64,000 nucleotides of DNA from an uncultured Actinomyces sp. (GTDB lineage Bacteria > Actinomycetota > Actinomycetes > Actinomycetales > Actinomycetaceae): positions 7,588 through 71,587 of the forward strand of contig CAYFOT010000004.1 of NCBI GenBank assembly GCA_964344825.1, given 5' to 3'. Under the pieces are notes generated by a model. The model was not told the origin of the DNA. It was given only the letters and a program-made list of their open reading frames with translations, and ran no database searches. Of the stretch, positions 1 through 64,000 are shown piece after piece (the first letter of the stretch is position 1; every line of letters begins with the position of its first letter). The translations under genes were made by a program, and so were the position numbers.

Positions 1-1
1 G

Positions 2-187
2 ATCATGACCGCCGTCGTTACATTCTCATTCCCCGTGATGATCGCCGGCTTGGGACCCGCGTGGACGTACGCCATCTTCGGCATGATCAATGTGGGCGCA
101 CTCCTCTTCTACATCAAGGTCGTCCCCGAAACCAAGGGGTACAGTCTTGAAGAGATTGAGGAGCGTCTGGAGAAGAAGTACTCCTAA
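2..187 (+). CDS. MFS sugar-porter family transporter, C-terminal fragment (5' end outside window)
   Basis: ORF 5..187 has a TM segment followed by VPETKGYSLEEIEERL, the PETKG-x-LEEIE tail typical of sugar-porter MFS proteins. The frame is open to the window edge. Confidence 0.6.
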   Translation: MMTAVVTFSFPVMIAGLGPAWTYAIFGMINVGALLFYIKVVPETKGYSLEEIEERLEKKYS

Positions 188-220
188 CCCACCCGCGCCA
201 CAGTGCGGGCCATTCTTTTT

Positions 221-271
221 GGGGCGAGGGCGAGGGCGAGGCTCCGCACAGAACACCAACGCCCTCGCCCC
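221..271. terminator. Hairpin between convergent genes built from an inverted pair of the abundant GGGGCGAGGGCG motif
   Basis: GGGGCGAGGGCG (221-232) is the exact reverse complement of CGCCCTCGCCCC (260-271), with a 27-nt loop. It sits between the MFS stop (187) and the guaB1-like remnant stop (276). No clear U-tract follows it. Confidence 0.45.
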
Positions 272-275
272 GCAC

Positions 276-1102
<827 letters not shown>

Positions 1103-1165
1103 GTTCGCGGGGGCGCCAAGTTCGCAAGGGCTCCGCCCCGCTGTTCAGTGCTTAAGGAGAATGAC

Positions 1166-1522
1166 ATGGCTAAGAAGACTACTGACTACACGGAATCGTT
1201 GGTGCGCACGGGGCTACTTGAGTAGTTACCGATTATTCAGGAAGCGACCACCAGCCGCGTCGTGGTGAACAACCAGGTGTTGAGGTACGTGCTGTTCTCT
1301 TTCGATGAGGGGCAGGTCCTCACTTAGCATGCCAGCACGAAGGCCGTGATCGTCCAGCTCCTCAGCGGGAAGATGGAGTTCACGGTTGGGGGAGAGGCCT
1401 CGGTCCTAAGCGCGGGCGACATCGTCTACTTGGCGCCCGGTGACCGGCATGCACTGGTTGCGATCGAGCCCTGCCACATGGCGTTGACGATGGTCAACGT
1501 GGATGAGGAGCCCGCCGCCTAG
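1166..1522 (+). pseudogene. Cupin-domain protein gene with two in-frame TAG stops
   Basis: A single frame from ATG 1166 to TAG 1520-1522 reads MAKKTTDYTESLVRTGLLE*LPIIQEATTSRVVVNNQVLRYVLFSFDEGQVLT*HASTKAVIVQLLSGKMEFTVGGEASVLSAGDIVYLAPGDRHALVAIEP..., a typical small cupin. The stops are at 1223-1225 and near 1325-1327. Confidence 0.65.
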
Positions 1523-1733
1523 GGGTTGCTCCCTTCGGTGACAGCGGCCGCGGGCACGGGGTGTCGGGAGGAGCCGCGGGCACCGGCTGTGGGTGCCGGC
1601 TGCGCTCTTCTTCGACCAACCCTTGACACAGCACACGCCCTAGCCCCGGCCTAGGTCCACCCACTGCACAGATGACACCAATCCTGCCAACCGGTCCCAG
1701 ACCGGCCACCAAAAAGACTTACGGAAGAGGCAG

Positions 1734-2786
1734 TTAGCCCAGTAGTTGCTGGGCGAGGGCGCGCACCGTATCCTCACGGTGCTCAAAACGACTCAGGTCA
1801 TCCCCTTCGAATGCGCCGTCGGATGGGACGATCATGAGTTCATCGACCTCGAACTGATTGGCGAGGGCGACCAGCCCATCCGCGACCTCCGCTGCCGTAC
1901 CAACGTAAAGGAACGGTGCGCCCATGCTCCCAGCCGCGCGTTCAGTGGGGCTCCAAGCGCGCGTCTCCGCTTGTTCAACGGTGACCGACGGGCCTAACTT
2001 GCCCCCGCTACGCAGCGTGGCCTGGCGCAGACGGTGGGGTAGCGCTAGCCGCTCCGCCTCCTCCGTCGTTTCTCCGACTACGACATTCACGGGCACCAAC
2101 GATTTCGGCCGGGGGAACTGGGCTGACGGCTGATAGTGGTCCCGGTAGATCGCTAAGACCTGCTCCATGCCCGGAATGCCGAAATGGTTGGCAAACACGT
2201 AGGGCAGACCCAGTGCTGCGGCCAACTGGGCGGAATGCGCCGAAGAGCCGAGAAGCCAGATGTCCACTGGGGAGCCAGCCGCCCCAGTTGCCTGAATGTC
2301 ATACCGGCGACCCCCGATATCTAGGGGAACGGCAGAGCCCAGAGGGGTTTCCCCGATCCCAAGCAGCTCCCGAAGCAACTGGACGTCATTCGCATAGTTC
2401 TGTACGCCGTCCCCGGGCAGTCCCTGACGGAGAATCGCGGAGGTGAGTGGGTCGGTTCCGGGAGCTCGCCCTAGCCCCAAGTCGATGCGCCCCGGGTACA
2501 TCTCCCCGAGCAACGCGAACTGCTCCGCTACAGAAAACGGCGCGTGGTTTGCCAGCATCACCCCGCCGGACCCGAAGCGGATCTGCTCCGTGCCCGCGGC
2601 AAGGTAGGGAATGATGACGCTTGGCACCGTGGAGGCAATCGCCGCGATGTTGTGGTGTTCGGCGACCCAAAAACGGGTGTAGCCAAGCCGGTCAGCCAAG
2701 CGCGCCAGCGCGCGACTGGCGTGTAGGGCCTGCGAGGACGTCTGCCCGATCCGAAGCGGGATCAGGTCAAGAATGCTGAGTTTCAT
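1734..2786 (-). CDS. LLM-class (luciferase-like) flavin-dependent oxidoreductase
   Basis: 350-aa ORF. N-terminus MKLSILDLIP...GYTRFWVAEHHN is characteristic of the luciferase-like monooxygenase family. Strong SD GAAGGAG lies upstream on the minus strand. Confidence 0.85.
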   Translation of the reverse strand: MKLSILDLIPLRIGQTSSQALHASRALARLADRLGYTRFWVAEHHNIAAIASTVPSVIIPYLAAGTEQIRFGSGGVMLANHAPFSVAEQFALLGEMYPGRIDLGLGRAPGTDPLTSAILRQGLPGDGVQNYANDVQLLRELLGIGETPLGSAVPLDIGGRRYDIQATGAAGSPVDIWLLGSSAHSAQLAAALGLPYVFANHFGIPGMEQVLAIYRDHYQPSAQFPRPKSLVPVNVVVGETTEEAERLALPHRLRQATLRSGGKLGPSVTVEQAETRAWSPTERAAGSMGAPFLYVGTAAEVADGLVALANQFEVDELMIVPSDGAFEGDDLSRFEHREDTVRALAQQLLG

Positions 2787-2803
2787 TGCGGCTCCTTCGT
2801 AGC

Positions 2804-2886
2804 GTGGCGTGACGTGGCATGACGTTGCGTGGCGTCGCGTTGCGCTGCGTCGCGTTGCGCTGCGTTGCGTTGCGTTGTGTTGCGCC
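2804..2886. repeat. G/T-rich compound tandem repeat in a divergent promoter region
   Basis: GTGGCRTGAC x2 (2804-2823). Exact 15-mer GCGTCGCGTTGCGCT x2 (2832-2846 and 2847-2861). Then GTTGC/GTTGT pentamers x4 (2862-2886). Confidence 0.8.
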
Positions 2887-3093
2887 GTGTCCCCAGGTCA
2901 CTATGCGCCAGCCTACCGACGTTACTAGGCTGGACATAGAGAGTGACGCGGAACACACGCGCTGAACGCACGCAAAACGCACGGTGAACAAACAAAACGC
3001 GCGGAACACACGCCTCTAACGTGCGCGTCGAACGCGCGCAACCGAGAAGCGCGCAGCCGCGAAGTGCGCCGAACCCAAAGGAAGGGAGCCCCC

Positions 3094-4737
3094 ATGCCAA
3101 CGACCCGCCCACCTGCTGTTGCGGGTTTGTTCTACCCGTCCGACCCCACGGAGTTAACGGAGACAGTCGATGACCTGCTGGCAGCCGCCCCGGAACCCAC
3201 CGAGTACGTCCGAGCAATCATCGCCCCACACGCCGGATACATCTACTCCGGACCGACGGCTGCGTTCGCCCACCGCGCCCTCGACCCCAAAACACGTCGC
3301 GTCCTGATCCTGGGCCCAACCCACCGCGTTGGGATCGAGGGGATGGCGCTAACAGGCGCCGACTACCAGGGGACCCCGTTGGGGCTGGTGCCGACGGATC
3401 CGGAGCTCACCGCGACCCTTGAAAGCCTGCCCGACGTGATCACGGCGCCGATTGTGCATGCGCAGGAGCACTCGCTGGAGGTCCACCTTCCCTTCCTGCA
3501 ACGTCACCTTGAGCCCGGTTTCACCGTCGTCCCCATCGCGGTTGGGCACGCGTCGCCGGAGTCCGTGGCGCGCGTGATCGAGGCCGCCCTCGCCCTTCCC
3601 GACACCGCCGTCGTCGTCAGCTCCGACTTGTCCCACTTCCTGCCGTACGACGTCGCGAGGCGGGTGGACGCCGACACCATCGCGCAGATTCTCCAGAAGG
3701 GCCCCGCGCTGCACGGCGAGCAAGCCTGCGGCGCCTACCCCGTGAGCGGCCTCATGCGGTACGCGGCCGACCACGGGTGGGAGGGAAGTGTTCTGGACGT
3801 GCGTAACTCGGGCGACACCGCGGGGGACCGCAGTCGCGTTGTCGGGTACCCGGCGATCGCGTGGGCGCCGGCGCGAACGGAGGCGGGCGCGGCGAACCAG
3901 ACAGACGCGGGCGAGGGCGTTGCGGTGGAACAGGAGGCGGGCAGCCAGACCGACGATGCGGGCGAGGGCGACGCGCGCACCCTCGAAGCGCCCAGCGTCC
4001 TGCCGGTCTTGGCGTACAACGCGATCGCGCGGGAGCTCGGGCAGCCGCTACTCGACGTGCCGGATCGGAGATCGCTGCCCGCGCCCTCGGCGACGCCCTC
4101 GCCAAACGACGCGACGGACGGGGACGGGGGCTACGGCGACGGCGGGGGCGCCCTTTCCGACCCCGGCGCCACCTTCGTGACCCTCACTATTGGCGGGCAG
4201 CTGCGCGGCTGTATTGGGTCGCTGGTGGCGCACCGCCCGCTTGGTCAGGACGTGGTGGCCAACGCCGTTTCCGCAGCCTTCCGTGACCCGCGCTTCCCTC
4301 CGTTGAGCACGGAGGAGTTCGAGGACGTGGATGTGGAAGTCTCCCAGCTCACCGCGCCGCAGCCACTTTGGGAGGCCGGAGATGCCCCATCGGAGCCGGC
4401 CGCCCTCGACATGCTGCGCCCGCACGTGGACGGCGTCGTCATCCAATACGGCAACCACCGCGCCACGTTCCTGCCGCAGGTGTGGGACCAACTGCCGGAC
4501 CCCGTGGAGTTCATGACGCACCTGAAGGCCAAGGCGGGCCTGCCGGCGAACTTCTGGTCGCGGAATATACAGGTGCAGACATACCAGGTGAGTGAGCACC
4601 ACTTGGGTCGGGATTACTCGGGACGCGACGCGGCGGACGTGCCGGCCGAGGGTGGGCTAGGCACGCCCGGGGCCACGGGGGACGCGCCCGACACGCCCTC
4701 GCCCGAAACGCCCTCGCCCAACTGGACCGGCGCGTAA
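3094..4737 (+). CDS. Fused AmmeMemoRadiSam system protein B (Memo-like) and protein A (AMMECR1 domain)
   Basis: N-terminal half has AVAGLFYP...IIAPHAGYIYSGPTAAFA...HSLEVHLPFL (Memo/AmmeMemoRadiSam B). C-terminal half has GATFVTL...LRGCIGS...DPRFPPL...ATFLPQVW (AMMECR1). They are joined by a ~110-aa low-complexity linker. ATG 3094 is preceded by AAGGAAGGGA; the track start at 3064 is less likely. Confidence 0.85.
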   Translation: MPTTRPPAVAGLFYPSDPTELTETVDDLLAAAPEPTEYVRAIIAPHAGYIYSGPTAAFAHRALDPKTRRVLILGPTHRVGIEGMALTGADYQGTPLGLVPTDPELTATLESLPDVITAPIVHAQEHSLEVHLPFLQRHLEPGFTVVPIAVGHASPESVARVIEAALALPDTAVVVSSDLSHFLPYDVARRVDADTIAQILQKGPALHGEQACGAYPVSGLMRYAADHGWEGSVLDVRNSGDTAGDRSRVVGYPAIAWAPARTEAGAANQTDAGEGVAVEQEAGSQTDDAGEGDARTLEAPSVLPVLAYNAIARELGQPLLDVPDRRSLPAPSATPSPNDATDGDGGYGDGGGALSDPGATFVTLTIGGQLRGCIGSLVAHRPLGQDVVANAVSAAFRDPRFPPLSTEEFEDVDVEVSQLTAPQPLWEAGDAPSEPAALDMLRPHVDGVVIQYGNHRATFLPQVWDQLPDPVEFMTHLKAKAGLPANFWSRNIQVQTYQVSEHHLGRDYSGRDAADVPAEGGLGTPGATGDAPDTPSPETPSPNWTGA

Positions 4738-5765
4738 TGGCAGGCCACGTCGCCCAATGGTGGGAAACCACGGCTGACGGGCGCGTCCAGTGCAATGTGT
4801 GCCCACGCTTTTGTAAACTGCGCGACGGCCAGCGGGGCTTCTGTTTCGTGAGGATGAACGAGGGCGGGCGCCTGGTACTCGACACCTACGGGCGCTCCTC
4901 CGGCTTTGCCGTGGACCCGGTGGAGAAGAAGCCGCTGAACCACTTCCTGCCCGGCTCCGACGTCCTCTCGTTCGGGACCGCCGGGTGCAACCTGGGGTGC
5001 AAGTTCTGCCAGAACTGGACGATATCGACATCAAGGCAGTTTGACTCGCTGGGTCAAGAAGCCTCCCCGCGGCAGATCGCGCACACCGCGCGCCGACTTG
5101 GGTGCGAATCCGTTGCGTTCACCTACAACGATCCCACGATTTTCGCGGAGTACGCCATCGATACGGCGCACGCCTGTCGGGACGAGGGCGTTCACCCCAT
5201 CGCGGTCACTGCCGGCTATATAGAGGAGGCGCCCCGCCGCGCACTCTTTGACGCGATGGACGCCGCGAACGTGGATTTGAAGGGCTTCACGGAAGACTTC
5301 TATCGCAAGGTCACGGGCGCGCGGCTTTCCACCGTCCTCGATACTTTGGAATACGTGAACGATTCCGACTGCTGGCTGGAGATCACGACGCTGCTGATCC
5401 CGGGGAAGAACGACTCTGATGAGGAGATCACCGCGATGTCGCGATGGATCGTCGCGAACCTTGGGGCCGACGTGCCCCACCACTTCAGCGCGTTTCACCC
5501 CGCGCATCGGATGAAGGATGTGCCGCCCACGCCGCCCTCGACCCTGAAACGGGCGCGCCAGATCGCGATGGCAGAGGGGGAGCGCTACGTCTACACCGGC
5601 AACACTTACGACCCGGCTGGGCAGTCCACATACTGCCCGACCTGCGGCGCGGTCGTGGTGGAGCGGGACGGGTACCGCGTGGGCGCACTCAATCTGGATT
5701 TGGGCGAGGGCGGGTCTGCCACATGCGAAAGGTGCAGGACCACGATTCCGGGGGTGTGGGGGTAG
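4737..5765 (+). CDS. AmmeMemoRadiSam system radical SAM enzyme
   Basis: Motif CNLGCKFCQNW (CxxxCxxC) and the N-terminal Cys cluster CNVCPRFC, similar to PFL-activase-type radical SAM enzymes. The start overlaps the upstream stop (TAATG), which implies translational coupling. Confidence 0.9.
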   Translation: MAGHVAQWWETTADGRVQCNVCPRFCKLRDGQRGFCFVRMNEGGRLVLDTYGRSSGFAVDPVEKKPLNHFLPGSDVLSFGTAGCNLGCKFCQNWTISTSRQFDSLGQEASPRQIAHTARRLGCESVAFTYNDPTIFAEYAIDTAHACRDEGVHPIAVTAGYIEEAPRRALFDAMDAANVDLKGFTEDFYRKVTGARLSTVLDTLEYVNDSDCWLEITTLLIPGKNDSDEEITAMSRWIVANLGADVPHHFSAFHPAHRMKDVPPTPPSTLKRARQIAMAEGERYVYTGNTYDPAGQSTYCPTCGAVVVERDGYRVGALNLDLGEGGSATCERCRTTIPGVWG

Positions 5766-5863
5766 GCGGAATTCCTCACAGGCGCGTATAAGGTAGGTTT
5801 GGGAGTCGCGCGGAGTGCACTTGGGGAAGTATCCTCGTGGGTGGTTGGCGCACACGCGTCGCA

Positions 5864-5936
5864 GCCCCCGTAGCTCAATGGATAGAGCAGTGGACTTCTA
5901 ATCCACCGGTTGCAGGTTCGAGTCCTGTCGGGGGTG
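5864..5936 (+). tRNA. tRNA-Arg (anticodon TCT)
   Basis: Hand-folded cloverleaf. Acceptor GCCCCCG/CGGGGGT, U8, D arm GCTC-AATGGATA-GAGC, anticodon arm GTGGA-CTTCTAA-TCCAC, T arm GCAGG-TTCGAGT-CCTGT. CCA is not encoded. Confidence 0.85.
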
Positions 5937-5937
5937 C

Positions 5938-6735
5938 ATGTCAACAGCCATCGTCACGGGTGCCTCACGCGGGATCGGCCGCGCCATAGCGTATCGGCTT
6001 GCCGAACTCGGCTGGGATTTGGGCCTCATTGCCACGGACCCGCAGCGGCTGAGCGATGTGGCTTCCGCGATAGGGGCGAGGGCGGACGTGAAGGTCGCCC
6101 TCGAGCCGATTGACGTGGGCAACTACAACCAGGTTTCGGGTGCGGTGGAGCGGATCGTTGCAGCCGTTGGGACGCCCTCGCTCCTCATCAACAACGCGGG
6201 GCGCATCGATGCGGAGGTGCCGGTGTGGGAGGCGGATCCGGACCAGTTGGCCGCGGTGGTTTCCACGAACCTCTTGGGGACCCTTTTTATGGAGCGTGCG
6301 GTTCTGCCCCACATGGTGGCGGCGGAAGGGGGCCGCGTGATCAATCTGGTTTCTGGTGCCGGCGCGCGCAGCTGGGGTTTGGCGCCTGCCTATACGACCT
6401 CGAAGGCCGCCCAATTGCGTAACGTTGGGGACGTTTCGGAGGTGGGCGAGGGCGTGGGGATTCTCGCGTTCGGACTGGCGCCCGGGGTGGTGCGCACCGA
6501 CATGACGGCGGGGATGGACTTACACGCGGGCCGCACGGATTACACGCCAGTGTCCGCGACGCTGGACTTGGTGAAGGCGATCGCCGCGGGCTCTCTGGAT
6601 GCTTGGTCCGGTGCCTATTTACGTGCGGACATTGACACGCCGGAGTCGCTGGTGTCGGCTGCGGTGCACTCCAAGAACGAGGATGCCCGCCACTTCGGCG
6701 TGTTCCCTTGGGGCGAGGGCGACCGGCTGCGGTGA
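5938..6735 (+). CDS. SDR-family oxidoreductase
   Basis: N-terminus MSTAIVTGASRGIGRAIA (TGxxxGIG Rossmann motif), NNAG, and a YxxxK-like YTTSK. Confidence 0.85.
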   Translation: MSTAIVTGASRGIGRAIAYRLAELGWDLGLIATDPQRLSDVASAIGARADVKVALEPIDVGNYNQVSGAVERIVAAVGTPSLLINNAGRIDAEVPVWEADPDQLAAVVSTNLLGTLFMERAVLPHMVAAEGGRVINLVSGAGARSWGLAPAYTTSKAAQLRNVGDVSEVGEGVGILAFGLAPGVVRTDMTAGMDLHAGRTDYTPVSATLDLVKAIAAGSLDAWSGAYLRADIDTPESLVSAAVHSKNEDARHFGVFPWGEGDRLR

Positions 6736-6745
6736 GTGTCGCGCT

Positions 6746-8098
6746 CTAGACCAGGAAACGCAACAGCTCAGAATCCGGGTCCAACTCATCTATCCGCAGG
6801 TCGGCGGTCTTCATCCGTTCGCGCAGCTCAAACAGAGACGTCTCCGATGCCGAGTCGATCCCGACCAGTGCGGGGCCGGTTTCCCGGTTGTTCTTCTTTG
6901 TGTATTCGAAGTAGAGAATATCGTCCTCGGGACCCAAGACTGAATCTAAGAACTGGCGCAACGCGCCGGGGCGCTGCGGGAATGACACAAGGAAGTAGTG
7001 GCGCAGGTTGCGGTAGACCTTGCTTCTCTCCTGGACCTCATCGTAGCGGGACAGGTCGTTGTTGCCACCGGAGATGATCCCCACCGTCACACCATCTAGG
7101 GGGAGTTGCGGCAGGAGTCCTTCTGCCGCCATCTGGATCGCTGCAGTGGTGAGGGCGCCCGCGGGTTCCGCGATTATCCCGTCCAGGTGGTACAGGTCCA
7201 GCATCTCAGTGCAGACCGCACCCTCTGGGATAACCACGACGTCGTCGACTAGGTCGCGGATGATTTCGTACGTGCAGTCTCCTGCCCGTCCTACCGCCGT
7301 GCCGTCCACGAACGGGTCGATTGAGGGCAGGGCGACGGGGGCGCCCTCTTCCAAAGCGCGAGCCATAGACGCGGCGCCTTCTGATTCCACCGCAACGATC
7401 CGCACGTCGGGCCTCACTTCGCGCAGCCATGCGGCGACGCCCGCGGTCAGGCCTCCGCCTCCCAGGGGGACGACAACCGTTCGCAGGTCCTCTCCGACCT
7501 GTTCAGCGATCTCCTTGCCTACTGAACCCTGGCCTGCGATGACTGCTGGGTCATCGTAGGGGTGGATGTAGGTTTTCCAAGAGCGCTCCGCAGCAGCCAA
7601 CGCAACCTTTTGCGTGTCGTCGAAGGTTCCGTCCACGAACTCAAGCGTGACCCAAGGGCCGCCAATGGTCGTGATTCGTTGGCGTTTCTGCCGTGGGGTC
7701 GAGGACGGAAGGTAGATCGTCCCGTGGATCCCCAGCCGCGAGCAAGCCATCGCGACGCCCTGCGCATGGTTTCCCGCAGACGCGCAGACGACGCCGGTTT
7801 GCCGCTCAGATTCTGAGAGCCCAGCCATGCGGTTGTATGCGCCGCGCAGCTTGAATGACCGGACGGTCTGCTGATCTTCCCGCTTGACCAAAATGGGCAC
7901 TCCAGCCGACCTCGTCAGGCGGTCAATCTGCTCAACCGGTGTCCGGCGGGCAACATCCGCGAGGCGTGCCGCCGCTGCCTCTACCTCTGCGGCCGTGACC
8001 GCAAGTTGGTCCTGCCCGGCGTTTTTGCGTCCCTTGGTTACGCCAACAGGCGTTGGGTGCACTGCTGGGGGTCTGCTCATACTGCTCTTCACGCCCAA
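6746..8098 (-). CDS. ilvA: Threonine ammonia-lyase (threonine dehydratase), single regulatory domain form
   Basis: PLP-lysine motif SFKLRGAYN, a GGGGL loop, and a C-terminal ACT-like domain. The exact start is uncertain (alternative Met 6 codons downstream). Confidence 0.85.
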   Translation of the reverse strand: MGVKSSMSRPPAVHPTPVGVTKGRKNAGQDQLAVTAAEVEAAAARLADVARRTPVEQIDRLTRSAGVPILVKREDQQTVRSFKLRGAYNRMAGLSESERQTGVVCASAGNHAQGVAMACSRLGIHGTIYLPSSTPRQKRQRITTIGGPWVTLEFVDGTFDDTQKVALAAAERSWKTYIHPYDDPAVIAGQGSVGKEIAEQVGEDLRTVVVPLGGGGLTAGVAAWLREVRPDVRIVAVESEGAASMARALEEGAPVALPSIDPFVDGTAVGRAGDCTYEIIRDLVDDVVVIPEGAVCTEMLDLYHLDGIIAEPAGALTTAAIQMAAEGLLPQLPLDGVTVGIISGGNNDLSRYDEVQERSKVYRNLRHYFLVSFPQRPGALRQFLDSVLGPEDDILYFEYTKKNNRETGPALVGIDSASETSLFELRERMKTADLRIDELDPDSELLRFLV

Positions 8099-8170
8099 CA
8101 GTCTAGGTTCGAGGACGCCTCTTGGTCGCCCGCGGCCAAATGGCGCACGTCGACGTCGTAGAGTGGGGGT

Positions 8171-8830
8171 GTGAATAACAACAATGGCAAGGCGGCAGAA
8201 GCGCCGATCGTGTGGATCGACTGTGAAATGACCGGGCTGGACCCACAGGTCGATGACTTAGTGGAGATCGCGGTGATCGTCACTGACTCTCAACTGGAAC
8301 CTCTCGCAGAGGGGATAGACCTGGTAATCAAACCGTCGGAGGCGGCTTTGGCGCAGATGTCCCCGTTCGTAACCCAGATGCATACCGATTCGGGCCTCAT
8401 TGAGGAGTTCGACGGTGGGGTCAGTGTCAGCGAAGCACAAGATCGGGTGCTGGCATACATACGTGACTTGGTGCCCGTGGCTGGTGTTGCTCCGATCGCG
8501 GGGAACTCCATCGGTCAGGACGTCAGGTTCCTGCGCAAGTACATGCCGGAGCTTATGGAGCACCTGCACTACCGGATGATCGATGTCTCCACCTTGAAAG
8601 AGCTGGCGAAGCGGTGGTATCCACGCGTGTATGTGTGCGCGCCTGACAAGAATGGTGGCCATAGGGCCCTTGGGGACATCAGGGACTCGATTGTGGAGCT
8701 TCAGTACTATCGTGCTGCATTGTTCCCCGCGGAGTTGGATCCCACGAAGGGTGCCTATAAGGCTATTGCTGAGGAGACTGTCGGTAAGGCGGACGCAGCG
8801 TTCCGCGCGGTCGACGCACCGGGTTCCTGA
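8171..8830 (+). CDS. orn: Oligoribonuclease
   Basis: IVWIDCEMTGLDP...EIAVIVTD...HRALGDIRDSI, DEDDh exonuclease motifs of Orn. GTG start. Confidence 0.9.
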   Translation: MNNNNGKAAEAPIVWIDCEMTGLDPQVDDLVEIAVIVTDSQLEPLAEGIDLVIKPSEAALAQMSPFVTQMHTDSGLIEEFDGGVSVSEAQDRVLAYIRDLVPVAGVAPIAGNSIGQDVRFLRKYMPELMEHLHYRMIDVSTLKELAKRWYPRVYVCAPDKNGGHRALGDIRDSIVELQYYRAALFPAELDPTKGAYKAIAEETVGKADAAFRAVDAPGS

Positions 8831-8845
8831 CAAGGGTTGAGTTCG

Positions 8846-8869
8846 GGGCGAGGGTGAGGGCGAGGGTGA
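8846..8869. repeat. Exact tandem 12-mer GGGCGAGGGTGA x2 (variant of the abundant motif)
   Basis: Units at 8846-8857 and 8858-8869 are identical. Located just after the orn stop. Confidence 0.75.
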
Positions 8870-8925
8870 GCACGCTCTTCCGGTGAAGCGCCGTGCGGCC
8901 CCTGGGAGATCCGCTTCCTCTCCCG

Positions 8926-8961
8926 TTGTCCACAGGGACGTGAATCGTGGGTTATCCACAG
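8926..8961 (+). promoter_or_regulatory. Paired DnaA-box-like direct repeats upstream of SSB-like gene 1 (function unproven)
   Basis: TTGTCCACAG (8926-8935) and TTATCCACAG (8952-8961), 26 bp apart. The proximal box lies ~96 nt from ATG 9057. TTATCCACA is the classical DnaA box and TTGTCCACA the actinobacterial variant. Confidence 0.4.
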
Positions 8962-9056
8962 GGCACGCGAATCCCCCTTGGTCCGTGTTCCGCGTTGCGG
9001 AAGGGTTGAACCAGGCGGAGGAACCGCCGCAACCGGATTAACTCAGGAGCAGTGCA

Positions 9057-9647
9057 ATGAGTATTAGCGACCTAATGGTTCTACGTGGACGCGTTGGAAC
9101 GGACCTTACTCTCAGCAGATCAGAGAACGGCGCTGGCAGAACTTTTTGCCGTTTTCGCATGGTCGTCCCGCGGTCTCGCAGGCGTGACAACGGAGAGTGG
9201 GAGGACATGGAGCCCCTCTGGTACACGGTCCGATCGTGGGGGACTCTGGCGGAGAACATGGCAATGTCACTGCGGAAGGGGCAACCCGTGGTGATCGCGG
9301 GTAGGCCCGCGGCCAGTGCTTGGGTTGATGGCGCCGGAGAGGTTCGCAGCGAACTTGCGATCAACGCGTTCACCGGCGGCCACGACTTAGGCCTGGGCGG
9401 TTCGTTCTACAAGAGGATGGCCCCGGGCTCCTCCTTTGCGGACTCAGAGAACAACAACACAGTCGTCAGTCGGCATGTGTCCGGCGTGGCTCCTGACGAC
9501 TCCGCTGCGACGGATGCCACCGGTGGGGAAGGGACGGACGTTGAAACAGGGTCCCACCCGCAAGAATCTGTGTCCAACGCCGATGATGAGAACTCCGGGT
9601 CCGCACCCGATTCGCAAACTTCCATGGAGGCGGAGGCCGCCGCCTAA
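9057..9647 (+). CDS. SSB-like OB-fold protein (paralogue outside the rpsF-ssb-rpsR context) with an acidic low-complexity tail
   Basis: N-terminal ~115 aa resemble the SSB OB fold (LRGRVGTDLTL...CRFRMVV...WYTVRSWGTLAENMAMSLRKGQPVVIAGR). An SSB-like gene next to ettA is a recurrent actinobacterial arrangement. There is no canonical C-terminal tip. Confidence 0.6.
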   Translation: MSISDLMVLRGRVGTDLTLSRSENGAGRTFCRFRMVVPRSRRRDNGEWEDMEPLWYTVRSWGTLAENMAMSLRKGQPVVIAGRPAASAWVDGAGEVRSELAINAFTGGHDLGLGGSFYKRMAPGSSFADSENNNTVVSRHVSGVAPDDSAATDATGGEGTDVETGSHPQESVSNADDENSGSAPDSQTSMEAEAAA

Positions 9648-9778
9648 AGACTTTGCACCGCCGTGGGCCTTGTTTGCCGCCGAAGTTTAGTGTTTCTCAG
9701 GGAGCCGGTGTACGCGGACGCCGGCAATTAATAATATGGTTGCACAAGCGACTTTTATGTTGAGGGATACGGAGAATC

Positions 9779-11461
9779 GTGGCGGAGTACATTTACTCAA
9801 TGGTTCGGGCACGCAAGGCCCATGGCGACAAGGTGATTTTGAATGACGTCACCATGGCTTTCTTGCCGGGAGCGAAGATCGGCATGGTCGGTCCCAATGG
9901 CGCGGGCAAATCGTCGATCCTGAAGATCATGGCCGGTTTGGATGAGCCGTCGAATGGTGAAGCTCGATTGACGCCGGGGTACACGGTCGGAATCCTGGAA
10001 CAGGAACCGAAGCTGGAAGAGGACAAGACCGTCCTCGAAAACGTTGAGCTCGGAGTTGCGGACACTATCGCAAAGCTGCACCGCTACAACCAGATCTCGG
10101 AGGAGATGGCGAACCCGGACGCCGACTTTGAGGCGCTCATGGACGAAATGGGGGAGCTGCAGACAGAGATCGACGCGGCGGATGCGTGGGACTTGGATTC
10201 TCAGCTCGCGCAAGCCATGGATGCTCTGCGTTGCCCGCCGCCGGACACGCCGGTGAATGTTCTGTCAGGTGGTGAGCGACGTCGTGTCGCGCTGTGCCGC
10301 CTTCTACTTGAGGCGCCGGACTTGCTCCTGCTAGATGAGCCCACGAACCACTTGGATGCCGAATCGGTGCTCTGGTTGGAGCAGCATTTGCAGAAGTATC
10401 CCGGTGCAGTCATCGCGATCACTCACGATAGGTACTTCCTGGACCATGTGGCGGAGTGGATTGCGGAAGTTGACCGCGGCCACCTGTACCCGTATGAGGG
10501 TAACTACACGACCTACCTGGAAGAGAAACAGCGGCGCCTGCAAATCCAGGGTAAGAAGGACCAGAAGCTTGCCAAGCGGCTCAAGGACGAACTGGACTGG
10601 GTTCGCACCAGTCCTAAGGGACGTCAAGCCAAGCAGAAGGCGCGTCTGGAACGCTATGAAGAGATGGCAGCTGAGGCTGAGCGCACCCGGAAGTTGGACT
10701 TTGAGGAGATCCAGATTCCTCCAGGGCCGCGTTTGGGATCAACGGTCATTGAGGCGTCTGATCTGAAGAAGGGCTTTGGGGACCGTGTCCTCATCGACGG
10801 TCTGTCTTTCAACCTGCCACCTAACGGAATCGTTGGGGTGATCGGTCCGAACGGCGTCGGGAAGACCACATTGTTCAAGACCATTGTTGGCCTTGAGCCA
10901 CTTGATGACGGCGACTTGAGGATTGGGGAGACCGTCAAGATTTCCTACGTGGACCAGAACCGCGCGGGCATCGACCCTGAAAAGCCCCTGTGGGAAGTCG
11001 TGTCAGATGGCTTGGACTACATTCAGGTCGGCAACGTTGAGATGCCTTCCCGTGCGTACGTTTCAGCGTTCGGTTTCAAGGGAGCCGATCAGCAGAAACC
11101 TGCCGGAGTTCTTTCCGGAGGGGAGCGGAACCGCCTCAACTTGGCGTTGACACTGAAACAGGGTGGGAACCTCTTGCTGTTGGATGAGCCCACGAACGAC
11201 CTCGACGTGGAAACACTTTCTTCACTTGAGAATGCGTTGGAGCAGTTCCCCGGATGTGCCGTGGTGGTCACTCACGACCGCTGGTTCCTAGACCGCGTTG
11301 CCACGCACATTCTGGCTTGGGAAGGTACGGACGACCAGCCTGATCGGTGGTACTGGTTTGAGGGCAACTTTGAGGCATACGAAAAGAACAAGGTGGAGCG
11401 CCTTGGAGCGGAAGCTGCACGACCAAGGTCTGTGACGTACAGAAAGTTGACCCGGGACTAG
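9779..11461 (+). CDS. ettA: Energy-dependent translational throttle protein EttA (ABC-F ATPase)
   Basis: N-terminus MAEYIYSM..., two ABC cassettes (GPNGAGKSS / GPNGVGKTT, LSGGERRR / LSGGERNR), and ~560 aa length typical of EttA. Confidence 0.92.
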   Translation: MAEYIYSMVRARKAHGDKVILNDVTMAFLPGAKIGMVGPNGAGKSSILKIMAGLDEPSNGEARLTPGYTVGILEQEPKLEEDKTVLENVELGVADTIAKLHRYNQISEEMANPDADFEALMDEMGELQTEIDAADAWDLDSQLAQAMDALRCPPPDTPVNVLSGGERRRVALCRLLLEAPDLLLLDEPTNHLDAESVLWLEQHLQKYPGAVIAITHDRYFLDHVAEWIAEVDRGHLYPYEGNYTTYLEEKQRRLQIQGKKDQKLAKRLKDELDWVRTSPKGRQAKQKARLERYEEMAAEAERTRKLDFEEIQIPPGPRLGSTVIEASDLKKGFGDRVLIDGLSFNLPPNGIVGVIGPNGVGKTTLFKTIVGLEPLDDGDLRIGETVKISYVDQNRAGIDPEKPLWEVVSDGLDYIQVGNVEMPSRAYVSAFGFKGADQQKPAGVLSGGERNRLNLALTLKQGGNLLLLDEPTNDLDVETLSSLENALEQFPGCAVVVTHDRWFLDRVATHILAWEGTDDQPDRWYWFEGNFEAYEKNKVERLGAEAARPRSVTYRKLTRD

Positions 11462-11489
11462 AGCACTCTGAGAGGGGAGACGGCGTTCC

Positions 11490-12182
11490 ATGGTTGACCA
11501 AGCAAGAAAAGTCCCAGTCACCGGGCTGCCCGGGGACTCAGTTCTTTCGGTAGCGGTCATCGACGACCACGAAATCGTGGCGTTCGGCGTGCAGAGGATT
11601 CTGGAGACGCAGAATTTGGATGCGAAGATCTTCTATTCCACGTCCGCTATCCAGGTGTCGGCCGATGTCAAGCAGCCGGCAGTGGCAGTGCTGGACCTAC
11701 GATTACACGACGGTTCAACACCGACGGAGTCCATCGAGATCCTGACAAGGAGGGGGCTGCCAGTCGTGGTTTACACTTCGGCTGATGACCCCGTGTTGGT
11801 GAGGGAAGCAATTGCGGGCGGTGCCATGGCGGTTGTTCGCAAGTCTTCCCCGCCCGAAGACCTGGTGGACACGCTCGTTGCAGCGGCGAAGGGTGAGCCG
11901 TCGGCTGGGTTGGATTGGGCAGCTGCCCTAGATGCTGACCGCGACTTCGTGGCGGAGAATCTAACACCAAATGAGACGGCTATCCTGCAGCTGTACGCGT
12001 CGGGGGAGACTGCTGAACAGATATCCCGGGCGCTGTCGTTCTCCATACACACCGTCAACAAGGCAGTCGCACGGATCAGAGAAAAGTATCGCTTGGCCGG
12101 CCGCAACGTAGAGTCGCGCATCGACCTTTTTCACCGTGCTGCTGAAGATGGGATAGTTTCGTTCTACGGTGACCGACGGTAG
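11490..12182 (+). CDS. NarL/LuxR-family response regulator
   Basis: Receiver domain (VAVIDDHE..., phospho-acceptor context AVLDLRL, conserved T and K) plus a C-terminal LuxR HTH (ETAILQLYASGETAEQISRALSFSIHTVNKAV). Confidence 0.85.
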   Translation: MVDQARKVPVTGLPGDSVLSVAVIDDHEIVAFGVQRILETQNLDAKIFYSTSAIQVSADVKQPAVAVLDLRLHDGSTPTESIEILTRRGLPVVVYTSADDPVLVREAIAGGAMAVVRKSSPPEDLVDTLVAAAKGEPSAGLDWAAALDADRDFVAENLTPNETAILQLYASGETAEQISRALSFSIHTVNKAVARIREKYRLAGRNVESRIDLFHRAAEDGIVSFYGDRR

Positions 12183-14487
12183 GCTCCCCGTGCAGAAACC
12201 GCCGGTGGCTGATGAGAGCGAACACGGAACAAGCCTGTATCTCAGCTACGCGCAACGCCTGGCCGCAGTTCTGGCGGCGGTTGGTGTACTTGCTACCCTC
12301 GCGCTGATCCTTCTCTTTGAGCCACTGGCGTCCACCTTGTTGACGCACAGGCCACTCGCATCATTCATGCTGTTCGGTGTACCAACCATAGGTGGGATCT
12401 CAGCCTCAGTAGGGTTAGTTATCGAGGGCAACTCCAAGACGATTGGCCGCTCCTCATCCAGCCATTTTGGGACGCGAGCACTGAGATTCACCGATGTCTT
12501 GTGGTGGCTGTGCAGCGCCGTGTCACTGCTGTCTTATCTCCTGCTGATGATCATCGAACCGCGCAGCCTAGATCCCGTCATGGAGGCGGCGCTCTTCTCG
12601 TTGCTCACGTCATATTGGATGGCCGCCAGCGCGGTTTCTGTTGCCCTGTTTGACCTGCCCGTCAGACTCATCTTTTTTGCAGTCGTGCTGGGGCTGCTCC
12701 TCACCATGCCCTTGCGCTTCGACGTGACTGCTCCCCCCGGCTACGCGGTCTTTGTGCTGTACCGCGTGGCCTTCACTCTGCCAATCCTGGTTGCCGTCTC
12801 GTGGCTGCTGGCACGCTCAAAAGGACTGGACGAAGTCCGCGCTGAGCGACGTTCGTCGGAGGCGTCCCTAGTTGCTGCGCGGACCGCGGTGACAGCGCGC
12901 AGGCGAACCAACGAGTTCGTTCACGACCACGTTCTGTCAGTGCTCACGGCATTCAGCATGTATAGCAACAACACTGAAGAGCTCCAAACCGCGGCACGAA
13001 ACGCCAACGACGTGATGCGTGGCCGCCTCGCGGGAGAGCCCATCGCTACCGCCGGGGACCTAGCTAGGGTTTTGGCACAGCACCACCCCTCTATGTATGT
13101 GTCATGCCCGCAGAAACACGCCAGTTTCGAGATCGGTGCGGCCTCGGATGCGCTTTACGCGGCCGCGATGGAGGCAATATCGAACGCCGTACGGCACGGA
13201 GGTTCCGATCCTGCCCGACCACCACAGATAGAGGCCCTGTTCTATGTAGAGGACAACGCTCTGCGCCTGTGTATCCGTGACAATGGGAGGGGCTTCGACG
13301 GGGCGGAAAGCACCCGTTCGGGCCGCTTCGGTATCGAGCATGGCATCCATGAACGCATGGAGGAGGCACGCGGGCGTGCAACCGTGGTGTCCGCACCGGG
13401 GCATGGGACAGTCGTGACCCTAATTTGGCCCGCATTGGTGCAAGCCCCTGAAGTTGCGGTGTCAGCACAATCGCGTTCACGGTGGCGGACCAGTCTTGAC
13501 GCGTCCATGTCCAGCACTGGCGCAAGGGCACTGGCAGCAGCTCTGGGCATAACTTACGCAGTGGTCATCCTGCTGGAACGCGAGGCGTTCTCTTCTCTAT
13601 TTCCGCCTCTCCTCGTCCTCGCAATGTACATGGCCGCCAATTACTCCTTGCTGCTGAAGAGGTGGCCGCTGGACAGGATGCCGACGTGGGCGGCGTGGGT
13701 CGTCGCGGCGACGGTTGGGATCGGGAACTACATTGCTTTGGCTGCGGTGAGCGACTACGTCCACATATACGAGGCTGCGTGGACGCTGGGCGCGGGGACG
13801 CTAATAGCTTGCGGCCTTCTGGTCCGCAAACACATGGGGGTCGCGTGGGCCACCGTGGTTCTCCTCTTTGCCTCTACGCTCTTGTGGACCAACGTGTACT
13901 TCCTCCAGTGGCAGTTGGCTCTGGAGATGATCATCGGGCAGGTCGTGACGCTGTCTTTCTGGACGGTCATGGTCTTGTGGTCATCGATGGGGGTTTATGA
14001 GTTGACGCTTGCGGACAGGATAGAAGCCCAGGCATCCGCTGAGCGCGTGGTGAACGAGGGCGTTAGGCAGGCGGTCACGGAGTCTCTGCGATCCGTTTCG
14101 CGTAGGGCGGCACCCCTGATCGAGCCGGTTGCCGCGGGGGAAGACCTCACTGAGGACATGCGGTTGGAGGCCCGTATTTTGGAGGCTTCGCTGCGTGACG
14201 GAATCCGCGCCGCGTCGTTTGTGGACACGCCGGTAGAGCAGGCAGCAAGTGAAGCCCGGCGTCGCGGCGTTGAGGTGGTGCTGCTGGATGACAGTGCAGA
14301 GGGGCCGGTACCTACAACTGTGCCACAGTCATTTATCGACGAAGCGGTGCGCGTGTTATCGCAGGCGAACTCCGGTCGCGTAGTCGTGCGCCTGCAACCT
14401 GTGGGCGCGCCGGTGGTGGGCACCATCGTGAGCCCTACGGAGCGCCTCCAGATAGCGTTACCGACCACCGAACAAGACTCTGATTAG
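12169..14487 (+). CDS. Membrane sensor histidine kinase (HisKA_3-type) followed by a second TM block and a degenerate kinase-like module
   Basis: About 6 TM segments, then H-box-like NEFVHDHVLSVL and HATPase motifs (EAISNAVRHG, IRDNGRGF, GHGTVVT). After that come ~6 more TM segments and a C-terminal soluble region with no His at the equivalent position. The start overlaps the regulator stop. Confidence 0.75.
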   Translation: MTDGRLPVQKPPVADESEHGTSLYLSYAQRLAAVLAAVGVLATLALILLFEPLASTLLTHRPLASFMLFGVPTIGGISASVGLVIEGNSKTIGRSSSSHFGTRALRFTDVLWWLCSAVSLLSYLLLMIIEPRSLDPVMEAALFSLLTSYWMAASAVSVALFDLPVRLIFFAVVLGLLLTMPLRFDVTAPPGYAVFVLYRVAFTLPILVAVSWLLARSKGLDEVRAERRSSEASLVAARTAVTARRRTNEFVHDHVLSVLTAFSMYSNNTEELQTAARNANDVMRGRLAGEPIATAGDLARVLAQHHPSMYVSCPQKHASFEIGAASDALYAAAMEAISNAVRHGGSDPARPPQIEALFYVEDNALRLCIRDNGRGFDGAESTRSGRFGIEHGIHERMEEARGRATVVSAPGHGTVVTLIWPALVQAPEVAVSAQSRSRWRTSLDASMSSTGARALAAALGITYAVVILLEREAFSSLFPPLLVLAMYMAANYSLLLKRWPLDRMPTWAAWVVAATVGIGNYIALAAVSDYVHIYEAAWTLGAGTLIACGLLVRKHMGVAWATVVLLFASTLLWTNVYFLQWQLALEMIIGQVVTLSFWTVMVLWSSMGVYELTLADRIEAQASAERVVNEGVRQAVTESLRSVSRRAAPLIEPVAAGEDLTEDMRLEARILEASLRDGIRAASFVDTPVEQAASEARRRGVEVVLLDDSAEGPVPTTVPQSFIDEAVRVLSQANSGRVVVRLQPVGAPVVGTIVSPTERLQIALPTTEQDSD

Positions 14488-15410
14488 GCTTCGAAGCTCC
14501 ACCTAGACTTCTTCGCGGACGGGCTCTTGGCAGCGCGCATCATTCCCTCCTGCGACGCGCTTGCAACCGGGATGCCTTGGTCGGTGTAGACGACGACGGT
14601 TGCCTTAGCGCGGCCCCCACCTACGGAGTCCACCTTGCCCGCAAACAGGAGCCACTCGTTCACGTCCACGTCGTGGTGGAACCACATCCCATGGTCCAAA
14701 GAGGCCAGTGAGAGGCCCGGCGCCGTCCACGACAACCCCACCGCACGCAGTGCCGGTTCCAACATGATTTGGTCCACGACATACGCCAGGAGTGCACGGT
14801 GGACAACCTGTGGGGCATCATCTGGGATCTCGGAGCGGATCCGCATCCAAACTTCCTGGGTCTGGGACCTTAGGGGGTCGGGGCCGGTGTACAACGACTG
14901 CTGGACGTGGCGCACATCGAACGCGGCGGTTTTACCAAGGAATTTCCCAACGGGGTGATCCATTGTCCGAAAGAGTTCCAGCGCGCTGGGTAAATCCTGA
15001 GGGGGTGGAACCACAGGCGCGGGGGAAGCGTAGTTCAATCCGTCCTCGGGTCCCTGGAAAGACGACACCATGGCGAAAATTTCACGGTCGTTCTGTCGCG
15101 CAACTACGGACCTATTCGAGAATGAACGCCCGTCCCTCAGTCGCGTAACGTCGAGGACGAACGGGGCATCGGGATCACCGCCACGCAGAAAATAACAGTG
15201 AAGGGAATGCGGTAGGCGGTTTACGTCAGGAACCGTCGCGCTGGCAGCCAGGAGAGCTTGGGCGATCACCTGACCGCCGTAAACCCTCCGAACCTGGGCT
15301 AATGAGCGCGCCTCGAAACTATCCTCACCTAACGGTTTCAAATCAAGAATTCTAAGGACGGATGCTACGGGTTCCGTATCTACAGCTGGGACATCTATTC
15401 CAAACTCCAT
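14484..15410 (-). CDS. tesB: Acyl-CoA thioesterase II
   Basis: 308 aa with a double hot-dog TesB-like sequence (LDLKPLGEDSFEA...YGGQVIAQAL...HSLHCYFLRGGD). Confidence 0.85.
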   Translation of the reverse strand: MEFGIDVPAVDTEPVASVLRILDLKPLGEDSFEARSLAQVRRVYGGQVIAQALLAASATVPDVNRLPHSLHCYFLRGGDPDAPFVLDVTRLRDGRSFSNRSVVARQNDREIFAMVSSFQGPEDGLNYASPAPVVPPPQDLPSALELFRTMDHPVGKFLGKTAAFDVRHVQQSLYTGPDPLRSQTQEVWMRIRSEIPDDAPQVVHRALLAYVVDQIMLEPALRAVGLSWTAPGLSLASLDHGMWFHHDVDVNEWLLFAGKVDSVGGGRAKATVVVYTDQGIPVASASQEGMMRAAKSPSAKKSRWSFEA

Positions 15411-15534
15411 GCACTTATTCTCCCGCGCAGGCCAGAGCCGGTGTGTGTGAGTCGCGATAACTTTGCGTTAGCAGTGGGGCGCCGAAACGACTATCCTCGT
15501 AACTGTCGAATACTCGCCTGACCAGAGGGACGCA

Positions 15535-17694
15535 ATGAACAACGACGTTGACGGCTCTAAGACCACCAAAACCGATGCGGACGCCGATTTGGTGCGTACC
15601 CTGGCAGACATGAATGGTGTCGCCACCTACTTTTGGACGTGGGTGGGTGAACAGAAGCAGGTGGAACCCGCCAACCTGTTGCGCACCCTGCGTGCCTTAG
15701 GTGTAAATGTCGGTCCTGACAGCAACAATCAGCAGGTTGTGGATGCTATTCGCGACACGGAGGATGCCCCGTGGCTGGCGACGCTTCCGACATGTACGGT
15801 TACGCGTCAAGGGGACTGGCGCGATCTGCTGGTGCACGTTGTGCATGGGCAATCAGTTCACGTGTGGTGTGTGTTGGAAGACGGCACGGGACTGGATCTT
15901 GCACAGCTTGACCGCTATGTCCCGCCCCGCGAAATTCATGGGCAGTGGAGGGGGCGTGCCACATTCGAAATCCCCGGCACCCTTCCACTTGGATATCACA
16001 CGGTGTTTGCCTCCGTGGAGGGCGGCCCCGCAGTCTCTGCGCCACTGATCGTGGTTCCGCAGCGCATTAACCCGTCGGCGCTACGTGGAGACCGGCGTTT
16101 CTGGGGCGTGAACGCCCAGGCATACTCTGTCCAGTCGCGCACGTCTTGGGGTGTCGGCGACGCAGCAGATCTTGACGACTTGGTCGCGGTAACAGCATCT
16201 GAGGGCGCTCAGTTCCTTCTGATTAACCCCCTACATGCAGCAGAGCCCGTAGCGCCTATAGAGAACTCTCCCTACCTCCCGGTTTCTCGGCAGTGGCTGA
16301 ACGTGTCCTACATCCGCCCAGAAGCCATCCCTGAATACGCGATGCTGCCAGACGGTGCCCGCGATGAGATAGAGGCTTTGCGCCGCGCGGTCATGGATGA
16401 GGACGACGACGCGCTGATCGACAGGGACTCAAATTGGGTCGCCAAGCGCGACGCCCTCGCACGAATTTTTGAGGTGCCCCGCAGCATTGCCCGTGAGGCG
16501 TTGTACCAAGAGTTCTGCCGTGAGGGCGGGGATGGACTGGAGAACCATGCGCTGTGGTGTGCGCTGGTTGAAGACAACGGCTCTACCGACCTACCTCCCG
16601 AATACCAAGACTGCAAGAGTGAGGCCGTTCGCGAATTCGCTGCGACCCATCAGCCACAAATTGAGTTCAACAAATGGTTGCAGTGGGTTGCCTCAGATCA
16701 GCTTTCTGAAGGTAACAAGATAGCCAAGGACCTAGGCATGTCCATTGGGGTCATGGCGGATATGGCTGTTGGAATCCACCCCCTCGGGTCAGAAGTTTGG
16801 TCCCACCCACACATGTTTGCACCCGACACCTACGTTGGGGCGCCACCAGACATGTACGCTCAGCAAGGGCAGAGCTGGAGTCAACCGCCATACAGCCCAA
16901 GGGAGCTTGCTAAGTCCGGATATGAACCTATGCGCAGGGTTATTCGGTCAACCATGGCCCTATCCGGAGCGCTACGAATAGACCACATCCTGGGTCTATT
17001 CCGCCTCTGGTGGCTGCCTAAGGATGCTTCTCCGGCTGAGGGAACCTACGTCTACTACGACCATGAAGCGACGGTTGGGATCCTCCTTCTTGAGGCTCAA
17101 CGTGCAGACTCCGTTGTGATCGGAGAAGACTTGGGCACGGTGGAACCCTGGGTTCGCGAATACCTGGCCAGCCGTGGGATCCTGGGTACTTCCGTCCTCT
17201 GGTTTGAGAAGGAGGGGTCGGGTTGGCCCCTGCACGCGGGTCAGTACCGACGTGACATTCTGGGCACGGTCAACACCCACGACTTACCACCCACCCGCGG
17301 ATACATAGACGGAATCCAAACGACGCTCAGAGACCGACTGGGTCTGCTGGTTGATGACGTTGAAACAGTCAGGGCGCGGGACGCGGAAGAGCAGAGGCAG
17401 ATGAAGGTCCGCCTCGTGGAGTACGGGCTGATGCCAGAAGATGCCGACGCAGAAGAGAACCTGCGTGCGCTTCATCGTTACGTCGCACGTACGCCTGCGC
17501 GGCTTGTGGCAGCTGCGCTAGTGGACGCGGTGGGGGAGGTACGCCCTCAGAACCTGCCGGGCACAAACGATGAGTACCCGAACTGGAAGGTGCCGCTTGC
17601 GGATGGAGACGGGCACCGCGTGTGGTTAGAGGACATTGCAGCAGGCCATGAGAACCCGCTGTTCAAGGTCATGCGTGAAGAGATGGGGGATTAG
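15535..17694 (+). CDS. malQ: 4-alpha-glucanotransferase (amylomaltase), long actinobacterial form
   Basis: GH77 motifs (RIDHILGLFRLWW, GEDLGTV, NTHDLPP) and the N-terminal extension typical of actinobacterial MalQ. Confidence 0.9.
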   Translation: MNNDVDGSKTTKTDADADLVRTLADMNGVATYFWTWVGEQKQVEPANLLRTLRALGVNVGPDSNNQQVVDAIRDTEDAPWLATLPTCTVTRQGDWRDLLVHVVHGQSVHVWCVLEDGTGLDLAQLDRYVPPREIHGQWRGRATFEIPGTLPLGYHTVFASVEGGPAVSAPLIVVPQRINPSALRGDRRFWGVNAQAYSVQSRTSWGVGDAADLDDLVAVTASEGAQFLLINPLHAAEPVAPIENSPYLPVSRQWLNVSYIRPEAIPEYAMLPDGARDEIEALRRAVMDEDDDALIDRDSNWVAKRDALARIFEVPRSIAREALYQEFCREGGDGLENHALWCALVEDNGSTDLPPEYQDCKSEAVREFAATHQPQIEFNKWLQWVASDQLSEGNKIAKDLGMSIGVMADMAVGIHPLGSEVWSHPHMFAPDTYVGAPPDMYAQQGQSWSQPPYSPRELAKSGYEPMRRVIRSTMALSGALRIDHILGLFRLWWLPKDASPAEGTYVYYDHEATVGILLLEAQRADSVVIGEDLGTVEPWVREYLASRGILGTSVLWFEKEGSGWPLHAGQYRRDILGTVNTHDLPPTRGYIDGIQTTLRDRLGLLVDDVETVRARDAEEQRQMKVRLVEYGLMPEDADAEENLRALHRYVARTPARLVAAALVDAVGEVRPQNLPGTNDEYPNWKVPLADGDGHRVWLEDIAAGHENPLFKVMREEMGD

Positions 17695-17723
17695 GCGGTT
17701 CCCCGCTTCCCCGCTTAAACGCG

Positions 17724-17760
17724 GACGCCCCGCGCGGATCATCCGCCGGGGCGTTCTTCG
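17724..17760. terminator. GC-rich hairpin between convergent malQ and the PTS EIIB gene
   Basis: GACGCCCCGCGCGGAT / ATCCGCCGGGGCGT stem (one bulge) followed by TCTTCG. Confidence 0.5.
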
Positions 17761-17774
17761 TGCTGTGCGACGCT

Positions 17775-18005
17775 CTAACCCAGCTCTGCTATTTCGTCCG
17801 CCAGGTTGTCGGCGATAGGGCCAACTACAACTTGCACAGTCTGCCCAACCTGGACGACACCGAACGCGCCAGCCTTAGTCAGTGCCTTATCGTCAACAAG
17901 CGCCGGGTCCACAACTTCAACGCGTAACCGTGTAATGCACGGCTCTACGGTCTCAACGTTGGACCGTCCCCCAAGTCCAGAAAGAATCTCTTGGGCCTGT
18001 GTCAT
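17775..18005 (-). CDS. Stand-alone PTS EIIB domain protein (glucose/maltose family)
   Basis: 76 aa containing the phospho-cysteine motif EPCITRLRVEV of PTS_EIIB. Confidence 0.8.
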   Translation of the reverse strand: MTQAQEILSGLGGRSNVETVEPCITRLRVEVVDPALVDDKALTKAGAFGVVQVGQTVQVVVGPIADNLADEIAELG

Positions 18006-18074
18006 CGGTAGTCCCCCTTCATCGGTTCACGCACTCCCGAACAATTTCAAAGTAGCACGCGGCAGAAAAGGACG

Positions 18075-18116
18075 GCTTAAAAGGTGAGCAGCTCCCCAGC
18101 ATTTGTGGGGAGCTGC
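18075..18116 (-). terminator. Intrinsic terminator downstream of pepN
   Basis: Perfect 11-bp stem GCAGCTCCCCA (18088-18098) / TGGGGAGCTGC (18106-18116). On the minus strand it is followed by TCACCTTTTAAG. Confidence 0.6.
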
Positions 18117-18155
18117 TTGTCACAGCGTCACGGGCTGCAACGCACTTTGGTTCTC

Positions 18156-20729
18156 TCAGCGACCGGACTCATCAGCCTTCTGGGCGTCGATCATCCTCTG
18201 TGCGTCGTCGCGGCCTTCCTCTATGAGTCGGCGCAACGAATCGGGTCGGTCGGTGTGCTCTTTAAGCCAGCCCTCAGCCAGCTCCACGACGTCCACATGG
18301 GCCACATAGCCAACCAGTGGCAGTGGCTCCATGGATTCCACGATCCCAGACGCGATGTGGAACGTGTGGTCGCCCCAAACGTTGGCGACCTGATCGTAGA
18401 ACTTCGAAGCGTACTTTTCGTACACGACCGGCTTCGTTGAAGCGTGGGACCAGAAACCTGCAACCATTGCCCAACGGGTGTCGTTCGGAATGGACGTGTC
18501 ATGCATGATCGCCTGCCACGTCCTGGAACGAACCTCATCCGAATCGAGGCTTGCCAACGCCCGGGCTGCGTTCTGCCCTCCGGTCAGCGTGTTGTCTTCT
18601 GCGCGGAGTCTGTCCACATCGCCCTCATCCGCCAGGCCGCCACGGCAAAGCGCGTACAACATCGCCCAGCGCATGTCTTCGCTCAGCTGCAAGCCAGGGA
18701 GGGTCTGCCGCCCGTGGTAAAGGGCTGCGATATGTTCGTACTGCGTGCGCGTGACAGCACGGCGGGTGAACGCAAGCATGAACAGTTCCTGAGCATCAGA
18801 TCCGGGTTCTGCGTCCTCAGCCAGTATCGCAAGGCGGTCGGCGACCGCACGCAACTCAGCCGGGCGGTACGCGGGCGCCACGTAGGAAGTGGCGGCCGTG
18901 TCAGTGTGGCGCAGGATCTGGGTTAGCGCAGCGATGGAGGTTTCCACGCCCGCGGCTTCCAGCGCCAACTCTATGAACTTCGACGCGGGGAACTCACCGT
19001 CGCGTGTCATGTCCCAGGCTGCAGACATCACTACCCGACGCGTCAGCGCATCGCTGATGCGCCCGATGTTGTCAACGGCAAATGCTAAGGAAGAGTCGTC
19101 AAGGCGGACCTTCGCGTATGCGAGGTCTCCGTCGTTCACCAGTACGAGGGCGGGTCGGCGCGTTCCTACCGCCTCGGTCACAGGCGTGCGCGCCCCATCA
19201 ACGTCCAACTCACTGCTGAAGACTTTGCGTACTTCCGTGCCGTCTTCACTCAAGTCGTACCCCGCTACGACCAGAGTGTGGGGGCGAAGGGAGGCGCCCT
19301 CTGAGAATGCCTCTTGGACGACGTCCAGTCGGGTAATCCTTCCGTCCTCGTCCACCTCTATCTCTGGGCGCAGCATGGTGACACCGGGCTCCTCAACCCA
19401 AACCTCAACCCAGCGGCGCATGTCGCGCCCAGATGCTGCTTCCAACTCAGAGATGAGGTCATCGAGGGTAGCGTTCTTGAAGGAATGCTTCGTGAGGTAA
19501 CGGTTCAGGCCCTTGAAGAAGTTCTCTCTACCGACGTAAGCGGCCATCTGGCGTAGAACGGCAGCGCCCTTCGCGTACGTGATTCCATCGAAGGAAACCT
19601 CAACGTCATCCAAGTCCTTTATCTCACCCTTCACCGGGTGCGTGGAAGAAAGCTGATCTTGAGCCAGCCCCCATTCCTTACGGTTCAAGAACCCAACCCA
19701 CGCATCCGACCAGCGCGTAGCCTCTGCGGTGGCAAGGTGAGCCATGAACTCCGCGAAGGACTCATTCAGCCAAAGATCATCCCACCACGCCATCGTCACG
19801 AGGTCGCCGAACCACATGTGGGCCAGCTCATGCAGGATCGTGTTACACCGCGACTCCAGCTCCCACTCCGTGGGCTTGGAACGGAAAATGTACTGGTCAC
19901 GGAACGTGACGCAGCCAGCGTTCTCCATTGCGCCCATGTTGTACTCAGGGACGAAGATCTGGTCGTATTTCACGAACGGGTAGGGGATACCGTAAGCGTC
20001 CTCAAAGAACGCGAAGCCCGCTTCCGTTACGTCCATGATGTCCGAGGCGTCCAGGTACTTAACTAGCGATGCGCGGCAGTACACGCCCAAGTCGATTTCG
20101 CGTCCGTCAGTGGACCTGATGACCCGCGTTTCACCTTCATAGGGGCCCGCCACGATCGCTGTGATGTACGTGGAAATCCGCTGTGTGGGGGCGAAGTCGA
20201 AACGGATCTTCCCGCCCTCGACCTCAACGGGCGCGGGGGTCGGCGACACGGAGAACACGGTCCACCCGGCTGGCACCGTCACGGAGAACGTGAAGGACGA
20301 CTTCAGGTCGGGCTGCTCAAACGTGGGGAACACGCGGCGCGCGTCGGGAACCTCAAACTGGGAGTAGAGGTAGACCTTTCCGTCGGCGGGGTCAACGGAG
20401 CGGTGCAGGCCCTCCCCGGTGTTCATGTAGATGAAGTCCGCGTCGATTTCCAGGGTGTTTTTCACCTTGAGGTCACGCAGTGGTAGCCGGTATTCCGCGT
20501 ATTCGCTGGACGGCACTTCGACACCGTTTAGTTTCGCGGAGTGGATCCTGTCCACAACAAGATCCACGAAAGTGGAGGTGCCCGGGACCGCGTCGAACGT
20601 GATTACCGAAGTGGACCGGAACGTCTTATCTCCCGTGGTTAGGTCGAGGGCGACGTTGTAGTTCTCCACATTCGTGATCACAGCGCTGCGGTCTTGTGCT
20701 TCAAGGCGCGTGAGATTCAGGCCTGGCAT
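18156..20729 (-). CDS. pepN: Aminopeptidase N (M1 family)
   Basis: GAMEN and HELAHMWFGD...E zinc motifs. Start chosen at ATG 20729 (MPGLNLTRLEAQDR...) with GAAAGG SD. The 937-aa track ORF extends upstream across the neighbouring gene's 3' end and is not credible. Confidence 0.9.
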   Translation of the reverse strand: MPGLNLTRLEAQDRSAVITNVENYNVALDLTTGDKTFRSTSVITFDAVPGTSTFVDLVVDRIHSAKLNGVEVPSSEYAEYRLPLRDLKVKNTLEIDADFIYMNTGEGLHRSVDPADGKVYLYSQFEVPDARRVFPTFEQPDLKSSFTFSVTVPAGWTVFSVSPTPAPVEVEGGKIRFDFAPTQRISTYITAIVAGPYEGETRVIRSTDGREIDLGVYCRASLVKYLDASDIMDVTEAGFAFFEDAYGIPYPFVKYDQIFVPEYNMGAMENAGCVTFRDQYIFRSKPTEWELESRCNTILHELAHMWFGDLVTMAWWDDLWLNESFAEFMAHLATAEATRWSDAWVGFLNRKEWGLAQDQLSSTHPVKGEIKDLDDVEVSFDGITYAKGAAVLRQMAAYVGRENFFKGLNRYLTKHSFKNATLDDLISELEAASGRDMRRWVEVWVEEPGVTMLRPEIEVDEDGRITRLDVVQEAFSEGASLRPHTLVVAGYDLSEDGTEVRKVFSSELDVDGARTPVTEAVGTRRPALVLVNDGDLAYAKVRLDDSSLAFAVDNIGRISDALTRRVVMSAAWDMTRDGEFPASKFIELALEAAGVETSIAALTQILRHTDTAATSYVAPAYRPAELRAVADRLAILAEDAEPGSDAQELFMLAFTRRAVTRTQYEHIAALYHGRQTLPGLQLSEDMRWAMLYALCRGGLADEGDVDRLRAEDNTLTGGQNAARALASLDSDEVRSRTWQAIMHDTSIPNDTRWAMVAGFWSHASTKPVVYEKYASKFYDQVANVWGDHTFHIASGIVESMEPLPLVGYVAHVDVVELAEGWLKEHTDRPDSLRRLIEEGRDDAQRMIDAQKADESGR

Positions 20730-20784
20730 AGTTGCCTTTCGTTCTACTAGATTTGCTTGCTTTTGGTTTTGGGGCGAATCCGGG

Positions 20785-22791
20785 TTACCAGATCCGCACG
20801 CGGTCTTCCGGTGCAATCCACAGATCATCCGTGGGCTGCAAGTTGTAATAGTTGGCGAACTCATCAAAGTTTGCGAGGACGCCATTGCAACGGAACTCAG
20901 CCGGTGAATGCGGGTCGATAGCGAGGAGTTGGATCGCGTAGTCATCGCGGCTCTTTGAGCGCCAGACACGCGCCCAGTTCGCGAAGAACCTCTCTGGCCC
21001 GCTCATCCCGTCGATAGTTTCCGCGTCCGCGGGGCCTTCTAGGCCGCGGTCCTGTAGGGCCTTCACCCACGCTTTCCATGCGATGGTGAGCCCGCCGAGG
21101 TCGCCAATGTTCTCACCGACTGTGAGTGCACCGTTCACCTTGTTTTGGTCGTCGAGGGCGGCCGGGGAGAACGCGTCATACTGTTCGATTAGGGATTTCG
21201 TACGCTTCTCAAATTCCGCACGATCCTCATCCGTCCACCAGTTGTTGACCTCACCCTGGGCGTCGAACTGGCTGCCTTGGTCATCGAAACCATGTCCGAT
21301 TTCGTGCCCGATCACCGCGCCGATGCCACCGTAGTTGACGGCGTCGTCGGCTTCCGGATCGAAGAAGGGCGGCTGCAGTATCGCTGCGGGGAAGACAATC
21401 TCATTCATGGAGGGGTAGTAGTAAGCGTTCACCGTGTGGGGCGTCATCAGCCACTCTGTGCGGTCGACCTCTTTGCCGAGTTTCGCGAACTCCCATTCAA
21501 AATCGAACTCCGCTGACGCCAGCAGGTTTTCAACCAGGGTGTGCTCTTCGGTCACGTCGAGCCCATCGTATTTACGTGCGTCGTCCGGGTAGCCAATCTT
21601 CGGCATGAACGTGTCCAGTTTGCCCAGCGCCTTCTGCTTCGTTTCCTCACCCATCCAGTCAAGGGTGGTGATGGACTCACGGTATGCGTCAAGCAGGTTG
21701 TTCACCAGCTTCAGCATCCGTTCCTTGTACTCAGCAGGGAAATGTCTCTGAACGTAGAGTCTGCCCATATCGAAGGGGACCACGGTGTCGATCAGGGAGA
21801 GTGCCCTCTTCCACCGTGGGCGCATTTGTTCGATCCCCGACAAGGTGCGGCCGTAGAAGTCAAAGGCTTCTTCCGCGAAGGGTTCTGACAGATAGGGGGA
21901 GAACCCGTCGATTACGCCCCGTGCTGCCCACAGTTTGAGCGCGTGCAGGTGCGTCTTCTTCCACAGTTGGCAGGCGGCTTCAAGGAAGTCCGGTTGGGAG
22001 ACATTGAGGCTCTTTCCGTCCAGGTCGACACCTAGGTTTTCCTCCCACAATTCCCATGCAAATCCCGGGTTGTCTGCCACGATTTGGTCCCAGGTGCGGG
22101 GGTTGTTTTGGGGGTCGATTTCGCGGCTGCGCACGACGTCCCAGTGCAGGGCTGCCAACGCGGTTTCGTATGCCATCACTTCGGTCGCTGCTTCATGGGC
22201 CACGGGTTCCGTTACGACGCCCGCCAGTGCCAGGGCCCTCCCAACGTGGTCGACGTACTTTTGGCGGTACTCTGCGTATTCTTCTTCGCGGTAGTAAGAC
22301 TCATCAGGTAGTCCCAGACCGTCCTGCTCAAAGTTGGCCGTGTACTTAGACGTGTCGTTCATATCCGTCCACACGCCGACTGCGAAGAATCCGCTCATCC
22401 CATTGCGCGTCATCGCGCCCATTAGCGCAGCCAAGTCCGCGTGGGATTCCGCTTTGTCGATTGCGTCCAAGAGCGGCTTGATCGGGGACACTCCCAGTTT
22501 GTTCAGGGCGTCAACGTCCATGAACTGGCTGTAGAGGGTTGCGATTCGCTTTGCTTCCTCACCGGGGATCTTCCCGTCGAGGGCGTCTTTCGCGATCTGG
22601 TTGCACCGCTCCTCACTCAACTCATGCAGCGCGTAGAACGCCCCGTCGGACGCGCGATCGGCCGGGATTTCGTGTGTGGCCAGCCAGGATCCGTTGATGT
22701 AACGGAAGTAGTCATCTTGTGGGCGAACGTCGGTGTCCATAAGCGCGGGTTCCAGGACACGCGCAAGCAGCTCATTCTGGGTTTCAGTCAT
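20785..22791 (-). CDS. M13-family zinc metallopeptidase (PepO / endothelin-converting-enzyme-like)
   Basis: 668 aa with HEIGHGFD and ENIGDLGG motifs. Confidence 0.9.
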   Translation of the reverse strand: MTETQNELLARVLEPALMDTDVRPQDDYFRYINGSWLATHEIPADRASDGAFYALHELSEERCNQIAKDALDGKIPGEEAKRIATLYSQFMDVDALNKLGVSPIKPLLDAIDKAESHADLAALMGAMTRNGMSGFFAVGVWTDMNDTSKYTANFEQDGLGLPDESYYREEEYAEYRQKYVDHVGRALALAGVVTEPVAHEAATEVMAYETALAALHWDVVRSREIDPQNNPRTWDQIVADNPGFAWELWEENLGVDLDGKSLNVSQPDFLEAACQLWKKTHLHALKLWAARGVIDGFSPYLSEPFAEEAFDFYGRTLSGIEQMRPRWKRALSLIDTVVPFDMGRLYVQRHFPAEYKERMLKLVNNLLDAYRESITTLDWMGEETKQKALGKLDTFMPKIGYPDDARKYDGLDVTEEHTLVENLLASAEFDFEWEFAKLGKEVDRTEWLMTPHTVNAYYYPSMNEIVFPAAILQPPFFDPEADDAVNYGGIGAVIGHEIGHGFDDQGSQFDAQGEVNNWWTDEDRAEFEKRTKSLIEQYDAFSPAALDDQNKVNGALTVGENIGDLGGLTIAWKAWVKALQDRGLEGPADAETIDGMSGPERFFANWARVWRSKSRDDYAIQLLAIDPHSPAEFRCNGVLANFDEFANYYNLQPTDDLWIAPEDRVRIW

Positions 22792-22971
22792 TCCTCCATG
22801 GTAGCTCCCACCACCGACGCCACCGTCCCGTTAACCTCTTGGGCGAATTCGCAGATCGGAGGAGGTGAGTTCGTGCAGCGCAAATGCCTATTAGCCAGCG
22901 TGACGTGGGCCAAGGCAGAAGCCCGAGCAGATGCCAAGGCAGAAGCCAAGGCGCCGGATAGGGTGGCGACG

Positions 22972-23433
22972 TTAGAACGGCGATGAATCCGTGGCTTGCG
23001 CGCCCCCATGGTCATCTGCGGATCCGCCCGGATGCCCTTGGTAACCCATGGGGATGCTCCCGGTATCCACCTGAGGCTGGGCCTCTGCAGCCTCAGCCTT
23101 GCGCGAAGGGATCACGCCTAAGAACCGGGGAAAACGCAGGACGTAGCGAAGCCCCTCACTTCCGTCGCGCCTGTGGAAAGTCTCCAGGACCAGCGTCCCC
23201 TCCACACTCACGCGGTCGCCCTTATTCAGAACGCTGGATAGATAGCGCGCCTCATCATCCCAGAACGTTGCGCTTATCCAGAGCGGCGCACCCATTTCTG
23301 ACCAGTGGCCCGTACTCTTATCTCTGTTTGACGCTGTTGCGTTGAGTCGTAACTCCACAACGGCTTTTTGTTGCGGCGTCCACCGCAGCACCGGATCTGC
23401 AATTGCCCCGGTTGCTACTGCCCTGAGTGCCAT
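22972..23433 (-). CDS. SSB-like single-stranded DNA-binding protein paralogue
   Basis: OB-fold-like N-terminal domain (VVELRLNATASNRDKSTGHWSEMGAPLWISATFWDDEARYL...GDRVSVEGTL), a flexible tail, and a C-terminal DSSPF resembling the SSB acidic tip (D-x-PF). Confidence 0.65.
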   Translation of the reverse strand: MALRAVATGAIADPVLRWTPQQKAVVELRLNATASNRDKSTGHWSEMGAPLWISATFWDDEARYLSSVLNKGDRVSVEGTLVLETFHRRDGSEGLRYVLRFPRFLGVIPSRKAEAAEAQPQVDTGSIPMGYQGHPGGSADDHGGAQATDSSPF

Positions 23434-23525
23434 TTTCTTCCTCCCCTAGCTCCGCTCACCGCCCTCGGCTTGCTCACTTTTCAGTGTACGTGCGGCTCCG
23501 ACACGAAATGCTGGTGGGGGCAGAT

Positions 23526-23563
23526 CTGTGGATTCACCACGCGAATGGGGAGCCTGTGGATTC
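23526..23563 (-). promoter_or_regulatory. Paired DnaA-box-like direct repeats upstream of SSB-like gene 2 (function unproven)
   Basis: CTGTGGATTC occurs at 23526-23535 and 23554-23563 (GAATCCACAG in gene orientation), 28 bp apart. The proximal box lies ~93 nt from the start codon at 23433. Confidence 0.4.
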
Positions 23564-23638
23564 CCCGGCGTGTGTCCCGCTAGGTGATCTTGCGCGGAGG
23601 TCCAGCCGTGGGATCCCGCGCGAAGAGGGAGACCTCGA

Positions 23639-23763
23639 CGAAACTACATAGGAGGCTCGAAACTACATAGCGGGGACGAAACTACATGTGGGGTAGCAAA
23701 AAGTAAGAGATAACAATGTTATTTTTGCCCCGTATGTAGTCTCGTCCCCCTCATGTAGTTTCG
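23639..23763. repeat. Symmetric array of 19-bp-periodic repeats (3 forward, 2 inverted) flanking an AT-rich core
   Basis: CGAAACTACAT starts at 23639, 23658 and 23677 (+). Its complement ATGTAGTCTCG / ATGTAGTTTCG is at 23734-23744 and 23753-23763. Each unit is followed by a G-run. The core (about 23695-23728) is tagcaaaaagtaagagataacaatgttatttttgcc, with an inner GCAAAAA/TTTTTGC stem. Confidence 0.85.
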
Positions 23764-23838
23764 ACGGCAGTCCAGTCCGATCAGCGAACAGCAAACAAGC
23801 CTTAGCCAACGCTGAGCTGGGTCTGAACGGGCGCGGAC

Positions 23839-24744
23839 CTATTTGTCCTGCAGCGACGGATGCGTCCTCTTGTGCCTCTCAGAGTCGTTCGCGTAAGAGT
23901 AGTACAACCCGATCAGCAGGCCGCCCCCGATGTAGTTCCCTATCAGGGCGATCCCAATGTTCCCCACGGCCAACCCGTAGTTGATGCCTCCCTGCATCGC
24001 CTCCACAGTGAACAGGACGGTGTTCGCCACAGAGTGCTCAAACCCAAGGAACGCAAACAGCAGCACCGACACAACCATCGCAGCGACCTTCACCCCGTCG
24101 GACTTCACGAACCCGTTGTAGATCAGGAGCATCGCAATGTTGATCATGAAGTTACAAAGGATCGCCCGGAAGAAAAGGTCAGCGATACCGGTTGCCCCAG
24201 ACGACACATATGCCAACTTGTGCTCAACCGACGCGGTCACCAGTTCGCCAGCCGACCCAGTCAAAAGCGTCGTAAAGTGCACGATTATCGCCATGAGAAC
24301 CCCACCCAGGAAGTTACCCAAGTAGCAGAAGGCCATCACGGCCAGGGCGCGCCCCACACTCATCCGCCGGAAATACACCGCGATGGTCGTCACCATCATG
24401 TTGGAGGTGAGCAGCTCTGACTTGGAGTAATAGATGAAGACCAGACAGAATCCGAACGTGATCGCACCGAAGATGGCGCCGAGCTTGGCGTCCCTCGGAC
24501 TGATTTCGACGAACGCCGCAATCACGGAGTAGTTCGCCAAATAGAAGATTCCAATCAAGAAACCCGCCATTGCAGCGCGCATCACGAATACGCGGGACAG
24601 GTGCTTCGTCATCGAAGACTTGGCATCCGCGGCCTGCAGGACCGTAGAAATGAACTCTGTTCCCGGGAAGATTTTGCGGTTATCAGTGACCATGCCCAAT
24701 GGTCTCAGATTTTTCTGCGCTAGTGGCGTACTCCGCTTAAGCAC
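23839..24744 (-). CDS. Formate/nitrite transporter (FNT) family channel
   Basis: About 6 TM segments and FNT-like sequence (AGFLIGIFYLANY..., LLTSNMM, FLGFEHSVAN). The start is uncertain (GTG 24744 or ATG 24693). Confidence 0.85.
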   Translation of the reverse strand: MLKRSTPLAQKNLRPLGMVTDNRKIFPGTEFISTVLQAADAKSSMTKHLSRVFVMRAAMAGFLIGIFYLANYSVIAAFVEISPRDAKLGAIFGAITFGFCLVFIYYSKSELLTSNMMVTTIAVYFRRMSVGRALAVMAFCYLGNFLGGVLMAIIVHFTTLLTGSAGELVTASVEHKLAYVSSGATGIADLFFRAILCNFMINIAMLLIYNGFVKSDGVKVAAMVVSVLLFAFLGFEHSVANTVLFTVEAMQGGINYGLAVGNIGIALIGNYIGGGLLIGLYYSYANDSERHKRTHPSLQDK

Positions 24745-24769
24745 CTACCCGAAACTGGCCTACAATGAA

Positions 24770-25032
24770 CGCGCATAGATCCGGCCTGAACCAACCACAT
24801 TTGGGGGAGCAGGACATCACCGGGGAGCATCCGGAAGAACGGGCCAGCACAATGGCCTCATTAGAACCGGACGGGTGGCCCGTCACAGCCGGAAATGAGA
24901 GGCAGTTCGCCCTCGACATGAACAATGTCGGAAGTGGCCTGCAAATGGGGTGGTACCGCGGGATGTGAAAGCATTTCGTCCTCGAAAAAGACGCAACTGC
25001 GAAACTGGACGCACTGGCAAAAGAGGACCCCG
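24770..25032 (+). promoter_or_regulatory. T-box leader (tRNA-Ile sensing) of ileS, probably translation-controlling
   Basis: Conserved T-box core AAATGGGGTGGTACCGCG at 24943-24960. Candidate specifier ATC(A) at 24816-24819. GTCCTC (24978-24983) can pair with the SD GAGGAC (25023-25028). A possible promoter TTAAGC-18-TACAAT lies at 24737-24766. Confidence 0.8.
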
Positions 25033-28000
25033 ATGGCAACTTCGAAGAAACGTTTCCCCCTTCACAGAGCCGCGCTCGAAGTAGACGCGAAACCATCTCT
25101 GCCGAAGATTGAGGAAGAGATTCTTTCCTACTGGAAAGAGGACGACACGTTTAAGAAGTCGGTGGAACAGCGGGCGGCAGGTGCGCGGGGTTCCAATGAG
25201 TTCGTCTTCTACGACGGCCCCCCGTTTGCCAACGGTACGCCTCACTACGGCCACCTCCTCACCGGTTACGTGAAGGACGTGGTGGGCCGATACCAGACGA
25301 TGCTCGGCCACCGTGTTGAACGCCGGTTCGGTTGGGACACGCACGGGCTGCCCGCGGAGATAGAGGCCGAACGCATCCTCGGGATCGTCGACAAGTCCGA
25401 AATCGACGGCCCGACAGGCATCGGCATCCAGGCGTTCAACGACGCCTGCCAGACCTCCGTCCTTCGGTACACCGCGGAATGGGAAGACTACGTAACCCGC
25501 CAGGCGCGTTGGGTGGACTTCAAGAACGACTACAAGACGCTGGACCCCGAATACATGGAGTCCACGCTCTGGGCGTTCAAGACCCTGTTCGACAAGGGCC
25601 TCATCTATGAGGGCCACCGCGTCCTCCCGTACTGCTGGAACGATGAGACGCCCCTGTCCAACCATGAGTTGAAGATGGATGAGGACGTTTACCAAGACCG
25701 CACCGACCAGACCGCAACGGTGGGCGTTGCGCTTTTGGGCGAGGACGGGGAGCCAACCGGAGAGGTCGCCCTCGTCTGGACGACGACCCCGTGGACCCTC
25801 CCGTCGAACCTGGCGGTCGCCGTCGGTCCGGACGTGGACTACGTGGTGGTGCGCCCACGCAGCGGCGTCCTCGAAGGGAAAGACGTCATCATCGCCGCCG
25901 CGCTTGCCGACCAGTACGCGCCAGAGTTCGGCGTGGTAGAGGCAGGCGAGGGCGACGCAGAAGGCACCGACGCCCCCACCAGCGTTGATGAACTGGTCGT
26001 GAAGCGCTTGAAGGGCTCCGACCTGACCGGGCGCCGCTACGCCCCCATGTTCAACTACTTCGCGGACAAGCCGGAAACGGAAGCACCCGGCCCCAACGCA
26101 TTCCAGGTCATTGAGGCGGACTTCGTGACTACGGAGGACGGCACCGGCCTAGTCCACCTTGCCCCCGCTTTTGGTGAGGACGACATGAACGTCTGCCTGG
26201 CCAACGGCATCAAGACCGTCGTTCCTGTCGATGACTCCGGGAAGTTCACTTCCCAGGTGCCCCAGTACGAGGGCGTCCAGGTTTTCGACGCGAACCGCCT
26301 AGTCCTGGCCGACCTGCGTGACGGGACCGGAGCGCTTGCGGAAGTTGAGGCGGAGCGTCGCCCCGTCCTCGTCCGTCAGGCCTCCTACCTTCACAGCTAC
26401 CCGCACTGCTGGCGCTGCCGCAAGCCGCTGATCTACCGCGCGGTCTCTTCCTGGTTCGTTGAGGTCACGAAGTTCCGCGACCGCATGGTGGAGCTGAACC
26501 AGCAGATCAACTGGGTTCCCGACCACCTGCGTGACGGACAGTTCGGCAAGTGGCTGGAGGGCGCGCGCGACTGGTCCATTTCCCGCACCCGTTTCTGGGG
26601 CGCGCCGATCCCGGTTTGGAAGTCGGACAATCCTGATTTCCCGCGCATCGACGTTTATGGCTCATACCAGCAGATCGCAGACGATTTCGGTGTGGACGTT
26701 GACAAGATCAACCTGCACCGCCCGGCCGTGGACACGCTGGTCCGCCCGAACCCGGACGACCCCACGGGTAAGTCCATGATGCGCCGCGTCCCAGAGGTTC
26801 TGGACTGCTGGTTTGAGTCCGGCTCCATGCCGTTCGCGCAGGTCCACTACCCGTTTGAGAACCAGGAGTGGTTTGAGGACCACTACCCGGGTGACTTCAT
26901 CGTGGAATACGTGGGGCAGACCAGGGGTTGGTTCTACACCCTGCACGTCCTCGCAACCGCGCTGTTTGACCGCCCTGCGTTCCGCACCTCCCTGTCCCAC
27001 GGGATCATCTTGGGTAATGACGGAACGAAGATGAGTAAGTCCCTACGCAACTACCCGGACGTCCAAGGCGTGTTTGATTCCTACGGCTCCGACGCGATGC
27101 GCTGGTTCCTGCTGGCATCCCCGGTGGTGCGTGGCGGCAACTTGATTGTGACTGAGGACGGCATCCGCGACGCGGTGCGCCAGGTCCTGCTGCCACTGTG
27201 GAACTCCTACTACTTCTTCACGCTGTACGGGAACGCCTGCAACGGCGGGGAAGGCATCAGCCCGACCCGACTGGACAAGGTGGACGATCCGCAGGCCGTG
27301 TTTGAGGCGCTGCCGGAGATGGACCGCTACCTGCTGGCCCGCACTCGTGAGGTGACCGAAGAGGTCCGTGAAGCGATGGACCAGTACGACCTCCCCCGGG
27401 CTGCGGCGCGCATCCGCGACCACATGGAGGTCATTACTAACTGGTACGTGCGCACCCAGCGTCAGCGTTTCTGGGAAGAGGAGCAGGAAGCGTTTGACGC
27501 GCTCTACACCGCCCTCGTCATCCTGACGGAGGCCGCCGCTCCGCTCATGCCGCTGATCACCGAGGAAATCTGGCGTGGGCTGACGGGCGGGGAATCCGTA
27601 CATTTGGTTGACTTCCCCGACCTGCCGAAGTCGTGGTCGGATGAGGACCTAGTCGCGGGCATGGATGAGGTCCAGGAGATCGTCTCCGCGGGCCACTCCC
27701 TGCGCAAGGCGGAGAAGCTGCGTGTCCGTCAGCCGCTTGCGAACCTGCTGGTCGTCTCGGAGAAGGCGAAGAGCCTGGAACGTTTCGCGCCCGTGATCGC
27801 GTCGGAAGTGAACGTGAAGAACGTGGACTTTGAGTTGCCGGCGGACTCTGGTCTTTCGATCCGCCAGGACCTCAGCCTGAACCCGCGCGCGTTTGCGAAC
27901 AACGTGCGTCCCAAGACGTCGGCGCTGTTCCAAGCGATGAAGAGCGGCGCATGGGAGGTCATTGAGGGGGGCGAGGGCGTTCGGTTCCCCGGCGTAGAGG

Positions 28001-28362
28001 TCGACGGGGTGCCCGTGGAGCTCTACGGGGATCAGTTCTCGCTCACTGAGCGTGTTGAGGCCGAGGTGGATGAGGCCGCGACCGTTCTGGATTCCGGCTG
28101 CTTCGTCGTCCTCGACAAGACCGTGTCTGCGGAACTGGAGGCAGAAGGCTGGGCGCGTGACCTGGTGCGTTCCATCCAGGACGCGCGCAAGAACGCGGGC
28201 CTGCATATCGCGGACCGCATCGATGTGACCCTGGAGGTCCCGGCGGAGCGTTTGGACGCGTTGGAGACTCACGCGGACATGATCCGTCATGAGACGCTTA
28301 CCGTTGGGTTGGAATCCAGCGTTGGTGATGAATTGAAGATCAAGGTTGCGCGCCGCCAGTAG
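25033..28362 (+). CDS. ileS: Isoleucine--tRNA ligase
   Basis: HYGH (PHYGHLL) and KMSKS motifs and a CP1 editing domain. Start set at ATG 25033 (MATSKKRFP...) behind AAGAGGA. The track start at 24925 would run through the T-box. Confidence 0.93.
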   Translation: MATSKKRFPLHRAALEVDAKPSLPKIEEEILSYWKEDDTFKKSVEQRAAGARGSNEFVFYDGPPFANGTPHYGHLLTGYVKDVVGRYQTMLGHRVERRFGWDTHGLPAEIEAERILGIVDKSEIDGPTGIGIQAFNDACQTSVLRYTAEWEDYVTRQARWVDFKNDYKTLDPEYMESTLWAFKTLFDKGLIYEGHRVLPYCWNDETPLSNHELKMDEDVYQDRTDQTATVGVALLGEDGEPTGEVALVWTTTPWTLPSNLAVAVGPDVDYVVVRPRSGVLEGKDVIIAAALADQYAPEFGVVEAGEGDAEGTDAPTSVDELVVKRLKGSDLTGRRYAPMFNYFADKPETEAPGPNAFQVIEADFVTTEDGTGLVHLAPAFGEDDMNVCLANGIKTVVPVDDSGKFTSQVPQYEGVQVFDANRLVLADLRDGTGALAEVEAERRPVLVRQASYLHSYPHCWRCRKPLIYRAVSSWFVEVTKFRDRMVELNQQINWVPDHLRDGQFGKWLEGARDWSISRTRFWGAPIPVWKSDNPDFPRIDVYGSYQQIADDFGVDVDKINLHRPAVDTLVRPNPDDPTGKSMMRRVPEVLDCWFESGSMPFAQVHYPFENQEWFEDHYPGDFIVEYVGQTRGWFYTLHVLATALFDRPAFRTSLSHGIILGNDGTKMSKSLRNYPDVQGVFDSYGSDAMRWFLLASPVVRGGNLIVTEDGIRDAVRQVLLPLWNSYYFFTLYGNACNGGEGISPTRLDKVDDPQAVFEALPEMDRYLLARTREVTEEVREAMDQYDLPRAAARIRDHMEVITNWYVRTQRQRFWEEEQEAFDALYTALVILTEAAAPLMPLITEEIWRGLTGGESVHLVDFPDLPKSWSDEDLVAGMDEVQEIVSAGHSLRKAEKLRVRQPLANLLVVSEKAKSLERFAPVIASEVNVKNVDFELPADSGLSIRQDLSLNPRAFANNVRPKTSALFQAMKSGAWEVIEGGEGVRFPGVEVDGVPVELYGDQFSLTERVEAEVDEAATVLDSGCFVVLDKTVSAELEAEGWARDLVRSIQDARKNAGLHIADRIDVTLEVPAERLDALETHADMIRHETLTVGLESSVGDELKIKVARRQ

Positions 28363-28389
28363 GCGGACGACCGATCATAAGGAGAAACG

Positions 28390-30042
28390 GTGGCAAACGA
28401 GGACCAAGAGTTCGACATCCCCGAAGGCGTAGACCCTGAGCTGGTGCCTTACCTTCTGGCGGCGCAAGAGCCCGCTGAGGACGAGGACGAAGTGGCGGAC
28501 CCGGATGCCACAGACTCCCCTGAGGATGGGGATGGGGGCGAGGACGAGGAGTTGGCGATCCTGCGCGACATCGTCCGCGACACGCTCCTTGCGGGTGCCG
28601 ACCCGGAACTCATTGAGGCAGTACTGGCAGGTGAACTGGGCGAGGACGAAGAGGACGGGGAAGACCCGGCGCGTGAGGCACAGTTGGATGAGGCTGAGGC
28701 TGCGGCGCTGCGCGCGTCGGCGGCCCGGGCAATCTATGAGTCGCTGCTGAAGCGGGCCCCGGAGCACGACTTTGATCCCAGCTTGGATCGCGTGCGCGAC
28801 GTGCTGTCTATCCTTGGCGACCCGCAGGATGCGTACCCCAGCGTGCACGTCGGTGGCACCAACGGCAAAACTTCGACGACGCGCATGATCGCATCCCTTT
28901 TCACCACGTTCGGACTGCGCACGGGTAGTTTCACGTCCCCGCACCTTCTAAGCGTGAATGAGCGAATCGCAGTCAATGGCGTGCCGTTGACGGATGCGGA
29001 GTTCGTGGCGGCGTGGGAAGACGTGGCTCCCTACATCGCCATGGTGGATGCGGCGTCGGCCGAAAAGGGTGAGCCACAAATCTCCTACTTTGAGGCACTC
29101 ACAATCATGGCCATGGCATGGTTCGCGGATGCGCCGGCCGATGTCGCTGTGTTCGAGGTCGGGATGGGGGGACGCTGGGACTCCACCAACGTCCTGGACC
29201 CCGGCGTCGCGGTCATCACTCCGATTGCCATGGACCATGAGCGCTGGCTTGGGTCCACTTTGAGTGACATGGCCTTTGAGAAGGCCGGCATCATCAAGGA
29301 CCGATCCATCGTGGTGGTTTGCAGCCAAGATGAAGAAGTCATGGAAGTCATCGAACGTAGGGCGTTAGAGACTGACTCTGTGCTGTGGGTTGAGGGTACC
29401 CACTGGGAAGTTCTGTCTCGCACGCCCGGGGTTGGTGGCCAGATCATTGACGTTCGCACTCCCACCGGTGTCTATGAGCAGCTGTTCGTTCCGCTACATG
29501 GAGAACACCAGGCTCACAATGCTGCCGCGGCACTTGTCGCGACCGAAGCAATGATGGGCGGCAAGCCTCTTCCAACTGAGGTTGTGGAGGACGGATTCCT
29601 GGCTGTGCGTTCACCTGGGCGACTGGAAGTCGTTAGGCGTTCGCCAACTATCGTGGTGGATGCGGCCCACAATCCTGCCGGTGTTGCAGTGCTGAAGGAG
29701 TCTCTTGAAGAGTCATTCCGCTTCAACGTGACAATTGGTTTATTCTCCGCGATGGGGGACAAGGCGATTGAGCAGATGTTGGTGGAGATTGAGCCTTCCC
29801 TAGATGAGCTGGTCATCGTTGAGATGGGGTCGGAGCGCGGCGTCGACATCGAAACCCTCAAAGAGATCGCTGACGACGTATTCGGTGAGGACCGCGTGCA
29901 TGTCGCGCACGATGTTGCAAGCGGCATCGAAGAGGCCACGCGTTTGGCTGATGCCCCAACAGATCCAACCTTGACCCGCGGGATTGTTGCGTTCGGGAGC
30001 ATCCAGTTCATCGGTGAGGTGACGGGACTGCTGAGGCTCTAG
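28390..30042 (+). CDS. folC: Folylpolyglutamate synthase / dihydrofolate synthase with ~100-aa acidic N-terminal extension
   Basis: Mur-ligase P-loop GGTNGKTST and FolC-like sequence from about residue 115. GTG 28390 has a strong SD AAGGAGA, so the extension is probably translated. Confidence 0.88.
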   Translation: MANEDQEFDIPEGVDPELVPYLLAAQEPAEDEDEVADPDATDSPEDGDGGEDEELAILRDIVRDTLLAGADPELIEAVLAGELGEDEEDGEDPAREAQLDEAEAAALRASAARAIYESLLKRAPEHDFDPSLDRVRDVLSILGDPQDAYPSVHVGGTNGKTSTTRMIASLFTTFGLRTGSFTSPHLLSVNERIAVNGVPLTDAEFVAAWEDVAPYIAMVDAASAEKGEPQISYFEALTIMAMAWFADAPADVAVFEVGMGGRWDSTNVLDPGVAVITPIAMDHERWLGSTLSDMAFEKAGIIKDRSIVVVCSQDEEVMEVIERRALETDSVLWVEGTHWEVLSRTPGVGGQIIDVRTPTGVYEQLFVPLHGEHQAHNAAAALVATEAMMGGKPLPTEVVEDGFLAVRSPGRLEVVRRSPTIVVDAAHNPAGVAVLKESLEESFRFNVTIGLFSAMGDKAIEQMLVEIEPSLDELVIVEMGSERGVDIETLKEIADDVFGEDRVHVAHDVASGIEEATRLADAPTDPTLTRGIVAFGSIQFIGEVTGLLRL

Positions 30043-30209
30043 CTACACTGCAAACACCCTGTCATTCGGCTGGTTGCACGACTTTGCTTGTTTTGGAACT
30101 GCTGTGCAACTTTGTGCTCGGCGTGCGCGATACTGTTGGAGTTGGCTTGCGGCTGGCAGGATTGGATGTGATTGGGCCCACCGGGGAGCCCACAGAGTAG
30201 GAGTCATCA

Positions 30210-31205
30210 ATGAAGAAGCTCATCAACGATTCGCAGCAGGTTGTCAAGGAGACCCTGGAGGGCTTCCAAGCAGCGCATAAGGACCAGGTGACGGTTCATT
30301 ATGGGCCGGACTGGGTGGAGCGGAAGACACCGAAGGCAGCCGGTAAGGTCGGACTGGTTTCCGGTGGTGGCTCTGGTCACGAACCGCTACACGCGGGATA
30401 TGTCGGGCTGGGAATGCTGGATGCCGCTGTCCCAGGACCCGTGTTTACGTCACCGACCCCGGACCCGATCGTGGAGGCGACCAAGGCCGTTGATCGTGGG
30501 GCTGGTGTTGTCCACATCGTCAAGAACTACACCGGAGACGTCTTGAATTTTGAGACGGCTGCGGAACTGGCGGGCATGGATGGCGTTGAGGTTGAATCCG
30601 TCCTTGTCGATGATGACTGCGCCGTTGAGGACTCTCTCTACACGGCCGGCAGGCGCGGGGTTGCCGGGACCGTCCTCGTCGAAAAGATTGCGGGAGCCGC
30701 TGCCGAAGCGGGTCTGTCTTTGGCGGAAGTCGCCCAGGTGGCGCGCACCGTCAATGAGAACACGCGCTCCATGGGGTTGGCGCTGGGCCCGTGCACGGTG
30801 CCCCACGCGGGGAAGCCATCATTTGATCTTGAGGATGATGAGATTGAGTTGGGTATCGGCATCCACGGCGAACCCGGATACCGGCGTGGCCCGATGGAGC
30901 CGGCTGATGACTTGACGGTCGAACTGTACGAAAAGGTACGCGACGACTTGGGCCTGAAGAAGGGTGATCACGTCATCGCATTGGTGAACGGCATGGGTGG
31001 CACACCTGAATCGGAGCTGTACATTGTGTTCCGCAAGGTGGCGCTGCTGGCAGAAGCCGATGGCATTGAGATTTCGCGTGCCATGGTTGGTAACTATGTG
31101 ACCAGCCTTGAGATGCCCGGTGTCTCCATCACGCTCACGCGTGTAGATAACCAGATGCTGGAGTTCTTCGACGCGCCGGTCGACACCCCGGCATGGAAGA
31201 ATTAG
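30210..31205 (+). CDS. dhaK: Dihydroxyacetone kinase subunit DhaK
   Basis: MKKLIND...SGGGSGHEP...DhaK motifs, 331 aa. Confidence 0.9.
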
Positions 31206-31228
31206 GGAAAAGTTGTTTGAGTGAAAGC

Positions 31229-31255
31229 GGGGGTCGGCAACCGTTGCCGACCCCT
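31229..31255 (+). terminator. Perfect hairpin between dhaK and dhaL (attenuator or processing site?)
   Basis: GGGGTCGGCAA (31230-31240) / TTGCCGACCCC (31244-31254) with a 3-nt loop, followed by TGGTTT. Confidence 0.4.
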
Positions 31256-31281
31256 GGTTTCCGCCACGAAAGGGGCACACG

Positions 31282-31935
31282 GTGGGGAAGAACGTAGATT
31301 GGGCAAAGCGTTGGATTGAGCTCTCGGCTGTTTCCGTCGGGGACAACCGTGAGCTGCTGATCGACTTGGATCGGCAAATCGGCGACGGAGACCACGGGGA
31401 AAACATGGACCGCGGCTTCTCCGCTGTTGTGCGTGGAGACGGACTGGAGGAGTCCGCTACGGCGCCTGAGCTCCTGAAGTATGTGGCGAAGACACTTTTG
31501 TCCACTGTCGGTGGTGCCGCGGGACCTCTCTACGGCACGGCGTTCCTGCGTGCTTCCGGTTCAGTCCCAGAAGAGGACATGACAGCCACTGACGTTGCCA
31601 ACATGCTTGAAGCCGCAGTGAAGGGCGTGCAGGCTCGGGGGAAGGCCGTGGCCGGGGAGAAAACCATGGTGGACGCGCTCCTGCCTGCCGTTGACGCCGC
31701 CCGCGCGGTCGCCGAATCGGGGGGAACCGCGCTTGACGCATTTGAAGCCGCAGCAGCAGGTGCGGAGGCTGGAGCAGAGGCCACAGAGCCGATGCGTGCA
31801 ACAAAGGGACGGGCGTCCTACCTGGGTGAACGTAGCATCGGGCACCTAGACCCCGGGGCAGTATCATCAAAGCTTCTTCTAGCGGCGGCCGCTCAGGCGG
31901 CTCAGGAAGTATATGGAAGCGCGGGTGACCAGTGA
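31282..31935 (+). CDS. dhaL: Dihydroxyacetone kinase ADP-binding subunit DhaL
   Basis: DLDRQIGDGDHGENM motif, 217 aa. Confidence 0.88.
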   Translation: MGKNVDWAKRWIELSAVSVGDNRELLIDLDRQIGDGDHGENMDRGFSAVVRGDGLEESATAPELLKYVAKTLLSTVGGAAGPLYGTAFLRASGSVPEEDMTATDVANMLEAAVKGVQARGKAVAGEKTMVDALLPAVDAARAVAESGGTALDAFEAAAAGAEAGAEATEPMRATKGRASYLGERSIGHLDPGAVSSKLLLAAAAQAAQEVYGSAGDQ

Positions 31936-32678
31936 GCGCAGTTGCGTTAGTCGTTGTTTCTCACTCTGATCTTTTGGCGCGCGGCGTAGTAGAGCTGTCC
32001 GGTGCCATGGCTCCCGATGTTCACATAGGTGCCGCTGGGGGGCTGCCTGACGGCGGGCTTGGAACGTCGTTTGACCTGGTCGAAGAGGCTGTTGGAAAAG
32101 CCCTTGACGCCGCGGGTGGTGCAGGTGTTGTCGTTCTGACCGATCTTGGGTCGGCGACCCTCACAGTCGACATGGTCATTGAGTTTGCCGATGACCCGGA
32201 TGCTGTGAGACTGGTGGATGGCCCATTGGTGGAAGGCGCCGTCGCGGCAGCGGTCGCGGCGCAACAGGGACAAGATCAAGACGGCGTCGCCCAAGCTATG
32301 AAGGATGCGGCGTCCCAATGGTGTCCGGAAGAAAGTGCACCCGCGAAGCTGAAGAAACTCAAGTCTGACGCCCTCGAAGAACCTCCAGCTGATGAGCTTC
32401 CCGTAGGAACCGAAGTTACGTTGGAGGCGTTAGTGACTGACCCTGCAGGTATGCACGCGCGCCCCGCCGCACAGATCGCGGCTTTGGCCGCAACATTCGA
32501 CGCGGAAGTTACAATCGACGATGCCGGTGCCGAATCGATGATGGAGCTGATGTCACTGGGCGTTGCGAAGGGCGATACAGTGGTTGTCAGTGCCACTGGA
32601 GCCGATGCCGTTTCCGCAGCGCACGCCATCGCAGATGCCATAACGCATGGTGTCGCAGAACCGTCCGCCGACGCTTAG
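31932..32678 (+). CDS. dhaM: Dihydroxyacetone kinase phosphotransfer subunit DhaM (EIIA-Man-like plus HPr-like domains)
   Basis: N-terminal VVVSHSDLLARG (EIIA-Man type) and C-terminal HPr-like GMHARPAAQIA. The start overlaps the dhaL stop. Confidence 0.85.
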   Translation: MSAVALVVVSHSDLLARGVVELSGAMAPDVHIGAAGGLPDGGLGTSFDLVEEAVGKALDAAGGAGVVVLTDLGSATLTVDMVIEFADDPDAVRLVDGPLVEGAVAAAVAAQQGQDQDGVAQAMKDAASQWCPEESAPAKLKKLKSDALEEPPADELPVGTEVTLEALVTDPAGMHARPAAQIAALAATFDAEVTIDDAGAESMMELMSLGVAKGDTVVVSATGADAVSAAHAIADAITHGVAEPSADA

Positions 32679-32690
32679 AAGGAGAAACCC

Positions 32691-33158
32691 ATGCCAACAC
32701 CAGATCTGCTCGACCCACGCAAAGAACACACACTCCTGCTGGTCAAACCTGACGGGTTCCGCAGGGGACTCACCGGGGAAATCCTGTCGCGAATCGAAAT
32801 GAAGGGGTTCGTGCTGAAGGGACTCAAGATTAAGAAGGCGGATGCAGCGCTTCTTACTGAGCATTATGAGGAACACAAGGACAAGCACTTCTTCCCCTCC
32901 CTGCGCGACTACATGATGGAAGGCCCCCTGGTCGCAGTCGTCGTCGAAGGTGACCGCGTCATTGAGGCTCTGCGCATCATGGCCGGAGCAACCAACCCAA
33001 CACTTGCGGCTCCGGGAACCATCCGCGGTGACCTTGGGCGCGACTGGGGTACGGAAGCGGTGCAGAACGTGGTTCACTGCTCCGACTCTGAAACCTCTGC
33101 CATCCGTGAGATTGCGCTCTGGTTCCCAGAGCTCGCTTATGACGAAGCAGCGCACTAA
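32691..33158 (+). CDS. ndk: Nucleoside-diphosphate kinase
   Basis: TLLLVKPDG...NVVHCSDS (active-site His) and a strong SD GAAGGAGA. Confidence 0.93.
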   Translation: MPTPDLLDPRKEHTLLLVKPDGFRRGLTGEILSRIEMKGFVLKGLKIKKADAALLTEHYEEHKDKHFFPSLRDYMMEGPLVAVVVEGDRVIEALRIMAGATNPTLAAPGTIRGDLGRDWGTEAVQNVVHCSDSETSAIREIALWFPELAYDEAAH

Positions 33159-33191
33159 CGCGGCTGCTTTCTCTGCACACACCCAACATCC

Positions 33192-36100
33192 ATGTACCTG
33201 AAGGAACTAACGCTACGCGGATTCAAGTCCTTCGCATCCACGACCCGATTTCAGTTCGAACCGGGCATAACAGCGATCGTTGGCCCCAATGGTTCTGGGA
33301 AATCCAATGTTGTGGACGCTCTTGCATGGGTGATGGGGGAGCAGGGCGCGAAGTCACTGCGTGGCGCCAACATGGCGGACGTGATCTTCGCGGGAGGCAC
33401 CTCCAGGAGCGCGTTGGGTAGGGCCCAGGTGGAGTTGACGATTGACAACTCCGACGGGCGCCTGCCCATTTCCTATTCTGAAGTGACCATCTCACGGACC
33501 ATGTTCCGCTCAGGTGGGTCTGAGTATGCGATAAATCGTCAGCCGGTGCGCCTCCTTGACGTCCAAGAGCTCCTTTCCGACTCCGGCCTCGGCCGCCAAA
33601 TGCACGTCATAGTGGGCCAAGGCCAGTTGGACCGTGTGCTCTCAGCCAGTCCAATGGACAGGCGCGCCTTCATTGACGAAGCAGCTGGGGTCGCTAAGCA
33701 CCGTCGCCGCAAAGAGCGGGCACTACGCAAGCTGGAGTCAATGGACGCGAACCTGGTGCGCGTCCTTGACCTCACCGAAGACATGTCTGCCCGCCTCCGG
33801 CCGTTGGCGCGCCAAGCCAAGGCCGCCCGCGCGGCCCGCGGTGTCCGCGCTTCCCTCGCGTATGCTTCCGCGCGCGTCCTCGCTGATGACCTATCAAATG
33901 CAGAGGAGAGACTAGGTAAAGAGAAGCAGGTCCTGGAGCGTCTGCGTCGCGACTCCGCGGCCACACAACAAAACATCGACGCCCTCAACGAGGCATCGCA
34001 GCACACCTCTGACGCGCAAACAAGTATGCGTTCCCTCGCGGACCAAGTTGGGGACCGCTACCGCGACTTCACTGAGCAGCAGGGACGGTTCACGTCTATC
34101 AAGGACTTGGCGAATGAGCGTGCGGCAGGCGCTTCACGGACACCGGTGGCGATCTCTGAGAGCGCCGTGGCGTTAGCCCAGGACCGCGCGCAGGAAGCAC
34201 GAACCGAAGCAGTGGCTGCCGAAGAGGTCGCGACTGCGGCACAGAAGTCCTATGAGGAAGCAACCGCAGCCCGCGCTTCCGCAGAACCTCGCTTGAAGGA
34301 GGCGGAACGCGCACTTGCCGAACGCCAGCGCAGCCTCCGACTTGAGAGGGAACAATACGAGAAGAGCCTGAGGGACCTTGAGTCCGGGCGCCTCTCCCTT
34401 CAGGCCGTGACCGGACAGGCGGCCAGTGCGCGGGAAAGACTGGCGGGCGCGCAGGACCGTCTACGGCTTGCGACCGAGGGCGTTGAGCGTCACCTCAGCG
34501 CGTCGGGCGCAGTGGGTGCGGACGGGGAGGAACCAGCGGAAGGGGCCCTGTATGAGGACGCAGCAGAAGCAGAACGCGCAGCCCGCGATGAGCTAACCCG
34601 CGCCCAACGCGAAGAGCGCGCGTCTATTGAGGAGCACTCCAGGCTCCGCTCACGAAGGGAGACCCTCCAGTCTTCGCTGCGCTCGCGCCCAAAAAACGAT
34701 GACGCGCGTGTTTCCGTAGATGTCGGCGCTTTGGGCGGGAAACTGGGGACTCTGGAAGACAACGTGCGTATTGAGAGAGGCTGGGAAGAAGCCATCAACG
34801 CACTACTGGGCACCATGCTGTCCGCCCTCGTCATTGAGGGGCCAAGCAGGTATCAGGAGATCGCTGACCAACTGGTTGAGGTCGCCAGCGCAGAAGAAAT
34901 AGGCGCCGGCGGACTGATCCTCCTGGAAGATGAGGCCGTAACAACCGTTGCGACGACCGAGCACACCGGTGAAACCCCCGTCTTCGCAGACCTAGGCTGC
35001 AAGCCGGCCCTCAGTGTCGTTCACGCGTCGGCCGCACTGTCCCGTCCCCTCGCGTCACTGCTGGCGGGAGCATATGTTTGCGCGGATGTGGAAGCCGCGC
35101 GCCTCGCCCTCGCACGAATTCGGGACGAGGACGTTGCCCGCAATTTCGTTGTCGCCACGACAGGAGGGGCCGTGTTTGGCGCCGGGTTCACCCGGTTGAG
35201 AGGAGCGATGGAGAGCTCCCGGCTGCTCCTCAAAGCCGACCTTGAGGAAACTGAGCGGGACGAAGTGGCTGCCGGGGAGGTACTGGCGGCACAAACGGCG
35301 CGTGTCAAAGAGGCGTCCTCGGCGTTGAAGGAAGCGTCACTGGTGCGTCAGGAAGCACTTGGTCGGCTCAGAGACGCAGATGCGCAACGCGCGAAGGTCG
35401 CACAGGAGACGGCGCGACTGAAGGCGCTCGCGCACGCCGCCGCCATCGATGTGGAACGCGTTGAGTCGCAGGTGAGGCAGGCGGAAGAGAAAACCAGAGA
35501 GGCGCAGGCCCGCGTGTCTGCACTGGAATCCGCCCTCCCGGAAAGTGAGCCGCCCGGAGATGAGATCCTAAGCCCACTCCAGAAACAGGTAGATGAAGCC
35601 CGCGCGGTTGTCCAAGGTACGTGGGAGGCCCAGAACCAGGCACGCATGGACGCCCACATCGCCAAGGAACGTGCCCAGGCTGCACAGAAAAGCGCGCGCG
35701 CATTTGAAACCCAGGCGCAGAGCCTCCGGGATGACAGGACACGCCAGTTAGAGCGTGAACGCGCCGCGCGCAGTGCTGTGAGTCGTTTCTACGACGTGGC
35801 GGAGAGGGCCGAGCAAGCGGGGATTCGATCCCAAAATGCCGCCCAACAGGCACTGGAGTTGCGGGACAGGTGCCGTGCGGAGCTGCAGGTACTCACAGAT
35901 TCCCTAGTTAAGCTTTCCGCCGATCTGAGGACCGCGGAGGCTACGCGCGCCGCAATGGCAGAGGAACTGTTGCAAAGTGAAGTTGCGTTCGCGTCTGCAG
36001 CAACCGCCGTGGCGACGCTACGCGACAAGGCACTGGATTTAACCAAGGAGTACGGGGAGTTACTAGACCTCAAGCTGCCGCTGCCGCCCGGACTGAAACG

Positions 36101-36980
36101 GTACGACGGCGGCGTGGACGTGGCAGATGCGGGAGCGGCAGACTTGGCTGCTTCGGCGGAACGCGACGCCCAAGAGGAGCTGTGGGATGAGGCCCTGGAA
36201 GCGGCCGACAACCTGCTGGCAGCCTATGGGCCGCACCTTCCGTGGGATCCGCCCTCGACAGAAACTGAAGGCGCGCAGGGTGAGGGCGAACCACGTAAAG
36301 CCGAACCACGCAAGGGCGAACCGCGTGAGTACGTGCGGGAATACGCCCAGAGCCAAATGGAGAGCTCCCAGCGGGCACTTTCCAGACTTGGCGTCGTGAA
36401 CCCCCTAGCGATTGAGGAATATGACGCGGCATCCGCCCGCTTCCGGTTCCTGCAGGACCAAGTGCAGGACCTGAACCGGTCCAAAGCGGACCTGTTGGAT
36501 CTGATCAAGCAGGTCGACATCCAGGTGCGTGAGGCGTTCGAGGACGCATTCACGGATACCTCGCGCCAGTTCGAATCCACATTCTCCAAACTCTTCCCCG
36601 GCGGGACCGGACGCCTGGAACTTACCGACCCCTCCGACCCGCTCACGACCGGCGTTGAGATTTATGCCAGACCTTTCGGGAAACGCGTCACGCGGCTCTC
36701 CTTGCTTTCCGGCGGAGAAAGGTCGCTTGCGGCGCTGGCCTATCTGATCGCGATATTCGAAGCCCGCCCATCGCCTTTTTACATACTGGATGAGATAGAG
36801 GCCGCCCTCGACGACATCAACCTTTCCCGTGTGCTGGGGCTGCTGGAGGATCTCCGTAAGGAAAGCCAGCTGCTGATCATCACCCACCAGAAGCGGACCA
36901 TGGAGTTCGCCGATGCGTTGTACGGCGTGACGATGAAGGATGGGGTTACCGCGGTAATGTCACATAGGATGGCGGGGTAG
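33192..36980 (+). CDS. smc: Chromosome segregation protein SMC
   Basis: Walker A GPNGSGKSN, long coiled coils, a hinge, and C-terminal LSGGERSLAALA...ILDEIEAALD. Confidence 0.93.
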   Translation: MYLKELTLRGFKSFASTTRFQFEPGITAIVGPNGSGKSNVVDALAWVMGEQGAKSLRGANMADVIFAGGTSRSALGRAQVELTIDNSDGRLPISYSEVTISRTMFRSGGSEYAINRQPVRLLDVQELLSDSGLGRQMHVIVGQGQLDRVLSASPMDRRAFIDEAAGVAKHRRRKERALRKLESMDANLVRVLDLTEDMSARLRPLARQAKAARAARGVRASLAYASARVLADDLSNAEERLGKEKQVLERLRRDSAATQQNIDALNEASQHTSDAQTSMRSLADQVGDRYRDFTEQQGRFTSIKDLANERAAGASRTPVAISESAVALAQDRAQEARTEAVAAEEVATAAQKSYEEATAARASAEPRLKEAERALAERQRSLRLEREQYEKSLRDLESGRLSLQAVTGQAASARERLAGAQDRLRLATEGVERHLSASGAVGADGEEPAEGALYEDAAEAERAARDELTRAQREERASIEEHSRLRSRRETLQSSLRSRPKNDDARVSVDVGALGGKLGTLEDNVRIERGWEEAINALLGTMLSALVIEGPSRYQEIADQLVEVASAEEIGAGGLILLEDEAVTTVATTEHTGETPVFADLGCKPALSVVHASAALSRPLASLLAGAYVCADVEAARLALARIRDEDVARNFVVATTGGAVFGAGFTRLRGAMESSRLLLKADLEETERDEVAAGEVLAAQTARVKEASSALKEASLVRQEALGRLRDADAQRAKVAQETARLKALAHAAAIDVERVESQVRQAEEKTREAQARVSALESALPESEPPGDEILSPLQKQVDEARAVVQGTWEAQNQARMDAHIAKERAQAAQKSARAFETQAQSLRDDRTRQLERERAARSAVSRFYDVAERAEQAGIRSQNAAQQALELRDRCRAELQVLTDSLVKLSADLRTAEATRAAMAEELLQSEVAFASAATAVATLRDKALDLTKEYGELLDLKLPLPPGLKRYDGGVDVADAGAADLAASAERDAQEELWDEALEAADNLLAAYGPHLPWDPPSTETEGAQGEGEPRKAEPRKGEPREYVREYAQSQMESSQRALSRLGVVNPLAIEEYDAASARFRFLQDQVQDLNRSKADLLDLIKQVDIQVREAFEDAFTDTSRQFESTFSKLFPGGTGRLELTDPSDPLTTGVEIYARPFGKRVTRLSLLSGGERSLAALAYLIAIFEARPSPFYILDEIEAALDDINLSRVLGLLEDLRKESQLLIITHQKRTMEFADALYGVTMKDGVTAVMSHRMAG
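36285..36329 (+). repeat. In-frame 15-bp imperfect tandem repeat x3 inside smc
   Basis: GGCGAACCACGTAAA / GCCGAACCACGCAAG / GGCGAACCGCGTGAG, encoding GEPRK-AEPRK-GEPRE. Confidence 0.75.
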
Positions 36981-37088
36981 CTGCTGACGTGTGCTGGCCT
37001 AAGCTAGGGGAACGCGTACGCGTGGGCGGAAACGTCCCCCCATCCAGCCTCCTTGAGGAAGGCCTAAGACCGTGAAAGACAGAATCCA

Positions 37089-38204
37089 GTGAGCGCCCGT
37101 GTTGCACTCTACATAGCAGTGATACTCCTGCTGTTGCTGGCCCTTGCCGTCATAGTCGTTGCGGCACTTGTCCGCAGGCCAAGGCGGGAGTGGCAGATAG
37201 CCGTAATGGGGCAGACCCAGGAGGTTCGCGGCACCGGGCTGGCGGATCTGCGGTTGCAGACGGTGAAGCCACGCAGAGTCAGTTTGGATGAGATGTGGGC
37301 TACAGAGTCGGTCCCACAAACCGCTTATGTTGGCGTTCCGCGCCTGCCCGATAGGTCGACGGTGGCAGATGCGATTGCGCCACTGGGACGGGACCTCATA
37401 CGTGACATGGTTGTGGTGCCGGCGGATGAGGTGCCCGCCGCGCCTGATCCCTATTTGGGTGAGCCAGGCAATGCGTACGATGAGCAGTTTAGGCCGATGG
37501 CCACTCAGCGCGAAGATCCCGAACTTGTGCAGGACTACCTGGCAACCATAGAACCGCCGCCCCCTCCGCCACCGCCCAGTGTCGACCAAGAATCTTCTTT
37601 GGATTGGCTCCAAGAGGCCTATTCAGCGCCAGGAGAACCGCGGATTTCGTTGCCTGCATTGTCCTCGATGCGGGGATTGTTCTCCGTTTCGGAGCTCCCC
37701 CCTGACCCTGGGCCTTCTTCCAGTGTCCCGCCGCCAACCGACGCGGAAACAGAGGATGTTGCGGCGCTTGGGCAACTGTCGGATGCTGAAGCCTACGTGG
37801 AACCCATTCTGGAGCTGGAGCTGGATGCGCAGGCTCAGAGGGACGTGGAAGCGGAGCTGGATGCTGAGCATATGCCAGGTGGCGCAGAGGCGGAGTTTAT
37901 GCCGGGCGGTGACGAAGCCGGGCTTGAACTGGAGCAGGAAACTGAACCGCCAGAGGCAGAATTCATTGAGGAAGAAGTGACTGAGGACGTAGAACCGGAC
38001 TCAGCGGAGATGGCCGCGTACGCGCAGGATGAGGTGTCGGCGCCGCTGGAAGATATAGAGGGTGCGGCCGGTATTGACGTGGAGATGGATACGCAAACGG
38101 ACGCGGATACGCGAACGGAAGCGGAAACGGACATGGAAGCGCGCGCGGGTGGCGACGCCAAAGATCACGAAGACAGGGACTTGGTAGGAATAGACGATGA
38201 GTGA
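37089..38204 (+). CDS. Hypothetical single-pass membrane protein, Pro-rich then extremely acidic low-complexity
   Basis: N-terminal TM segment ALYIAVILLLLLALAVIVVAALV, a PPPPPPP tract, and internal repeats MPGGAEAEF/MPGGDEAGL. Coding is supported by the long ORF and by its stop overlapping the ftsY start. I recognise no family. Confidence 0.5.
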   Translation: MSARVALYIAVILLLLLALAVIVVAALVRRPRREWQIAVMGQTQEVRGTGLADLRLQTVKPRRVSLDEMWATESVPQTAYVGVPRLPDRSTVADAIAPLGRDLIRDMVVVPADEVPAAPDPYLGEPGNAYDEQFRPMATQREDPELVQDYLATIEPPPPPPPPSVDQESSLDWLQEAYSAPGEPRISLPALSSMRGLFSVSELPPDPGPSSSVPPPTDAETEDVAALGQLSDAEAYVEPILELELDAQAQRDVEAELDAEHMPGGAEAEFMPGGDEAGLELEQETEPPEAEFIEEEVTEDVEPDSAEMAAYAQDEVSAPLEDIEGAAGIDVEMDTQTDADTRTEAETDMEARAGGDAKDHEDRDLVGIDDE

Positions 38205-39372
38205 CTTTGTAAGCTTCGTTTCATCGCCGGTGGGGTTGGCGGTAATAGCGGTACTGGTCATCGCCCTTGTGGTGCTGATCTTCTTCCTGGTGCGTTCCAA
38301 GACCCAAGCGCCGCCGACAGCCCCCAAGGAAGTAACGCCGGCGACACCTGCCAGACCGCCCAGCGAAGAGCCCCCGGCGTCCCTGGAAGAAGAGCCGGAG
38401 CCTGAACCTGCGCCACTGGATAAGCCGGAAGCGGTCGCCAGTCGGATGCAGCGTCTGCGGGCGCGCATGGCTTCCTCGGGAAGTATCGGAAAAGCTCTAC
38501 TCGCAGTCTTTTCCCGTGGCGAGCTCAGCGCGGCCGACTGGGAAGAGATCGAGGAGACTCTGCTCTTAGCAGACGTTGGACTTGGCCCCACGGAAGAGAT
38601 TTTGGAGAAGCTCCGCACCGCGGCGCGTGTTCACGGCAACCTGAGCTCAGAAGAAGCATCGAAGATCCTCCGTGAGGAGCTCCTTGAGCTGGTTGGACCC
38701 GACTGGGACAGGTCTCTGAACCTTGAGCCAACCGTTGGTCCGAACGACCAGCCGGGGCCGGCCGCGATCCTAGTTGTCGGCGTCAATGGAACGGGAAAGA
38801 CAACCACCGTTGGCAAGATGGCGCGGCTACTTCGGGCGGAAGACAAGGACGTTGTTCTGGGTGCCGCCGATACCTTCCGTGCAGCCGCAGCGGAGCAGTT
38901 GGAGACGTGGGGTGCACGCGTGGACGTTCCGGTCGTCACGTCGGATCGCGAGGGCGGGGACCCCGCCTCTGTGGCGTTCGAAGCCGTGAAGACCGCCCTC
39001 GCCCAAAACAGCGACGTCGTGATCGTGGACACGGCGGGGCGCCTCCAGACGAAAACTGCGCTGATGGATGAGCTGGGGAAGATCCGCCGGGTCATGGAGA
39101 AGCAGGTCCCTGTCGGAGAGGTCCTCCTAGTTCTTGATGCGACAACCGGCCAGAACGGCATGCGCCAAGCGCAGGTGTTTGCCGAAGCCGTTGGGATCAC
39201 GGGGATTGTGCTCACCAAGCTGGACGGATCCGCAAAGGGCGGAATCGTCATTTCTGTCCAGAAGGAGTTGAATGTGCCGGTGAAGCTCGTGGGCCTTGGT
39301 GAAGGTCCCGACGACCTAGCGCCATTCGACCCGGAGGGATTTGTTGATGCGATTTTGGGTGAGGACTCCTGA
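38197..39372 (+). CDS. ftsY: Signal recognition particle receptor FtsY (N-terminal TM anchor)
   Basis: NG domain motifs GVNGTGKTTT, DTAGRL, TKLDG, preceded by a hydrophobic segment and an acidic A-domain. Confidence 0.92.
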   Translation: MSDFVSFVSSPVGLAVIAVLVIALVVLIFFLVRSKTQAPPTAPKEVTPATPARPPSEEPPASLEEEPEPEPAPLDKPEAVASRMQRLRARMASSGSIGKALLAVFSRGELSAADWEEIEETLLLADVGLGPTEEILEKLRTAARVHGNLSSEEASKILREELLELVGPDWDRSLNLEPTVGPNDQPGPAAILVVGVNGTGKTTTVGKMARLLRAEDKDVVLGAADTFRAAAAEQLETWGARVDVPVVTSDREGGDPASVAFEAVKTALAQNSDVVIVDTAGRLQTKTALMDELGKIRRVMEKQVPVGEVLLVLDATTGQNGMRQAQVFAEAVGITGIVLTKLDGSAKGGIVISVQKELNVPVKLVGLGEGPDDLAPFDPEGFVDAILGEDS

Positions 39373-39461
39373 TCGCTGGATACTTGTTCATCGCCCCTAG
39401 GCGCCAAGCTGGGGTAATCTGACCGTCAATATGACCTGTTTCGATACGCAAGGAATCGCCT

Positions 39462-41081
39462 GTGTTTAACTCACTTTCTGACCGCCTCAGTGAATCTTTC
39501 AAGAGGCTCCGCGGCAAGGGTGTCTTGTCGGAGGCCGACGTTGACGCAACCCTTGGTGAGATCCGTCGGGCCCTCCTTGACGCGGACGTGGCACTGCCGG
39601 TTGTCCGGGAATTCACCGCGAATGTGCGCGAAAAGGCGTACGGCGCGGCCCGCTCCAAGGTGCTAAACCCGGGCCAGCAGGTCGTCCAGGTGGTTCACGA
39701 TGAGTTGGTGGAGATCCTGGGGGGTGAGACCAGGGAACTCACGTTTGCTCAGCGCGGACCCACTGTCTTCATGCTTGCGGGCCTGCAGGGTGCAGGTAAA
39801 ACCACCCTGGCGGGAAAGCTTGGTAAGTGGCTTCGCGAAAACGACAAACGTGTCCTCTTAGTCGCATCCGACCTGCAACGCCCAAATGCGGTAAACCAGC
39901 TTCAGATCATCGGTGAACGTGCCGGGGTTGACGTGTGGGCACCGGAACCAGGTAACGGTGTCGGCAACCCGATTTTGGTTGCGCGAAGCGGCCTGTCGGA
40001 GGCCGTGGCAAACGGGTATGACGTAGTCATTGTCGACACCGCGGGTCGTTTGGGTGTTGACGAAGAGATGATGGAGCAGGCGCGGCAAATCCGTGACTCC
40101 GTCAAACCGCATGAAATCATGTTCGTCCTGGATGCCATGGTCGGTCAGGACGCCGTGCAGACCGCGACCGCGTTCCGCGATGGCGTCGGTTTCACCGGCG
40201 TTGTCATGTCGAAGATGGACGGTGACGCGCGTGGTGGTGCGGCGCTCTCCGTCCGTGGCGTCACGGGCGCACCGATCCTGTTTGCCTCTACAGGCGAAGG
40301 CCTTGACGACTTTGAGCGCTTCCATGCTGACCGCATGGCGGGGCGAATCCTGGATATGGGCGACATTCTCACCCTCATTGAGCAGGCTGAGAAGAAGATG
40401 GACCAGGAGGCCGCCGAAGAGATGGCCGCAAAGGCCATGTCTGGGGACCTCACCCTCGATGACTTCCTGAAGCAACTCCAGCAGGTTCGCAAGCTGGGGT
40501 CCATGAAGAAGGTCTTGGGCATGATGCCCGGCATGGCTCAGGTTCGTGACCAGCTTGAGAACTTTGATGAGAAAGAAGTGGACCGCGTAGAGGCGATCGT
40601 CCGCTCCATGACACCGGCGGAGCGCCGTGACGTGAAGATCCTGAATGGGTCTAGGCGTCAGCGCATCGCGCGTGGTTCGGGAACCACTGTTGCTGAGGTC
40701 AATGGCTTAGTGAAGCGGTTTGAGGCCGCGCGGCAGATGATGTCGTCCATGGGCCCCGGCGGTATGCCCAACATGGCTGCTCTGCAGCAGGGGGCTCGCC
40801 CCGGAAAGGCAGCCGGCCGGGCAAAACAAAAAGAGCAGGCACGACAGGCCCAGGCGCGCAAAGCGCGGATCAAGAAGAAGGCCCGTTCAGGGAATCCAGC
40901 GAAGCGACGCCAACAAGAGTTGGAGGCAATGCTGCCCAAAGACCAGCGGTCCGGGACACCAAGCGCCCCCGGATCTGCATTCGGTCTTGGAGCGGCGCAG
41001 CCGCAGGTGAGTGAAGCCGATCTGCGCGAAAGCATGGATTCACTACCGGACGACCTCAAACGGATGATGGGACGCATCTAG
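39462..41081 (+). CDS. ffh: Signal recognition particle protein Ffh
   Basis: MFNSLSDRL..., GLQGAGKTT, DTAGRL, SKMDGDARGG, and a Met-rich M domain. GTG start behind AAGGAA. Confidence 0.93.
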   Translation: MFNSLSDRLSESFKRLRGKGVLSEADVDATLGEIRRALLDADVALPVVREFTANVREKAYGAARSKVLNPGQQVVQVVHDELVEILGGETRELTFAQRGPTVFMLAGLQGAGKTTLAGKLGKWLRENDKRVLLVASDLQRPNAVNQLQIIGERAGVDVWAPEPGNGVGNPILVARSGLSEAVANGYDVVIVDTAGRLGVDEEMMEQARQIRDSVKPHEIMFVLDAMVGQDAVQTATAFRDGVGFTGVVMSKMDGDARGGAALSVRGVTGAPILFASTGEGLDDFERFHADRMAGRILDMGDILTLIEQAEKKMDQEAAEEMAAKAMSGDLTLDDFLKQLQQVRKLGSMKKVLGMMPGMAQVRDQLENFDEKEVDRVEAIVRSMTPAERRDVKILNGSRRQRIARGSGTTVAEVNGLVKRFEAARQMMSSMGPGGMPNMAALQQGARPGKAAGRAKQKEQARQAQARKARIKKKARSGNPAKRRQQELEAMLPKDQRSGTPSAPGSAFGLGAAQPQVSEADLRESMDSLPDDLKRMMGRI

Positions 41082-41097
41082 ACTTCAGGAGGGTGCT

Positions 41098-42222
41098 ATG
41101 AGTCAGGCGTTCAGTCTCACGGGGCTGGTGTTATGGCGTGACCACCCCGACGAGGCGCCCTCGTTCAAATACGGAACACTTCGCGTGCATGAGGGGATTT
41201 GCTCCTCATTTGAACAATCCCCTAAAGAGGGGCCAGCCGAGGCGTATATCGTGCCTGGCTTCGTGGACATGCACGCTCACATGGGGATCGGAAACGGCCC
41301 GTCCTCATCCGAACAAATCACCCAGCACGCTTGGGAACAAATTCGTGCGGGGGTACTGGCTGTTCGTGAGCCTGGCTCTCCAGTGAAGATCAGCAAGTCT
41401 GAACTGCCATACGAACGACCGATCATTGTGTCATCCGGGCGCCATATCGGGGTGGAGAAACGGTATATCCGTGGGCTCTCAGTAGAGCTACCTTCACCGG
41501 CATCAGCGGATGCCGCAAGGGTGCGGGCGCTTGGCCAGGAGGTTGTCCGTCAAGCCAAAATTGGTGACGGCTGGGTCAAACTGGTGGGGGACTGGATTGA
41601 CCGAAGCGGCGCAGACAAAAGTGACCTGCGGCCGTTGTGGTCCGGCTACGAACTCAAAGAAGCAGTCAAGGCCGCGCATGGTGCAGGCGCCAAAGTAGCG
41701 GTGCACATATTTGGTGCCAGCGGCATCGATGACCTGCTGGACGCGGGAGTGGACAGCATTGAGCACGGCACGGGAATGACTCTGGAGCAGATGAAGCGAG
41801 CAGCGGACCAGGGGATAGTGGTCGTCCCGACTCTTATTCAGGTCATGAAATTCCCGCAGTTTGCTTCTGCTGCAACGCGGTACCCGAAATACGCCCAAAC
41901 CATGACTGGTCTATATCAGCGGCGCCATCAGTGGTTCGCAGACCTCCTCCAATCCGGCGTGCAAATCATGGTGGGCTCGGATGCGGGTGGTTTCCAATCG
42001 CAAGGCGCGCTGATCAAAGAAATGCAGACAATGGTGCAGTGGGGGATGGCGCCAGCAGACGTCCTTGACCTGGCAACATGGAAGGCAAGAGACTACTTGG
42101 GCTTACCGTCCCTATCCGTGGGCGCCCCAGCAGACGCTGTCATCTTCTCTTCAGATCCAAGGACCTCTGCGAAGCCTTGGGCGGAACCCAAAGCAATCGT
42201 TGCTAACGGCAACCTCCTCTAA
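41098..42222 (+). CDS. Amidohydrolase-family metal-dependent hydrolase
   Basis: GFVDMHAHMG metal-binding motif and HGTG/GSDAG motifs. This position after ffh is conserved in actinobacteria. Confidence 0.8.
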   Translation: MSQAFSLTGLVLWRDHPDEAPSFKYGTLRVHEGICSSFEQSPKEGPAEAYIVPGFVDMHAHMGIGNGPSSSEQITQHAWEQIRAGVLAVREPGSPVKISKSELPYERPIIVSSGRHIGVEKRYIRGLSVELPSPASADAARVRALGQEVVRQAKIGDGWVKLVGDWIDRSGADKSDLRPLWSGYELKEAVKAAHGAGAKVAVHIFGASGIDDLLDAGVDSIEHGTGMTLEQMKRAADQGIVVVPTLIQVMKFPQFASAATRYPKYAQTMTGLYQRRHQWFADLLQSGVQIMVGSDAGGFQSQGALIKEMQTMVQWGMAPADVLDLATWKARDYLGLPSLSVGAPADAVIFSSDPRTSAKPWAEPKAIVANGNLL

Positions 42223-42378
42223 CGATGAAGTAAGGGCGTCCGATAGCCAGTTTTGCTGTGTCTGGCTCATTTCTGGGGGCTAGGACGACCATCTCAGCCT
42301 CCAATGTAACGAAATATCGCTCACTGGTTGGCAACGTTGAAGAGAGCTCCCGGGGAGTCTCGGGTGCACACCGGGGCG

Positions 42379-43230
42379 ATGACGATGAAGACAGCATTCG
42401 GGAAGGCGCTGGATAAAAAGACGGCTCTGCCGCCGGGATGGGCCAGCAGAATCGCTGCAGTGATTGCAACCGTCAGCGTGGCCCTGACAGGCTGCGGGAT
42501 TCTGGGCGGAAACACGAAGGTAAGAATCACTGAAGAAGGTGATTCCGTCACCGTGTCCATTCCGAAGATGAGTGAAAAGCAGTCTTCGGCGCGCGCACAA
42601 ACCGTCAACGCGCTAATGCTCTACGTGGATGCGCGCACTCTTCTAGACCGGTACTCTGAGATGGAACTGGATGAGAGCAACCTAGATGCCGCACACTCCC
42701 TAGGTGAGGATGCTCTGGCCGCACTAGATGCAGCTGGCAGTGCAGTAAAACAGGCCCACACGCTTCTACAAGACGCTTATCCGGATATATCGATCAGCGA
42801 CAATGCGGCAGTGGGCGACACTCTGCTTGACACGCAAGGGGCTTCTTGGGGCCAGCCTGCTTCCTATGGGTCTGTGCAACAAGAGTCCGATTGGAAAGAC
42901 AAGGTGTGGTGCACCACGAAAGGCGTCTTAAGGGTTGGGATTGCGGTCGCAACTGTCGCAGGCGTCATCGTAGCGGCTCCCGAACTTGGGGCGGTTTCAG
43001 CGTTTGCGGGTGGCGTGGCAGTGGCATTTGCGGGTGCCGACGCCTTCGTAGAGGTCGGGTCCGGCGTCGCAAATGTGACCCTTGGGTGGGACAACAACGT
43101 AACGGACGCTCTCAGCGAAGCGCAGAAATCCTACGCACCGATTGCTTTGGTCGCGAACATTCCCGGTGCCGCTGCGTACGCAATCAATGCTGGAAAAATC
43201 TGTCCGATCTGTCCGGGGCTGCAACCCTAG
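42379..43230 (+). CDS. Hypothetical lipoprotein with Gly/Ala-rich hydrophobic C-terminal region
   Basis: Signal peptide with lipobox VALTGC. The C-terminal GIAVATVAGVIVAAPELGAVSAFAGGVAVAFAGADAF has GxxxG/A-like repeats, and the protein ends KICPICPGLQP. The start could instead be 42328 (TTG) or 42385. Confidence 0.5.
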   Translation: MTMKTAFGKALDKKTALPPGWASRIAAVIATVSVALTGCGILGGNTKVRITEEGDSVTVSIPKMSEKQSSARAQTVNALMLYVDARTLLDRYSEMELDESNLDAAHSLGEDALAALDAAGSAVKQAHTLLQDAYPDISISDNAAVGDTLLDTQGASWGQPASYGSVQQESDWKDKVWCTTKGVLRVGIAVATVAGVIVAAPELGAVSAFAGGVAVAFAGADAFVEVGSGVANVTLGWDNNVTDALSEAQKSYAPIALVANIPGAAAYAINAGKICPICPGLQP

Positions 43231-43322
43231 TGGGGACGATTTCCTTGGACTCTTCATAGGGCCACATTGCGGGTTACAAGATAAACAGTGACAAGTCCGG
43301 GAAGCCTGAGTCGTTCACCCAT

Positions 43323-43847
43323 ATGGAGATCCCACGAGGGGAAACCCCCGAAGAGACTATTGCGAACTTGGCGGCTGCGGGCTTCGGAGTAGATGAGGAT
43401 GGCAGACTTATCGAAGTGGCCCCCAGTGACACTGGCGAGGGCGGAAAAGAGGGCACAGAGCAAAAGGACCAGGGTGGCAAGGAGACCAAAGACGAGCCTG
43501 AGGAGAAGACTGAGGCTCCTGTGAGTGGACTACAGCCAGGAGCCTATTCCGTACGTGTCCCCGTTGAGAACAAAGAGTCAGGCACGACGGGAGAATTCTG
43601 GTTTCCGATGGTGATTAGCCTGGATGGGGATAAGTTCTCATTCCAGGCGGACATCCCAGGTATGGAAGACCTCCCCGTTTTCAGTGGCACCTATGACGAA
43701 GCAACGGAGACGGCTACGGTCAGCGCAAGAGACTCGATAGTGCACATCAAGTTCGATACTTCGGTTTCGCCAATTGTCGGGGTGGTAACAGTCACCGACG
43801 ACGAAGAATCCCTCACGTATGACATTGTTCAAGGAGACCGGAGTTAG
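43323..43847 (+). CDS. Hypothetical protein (acidic N-terminal half, beta-rich C-terminal half)
   Basis: 174-aa ORF with no family recognised. Same strand and close spacing with the preceding lipoprotein gene. Confidence 0.45.
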   Translation: MEIPRGETPEETIANLAAAGFGVDEDGRLIEVAPSDTGEGGKEGTEQKDQGGKETKDEPEEKTEAPVSGLQPGAYSVRVPVENKESGTTGEFWFPMVISLDGDKFSFQADIPGMEDLPVFSGTYDEATETATVSARDSIVHIKFDTSVSPIVGVVTVTDDEESLTYDIVQGDRS

Positions 43848-43886
43848 GTTGTCCCCTGCTGGTAGCGCAGAGGCAATAGTCCCCAC

Positions 43887-44825
43887 TTAACTTTGGGACT
43901 CAGCCACTTCCTCAAGGACGCTTCGTGCGGTTTTGGCATCCAACGTACCTACCGAAGCAACGATGGCTGGTCGCAGCCCATTGGGAAGATCAGTGTCCAT
44001 AGGAAGGTTCAAAACTTTGCCGCCCGCGACCTTCACCAAGTGGATTCCTGCGGCCACATCCCAAGGTTTGAAAGTAAAGCCCATGGTCACACCAATCCAG
44101 CCGGCCGCAACCATTGCAAGGTCCACGGCCACAGCCCCCGGGCGCCTCACCACTGAGTAGTGGGACATCAGGGTGCGCTCATGGTCTGCGGTGCGCAGGC
44201 GGTCATGGTTCAGGCTCCAAATCCCCGGGTAGTAGGCAGCAATGAGAGCCTCCGATTCAGCCGTCGGCCCCGCACTTCGCAAGGGAGTCCGTTCCATCGT
44301 CATCTCATCTAAGTGCCAAGCGTGCTTGGAGTCGGCCGCGAATAGTTCCCGATTGAAAGGGACCGATACGACGCCCGCAACGATCTGCCCGTCCAACTCC
44401 ACGCCAATCGAAGTCCCGAAGTAGGTGAGCCCCGACGCAAAGTTCGCGGTGCCGTCTATCGGGTCCACGATCCACCTCACGCGCGGTCCCAGATCAGCCA
44501 CGCGCTCACCGACGGTGGGGTCGAGGGCGGCTGTCGGCGCGGGCAGCGCCAGACCGTCAGGCGCTACGTCCGTGGGCACTTTATAGTCCCCTCCGCCCTC
44601 GCCCATCTCCTCACCTAACACCAAGGAGCCCGGAACGGTTTGGTCCAAGAACGCCCTCAGGACTGACTCAACATACTGATCGTGAGCAGTCACCGGGTCG
44701 TGGATGTCGACCTTCAACGCCACGTCCGGAGCGGAGCGCGCAACCCTGCGCAGGTACGGGGCAACTAGGAGAGCAGCGGCACTGGCAACCTCCGCCAAGT
44801 CGGCGGCAAGACGATCTTCACTCAT
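43887..44825 (-). CDS. Inositol monophosphatase family protein (SuhB/HisN-like)
   Basis: Motifs LGEE, WIVDPIDGTANF and WDVAAG. Start taken at ATG 44825 (MSEDRLAADL...); the track ORF extends to GTG 44864. Confidence 0.8.
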   Translation of the reverse strand: MSEDRLAADLAEVASAAALLVAPYLRRVARSAPDVALKVDIHDPVTAHDQYVESVLRAFLDQTVPGSLVLGEEMGEGGGDYKVPTDVAPDGLALPAPTAALDPTVGERVADLGPRVRWIVDPIDGTANFASGLTYFGTSIGVELDGQIVAGVVSVPFNRELFAADSKHAWHLDEMTMERTPLRSAGPTAESEALIAAYYPGIWSLNHDRLRTADHERTLMSHYSVVRRPGAVAVDLAMVAAGWIGVTMGFTFKPWDVAAGIHLVKVAGGKVLNLPMDTDLPNGLRPAIVASVGTLDAKTARSVLEEVAESQS

Positions 44826-45046
44826 AGCTTCACTATGGTACTTGCGGGCGGTGAGGAACTCCACGTCTCAAACGGCACCAAAAAGGGCCGCTCCGCTTCG
44901 GTTCGGGGCGAACACGTGGCAAGATAACCTCTGTACTCGGATACGTGTGCCCTCTCCGCATGTTATCTGCGTTCCCTGAAGGAAACTTAGTTGGCCCCAC
45001 CAACGAAAGCGGACTTCAACAAAAAGTTCAAGGAGTAACCACTCAA

Positions 45047-45499
45047 GTGGCAGTTCGTATTCGTTTGAAGCGCATGGGCGCTATCCATGATCCTAAGTAC
45101 CGTGTCGTCGTTGTCGACTCACGCAAGAAGCGTGATGGTCGCGTGATCGAAGAGATCGGTTATTACGATCCGGTACCGAACCCTTCCATCATCACCATCG
45201 ATTCTGACCGTGCTGTTTACTGGCTCGGTGTTGGCGCGCAGCCGTCAGAGGCTGCTCGTCGTCTGCTCAGCCTGAACGGTGACTTGGCACGCGCGAATGG
45301 CAAGGAGAATGTCGTTAGCCGTATCAAGGTCGCTGATGTAGATAAGGCTGCACAGACAGAAGAGGCCATCAAGGCAGCTGCTGACAAGGCTCAGAAAGAC
45401 AAGGCTAAGGCAGCCGAAGCGAAGGCCGCCGCAAAGGCTGAGGCTGACTTGGCCGCGGCGGATGCCGAGGTTGAGGCTGCTGAGGAAGCGGCAGAATGA
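45047..45499 (+). CDS. rpsP: 30S ribosomal protein S16 with Ala/Lys-rich C-terminal extension
   Basis: (M)[34 protein letters not shown] 45047 lies behind AAGGAG, and the longer track ORF is rejected. Confidence 0.92.
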
Positions 45500-45738
45500 G
45501 TGCCCTGGCGGATGCTCTTGAGCATCTGGTCTCCGGCATCGTCGACAACCCGGATGAGGTCCGGGTGGACAGTCGTAACCAGCGTCGCGGGCAGCTCTTG
45601 GAAGTCCGGGTTCACCCGGATGACTTGGGCCGCGTGATTGGACGCAACGGCCGCACAGCTCGCTCTTTGCGGAAAGTGATTTCCGCGCTGAAGGGCAAGG
45701 GGTTTGTGCGCGTGGACGTCGTGGAGACGGACCGGTAA
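45496..45738 (+). CDS. KH-domain RNA-binding protein (YlqC family)
   Basis: 80 aa containing [15 protein letters not shown] (GxxG KH motif). Conserved position between rpsP and rimM. Confidence 0.85.
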
Positions 45739-45767
45739 ACGGTTCACCTAGCAATAGATGAGAAGAT

Positions 45768-45799
45768 GGGCTCGGCCGAAAGGCTGGGCTCATCTTTTT
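45768..45799 (+). terminator. Hairpin plus T-run between the KH gene and rimM (internal attenuator?)
   Basis: GGGCTCGGCC-GAAA-GGCTGGGCTC (stem with G-U pairs) followed by ATCTTTTTG. Confidence 0.45.
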
Positions 45800-45820
45800 G
45801 TGTCCGGAGGGATCGTTTTT

Positions 45821-46378
45821 ATGGGACAGGAGAAACCGATGGTTTCCAAAGAAGACCTAATGCTGGCAGGCATCGTGGGATCAGCCCGTGGCCTGCAAGG
45901 TGAGGTAAACGTGCAGGTCCGCACCGACAGCCCACTGGAGGTTTTCCAGGTGGGTGTGGAAGTGGAGACGGACCAGGAAAATACGCCGTCCCTCATCATT
46001 TCGTCTGTGCGTTCCCACAACGACCGTCTACTTCTTCGTTTCGAGGGCGTTGTGACCCGTGAAGGCGCCGAAGCCCTGCGTGGGGCTGAACTGTTGGTCC
46101 CCGCCCACCACGAAGACGACGCGTGGTATGAGCATGAGTTGAAGGGCCTGTGTGTTGAGGATCTCAACGGTCGCGAACTTGGTGAGGTGAGCGCCCTACT
46201 CTCATCTCCTGCCCATGACCTTCTTGTCGTCCGCTCTGGGGGTCAGGACGTTCTGGTGCCCTTCGTAGAGGAAATCGTTCCAGAGGTCCTGGTCGACGAA
46301 GGCAAGGTCATTGTGGACCCACCAGGCGGACTCTTCCCGGAAGCACCGGACACAGACGACACTCCCAGCGTGAGTTAG
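45821..46378 (+). CDS. rimM: Ribosome maturation factor RimM
   Basis: LLAGIVGSARGLQGEVNVQVRTD..., and a PRC-barrel C-terminus. ATG 45821 lies behind GGAGGG. Confidence 0.85.
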   Translation: MGQEKPMVSKEDLMLAGIVGSARGLQGEVNVQVRTDSPLEVFQVGVEVETDQENTPSLIISSVRSHNDRLLLRFEGVVTREGAEALRGAELLVPAHHEDDAWYEHELKGLCVEDLNGRELGEVSALLSSPAHDLLVVRSGGQDVLVPFVEEIVPEVLVDEGKVIVDPPGGLFPEAPDTDDTPSVS

Positions 46379-46382
46379 CATC

Positions 46383-47708
46383 ATGCGGTTCGATATCATC
46401 TCAATCTTTCCCGATTTCTTCTCCACGTTGGACCTATCCCTGGTTGGTAAGGCCCGCGATGCGGGGGTCGTGGACGTTGCCGTTCACAACCTCCGGGACT
46501 GGGCGACCGGCACCCACCTGGCCGTAGACGACACTCCGACGGGGGGTGGCGCCGGCATGGTTATGCGCCCCGATGTTTGGGGCGACGCAATCGATTCTGT
46601 CCTGGCCGCGGACACTGATGCGCAGACCGTCCTCGCCATCCCCACACCCAGCGGGAAACCGCTGACGCAACGGGACTTGGAGGCCCTGTCGAAGAAGGAC
46701 CACATCCTGATTGCGTGCGGTCGGTACGAGGGCATCGATGCGCGTGTCGCCTCCCATTACGCGCAAGAGGGCGTCGACGTCTTTGAGTTCTCCTTGGGAG
46801 ACTACGTTCTGAACGGCGGGGAAGTCGCTGCGATCGCGTTGGTCGAGGGCGTTTCAAGGTTGGTTGAGGGCGTCGTGGGTAACCCGGCCTCCCTTTCTGA
46901 GGAGTCGCATTCTGAGGAGGGACTCCTGGAGTACCCCGTTTACACCCAGCCGCGGTCGTGGCGTGGGTTGGAGGTCCCCCAGGTCCTCCTCAGTGGGGAC
47001 CACGCCAAAATCAAACGGTGGCGGCGGGACCAGGCGCTGATCCGGACAGAGCGGCGGCGCCACGACATGGTCGAAAAGCTGATAGGCGGGGCCGGTTTGG
47101 ATAAGGACGATCGGGAGGCGCTCGCGTTTGTCGGGATCGACCCGCGCGATGGCAGCGACCGGTTCGCGTTTGATGTCGCGACGGAAGAGGATTTGCCCGC
47201 GGTGTCCGCCCTTGCCCAAGAAACGTTCGTGCTCGCTTGCCCGCCGGGAACCCCCGCGGAGGAGATCGACGATTTCGTTACGAATCAACTGGACCTGGCA
47301 ACTTTCCACAAATACTTGGACGAGGGCGCACGCGTCACTGTCGTTCGGGACCGCGCGGATGGCTCATTGGCTGCCTACTGCCTGATTGAGCAGTTGCCGC
47401 CACCGGAGCTGCGGCACCACCACGAAGGGGCCTGCTACCTGTCCAAGATTTACGCCGATCCGGCGTGGCACGGCTCAGGCGTCAGCGCGGCCCTCATGGA
47501 GTTTGCCCTAGCGGATGCGGTCTCGAAGTGGGGGACTAGCGGCGCACTCTTGGGAACAAATAAGGCAAATGTGCGCGCCATCAGGTTCTACAAGCACCAC
47601 GGGTTCGTCAAAGTCGGGCGCAGAGTGTTCAACGTCGGGGGTCGCGATCACCACGACTTTGTGTTCGTGCGCGATCTCACGGTGAATCCGGTCCGATACG
47701 GGGCCTAG
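46383..47708 (+). CDS. trmD: tRNA (guanine37-N1)-methyltransferase TrmD fused to a C-terminal GNAT acetyltransferase domain
   Basis: Residues 1 to ~245 are TrmD (MRFDIISIFPDFF..., GRYEGIDARV, LSGDHAKIKRWR). Residues ~260-441 carry GNAT motifs (LSKIYADPAWHGSGVSAALM, NVRAIRFYKHHGF). It is one uninterrupted ORF. Confidence 0.88.
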   Translation: MRFDIISIFPDFFSTLDLSLVGKARDAGVVDVAVHNLRDWATGTHLAVDDTPTGGGAGMVMRPDVWGDAIDSVLAADTDAQTVLAIPTPSGKPLTQRDLEALSKKDHILIACGRYEGIDARVASHYAQEGVDVFEFSLGDYVLNGGEVAAIALVEGVSRLVEGVVGNPASLSEESHSEEGLLEYPVYTQPRSWRGLEVPQVLLSGDHAKIKRWRRDQALIRTERRRHDMVEKLIGGAGLDKDDREALAFVGIDPRDGSDRFAFDVATEEDLPAVSALAQETFVLACPPGTPAEEIDDFVTNQLDLATFHKYLDEGARVTVVRDRADGSLAAYCLIEQLPPPELRHHHEGACYLSKIYADPAWHGSGVSAALMEFALADAVSKWGTSGALLGTNKANVRAIRFYKHHGFVKVGRRVFNVGGRDHHDFVFVRDLTVNPVRYGA

Positions 47709-47880
47709 GCGTTGGATCCGGCCCCGCGTGTGTGGCAGACTGTTTCACCGAGATTGTTGGTGCAACCTGCCGCAGGGGGCCACCTAAGACAACTCGAAAC
47801 TAAGACTACGGACGGGGTTCAGACTCCGGATCCGGCTATGGGTTTCCTCGACCTGCGGCGGTGGTGACTAGGAGCAGAAA

Positions 47881-48237
47881 ATGCAGAAGCTAGACTTCCT
47901 TGATAAGGCCTCAATGCGTGAGGACGTACCTACGTTCCGCGCCGGTGACACCGTGAAGGTCCACGTGAACGTCATCGAAGGTAACCGTTCCCGTGTCCAG
48001 ATCTTCCAGGGCATCGTCATTGCACGCAAGGGTCACGGCGTGAAGGAAACCTTCACTGTCCGCAAGATCTCGTTTGGTGTGGGCGTGGAGCGTACGTTCC
48101 CGGTTCACTCCCCGACGGTGGAGCAGATCGAAGTCGTCTCCCGTGGTGACGTTCGCCGCGCGAAGCTGTACTACCTGCGCGATCGCGTTGGTAAGGCTTC
48201 GAAGGTCCGGGAGAAGCGCATCAACGTTACGAAGTAA
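47881..48237 (+). CDS. rplS: 50S ribosomal protein L19
   Basis: [33 protein letters not shown]... Confidence 0.93.
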
Positions 48238-48247
48238 CTCTTTTCGA

Positions 48248-48289
48248 CATAATGGCCCAGTCCCCTCAGAGGTAGACTGGGCCATTATG
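48248..48289 (+). terminator. Perfect 15-bp-stem hairpin after rplS, overlapping the lepB start codon
   Basis: CATAATGGCCCAGTC (48248-48262) / GACTGGGCCATTATG (48275-48289) with a 12-nt loop. Confidence 0.55.
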
Positions 48290-49096
48290 CATGTTGATCC
48301 CGCGCCCTCGACACCTCCGTTCGGGCAAACCACCGAAGGTGACGCTTTCGGGCAACCTGAACAGTCAGAGTCGCCGTTTCCACCGCGCGGATCACTCCAA
48401 CGCGATTCCCGCGTCCGGTCAAAGAAGCCATTAGCGCGGGCACTGCAGGCCGTCGTTGAACTTCTCCTGATGCTTTTGGGTGCGGCGGTTGTCGCCTTGC
48501 TTCTCAGAGCACTCGTCGTGCAGGTTTACAAGATCCCCTCAGAGTCCATGCTGGACACAATGGAGGTCGGTTCCCGCATCGCAGTGAACCGCGTGCCCAT
48601 CTTGGGTAAGGAAGTGGAGCGTGGGGACATCATTGTGTTCCGCGACGTCCAGGGGTGGCTGGAGCCGGTGGATCAGGAAGACCAGACGATATGGTCGAAG
48701 GTGGCAGGTGTATTCGGGTTTGCGCCATCAGGAACGGAACAGATTGTCGTCAAACGCGTGATAGGCGTGGGCGGTGACGTTGTGGCCTGCTGCGATGCGC
48801 AGGGCAGGGTCACGGTGAACGGCGTGGGAATCGATGAGCCGTACCTTGCAGAAGGCGTCGTACCGTCAGATTCTGAGTTCTCTGTTGTCGTCCCGGAGGA
48901 CACATATTGGGTCATGGGTGACAACCGGTCTAACTCTGCTGACTCCCGCTACCATGAACGGCTTGAAGGGACGGGGTTTGTTCCCACATCGGCGGTTGTT
49001 GGGCGCGCGCAGTGGGAGATATGGCCGATGCATAAGTGGTCATACCTTGGGAACAGGGACGTGTTTGAGGACGTCCCGGACGCTGATCCCTCATGA
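48287..49096 (+). CDS. lepB: Signal peptidase I
   Basis: SESMLDT (catalytic Ser) and KRVIG...GDNR motifs with one TM segment. Start taken at ATG 48287; the track ORF start at 48074 lies inside rplS. Confidence 0.85.
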   Translation: MHVDPAPSTPPFGQTTEGDAFGQPEQSESPFPPRGSLQRDSRVRSKKPLARALQAVVELLLMLLGAAVVALLLRALVVQVYKIPSESMLDTMEVGSRIAVNRVPILGKEVERGDIIVFRDVQGWLEPVDQEDQTIWSKVAGVFGFAPSGTEQIVVKRVIGVGGDVVACCDAQGRVTVNGVGIDEPYLAEGVVPSDSEFSVVVPEDTYWVMGDNRSNSADSRYHERLEGTGFVPTSAVVGRAQWEIWPMHKWSYLGNRDVFEDVPDADPS

Positions 49097-49788
49097 CTCA
49101 CTTCCCCGACGGAGGCGTTGACAGGAGACTGATCGCCTCTTGGGAGGTGTTGGGTGGTGTGGATGAGGTCGGCCGGGGCGCCCTCGCCGGGCCGGTGGCC
49201 GTCGGGCTTGTGGTGGTGGATGGACAGTGCGGAAGCGGCCCCGAAGGCGTTGCGGACTCCAAGGCGCTTTCTCCGCGGGTGCGTGCAAGCCTTGTGGGGC
49301 CGATTCGTGAATGGGCGCGTGCCAGTGCAGTTGGGTGGTCAACGCCGACTGAGATCTGTGACTGGGGTGTGACTGAGGCTCTGCGTGTCGCAGCCTTGCG
49401 CGCGTTGGCGCAGGTCGGGCGGCAGGTCGCCTCGCAAGGGGGTGCCGCTCTGGGCGGAATACTGCTGGATGGCAAGCACGACTACATAACCGGTAGCGCG
49501 CCCTCGCTCTTCTCGCGCGCAGAAGGTACCCCGGACGATCCGTGGGCTGACGGCGGGACTTTGCCCGTGGCGACCATGGTGCAGGCGGACCGCCACAGCG
49601 TAGCCGTGGCTGCGGCGTCGATAATCGCGAAGGTCGCGCGGGACACCTACATGGAGTCGATAGCGGACCCAGGCTACGGGTGGGCCAGCAACAAAGGGTA
49701 TGGCTCAAAGCAACATATTTTGGGTTTGGAGAAGCTGGGACCCAGCGCTCGGCACAGGCGTTGCTGGCGTTTACCGGGCGTCAACTAG
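49093..49788 (+). CDS. rnhB: Ribonuclease HII
   Basis: GVDEVGRGALAGPVAV and DSK motifs. Start overlaps the lepB stop (ATGA). Confidence 0.9.
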   Translation: MTHFPDGGVDRRLIASWEVLGGVDEVGRGALAGPVAVGLVVVDGQCGSGPEGVADSKALSPRVRASLVGPIREWARASAVGWSTPTEICDWGVTEALRVAALRALAQVGRQVASQGGAALGGILLDGKHDYITGSAPSLFSRAEGTPDDPWADGGTLPVATMVQADRHSVAVAAASIIAKVARDTYMESIADPGYGWASNKGYGSKQHILGLEKLGPSARHRRCWRLPGVN

Positions 49789-49851
49789 GCTTTTTACACA
49801 GGCCGCGACATAATACGGAAGGCCCCCGGGAGCCCCACGGAAAGGACAGTA

Positions 49852-50157
49852 GTGAACCGCGACGACATTGAGAACTACGAAAATGCGTCTGAACTGGACC
49901 TTTTCAAGGAGTACCGCGATGTTGTAGCGCTGTTCAACTACGTCGTCGAAACGGACCGCCGTTTCTATCTGTGCAATGCGGTTGAGCTACAGGCAAGGCC
50001 GGTCGGCAACGACATTTTCTTTGAGTTGAGCCTGACGGATGCTTGGGTATGGGACATATACCGGCCATCTCGTTTCGTAAAGTCAGTGCGCGTTGTGACG
50101 TTCAAGGACGTGAACATAGAAGAGCTCACGAAGCCTGATCTGGACATCCCCTCCTAG
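49852..50157 (+). CDS. DUF2469-family protein
   Basis: 101 aa; ELDLFKEYRDVVALFNYVVETDRRFYLCN. This conserved actinobacterial gene follows rnhB. Confidence 0.8.
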   Translation: MNRDDIENYENASELDLFKEYRDVVALFNYVVETDRRFYLCNAVELQARPVGNDIFFELSLTDAWVWDIYRPSRFVKSVRVVTFKDVNIEELTKPDLDIPS

Positions 50158-50158
50158 G

Positions 50159-50194
50159 TTTTCCACAGTTCCGCGGATCTGGCGCAATCCACAG
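50159..50194 (+). promoter_or_regulatory. Paired DnaA-box-like direct repeats upstream of yraN-comM-dprA (function unproven)
   Basis: TTTTCCACAG (50159-50168) and CAATCCACAG (50185-50194), 26 bp apart, ~52 nt before ATG 50246. Confidence 0.35.
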
Positions 50195-50245
50195 GATGCC
50201 GATTTAGCGGTGGCTTGACCAATATTGGGCGACCAGTGTTGAGTC

Positions 50246-50641
50246 ATGAGCCAAACAACAATAACTAAACAATCTGTTCCTGCTACCACCAGACTCCAGC
50301 TGGGGTGCTACGGAGAGGATCGGGCCGCCGCCTACCTTGAGACTGCGGGCCTCAGGATCCTCGACCGGAACTGGCGTCTCGGTACCGTTGGGGAACTGGA
50401 CATCGTCGCAGAAGATGACGGCGTCGTGGTCTTCGTTGAGGTGAAGACTAGGCGCGGTATTGGCGCTGGACTTGCCTCGGAGGCAGTCACCGCGCAAAAA
50501 ATGGATCGCATACGGCGCCTGGGTGCCGCGTGGGGAATCCGCAATGGGTCGGGGCGCCCATACCGATTCGACATTGTCGGTGTGTATGTACGTGATGGGC
50601 GCGAACCAATCTTCGAATGGTTACAGGACGTCGGCCAGTGA
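50246..50641 (+). CDS. YraN-family (UPF0102) endonuclease-like protein
   Basis: GEDRAAAYLETAGLRILDRNWR...GELDIVA...VFVEVKTR. Confidence 0.85.
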   Translation: MSQTTITKQSVPATTRLQLGCYGEDRAAAYLETAGLRILDRNWRLGTVGELDIVAEDDGVVVFVEVKTRRGIGAGLASEAVTAQKMDRIRRLGAAWGIRNGSGRPYRFDIVGVYVRDGREPIFEWLQDVGQ

Positions 50642-52245
50642 CGGGTTTGGCACGCGCATATGCGGTCGCCCTCACTGGATTAGAAGGAACGGTCGTTGAA
50701 GTCCAAACCCACATCGGACCAGGCATTGTCGGGACGACCCTGGTTGGCCTGCCCGACGCGTCCTTGCGTGAAGCGAAAGAGAGGGTGCGTGCCGCCCTTT
50801 TCTCCTGCGGTATACCGACGCTGAACAGGCGCATCACTGTGAACCTGTCTCCGGCAGACCTGCCTAAGACTGGTTCGGGGTTCGATCTTGGAATAGCCGT
50901 TTCGATGCTGGTTGCGCGTGGGGTCATCACGCATGAGTGCGCCTCCGGCACGGTTTTCGCGGCGGAACTTGGGTTAGATGGGTCCGTCCAGGCCGTTCCC
51001 GGGGCTTTGCCTGTGGCCCTTGCGTCGTCCGCCTCTGGGTACAGTCGGCTGGTCGTCGCTCCACCAATGGCTGAGCAGGCGCGTCTGGTCTCCGGTCTGG
51101 AAGTCGTGTGCTGTGCGCACCTGTTGGATCTACTGGCCATATTTGGGCTTCCGATGGGTGCGGGGCAGACGCTGGAGTGGAGTTGGGAAGAGCTTGATGC
51201 TGCTGCGCGAACCCGGTTGGCAGATACCGCGCCACTTGAGCACGGGGTTGTCGGGGGGAGCGAGGGCGGGGGCGAAGGCGAAGATGACGACACAGACCTG
51301 ATTGAGGTGCGCGGCCAGCGTTTCGCAATAGAGGCATTGGCAGTGGCCGCGATTGGCGGCCACCACAGCCTCCTTGTGGGACCTCCGGGCGTTGGGAAAA
51401 CCATGCTGGCAACCCGGATGCGGGCAATACTGCCTGATCTGGATGAGACGGAGGCACTTGAGGCCACGGGACTGCGCTCCCTGATTGGCGCAGGAGGCCA
51501 CAGCGCATCCCTAATGCGCAGGCCTCCGTTGGAGCAGCCGCACCATAGTGCGACTGTGCCGGCTCTGATTGGGGGCGGCAACCCTGTGCGACCCGGCGCT
51601 GTTTCCTTGGCGCACGGTGGTGTGCTCTTGCTTGATGAGGCTCCGGAGTTTTCGGTTCGGGCGCTCGACGCCCTGCGCCAGCCCCTGGAGAACCACTCTG
51701 TTTCAGTACATCGGGCCAACGCATCCGTCACGTTCCCGGCGCGCTTCCAGTTAGTCATGACGGCGAACCCGTGCCCCTGTGGGGGCGCGGTGCGGGCCGG
51801 TGAAGATGCCTGCAGGTGCTCCCACGTCCAGAAGGCGCGGTACTGGTCGCGCCTTTCGGGCCCGCTCCTGGACCGGATCGACCTGCGTCTACATGTCGGA
51901 CGCCCCAACCTACTGGAAGCAGACTCTTCGCCACCACTCAGTACCGCGGAGGTGAGGGAGCGCGTACGCGACGGCAGGCAGCGCTCTTCCAAGCGCTGGT
52001 CGGACTACCCGTGGAGCCACAACGCCGCAGTCCCGGGGAAGTTCTTGCGTGACAACTCCGGCCTGCCACAGGAGTACATGAGGGCAATCGAAGACCAGGT
52101 TGACCGCGGCATTCTGTCGTTGCGAGGGGCCGACAGGATCTTGCGGCTGGCGTGGTCGTCCGCCGACTTCAACGGAAACGCCATTCCGACTCCTTCGGAC
52201 TTGGCAAATGCATTTGATCTCAGAGGAGAGGAAAGAGGAATCTGA
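50638..52245 (+). CDS. comM: YifB/ComM-family Mg-chelatase-like AAA+ ATPase
   Basis: Lon-protease-like N-domain, Walker A GPPGVGKTM, LLDEAPEF, and a Cys cluster NPCPCG. Start probably GTG 50638, overlapping the yraN stop (the track ORF begins at 50617). Confidence 0.88.
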   Translation: MTGLARAYAVALTGLEGTVVEVQTHIGPGIVGTTLVGLPDASLREAKERVRAALFSCGIPTLNRRITVNLSPADLPKTGSGFDLGIAVSMLVARGVITHECASGTVFAAELGLDGSVQAVPGALPVALASSASGYSRLVVAPPMAEQARLVSGLEVVCCAHLLDLLAIFGLPMGAGQTLEWSWEELDAAARTRLADTAPLEHGVVGGSEGGGEGEDDDTDLIEVRGQRFAIEALAVAAIGGHHSLLVGPPGVGKTMLATRMRAILPDLDETEALEATGLRSLIGAGGHSASLMRRPPLEQPHHSATVPALIGGGNPVRPGAVSLAHGGVLLLDEAPEFSVRALDALRQPLENHSVSVHRANASVTFPARFQLVMTANPCPCGGAVRAGEDACRCSHVQKARYWSRLSGPLLDRIDLRLHVGRPNLLEADSSPPLSTAEVRERVRDGRQRSSKRWSDYPWSHNAAVPGKFLRDNSGLPQEYMRAIEDQVDRGILSLRGADRILRLAWSSADFNGNAIPTPSDLANAFDLRGEERGI

Positions 52246-53462
52246 TGGAACTGGATGATCCGTATCAGGTGGCCGCCGCGTGGTCGAACATAGCGGAACC
52301 GGGAGACATATGGGCGGGGGCGCTGCGGGAGAGGCTTGGACCGGCAGAGGCACTGGCGTGGGCAGTCGCGCCATTCAGCGCCCCACCGCCCGACCTGGAG
52401 GGCCCAGGCGGTCAGCGTGGAGAGGGCGCGAAGGAAGGCTGGCGTTCCGCTCACCGCAGATGGGAGCCGCGAGTTGAGGCGTTGAATGTGGAGAATGACC
52501 TGGCGACTCTACAAGAACTAGGTGGGCGCCTAGTGATACCGCAGAGCCCTGACTGGCCCGCAGCACTTGAGGCACTGGAGGTTAGGTGTCCGGCTGCACT
52601 GTGGGTGCTGGGTAAAGCCGCCCTCGCCATGGACGACGACCGGTGTATATCCATCGTGGGTGCGCGCGCCGCAACGTCGTACGGGGTGAAAGTCACCGCG
52701 CAGATGGCACATGACTTGTGCGAGGGCGGATTCGTCGTCGTATCCGGAGGTGCGTACGGCATTGACGCCGCCGCCCACAGGGGCGCCCTGGAGGCCGCGG
52801 AGCAGGCCGGGAATCTTGGCGCTCCGGAAGCGCGCATCCCAACCATCGCCATAATCTGCGGGGGTCTCTCTAACCTCTACCCACCGGGGAATGAGTCCCT
52901 GTTCAAGAGGATCCAAGAATCCGGGGGTCTGATCGTCGCTGAAGTTCCGCCCTCGTTCCGCCCGGCGCGCTGGCGCTTCTTGGAGCGCAACAGGCTCATC
53001 GCCGCGTGGTCGGCCGCGACCATCGTGCCGGAGGCCGGTGCACGATCTGGTGCCATGGCAACCGCGAACCGTGCGGTAGAACTGGGACGTGACGTCGGCG
53101 CGGTGCCCGGGCCCGTGACGTCTCCCGCTTCTGCGGGACCGCACTCACTGATCAAGGATGGTGCGGCACTTGTTGAAAACGCGTGGGACGCGGCCGCCCT
53201 GGTCCTTGGAGTTGATTCGGTAGATAGCCTTGCCGCTCAAGAGCCGACGGACCCGGTGGAAAAGGAGTTGTCCAGATTGGGGGAGTTGGAGCGCCGCGTG
53301 TGGAACGCACTCGCCCTCACGGTTGCTGTGCCCTCCCAGAACGTCGCGCGTGCCGCTGGGATAAGTGCGGAGGAGGCCGGCGGGGGACTCCTCCGCCTTC
53401 ACATGGCAGGCTTGGCCACCTGTGAGAACGGATTGTGGCAGCGAGCCCACCTCGCGGCGTAG
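52245..53462 (+). CDS. dprA: DNA-processing protein DprA
   Basis: Rossmann-like DprA core (IVGARAATSYG..., VVSGGAYGIDAAAHRGAL, RFLERNRLIAA). Start overlaps the comM stop. Confidence 0.88.
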   Translation: MELDDPYQVAAAWSNIAEPGDIWAGALRERLGPAEALAWAVAPFSAPPPDLEGPGGQRGEGAKEGWRSAHRRWEPRVEALNVENDLATLQELGGRLVIPQSPDWPAALEALEVRCPAALWVLGKAALAMDDDRCISIVGARAATSYGVKVTAQMAHDLCEGGFVVVSGGAYGIDAAAHRGALEAAEQAGNLGAPEARIPTIAIICGGLSNLYPPGNESLFKRIQESGGLIVAEVPPSFRPARWRFLERNRLIAAWSAATIVPEAGARSGAMATANRAVELGRDVGAVPGPVTSPASAGPHSLIKDGAALVENAWDAAALVLGVDSVDSLAAQEPTDPVEKELSRLGELERRVWNALALTVAVPSQNVARAAGISAEEAGGGLLRLHMAGLATCENGLWQRAHLAA

Positions 53463-53554
53463 CAGCCGTTCCGTCAGGGGAGTAGTACGAGGGCGAGGTG
53501 GCGCCCAAGGTTCCCGTCGCCTCAGGATTCTGCGGCCTCCGGTAGCATCCAACC

Positions 53555-54613
53555 ATGGGTGAGTTCGACGCCAACAATGCCAGTGCAGGGGACCTTCTGA
53601 CGGCTTGGGAAACCCACTTGGCGGTTCGCCTTGGCAGGTCCCCGCAGACGGTCCGCGCCTACGTGTCCGACGTCCGCACGATGTTGACGGACCTAGGCGT
53701 GGACCTAGAACCCGCGGGCACTGCTTCCGGGTCCAAACCTTCCGTGCCTGCACCCTCCGCGCCCACTCTGGGTGAGCAACTCCAGTTTCGCGCGCTCAAG
53801 GGATGGCTGGCCAGTCGCGTAGGCGCTGGTTTATCCCGCGCAACAGTGGCGCGCAACGCCGCGGCGACCCGCTCCTTCTGCGCTTTCCTAGTCGCGCAAA
53901 ACGTCTTGGATACGGACCCCTCGGTGAACCTAGAAGTGGCGTCACCCAGCACCCGACTGCCCGCCGTACTGGCTCAAGACGAGGTGGAAAGGCTTCTTGC
54001 CCAAGCGCGCGACGAAATCGCTCGCACCGCACAACAAAGCAAAGAGGCCGGACCACGCGCGAAACCAGAAGAGATCGCGGTGGCCGTGCGGGATTGGGCG
54101 ATCACCGAACTACTCTATTCGGCGGCACTGCGTGTCCAAGAATGCGTCTGCCTAGACGTTGGGGACCTGAATCTGGAATCAAGGCACGTGCGCGTAGTTG
54201 GCAAAGGCAACAGGCAGAGGGTTGTCCCATTTGGCAGGCCGGCGGCAGTGGCGCTTGGGGAATGGCTGGGGGTGCGCGAGCAACTGGTGGCGGACGTGTC
54301 AGCACCGCCGCCCTCGTCCCTACGCGCATCTTCGCCCTCGTTCCCACTGTTCCTTGGCGCACGCGGGGGACGCATCGATCCGCGGATCATTCGCGGGAAC
54401 CTGCATAGGCTGGCGGCGCGCGCCGGGGTAAAGGACGTAGCCCCGCACGGCCTGCGCCATTCTTCGGCCACACACCTGCTGGAAGAAGGTGCGGACCTGC
54501 GCTTCGTGCAGGAGTATTTGGGTCACAGCTCTCTGGCGACCACCCAGCGGTATACGCACGTGGACTCAAAGCGACTCAAAGAGGTCTACGCTCGGGCGCA
54601 CCCGCGCGCCTGA
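53555..54613 (+). CDS. xerC: Tyrosine recombinase XerC
   Basis: Tyrosine recombinase catalytic residues (ALRVQE, HGLRHSSATHLL, LGHSSLATTQRYTHV) in the conserved position after dprA. Confidence 0.88.
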   Translation: MGEFDANNASAGDLLTAWETHLAVRLGRSPQTVRAYVSDVRTMLTDLGVDLEPAGTASGSKPSVPAPSAPTLGEQLQFRALKGWLASRVGAGLSRATVARNAAATRSFCAFLVAQNVLDTDPSVNLEVASPSTRLPAVLAQDEVERLLAQARDEIARTAQQSKEAGPRAKPEEIAVAVRDWAITELLYSAALRVQECVCLDVGDLNLESRHVRVVGKGNRQRVVPFGRPAAVALGEWLGVREQLVADVSAPPPSSLRASSPSFPLFLGARGGRIDPRIIRGNLHRLAARAGVKDVAPHGLRHSSATHLLEEGADLRFVQEYLGHSSLATTQRYTHVDSKRLKEVYARAHPRA

Positions 54614-54631
54614 CTCCCAGCCAGTGTCGTT

Positions 54632-55183
54632 TCACTCCCATGGCTTCAACACTGAGGGGCCAACGATCATCCGCAAAGGATTCACATACTCATTCTTCGC
54701 AAAGCGGGCGCCCCAGTGAAGCGGCCCAGGAGAGTGGCCCGGCGCAACCGTCGCGATTGGAGCACCAGCACGAACAGCGGCCCCCGTTTGAACCAGCGGA
54801 ATGACAGGTTCATATGTGGAGCGCAGGCCGCCCTCATGCATAACGGACACGACTTGCCGGTCCACCACGGTCCCGGAGAACACGACCGTGCCATTGGCCG
54901 GGGCCACCAGCACGGATCCAACCGGAGCATTCAGATCAACGCCCCGGTGGCCACTCAGCCAAGGCATGCTGGGCGGATCAAACGCGCGCGTCACCGCGAC
55001 GGGCCCTCCCGTGGGCCAGATCCATCTCCCTTGAGGCAGGTGATCAGCCTGTGCTGGCAGATCCGCGGCCAGCCCAAGACTTATTAGGATCACTAGGAAT
55101 AGGGCGACGCCAACCCGCGAAGAACCGCGCGTTGTGACGGTTGGCCCGCGTGTCCCTGTCTCTGCTGTCTCTGAGGGTTCCAA
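54632..55183 (-). CDS. M23-family metallopeptidase (secreted peptidoglycan hydrolase)
   Basis: Signal/TM segment and M23 motifs HRGVDL and HWGA. TTG start at 55183 behind GGAAGGAG. Confidence 0.8.
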   Translation of the reverse strand: MEPSETAETGTRGPTVTTRGSSRVGVALFLVILISLGLAADLPAQADHLPQGRWIWPTGGPVAVTRAFDPPSMPWLSGHRGVDLNAPVGSVLVAPANGTVVFSGTVVDRQVVSVMHEGGLRSTYEPVIPLVQTGAAVRAGAPIATVAPGHSPGPLHWGARFAKNEYVNPLRMIVGPSVLKPWE

Positions 55184-55215
55184 TATCCGCTCCTTCCACT
55201 AACGTGGTATCCGCA

Positions 55216-55245
55216 CCCTGCACGTTTCTACCCTGCACGTTTCTA
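55216..55245. repeat. Exact 15-bp tandem duplication CCCTGCACGTTTCTA x2
   Basis: Units at 55216-55230 and 55231-55245 are identical. They lie 33-62 nt upstream of the M23 peptidase start codon. Confidence 0.8.
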
Positions 55246-55274
55246 GGGGCGCGCGGGCGCCTGAATCGATCAGC

Positions 55275-55310
55275 CTGTGGATTCGAGACGTAAAACCGCA
55301 ATGTGGGGCA
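55275..55310 (-). promoter_or_regulatory. DnaA-box-like pair upstream of the M23 peptidase gene (proximal box strong, distal weak)
   Basis: CTGTGGATTC at 55275-55284 (GAATCCACAG in gene orientation, ~92 nt from the start). The TGTGG core repeats 26 bp away at 55302-55306 (ATGTGGGGCA) and again at 55321-55325. Confidence 0.3.
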
Positions 55311-55604
55311 GGCTTCACACTGTGGGGTTGGGGGAACGGGCGACTACTGGACTAAGCTGGGCGGGCACCTGTTCGCAGGTGACTTCGCGTGCCATTTCCT
55401 GCTGGCAGCATCGGAACAGTCCGAATGCAAAGCGGCAGGGGCGCGGGGGCGACGGTCCTGAGGGCGCTCCCGGTCATGACACCAGGGTTCGCAATCCTCA
55501 AGACCTTTCCGCGTCAGCGGAGGGGCACGGGGTTCGGACACAACCAAAATCCCGGGTCGCTAGTCGGCCCCCAAACTGCTGCGGCACGCAGCGAAAGGAC
55601 GAAC

Positions 55605-56525
55605 ATGGCTGTTGTAACCATGCGTCAACTGCTTGAAAGCGGTGTGCACTTCGGTCACCAGACCCGTCGTTGGAACCCCAAGATGGAGCCTTACATCCTC
55701 ACGGAGCGTAACGGCATCTACATCATTGACCTCCAGCAGACGTTGAAAGACATCGATTCTGCCTATGAGTTCGTGAAGGAAACTGTCACCCGCGGTGGCA
55801 CGGTCCTTTTCGTAGGCACGAAGAAGCAGGCACAGGAGGCTATTGCGGAGCAGGCCTTGCGCGTAGGTATGCCCTACGTGAACCACCGCTGGCTTGGCGG
55901 TATGCTCACGAACTTCCAGACGGTGTCCAAGCGTTTGGCGCGTCTGAAGGAACTGGAGCAGGTCGACTTTGATGACGTCGCTTCCTCCGGCTTCACCAAG
56001 AAGGAACTTCTCATGAAGCGTCGTGAGAAGGACAAGCTGCAGCGCACCCTGGGTGGCATCCGCGATATGGCCAAGGTTCCCTCGGCCGTATGGGTTGTTG
56101 ACACAGTCAAGGAGCACCTGGCGGTTGCTGAGGCACGCAAGCTCAACATCCCGGTCATCGCGATTCTGGACACCAACTCCGATCCGGAAGAGGTCGACTA
56201 CGGCATCGCAGGTAACGACGACGCCATCCGCGCGGTCGGTCTGCTTACCCGCGTGATCGCTGACGCAGTGGCCGATGGTCTCCTGGCGCGTTCGGCCCCC
56301 AAGAAGGATGAGGGCGATGTGGCAGCAGCCGCCGAACCACTGGCTGAGTGGGAGCGTGAGCTCCTGGAGCAGTCCGCAACGGCCGACGCTGTCGCTGCAG
56401 AAGCGGAAGTGGCTGGCGAAGCGGTTGCAGAAGCTGCCGCGAATGACTCTAAAGACGGCGACGTTGAGGTAGCGGTTGAGGCAGACGGCGCGGCGGTTGA
56501 GGCCACGGCCGTTGACCCCGCCTGA
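55605..56525 (+). CDS. rpsB: 30S ribosomal protein S2 with acidic/Ala-rich C-terminal extension
   Basis: [30 protein letters not shown] 55605 lies behind GAAAGGA, and the longer track ORF is rejected. Confidence 0.93.
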
Positions 56526-56557
56526 TCATCGACGCAGACACAAGTAGAGGAATAGTA

Positions 56558-57391
56558 ATGGCGAATTACACGCTTGCCGACGTCAAGAAGCTCCGTGAGG
56601 AGACTGGCGCCGGAATGATGGACGTCAAGAACGCGTTGGTTGAGGCCGATGGCGACTACGACGAAGCTATGAAGATCATCCGCATGAAGGGTCTGAAGTC
56701 GCTTTCCAAGCGCGAAGGCCGTGAGGCATCTGCGGGTCTGATCGTTGCCGCTGTCTCTGAAGACGGCAAGGTTGGCGTGATGGTGGAGGTCAACTCTGAG
56801 ACCGACTTCGTTGCGAAGAATGAGAAGTTCATCGCGTTCGCGAATGTCATTTTGGACTCCGCCGTTGCGTCCAAGGCAGCGACCTTGGAAGAACTGATGG
56901 CGGCACCTTCAACTGAAGGAACCGTTCAGGACGTTGTGAACGCAATGGGCGCTCAGGTTGGCGAAAAGGTTCTGGTGAGCCGGATTGCACGCCTTGAGGA
57001 TGAGCACGTTGCGGTTTACCTGCATCAGACCAGTGCTGACCTGCCTGCGCAGATCGGCGTTTTGGTTGCCTCCAACGACAAGGGTGAGGCAGTTGGGCGT
57101 GACATTGCGATGCACATCGCTGTGTTCAAGCCCCGTTGGCTGGACAAGGACTCCGTGCCTGCTGACGTTGCAGATAAGGAGCGCGAGACCCTGACAGCGA
57201 TCACGCTGAACGAAGGCAAGCCCGCGAAGATCGTTGAGAAGATCGTTGAGGGCCGCATGGGTGCGTTCTACAAGGAGAACACGCTGCTTGCTCAGGACTT
57301 CGCTAAGGACCCGTCAGTGACGGTCGGCGCAGTTCTGGACAAGGAGGGTGCAACAATCTCTGAGTTCGTGCGCTTCCAGGTTGGCGCCTGA
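56558..57391 (+). CDS. tsf: Translation elongation factor Ts
   Basis: VKKLREETGAGMMDVKNALVEADGD (UBA-like N-terminus of EF-Ts). Confidence 0.93.
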   Translation: MANYTLADVKKLREETGAGMMDVKNALVEADGDYDEAMKIIRMKGLKSLSKREGREASAGLIVAAVSEDGKVGVMVEVNSETDFVAKNEKFIAFANVILDSAVASKAATLEELMAAPSTEGTVQDVVNAMGAQVGEKVLVSRIARLEDEHVAVYLHQTSADLPAQIGVLVASNDKGEAVGRDIAMHIAVFKPRWLDKDSVPADVADKERETLTAITLNEGKPAKIVEKIVEGRMGAFYKENTLLAQDFAKDPSVTVGAVLDKEGATISEFVRFQVGA

Positions 57392-57405
57392 GACTAACGT
57401 TTGAG

Positions 57406-57446
57406 AAGCCCCGATCATCCCTATCGTCGGATGCTCGGGGCTTTTC
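57406..57446 (+). terminator. Intrinsic terminator after tsf
   Basis: AAGCCCCGA (57406-57414) / TCGGGGCTT (57435-57443) followed by TTC. Confidence 0.7.
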
Positions 57447-57486
57447 ACATAAGCTTTGAGGAACTGATCAACAACAGGAGGTTTGC

Positions 57487-58215
57487 GTGGGACAGAAGCG
57501 GCGTAGGGTTCTACTGAAACTCTCAGGCGAAGTATTTGGTGGCGGAAAAATTGGCTTGGATCCCGAAGTTATCGCGGGTGTTGCCAAGCAGATTGCCGAA
57601 GCCGTGGCGCAGGGTGTGGAGGTGGGCGTCGTAGTTGGTGGCGGCAACTTCTACCGGGGCGCCGAACTGGCTGCTGCGGGTCTTGACCGCGCGCGGGCTG
57701 ACTATATGGGGATGCTCGGGACAGTGACAAACGCCCTCGCCCTGCAAGATTTCCTGGAAAAATCGGGTGCGTCCACACGCGTCCAAACCGCAATAACCAT
57801 GACTCAGGTTGCGGAACCATACACTCCGCTACGCGCAATGCGCCACATGGAGAAGGATCGCGTGGTTGTGTTTGGTGCGGGCTCGGGAATGCCGTTCTTC
57901 TCGACGGATACCGTCGCGGCACAGCGCGCTTTGGAAACCCACTGCGATGAGTTGCTGGTTGCGAAGAATGGTGTAGACGGCGTTTACACCGCGGACCCTA
58001 AGAAGGACCCATCTGCGAAACTATTGAATAGCGTGACGTATGAGGACGCGTTGCGTGATCAACTGAAGGTGGTTGACGCCGCTGCGTTCGCCCTGTGCCA
58101 AGAAAATGGCCTGAATATGCGCGTGTTCGGGATGAATGAGCCAGGTAATATCGCCAAGGCGCTAGTTGGTGAGAGAATCGGGACATTGGTGTCGCGCTCA
58201 AACGGTGAAGGTTAG
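57487..58215 (+). CDS. pyrH: UMP kinase
   Basis: [13 protein letters not shown]...[10 protein letters not shown]... Confidence 0.92.
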
Positions 58216-58226
58216 GAATAAAGAAA

Positions 58227-58784
58227 ATGATTGATGAAATTCTCCTGGAAACAGAAGAGCGGATGGACAAGGCAGTATCCGCGACGCAGAGTGACTTCGG
58301 GAATATCCGCACCGGGCGCGCGAACCCGCAGATGTTCACCCAGATCCTGGTCGACTACTACGGTGCGCCGACGCCGCTGCAGCAGCTGGCAACCATCAAT
58401 ATTCCTGAGGCACGTACAGTCTTGATCTCCCCATTCGACCGCAACGCCGCGAATGAGATCATCCATGCGATCCGCGACTCCGACTTGGGAGTGAACCCGA
58501 ACGATGATGGAAAGATCATCCGCGTGGTCCTGCCCGCACTGACTGAGGAGCGTCGCAGGGAGTATGTAAAGCAGGCTCGGACCCGTGCAGAAGACGGCCG
58601 CATTGCGGTGCGCGCTGCAAGGCGTAAGGCCAAGGACCAGATCGACAAGCTGAAGAAGGATGGCGACGTTGGTGAGGATGAGGCTGAGCGTGCGGAAAAG
58701 GGCCTAGAAGTAACCACCAAGGAATACGTGGATCAGATTGACGCGGCGCTCTCCGCGAAGGAAGCAGAGCTGCTGACGGTCTAA
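58227..58784 (+). CDS. frr: Ribosome recycling factor
   Basis: 185 aa; RTGRANPQMF...VDYYGAPTPL...LTEERRREYVK. Confidence 0.93.
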   Translation: MIDEILLETEERMDKAVSATQSDFGNIRTGRANPQMFTQILVDYYGAPTPLQQLATINIPEARTVLISPFDRNAANEIIHAIRDSDLGVNPNDDGKIIRVVLPALTEERRREYVKQARTRAEDGRIAVRAARRKAKDQIDKLKKDGDVGEDEAERAEKGLEVTTKEYVDQIDAALSAKEAELLTV

Positions 58785-58825
58785 CAGCTGGTTGTCCACG
58801 ACTCTAAAGAAGGCGCAACATCACC

Positions 58826-59716
58826 ATGAGTGACAAAGCTCAGTCCCTTGTCGGGAAGGTTTTCCAACCGGGACCGACGGCCGACACGACGCCCCTGCCC
58901 TCCACAGGGCGGGCGGGACGCAACCTACCTGCAGCGATAGCATCCGGGGTGACGCTGCTGCTGGCGGTAGGGCTGGCACTGTTCTTTGCGCGCTCCGTGT
59001 TCGTTGTATTCGTTGCCATCTTGCTGCTGGTCGCGGTGTGGGAGGTCGCAGGCGCCCTCGCCCGACGCGGGGTGAGCGTCACGTTGGTACCTGTCTATGT
59101 GGGTGGTCTTGGCATCTACTTGGCTGGCGTGTTTGGGTCGCTGCCATGGGTGATGTTTGGCCTGTACATAACGTTCCTGTTTGCTGTTGCTTGGCGAATG
59201 TTCAGTGTCGACATGCCTGGGAGGCCCATCGCCGACATAATGGCAACAGCGTTCGTTATCGTTTACATCCCGTTCATGGCGTCCTTCGTGGGGCTCATGT
59301 CATGGCACGCACAGACACCCTGGCCGCTGGTTTTCTTCATCGTGGTTGTTGTAAGTAACGACCTGGGCGGATGGATGGCAGGCGTCCTGTTCGGTAAACA
59401 CCCGATGGCTCCGAAGCTTTCCCCAAAGAAATCATGGGAGGGTTTCGCCGGATCCATCCTGATGTGTGGTACCGCCGGTTGGATCGGCACCATCGTCATG
59501 GGGATCCCATGGTGGTGGGGCATCGTGCTTGGCCTGATTGGTGCGGCGTTGGGCACCTTGGGGGACCTCACTGAGTCCCTCATCAAGCGCGACGTGGGGC
59601 TGAAAGATATGTCCGCGATCGTGCCGGGCCACGGCGGGCTCATGGACCGCTTGGACTCCCTTCTCTTCACTGCTCCAGCGTTCTATCTGGTCTATTCTGT
59701 AGCGTTGGGGTGGTGA
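58826..59716 (+). CDS. cdsA: Phosphatidate cytidylyltransferase
   Basis: Multi-TM protein with the C-terminal signature SLIKRDVGLKDMSAIVPGHGGLMDRLDS. Confidence 0.88.
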   Translation: MSDKAQSLVGKVFQPGPTADTTPLPSTGRAGRNLPAAIASGVTLLLAVGLALFFARSVFVVFVAILLLVAVWEVAGALARRGVSVTLVPVYVGGLGIYLAGVFGSLPWVMFGLYITFLFAVAWRMFSVDMPGRPIADIMATAFVIVYIPFMASFVGLMSWHAQTPWPLVFFIVVVVSNDLGGWMAGVLFGKHPMAPKLSPKKSWEGFAGSILMCGTAGWIGTIVMGIPWWWGIVLGLIGAALGTLGDLTESLIKRDVGLKDMSAIVPGHGGLMDRLDSLLFTAPAFYLVYSVALGW

Positions 59717-59717
59717 G

Positions 59718-60965
59718 ATGAAACCGGAAACGAAAGTCGTGAGGGGCGAGGGCGGAGGCCGCCGTGAAGTGCGGCCCACAGACCAGGCTCCGGAAGGTGC
59801 GGCCTCACCGGACGCGCGTCCGGTACTTAGCTTCACCGCCAAAAGGAGGGGTAAGCCGCCAGCACACCTGGCTGACTTCCCGGCCGCGAAACGCAAGGAA
59901 TGGGTAGAGGGCCTAGGCACCAAGGGCTTTCGTGCCGATCAGGTTTCGCGTCATTATTTCGCGGGAAACCAGGCGGATGCGCAAGCCATGACGGACCTTC
60001 CGCCGGCGGTAAGGGACGTGGCAGAAGAGACGCTTCTTCCGCCACTGGTTCGTGAGGTGAGCCGCCAGGTCGCTGACGGCGGGGCAACCATCAAGAACCT
60101 GTGGGGCCTCTACGACGGTGTCACGGTTGAGAGCGTACTGATGCAGTACCCGCAGAGGGTGACCCTCTGTGTTTCCTCGCAGGCCGGCTGCGGTATGGCC
60201 TGTCCTTTCTGTGCGACAGGCCAGATGGGGTTGACACGTAACCTCTCAACCGCCGAAATAGTTGAGCAGATCCGGCTGGCCCGCAAACAGTGTGAGGACG
60301 GGGAGCTCCCAGACGGCCCCACTCACCTGTCGAACGTAGTTTTCATGGGTATGGGCGAACCGTTGGCGAACATCGCAGCACTCACCCAAACGTTGCACAG
60401 GTTAGTTGACCCGGCCCCGGAGGGGTTTGGGATGTCGGCGCGGAACATCACCGTGTCGACGGTGGGCCTTGTACCGGGAATAAACAAGCTGGCATCCCTA
60501 GGCATACCTGTCACGCTGGCCGTTTCATTGCACGCGCCCGACGATGACCTCCGCGATGAGCTGATCCCAATCAACTCCAGGTGGAAGGTGGGGGAGCTCC
60601 TTGACGCCGCGCGTGCGTACTTCGTGAAGACGGGTAGGCGCGTGTCCATTGAGTATGCGTTGATAAAGGACATGAACGACCAGCCTTGGCGGGCTGCCCT
60701 TCTTGCGGAGGAACTGAACAAGCGCGGGCACGGATGGGCACACGTAAACCCCATCCCGCTGAATCCCACGCCCGGGACTATTTGGACTGCGTCCACGAAA
60801 GCAGCTCAGGATGAGTTCGTGTCGGTGCTCCGCGCGAACGGCATTCGCACAACCATTCGTGATACCCGGGGCGCCGACATCGATGGTGCGTGCGGGCAGT
60901 TGGCAACGAACTGGGCCAAGAAGAAGAGTGAAGACAAATCTACCGTGAAGAATACGGAGGACTGA
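59718..60965 (+). CDS. rlmN: 23S rRNA/tRNA adenine-C2 methyltransferase RlmN (radical SAM)
   Basis: CVSSQAGCGMACPFCATG (CxxxCxxC) and a downstream GACGQL Cys. Confidence 0.9.
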   Translation: MKPETKVVRGEGGGRREVRPTDQAPEGAASPDARPVLSFTAKRRGKPPAHLADFPAAKRKEWVEGLGTKGFRADQVSRHYFAGNQADAQAMTDLPPAVRDVAEETLLPPLVREVSRQVADGGATIKNLWGLYDGVTVESVLMQYPQRVTLCVSSQAGCGMACPFCATGQMGLTRNLSTAEIVEQIRLARKQCEDGELPDGPTHLSNVVFMGMGEPLANIAALTQTLHRLVDPAPEGFGMSARNITVSTVGLVPGINKLASLGIPVTLAVSLHAPDDDLRDELIPINSRWKVGELLDAARAYFVKTGRRVSIEYALIKDMNDQPWRAALLAEELNKRGHGWAHVNPIPLNPTPGTIWTASTKAAQDEFVSVLRANGIRTTIRDTRGADIDGACGQLATNWAKKKSEDKSTVKNTED

Positions 60966-61519
60966 TGGCTGACTTGTTTACGACCGCTAAGGGTCTGTCA
61001 AAGGGATACGACCAGGAGCAGGTTGCTAAGTTCTTTGCGGAGGCTCGAAAGGCGTACGAACGTCAAGATACGTTGGGTTCTTTCTCAGGTGAGCAGATCC
61101 GCACGTCCGCATTTGACCTAGTGAGGGGCGGCTATGACGTTCCAGCGGTTGATGCGGCACTGAACCGTTTGGAAGCAGCGTTTATCCAGCGCGACCGCAG
61201 CGCGTTCGTCGCGGAAAACGGGGAAAGCGCATGGTTCGATAAGGTCGCTGATGAGGCCACAACGCTGTATCCTCGTCTGCTTCGACCGTCGGGTGAGCGT
61301 TTCCGACACCCGGAAGGGCGCCAGCAGGGCTACTCCGCCCAGGAAGTCGATGCATTACTGGACCACATGGCGGCCTTCTTTGATGACAAGAAGACACTGA
61401 CGGAAAGCCAGTTGCGTTCCGTTACGTTCCGCGCGGCACGTGGAGCAGCGGCCTACGATGAAGCGCAGGTGGATGCGTTTATTGGGAGGGCTATCCAAGT
61501 CCTCGTCTCCGTATCGTGA
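60965..61519 (+). CDS. DivIVA-domain repeat protein
   Basis: Four copies of the G-Y-D/S-x-x-x-V-D/A-x-F/L motif (GYDQEQVAKFF, GYDVPAVDAAL, GYSAQEVDALL, AYDEAQVDAFI), characteristic of short DivIVA N-terminal-domain repeats. Confidence 0.65.
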   Translation: MADLFTTAKGLSKGYDQEQVAKFFAEARKAYERQDTLGSFSGEQIRTSAFDLVRGGYDVPAVDAALNRLEAAFIQRDRSAFVAENGESAWFDKVADEATTLYPRLLRPSGERFRHPEGRQQGYSAQEVDALLDHMAAFFDDKKTLTESQLRSVTFRAARGAAAYDEAQVDAFIGRAIQVLVSVS

Positions 61520-62742
61520 GCCCCATCGACGTTTGCATTCTTGGATCCACCGGATCCATCGGCACCCAAGCCCTCAACGTCGTGCGGAGCCATGAGGGAC
61601 AGTTCAGGGTGTTGGGGCTTGCAGCTGGCGGTTCAAGCTTGGTGCTCTTGGCGCAGCAGGTCAGAGAGTTCGCCCCGCAGGTTGTCGCGGTTGCTGCACA
61701 GATCGACCTAGAAGGAACGGATGGCGATGAGGGGGCCCACGCCCTCGCCGACGCTATTCGTGAGGTCGGCGCAGAGGCATTGGTGGGGCCGGGCTCCACG
61801 GAGGAACTGGCCGGACGTTTCCCACAGGCCACTGTTCTGAACGGTGTCACCGGAGGAATCGGACTGGCTGCCACTTTGGAGGCTTTGCGCGCGGGAAGCC
61901 AACTGGCGCTTGCCAATAAGGAATCCCTGGTTGTGGGCGGCTCCTTGGTGAAGCAAGCGATGGTGCGTCCGGGCCAGATCATCCCGGTTGACTCAGAGCA
62001 CTCTGCTCTGGCGCAGGCGCTCCTCTCAGGGGTGCATGAGCGCGGCCTAGTTTCGCCGGTTGTGACGGGCAGGACGGAAGTTCATTCTCTCGTCCTCACC
62101 GCGTCTGGCGGTCCGTTCCGCGGAAAGAAGCGTTCAGAACTGCTTGACGTAACCGCAGAACAGGCCTTGGCTCACCCAACATGGGCGATGGGCCCTGTGG
62201 TTACCGTGAACTCTTCGACCCTCATGAATAAGGGTCTGGAGCTTATTGAGGCTGCCCTTCTATTCGATATCCCGCCCTCGCAGATCACGCCCGTGGTTCA
62301 CCCGCAGTCGCTTGTTCACTCGATGGTTACGTGGGAGGACGGATCTACACTTGCGCAGGCGTCGTACCCGAACATGGAAGTCCCCATCGCGTTGGGATTA
62401 AAGTGGCCTAGCCACCTGCCGAACGTGGGGATTCCCCTGGAGTGGTCGGAGCCGACGGCGTGGACGTTTGAGCCGGTCGACGACACGACGTTCCCAGCGC
62501 TTGGTCTTGCTAGGGCGGCGTTGGAGGTTTCGCAGACACACCCGGCGGTGCTCAACGCGGCCAATGAGGTTTGCGTGGACAGTTTCCTATCTGGCCGCGT
62601 CCCGTGGGTGCGGATCGTCGACACCGTCACGGACGTGCTTGAGGAGCATGACGGTTTGCAGAACCCCAGTTACGAGGACGTCTTGGAGGCGCAGGCTTGG
62701 GCTTCTGCTAGGGCTGCGGAAATCCTTGGGGAGGCATCCTGA
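61516..62742 (+). CDS. dxr: 1-deoxy-D-xylulose-5-phosphate reductoisomerase
   Basis: ILGSTGSIGTQAL, LANKESLV, DSEHSA and NKGLE motifs. Confidence 0.92.
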   Translation: MSPIDVCILGSTGSIGTQALNVVRSHEGQFRVLGLAAGGSSLVLLAQQVREFAPQVVAVAAQIDLEGTDGDEGAHALADAIREVGAEALVGPGSTEELAGRFPQATVLNGVTGGIGLAATLEALRAGSQLALANKESLVVGGSLVKQAMVRPGQIIPVDSEHSALAQALLSGVHERGLVSPVVTGRTEVHSLVLTASGGPFRGKKRSELLDVTAEQALAHPTWAMGPVVTVNSSTLMNKGLELIEAALLFDIPPSQITPVVHPQSLVHSMVTWEDGSTLAQASYPNMEVPIALGLKWPSHLPNVGIPLEWSEPTAWTFEPVDDTTFPALGLARAALEVSQTHPAVLNAANEVCVDSFLSGRVPWVRIVDTVTDVLEEHDGLQNPSYEDVLEAQAWASARAAEILGEAS

Positions 62743-64000
62743 TGCTCTTCGTCCTTGGCCTGCTCATCCTGATTGTCGGTCTGGTTGTCTCGGTTGCGTT
62801 GCATGAGGCCGGCCACATGCTGCCTGCGAAAAAGTTCGGCGCCCTGGTCCCCGAATACTGGATCGGCTTCGGGCCGACGCTATGGAAGACGAAAAAAGGC
62901 GACACGACGTACGGGGTGAAAGCGCTGCCCCTTGGTGGTTACGTACGCATTTTGGGCATGTTCCCAGCTAATGGCACAGGGAAGAAGACCAAGGCCAACG
63001 GGGAGCCGACGCTTGCTCAGCTGGCGCGCCAGGAATCTGAGGCGGAACTCAGGGCGGCGCGGGCTGACGGTGCCACAGGCAAGGCATTCTATGAGTTGAG
63101 CACCCCGAAGAAGCTGGCCGTCATGTTTGGCGGTCCGGTCATGAACCTGCTGCTGGCTATTCTTCTGATTGCCATCGTGGTGATGGGGATCGGGTGGAGT
63201 GCGCCCTCGACCTACATCGCGGAAGTCGCCACTGAAGACAATGGCGCCCCGGGACCAGCCGCATCTGCAGGAGTGGAGGCAGGGGACCAGATTGTCGCGT
63301 GGAACGGCACACCAGTTTCCACGTGGCAAGAGTTCACGGAACACGTCAAGGCGTCTAGGGGCGCGTCGGTACTGACCGTGAAACGTGGGTCCGAAACAAA
63401 GGATCTCGAAGTTACACCCGGCACCCGCGAAGACGGCAGCCCTTATGTTGGTGTCGTGTCGGACCTGCGACGGGAGAGGGGCTCCGCGGCAGATGTCGCG
63501 TCCTCCGTTTGGACGCAGGCCACTATGACGGGCAAAGCCATAGTGGGGCTTCCCGTGAGCCTGTACAACCTCACACGCTCATTCTTCACGGGGGAGGAGC
63601 GTGACCCGAACGGTGTCGTTTCCGTTGTTGGCGTGGCCCGGATGGCGGGGGAGATAACGTCCGCGCCGTCAGCGGGGGAAGCGGTGACCTCATCGGGGCT
63701 GCCGGCGGGGATGTCCGTCCTCGACAGAGTGGCCCTCATGCTCTCACTTCTTGGAGCGTTGAACATTGCACTTTTCGTGTTCAACCTGATCCCGCTGCCA
63801 CCGCTTGACGGGGGACATATTGCAGGAGCGCTGTGGGGTGGCGCGAAGAACGCTGCTGCCAAGACGCGCGGGATGCCGAAGCCCGCACCGGCGGATACGG
63901 CGCGGATGGTGCCGCTTTCTTACGGCGTGTTCGCGGTGCTAATGGTTATGACGGTAATCCTTGTTTTGGCCGACACCGTGAAGCCAATTACGTTCGCCTA
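62742..64000 (+). CDS. M50-family site-2 (RIP) zinc metalloprotease, 3' end outside window
   Basis: My translation from ATG 62742 gives MLFVLGLLILIVGLVVSVALHEAGHML (HExxH), a PDZ-like segment, and NLIPLPPLDGGH near the window end. The frame is open to position 64000. The ORF is absent from the track because it has no stop in the window. Confidence 0.85.
   Translation, partial: MLFVLGLLILIVGLVVSVALHEAGHMLPAKKFGALVPEYWIGFGPTLWKTKKGDTTYGVKALPLGGYVRILGMFPANGTGKKTKANGEPTLAQLARQESEAELRAARADGATGKAFYELSTPKKLAVMFGGPVMNLLLAILLIAIVVMGIGWSAPSTYIAEVATEDNGAPGPAASAGVEAGDQIVAWNGTPVSTWQEFTEHVKASRGASVLTVKRGSETKDLEVTPGTREDGSPYVGVVSDLRRERGSAADVASSVWTQATMTGKAIVGLPVSLYNLTRSFFTGEERDPNGVVSVVGVARMAGEITSAPSAGEAVTSSGLPAGMSVLDRVALMLSLLGALNIALFVFNLIPLPPLDGGHIAGALWGGAKNAAAKTRGMPKPAPADTARMVPLSYGVFAVLMVMTVILVLADTVKPITFA

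Follow-up and report, generated by a model that had tools for sequence, protein, structure and literature searches.

The TCCACAG boxes that precede a set of DNA-handling genes in Actinobacteria are held in a rigid geometry with respect to the promoter, in that a -10-like hexamer (consensus CAnnnTGG) follows the T of the proximal box at 44-47 nt, and this fixed distance from box to hexamer is the new finding of the analysis. A hexamer of the form nAnnnT is present at +44 to +47 from the proximal box in 61 of 70 unique promoters; divided by class, it follows proximal boxes in 82% and 81% of cases, distal boxes in 4% and 0%, and the other genomic copies of TCCACAG in 6%. The proximal box, which is always oriented toward the gene, would occupy about -60 to -50, near -57, relative to the predicted transcription start, and is preceded, at 18-19 or 26-30 bp, by one or two more boxes. 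No conserved -35 element was found across the promoters, and position -12, usually T, is C. In many lineages leaderless start codons are found 56-60 nt past the box.

The window, a stretch of 64,000 nucleotides from an uncultured Actinomyces sp., contains four of these sites, all of them intergenic and pointing at SSB paralog 1, SSB paralog 2, yraN-comM-dprA and an M23 peptidase gene respectively. Every box claimed by the first-pass annotation of this DNA is present where it had been placed. At site 1, on the forward strand, the distal box TTGTCCACAGG (8926-8936; 17.3 bits) is an exact actinobacterial DnaA-box 9-mer and the proximal box TTATCCACAGG (8952-8962; 18.5 bits) an exact E. coli DnaA-box 9-mer, each followed by GG. 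The proximal box is 95 nt from the ATG of SSB1 (9057), and the predicted -10, AAGGGT (9001-9006, +), lies 46 nt past its T, with a predicted start at ~9013. Site 2, on the reverse strand, has a distal box GAATCCACAGG (23553-23563) and a proximal box GAATCCACAGA (23525-23535), with the proximal box 93 nt from the ATG of SSB2 (23433). The predicted -10, TACACT (23483-23488, -), is 44 nt past the proximal-box T and the start is predicted at ~23476. The sequence GACACACGCC adjoins site 2 only (23576-23567, -).

Site 3 is again on the forward strand, with a distal box TTTTCCACAGT (50159-50169) that starts 2 nt past the DUF2469 stop codon and a proximal box CAATCCACAGG (50185-50195), kept in relatives L005, L006 and L009, that is 51 nt from the ATG of yraN (50246). 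The predicted -10, CAGTGT (50234-50239, +), lies 46 nt past the proximal-box T and ends 6 nt before this ATG, so that the yraN transcript is predicted to be leaderless. At site 4, on the reverse strand, the proximal box GAATCCACAGG (55274-55284) is the only strong one; a degenerate box CCCCACAT (55301-55308) is found 26 bp upstream of it and a second, CCCCACAG (55320-55327), absent from the earlier annotation, 19 bp upstream of CCCCACAT. The predicted -10, CAGGGT (55230-55235, -), is 46 nt past the proximal-box T. This hexamer lies within a perfect 15-bp tandem duplication (55215-55245), which gives a second copy of CAGGGT. No sigma-70-type promoter was detected in any of the four window regions.

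Exact pairs of TCCACAG, spaced by 26-28 bp, are confined to sites 1-3. The pairing far exceeds chance: TCCACAG-N15-25-TCCACAG has three matches in the window against 0.01 expected, a number reached in none of 100 shuffles. The single heptamer is not enriched window-wide (13 copies against 9.4 expected), and the signal in the window is one of pairing, intergenic location and orientation, not of heptamer frequency. With a weight matrix trained on relatives only, seven of the 11 best window matches are intergenic boxes of the four sites. The extended box (A/T)TCCACAGG had been described as occurring only between genes, which is not strictly so: one copy, TTCCACAGG, falls within the coding sequence of SSB2 (23170-23178, -) and another, CTCCACAGG, within a gene at 58900.

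The identities proposed for the downstream genes were all borne out by Pfam. SSB paralog 1 (9057-9647, +; SSB) sits in the conserved synteny RNase_T exonuclease, SSB, ABC-F ATPase, a gene order that matches the position of actinobacterial ssbB, in the Rv2478c/Rv2477c neighbourhood. SSB paralog 2 (22972-23433, -; SSB), of 153 aa, shares 28% identity with SSB1 and 30% with a third SSB lineage (P0018). The reading frames of yraN (50246-50641, +; UPF0102/YraN), comM (50617-52245, +; Mg-chelatase/ComM) and dprA (52245-53462, +; DprA) overlap or abut over 50246-53462 (+), with an xerC-like integrase gene (53555-54613) downstream of dprA. The M23 peptidase gene (54632-55183, -; Peptidase_M23) is divergent from rpsB.

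The four sites represent one shared cis element, as had been suggested, and the boxes are conserved in the orthologous intergenic regions of relatives, distant ones included, a comparison on which the first-pass annotation had staked its proposal. The spacers between DUF2469 and yraN from 67 actinobacterial loci contain 77 forward boxes and one reverse, paired or single boxes preceding yraN in 51 of the 67. TCCACAG has a density of 5.2 per kb in the yraN spacers versus 0.064 per kb elsewhere, an 81-fold enrichment, while the sequence between paired boxes diverges among relatives, which indicates that selection acts on the boxes themselves. M23 genes likewise have boxes before them in 15 of 25 loci, as do the M23 genes of M. 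tuberculosis, M. smegmatis and Nocardia and the orthologs of SSB1; the third SSB lineage (P0018) has paired boxes in a different genomic context. The extended consensus across relatives is YYRTCCACAGG, where TCCACAG is near-invariant and positions 1-2 are merely pyrimidine. The base after TCCACAG is G in 80-85% of promoter boxes as compared with 26% elsewhere. Given that the arrangement recurs across many Actinobacteria, the DNA-handling genes are apparently switched together by one conserved DNA-binding protein.

The best reading makes the box an activator site coupled to the promoter, and the genes that follow it a widespread ssDNA-processing regulon. Each box would be bound by a sequence-specific protein working as a part of the promoter, and the promoters, presumably weak, would need it, once bound, to bring in or place RNA polymerase as a class-I activator does. 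The same protein would co-regulate the SSB paralogs, yraN-comM-dprA and the M23 peptidoglycan peptidase in many Actinobacteria. We infer activation as opposed to repression; actinobacterial promoters often have weak -35 elements, however, so the missing -35 is no proof of activator dependence. If the binder were DnaA, the element would link the supply of ssDNA-handling proteins and of a cell-wall hydrolase to the state of the replication initiator. The R1 box of E. coli oriC (5'-TTATCCACA-3') reads toward the unwound region, and since the boxes here have the same sense with respect to the -10, DnaA-assisted melting of the promoter is conceivable, though purely speculative. A fuller proposal, which we advance tentatively and regard as rather doubtful, is that DnaA, or a reader of the same extended box, is a rigidly positioned activator, across Actinobacteria, of promoters that have no conserved -35 and are often leaderless. 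It would drive a competence-like ssDNA set (the ssbB paralogs, yraN, comM and dprA) together with a septal or cell-wall M23 hydrolase, tying the supply of recombination mediators and wall remodelling to replication status by a mechanism that could resemble origin melting.

As the binding protein in this promoter-coupled model DnaA is the most likely candidate, though the case for it seems to us evenly balanced. The element spans orders, so its binder must be conserved across orders, and DnaA is universal. The resemblance to DnaA boxes, which the first-pass annotation had pointed out, is real and extends further than it had described, to Y-Y-R-TCCACA with a G(G) flank. The two boxes said to match the E. 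coli and actinobacterial 9-mers (TTATNCACA and TTGTCCACA) do so exactly, both at site 1, and the other window boxes match at 7-8 of nine positions. In a 45-kb region of E. coli there are three perfect TTATCCACA boxes (dnaAp, R1 and R4); each of these, and the mioCp box as well, has G as its next base, three of the four have GG, and R1 itself goes on as GGG. The GTTATCCACAGGGCA of the site 1 proximal box is presumably identical to oriC R1 together with its flanks. The high-affinity DnaA box of Mycobacterium and Streptomyces is TTGTCCACA (PMC4285127), with which the Y-Y-R-TCCACA degeneracy across relatives agrees.

That the same promoters and regulon are instead served by an uncharacterised conserved actinobacterial transcription factor, perhaps docked on RNA polymerase by analogy with WhiA/WhiB, the site overlapping the DnaA-box consensus by chance, is a serious possibility that we would place somewhat short of an even chance. 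Compared with a DnaA box, the motif carries its information further toward the 3' side, with TCCACAG near-invariant, the following G at 80-85% and only pyrimidine at positions 1-2, and a strict orientation with -10 spacing fixed within ~1 nt fits a rigidly docked factor; neither fixed position nor strict orientation is a known feature of DnaA-regulated promoters. The promoters are also absent from the mycobacterial DnaA IDAP-seq and ChIP-seq listings. The M. tuberculosis IDAP-seq, of ~35 sites in an assay detecting mainly clusters of at least four boxes, has none at Rv2890c-Rv2891, a spacer that carries GAATCCACAG and a perfect TTGTCCACA. None of the 14 peaks of the M. smegmatis ChIP-seq, again mainly clusters of at least four boxes, could be assigned to the rpsB-M23 region on an approximate estimate from gene number to coordinate. 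The DnaA-bound boxes of the M. tuberculosis dnaA promoter and oriC lack the G as a rule, occurring in both orientations with a next base of A in five, T in two, C in one and G in one. Actinobacteria have a precedent in WhiA/WhiB (PMC10243135), activators that bind leaderless promoters upstream of the -35 region. Against such a factor, no candidate protein emerged, and the match to the DnaA box, down to the GG flank that the best E. coli boxes carry, would have to be a coincidence. The motifs of the known universal factors do not fit: the boxes lack GACAC and do not match the WhiA motif GACAC(GCC), and TCCACAG is unlike the GTnACc-type direct repeats of 11-bp period read by MtrA (PMC6265350), the box spacings being 18-19 or 26-30 bp. 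The boxes are at odds with the PafBC motif, RecA-NDp, too.

The first-pass annotation had also considered DnaA titration, in which the boxes would be titrating or reactivating sites of the datA/DARS kind with no direct role in adjacent transcription. Several boxes are indeed perfect DnaA-box 9-mers, but there are only one to three per site, they run 77 forward to one reverse, always toward the downstream gene, and in many lineages the same gene families follow them regardless of genomic surroundings. The idea was not borne out and is very improbable, the strict orientation and fixed 44-47 nt to the -10 indicating promoter architecture and not a datA-like sink. It would seem a shade less probable still that the repeated UCCACAGG acts in RNA, as part of a 5' leader or of read-through RNA bound by an RNA-binding protein or small RNA. 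An RNA motif should indeed be strictly strand-specific, and read-through RNA would include the site 3 boxes, which begin so close to the upstream stop codon; however, the predicted -10 and the leaderless start codons both come after the boxes, no conserved hairpin stands beside them across lineages (sequences inspected by eye), and they match no Rfam family, the sole window match at gathering score being a tRNA at 5864-5936. Chance occurrences or remnants of mobile repeats would agree with a single heptamer no commoner than expected in the window, but this origin is effectively refuted by the three pairs, the 77:1 orientation and the enrichment in orthologous spacers between which the inter-box sequence has diverged.

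With dprA, comM and an ssb paralog under one regulatory motif, the promoter-coupled set resembles competence regulons (ComX cin-box, ComK boxes, Sxy/CRP-S), where similar genes, dprA, comM, an ssb paralog and a murein hydrolase, likewise share one motif. The cin-box, ComK box and CRP-S site are unrelated to the TCCACAG motif, and neither comEA, comEC, comF nor pilus genes were found within the window or the fetched loci of relatives. To our knowledge most Actinobacteria with the element are not transformable; DprA, ComM and SSB paralogs are kept in almost all Actinobacteria, most of which are not, as far as we know, able to take up DNA. The fixed position makes the element an experimental handle, since it predicts transcription starts, key bases and spacing and can serve as bait for the regulator. 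Should the regulator prove to be DnaA, the DnaA regulon would gain a new and widely conserved branch whose activator geometry is rigid and unusual; should it be some other protein, Actinobacteria share a conserved transcription factor that has been missed so far. Either would matter for how pathogens (Mycobacterium, Actinomyces, Nocardia) and antibiotic producers maintain their genomes.

Among known systems, the DnaA boxes at the E. coli dnaA and mioC promoters, at B. subtilis sda and in the Caulobacter DnaA regulon are likewise asymmetric 9-11 bp sites read by a monomer (Y-Y-R-TCCACA) and form short direct-repeat groups before genes. They differ from the present promoters in the strict orientation and fixed position near -57 found here: the E. 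coli mioC box abuts the -35 region, with the -10 just 31 nt downstream, and at the E. coli dnaA promoter DnaA is a repressor. None of the DnaA regulons found in the literature contains ssb paralogs, dprA, comM, yraN or M23 genes. WhiA/WhiB, for instance at the leaderless sepX promoter, also use an asymmetric site upstream of the -35 region, WhiA being a monomeric helix-turn-helix reader, and share leaderless targets, conservation across Actinobacteria and a link to the cell cycle, but the WhiA motif occurs in either orientation and at variable distance, both of which are fixed for TCCACAG. PafBC and its RecA-NDp element are similarly asymmetric, fixed in orientation and in distance to the -10, actinobacterial and directed at DNA metabolism. 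That element, tTGTCRgtg-N8-TAnnnT, directly adjoins the -10, whereas the TCCACAG core described here is separated from the -10 by ~38 nt. The S. coelicolor ssbB (SCO2683) promoter also belongs to an SSB paralog; it is atypical, without a standard promoter consensus, and in it a 'DnaA box' was annotated together with long direct repeats (Paradzik et al, 2013, PMC3616714). That study concerns one gene and puts forward no regulon, conservation, geometry or binder. The S. coelicolor 'DnaA box' is probably the same element as the one described here.

The paired TCCACAG-core boxes that the first-pass annotation had described before two SSB genes, yraN-comM-dprA and an M23 peptidase gene are confirmed here, and they extend to a widespread cis element that is coupled to the promoter. 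All of the box coordinates were borne out by inspection of the window. The heptamer occurs as a pair of the 26-28 bp spacing class at 8929 and 8955 on the plus strand (site 1, SSB1), at 23560 and 23532 on the minus strand (site 2, SSB2) and at 50162 and 50188 on the plus strand (site 3, yraN-comM-dprA). Site 4, before the M23 gene, has a strong box, GAATCCACAGG (55284-55274, minus strand), with CCCCACAT 26 bp upstream of it and CCCCACAG another 19 bp upstream. The single heptamer shows no excess across the window (13 copies, 9.4 expected); of pairs there are three against an expected 0.01, and none of 100 shuffles reached three. What is unusual about the boxes is their pairing, their intergenic location and their orientation toward the gene. 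When the window was scanned with a weight matrix trained on relatives only, the intergenic boxes of the four sites accounted for seven of the top 11 matches. The extended box had been thought exclusively intergenic, but TTCCACAGG is also found within the SSB2 coding region. Pfam identifies the downstream genes as encoding two divergent SSB-family proteins, YraN (UPF0102), ComM (Mg-chelatase-like), DprA and an M23 peptidase.

The element is conserved well beyond this organism, in which ComM is 89% identical to that of the closest genome match, an uncultured Actinomyces, and 60% to that of Actinomyces minihominis. The boxes upstream of yraN are retained in two related loci (L005 and L009) and in A. 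minihominis, with the spacer between them diverged, and in more distant genomes single boxes are left. By scanning a DUF2469 protein alignment against metagenomic contigs we obtained 80 loci. At least one TCCACAG is present in 51 of the 67 DUF2469-yraN spacers, with 77 copies in the forward orientation and one in reverse, and from one box to the next the distance is 18-19 or 26-30 bp. The density of the heptamer is 5.2 per kb in these spacers compared with 0.064 per kb in the remainder of the loci, an 81-fold enrichment that none of its one-mismatch variants comes near. Of 25 loci, 15 have a box upstream of the M23 gene; this gene is preceded by GGAATCCACAGCG and CATTGTCCACAAAA in M. tuberculosis, by GGTTCATCCACAGGCC in M. 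smegmatis and by GGTGTCCACAGGTC and AGTTGTCCACATTC in Nocardia. SSB1 is part of a conserved exonuclease-SSB-ABC-F ATPase block and its orthologues have one or two boxes, SSB2 belongs to a third SSB lineage, and a 34%-identical SSB from another genomic context, after dynamin-like GTPase genes, has a 28-bp box pair. The first-pass proposal withstands comparison with relatives, because the element is both conserved in orthologous spacers and specific to these gene families, and it would define a regulon of ssDNA-processing genes and the M23 peptidase.

Alignment of 73 boxes gave the consensus Y-Y-R-T-C-C-A-C-A-G-G. The G following TCCACA is present in 85% of the yraN boxes and 80% of the M23 boxes, compared with 26% elsewhere in the same loci. 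A CRP-like palindrome (cGTGG-N5-CCACA) is seen in the window organism, yet is not kept across lineages. A second half-site, GAWTC, 6-14 nt past the box, is clear in the window, but follows only 21 of 93 boxes in relatives (4 and 9 in controls) and is therefore specific to some lineages.

The boxes are positioned with respect to a promoter, a geometry that is a new observation. Counting from the core T of the box, an nAnnnT hexamer begins at +44 to +47 in 61 of 70 unique promoters (27 at +46, 22 at +45, 8 at +44 and 4 at +47). It is found at the box nearest the promoter in 42 of 51 cases for yraN and 13 of 16 for M23, compared with 1 of 23 and 0 of 7, respectively, for the distal boxes and 3 of 53 for other genomic copies of TCCACAG. 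Because this -10-like hexamer lies at a fixed distance from the proximal boxes, the box is taken to be a component of the promoter, lying between roughly -60 and -50; additional boxes fall near -75 or -85. In the 61 aligned promoters, from the window and loci L005-L095, the predicted -10 consensus is C-A-n-n-n-T-G-G, the GG forming a discriminator after the hexamer. Position -12 is a C in 43 of the 61 and a T in only two, where the usual form is TAnnnT; this C could mean that the promoter is deliberately weakened or that a particular sigma factor is involved. The -35 region has no information content. Many yraN and M23 genes have an ATG or GTG start codon 56-60 nt past the box T, with a CAnnnT hexamer ending 6 nt upstream of it, which is how leaderless actinobacterial genes are laid out.

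All four window sites have a predicted -10 hexamer at this spacing: AAGGGT at 9001-9006 for site 1, TACACT at 23488-23483 for site 2, CAGTGT at 50234-50239 for site 3, where a leaderless ATG would follow at 50246, and CAGGGT at 55235-55230 for site 4. Transcription would accordingly be predicted to begin near 9013 (plus strand), near 23476 (minus), at 50246 (plus) and near 55223 (minus). A simple sigma-70 promoter scan and a terminator scan of the four regions gave no match. A perfect 15-bp tandem duplication (55215-55245, two copies of TAGAAACGTGCAGGG on the minus strand) doubles the predicted M23 hexamer, placing the second CAGGGT at box +61. A weak box before DUF2469, TTTTTACACAGG (49795-49815), adjoins an ordinary-looking ATAATA -10-like hexamer and is probably coincidental, the promoter being more likely an ordinary one than a member of the regulon.

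The fixed position of the boxes, their strict orientation and their conservation across orders imply that a sequence-specific protein would act there in direct register with RNA polymerase. It seems probable that this protein would activate the promoter, since the -10 falls short of the optimum and the core promoter cannot be blocked from a site at -57. Repression, which could come about if the protein oligomerised toward the promoter, is less likely. As many actinobacterial promoters have a weak -35 region, the missing -35 alone is no evidence for an activator. With activation as the favoured reading, we infer a putative activator-dependent promoter class together with its regulon, a model that is directly testable from the coordinates and predictions.

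As to the protein, the resemblance to DnaA boxes is genuine. The Y-Y-R-TCCACA degeneracy fits the published high-affinity box of Mycobacterium and Streptomyces, TTGTCCACA (PMC4285127), and the actinobacterial and E. coli DnaA-box 9-mers are both present exactly in site 1; both points count in favour of DnaA. The boxes are candidate DnaA-binding sites. In the E. coli dnaA-oriC region, GGA, GGG, GTA and GGT come after the three perfect boxes (dnaAp, R1 and R4) and the box of the mioC promoter, respectively, so that the strong DnaA boxes that have been characterised best typically have a G(G) flank. Pointing the other way, nine DnaA-like boxes at two DnaA-bound M. tuberculosis loci, the dnaA promoter and oriC, lie in both orientations, with G as the next base in only one. 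The binder must also be conserved from Actinomyces to Mycobacterium, and DnaA, being universal, gains from this. Against DnaA, none of the approximately 35 sites from M. tuberculosis DnaA IDAP-seq is at Rv2890c-Rv2891, and of the 14 M. smegmatis DnaA ChIP-seq peaks none could be placed in the M23 promoter region when coordinates were estimated approximately. These negatives are softened because such assays mainly detect clusters of four or more boxes and because the mycobacterial M23 promoters, as we read their sequences, depart from the canonical box/-10 geometry. Weighing both sides, we would give DnaA roughly an even chance of being the binding protein, with another conserved factor a serious if somewhat lesser candidate. 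Titration of DnaA, of the datA type, which had also been suggested, is unsupported.

The M. tuberculosis dnaA promoter (L097, 9891-9944) has a DnaA box, CTGTCCACAT (9891), with AACGGT behind it at box +45. This is the spacing of the regulon promoters, though as a single case it may be chance. A weak M. smegmatis DnaA ChIP-seq peak (NC_008596, 4,789,573-4,789,924, 1.9-fold) is listed without a gene in Table S9 of PMC7738170; by rough interpolation of gene numbers it may be situated near ssbB (MSMEG_4701).

Other known systems fit less well. MtrA, which recognises GTnACc repeats with an 11-bp period (PMC6265350), is mismatched in both half-site (GTCACAgcg) and period, and WhiA/WhiB recognise a different motif, GACAC(GCC), at variable orientation and distance (PMC10243135). 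Just upstream of the distal box of site 2, GACACACGCC (23576-23567, minus strand) includes GACAC, the core of the WhiA site, and is similar to GACACGCC, the WhiA motif of M. tuberculosis; this is seen at site 2 only and could be chance. Alternative sigma factors (sigma-28/WhiG-like GCCGAT, ComX-like CGAATA, ECF -35) and the PafBC RecA-NDp element are mismatched in their distance to the box; RecA-NDp sits directly beside the -10. WhiA/WhiB and PafBC are actinobacterial precedents for upstream elements that depend on orientation and are read by RNA polymerase-docked factors, so this kind of mechanism is already known. Competence regulons have a similar gene content (dprA, comM, an ssb paralogue and a murein hydrolase), but the motifs known from such regulons are all absent here. 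A literature search for the motif, its geometry or a dprA/comM/ssbB regulon found no paper describing them; the only published trace is the remark of a 'DnaA box', with direct repeats, in the atypical ssbB promoter of S. coelicolor (PMC3616714), where the transcription start was mapped 73 nt before the AUG; this remark also counts in favour of DnaA.

The surroundings of site 3 (ileS, a 1262-aa gene, rnhB, DUF2469, yraN-comM-dprA, a xerC-like gene, M23 and rpsB) are core chromosome, the 1262-aa gene being taken to be smc from its position and size. Around 8 kb, not far from a tRNA gene (5864-5936; tRNA was the sole match in an Rfam scan of the window), G+C falls from 0.64-0.67 (about 1-8000) to 0.58-0.60 (8000-24000); synteny in relatives suggests that the region still belongs to the core chromosome. 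The order RNase_T exonuclease, SSB paralogue, ABC-F ATPase (8171-14487) recurs in loci L089-L094. In the window organism and L090, genes for a LuxR-type response regulator and a DUF8320-containing histidine-kinase-like protein come next; A. minihominis lacks both. Several repeats were also seen. About 12 tandem CGTTG pentamers with overlapping 10- and 15-bp periodicities (2803-2890) lie between divergent genes at 1734-2786 (minus) and 3064-4737 (plus). Some 60 bp upstream of the distal box of site 1, where the RNase_T-like exonuclease gene ends, are 2.1 copies of GGGCGAGGGTGA (8846-8870). Between the end of a formate/nitrite-transporter gene and the site 2 boxes, 2.6 tandem copies of a 19-20-bp unit with TATGTAGTTTCG (23638-23687, minus strand) could be the binding array of another regulator.

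Viral contigs were scanned for box pairs with the -10 geometry, and no downstream gene of the regulon families was found; their box-pair spacings are scattered over 18-30 bp. Two of them (L170, 3395-3460, and L122, 317-362) have arrays of four to five GTTATCCACAG units with an 11-bp period. As the L170 array lies between genes for the small terminase and a P-loop (large-terminase-like) protein, this mimic of strong DnaA boxes most likely serves as a packaging recognition site and has nothing to do with the regulon. L122 has flanking sequence in common with L170.
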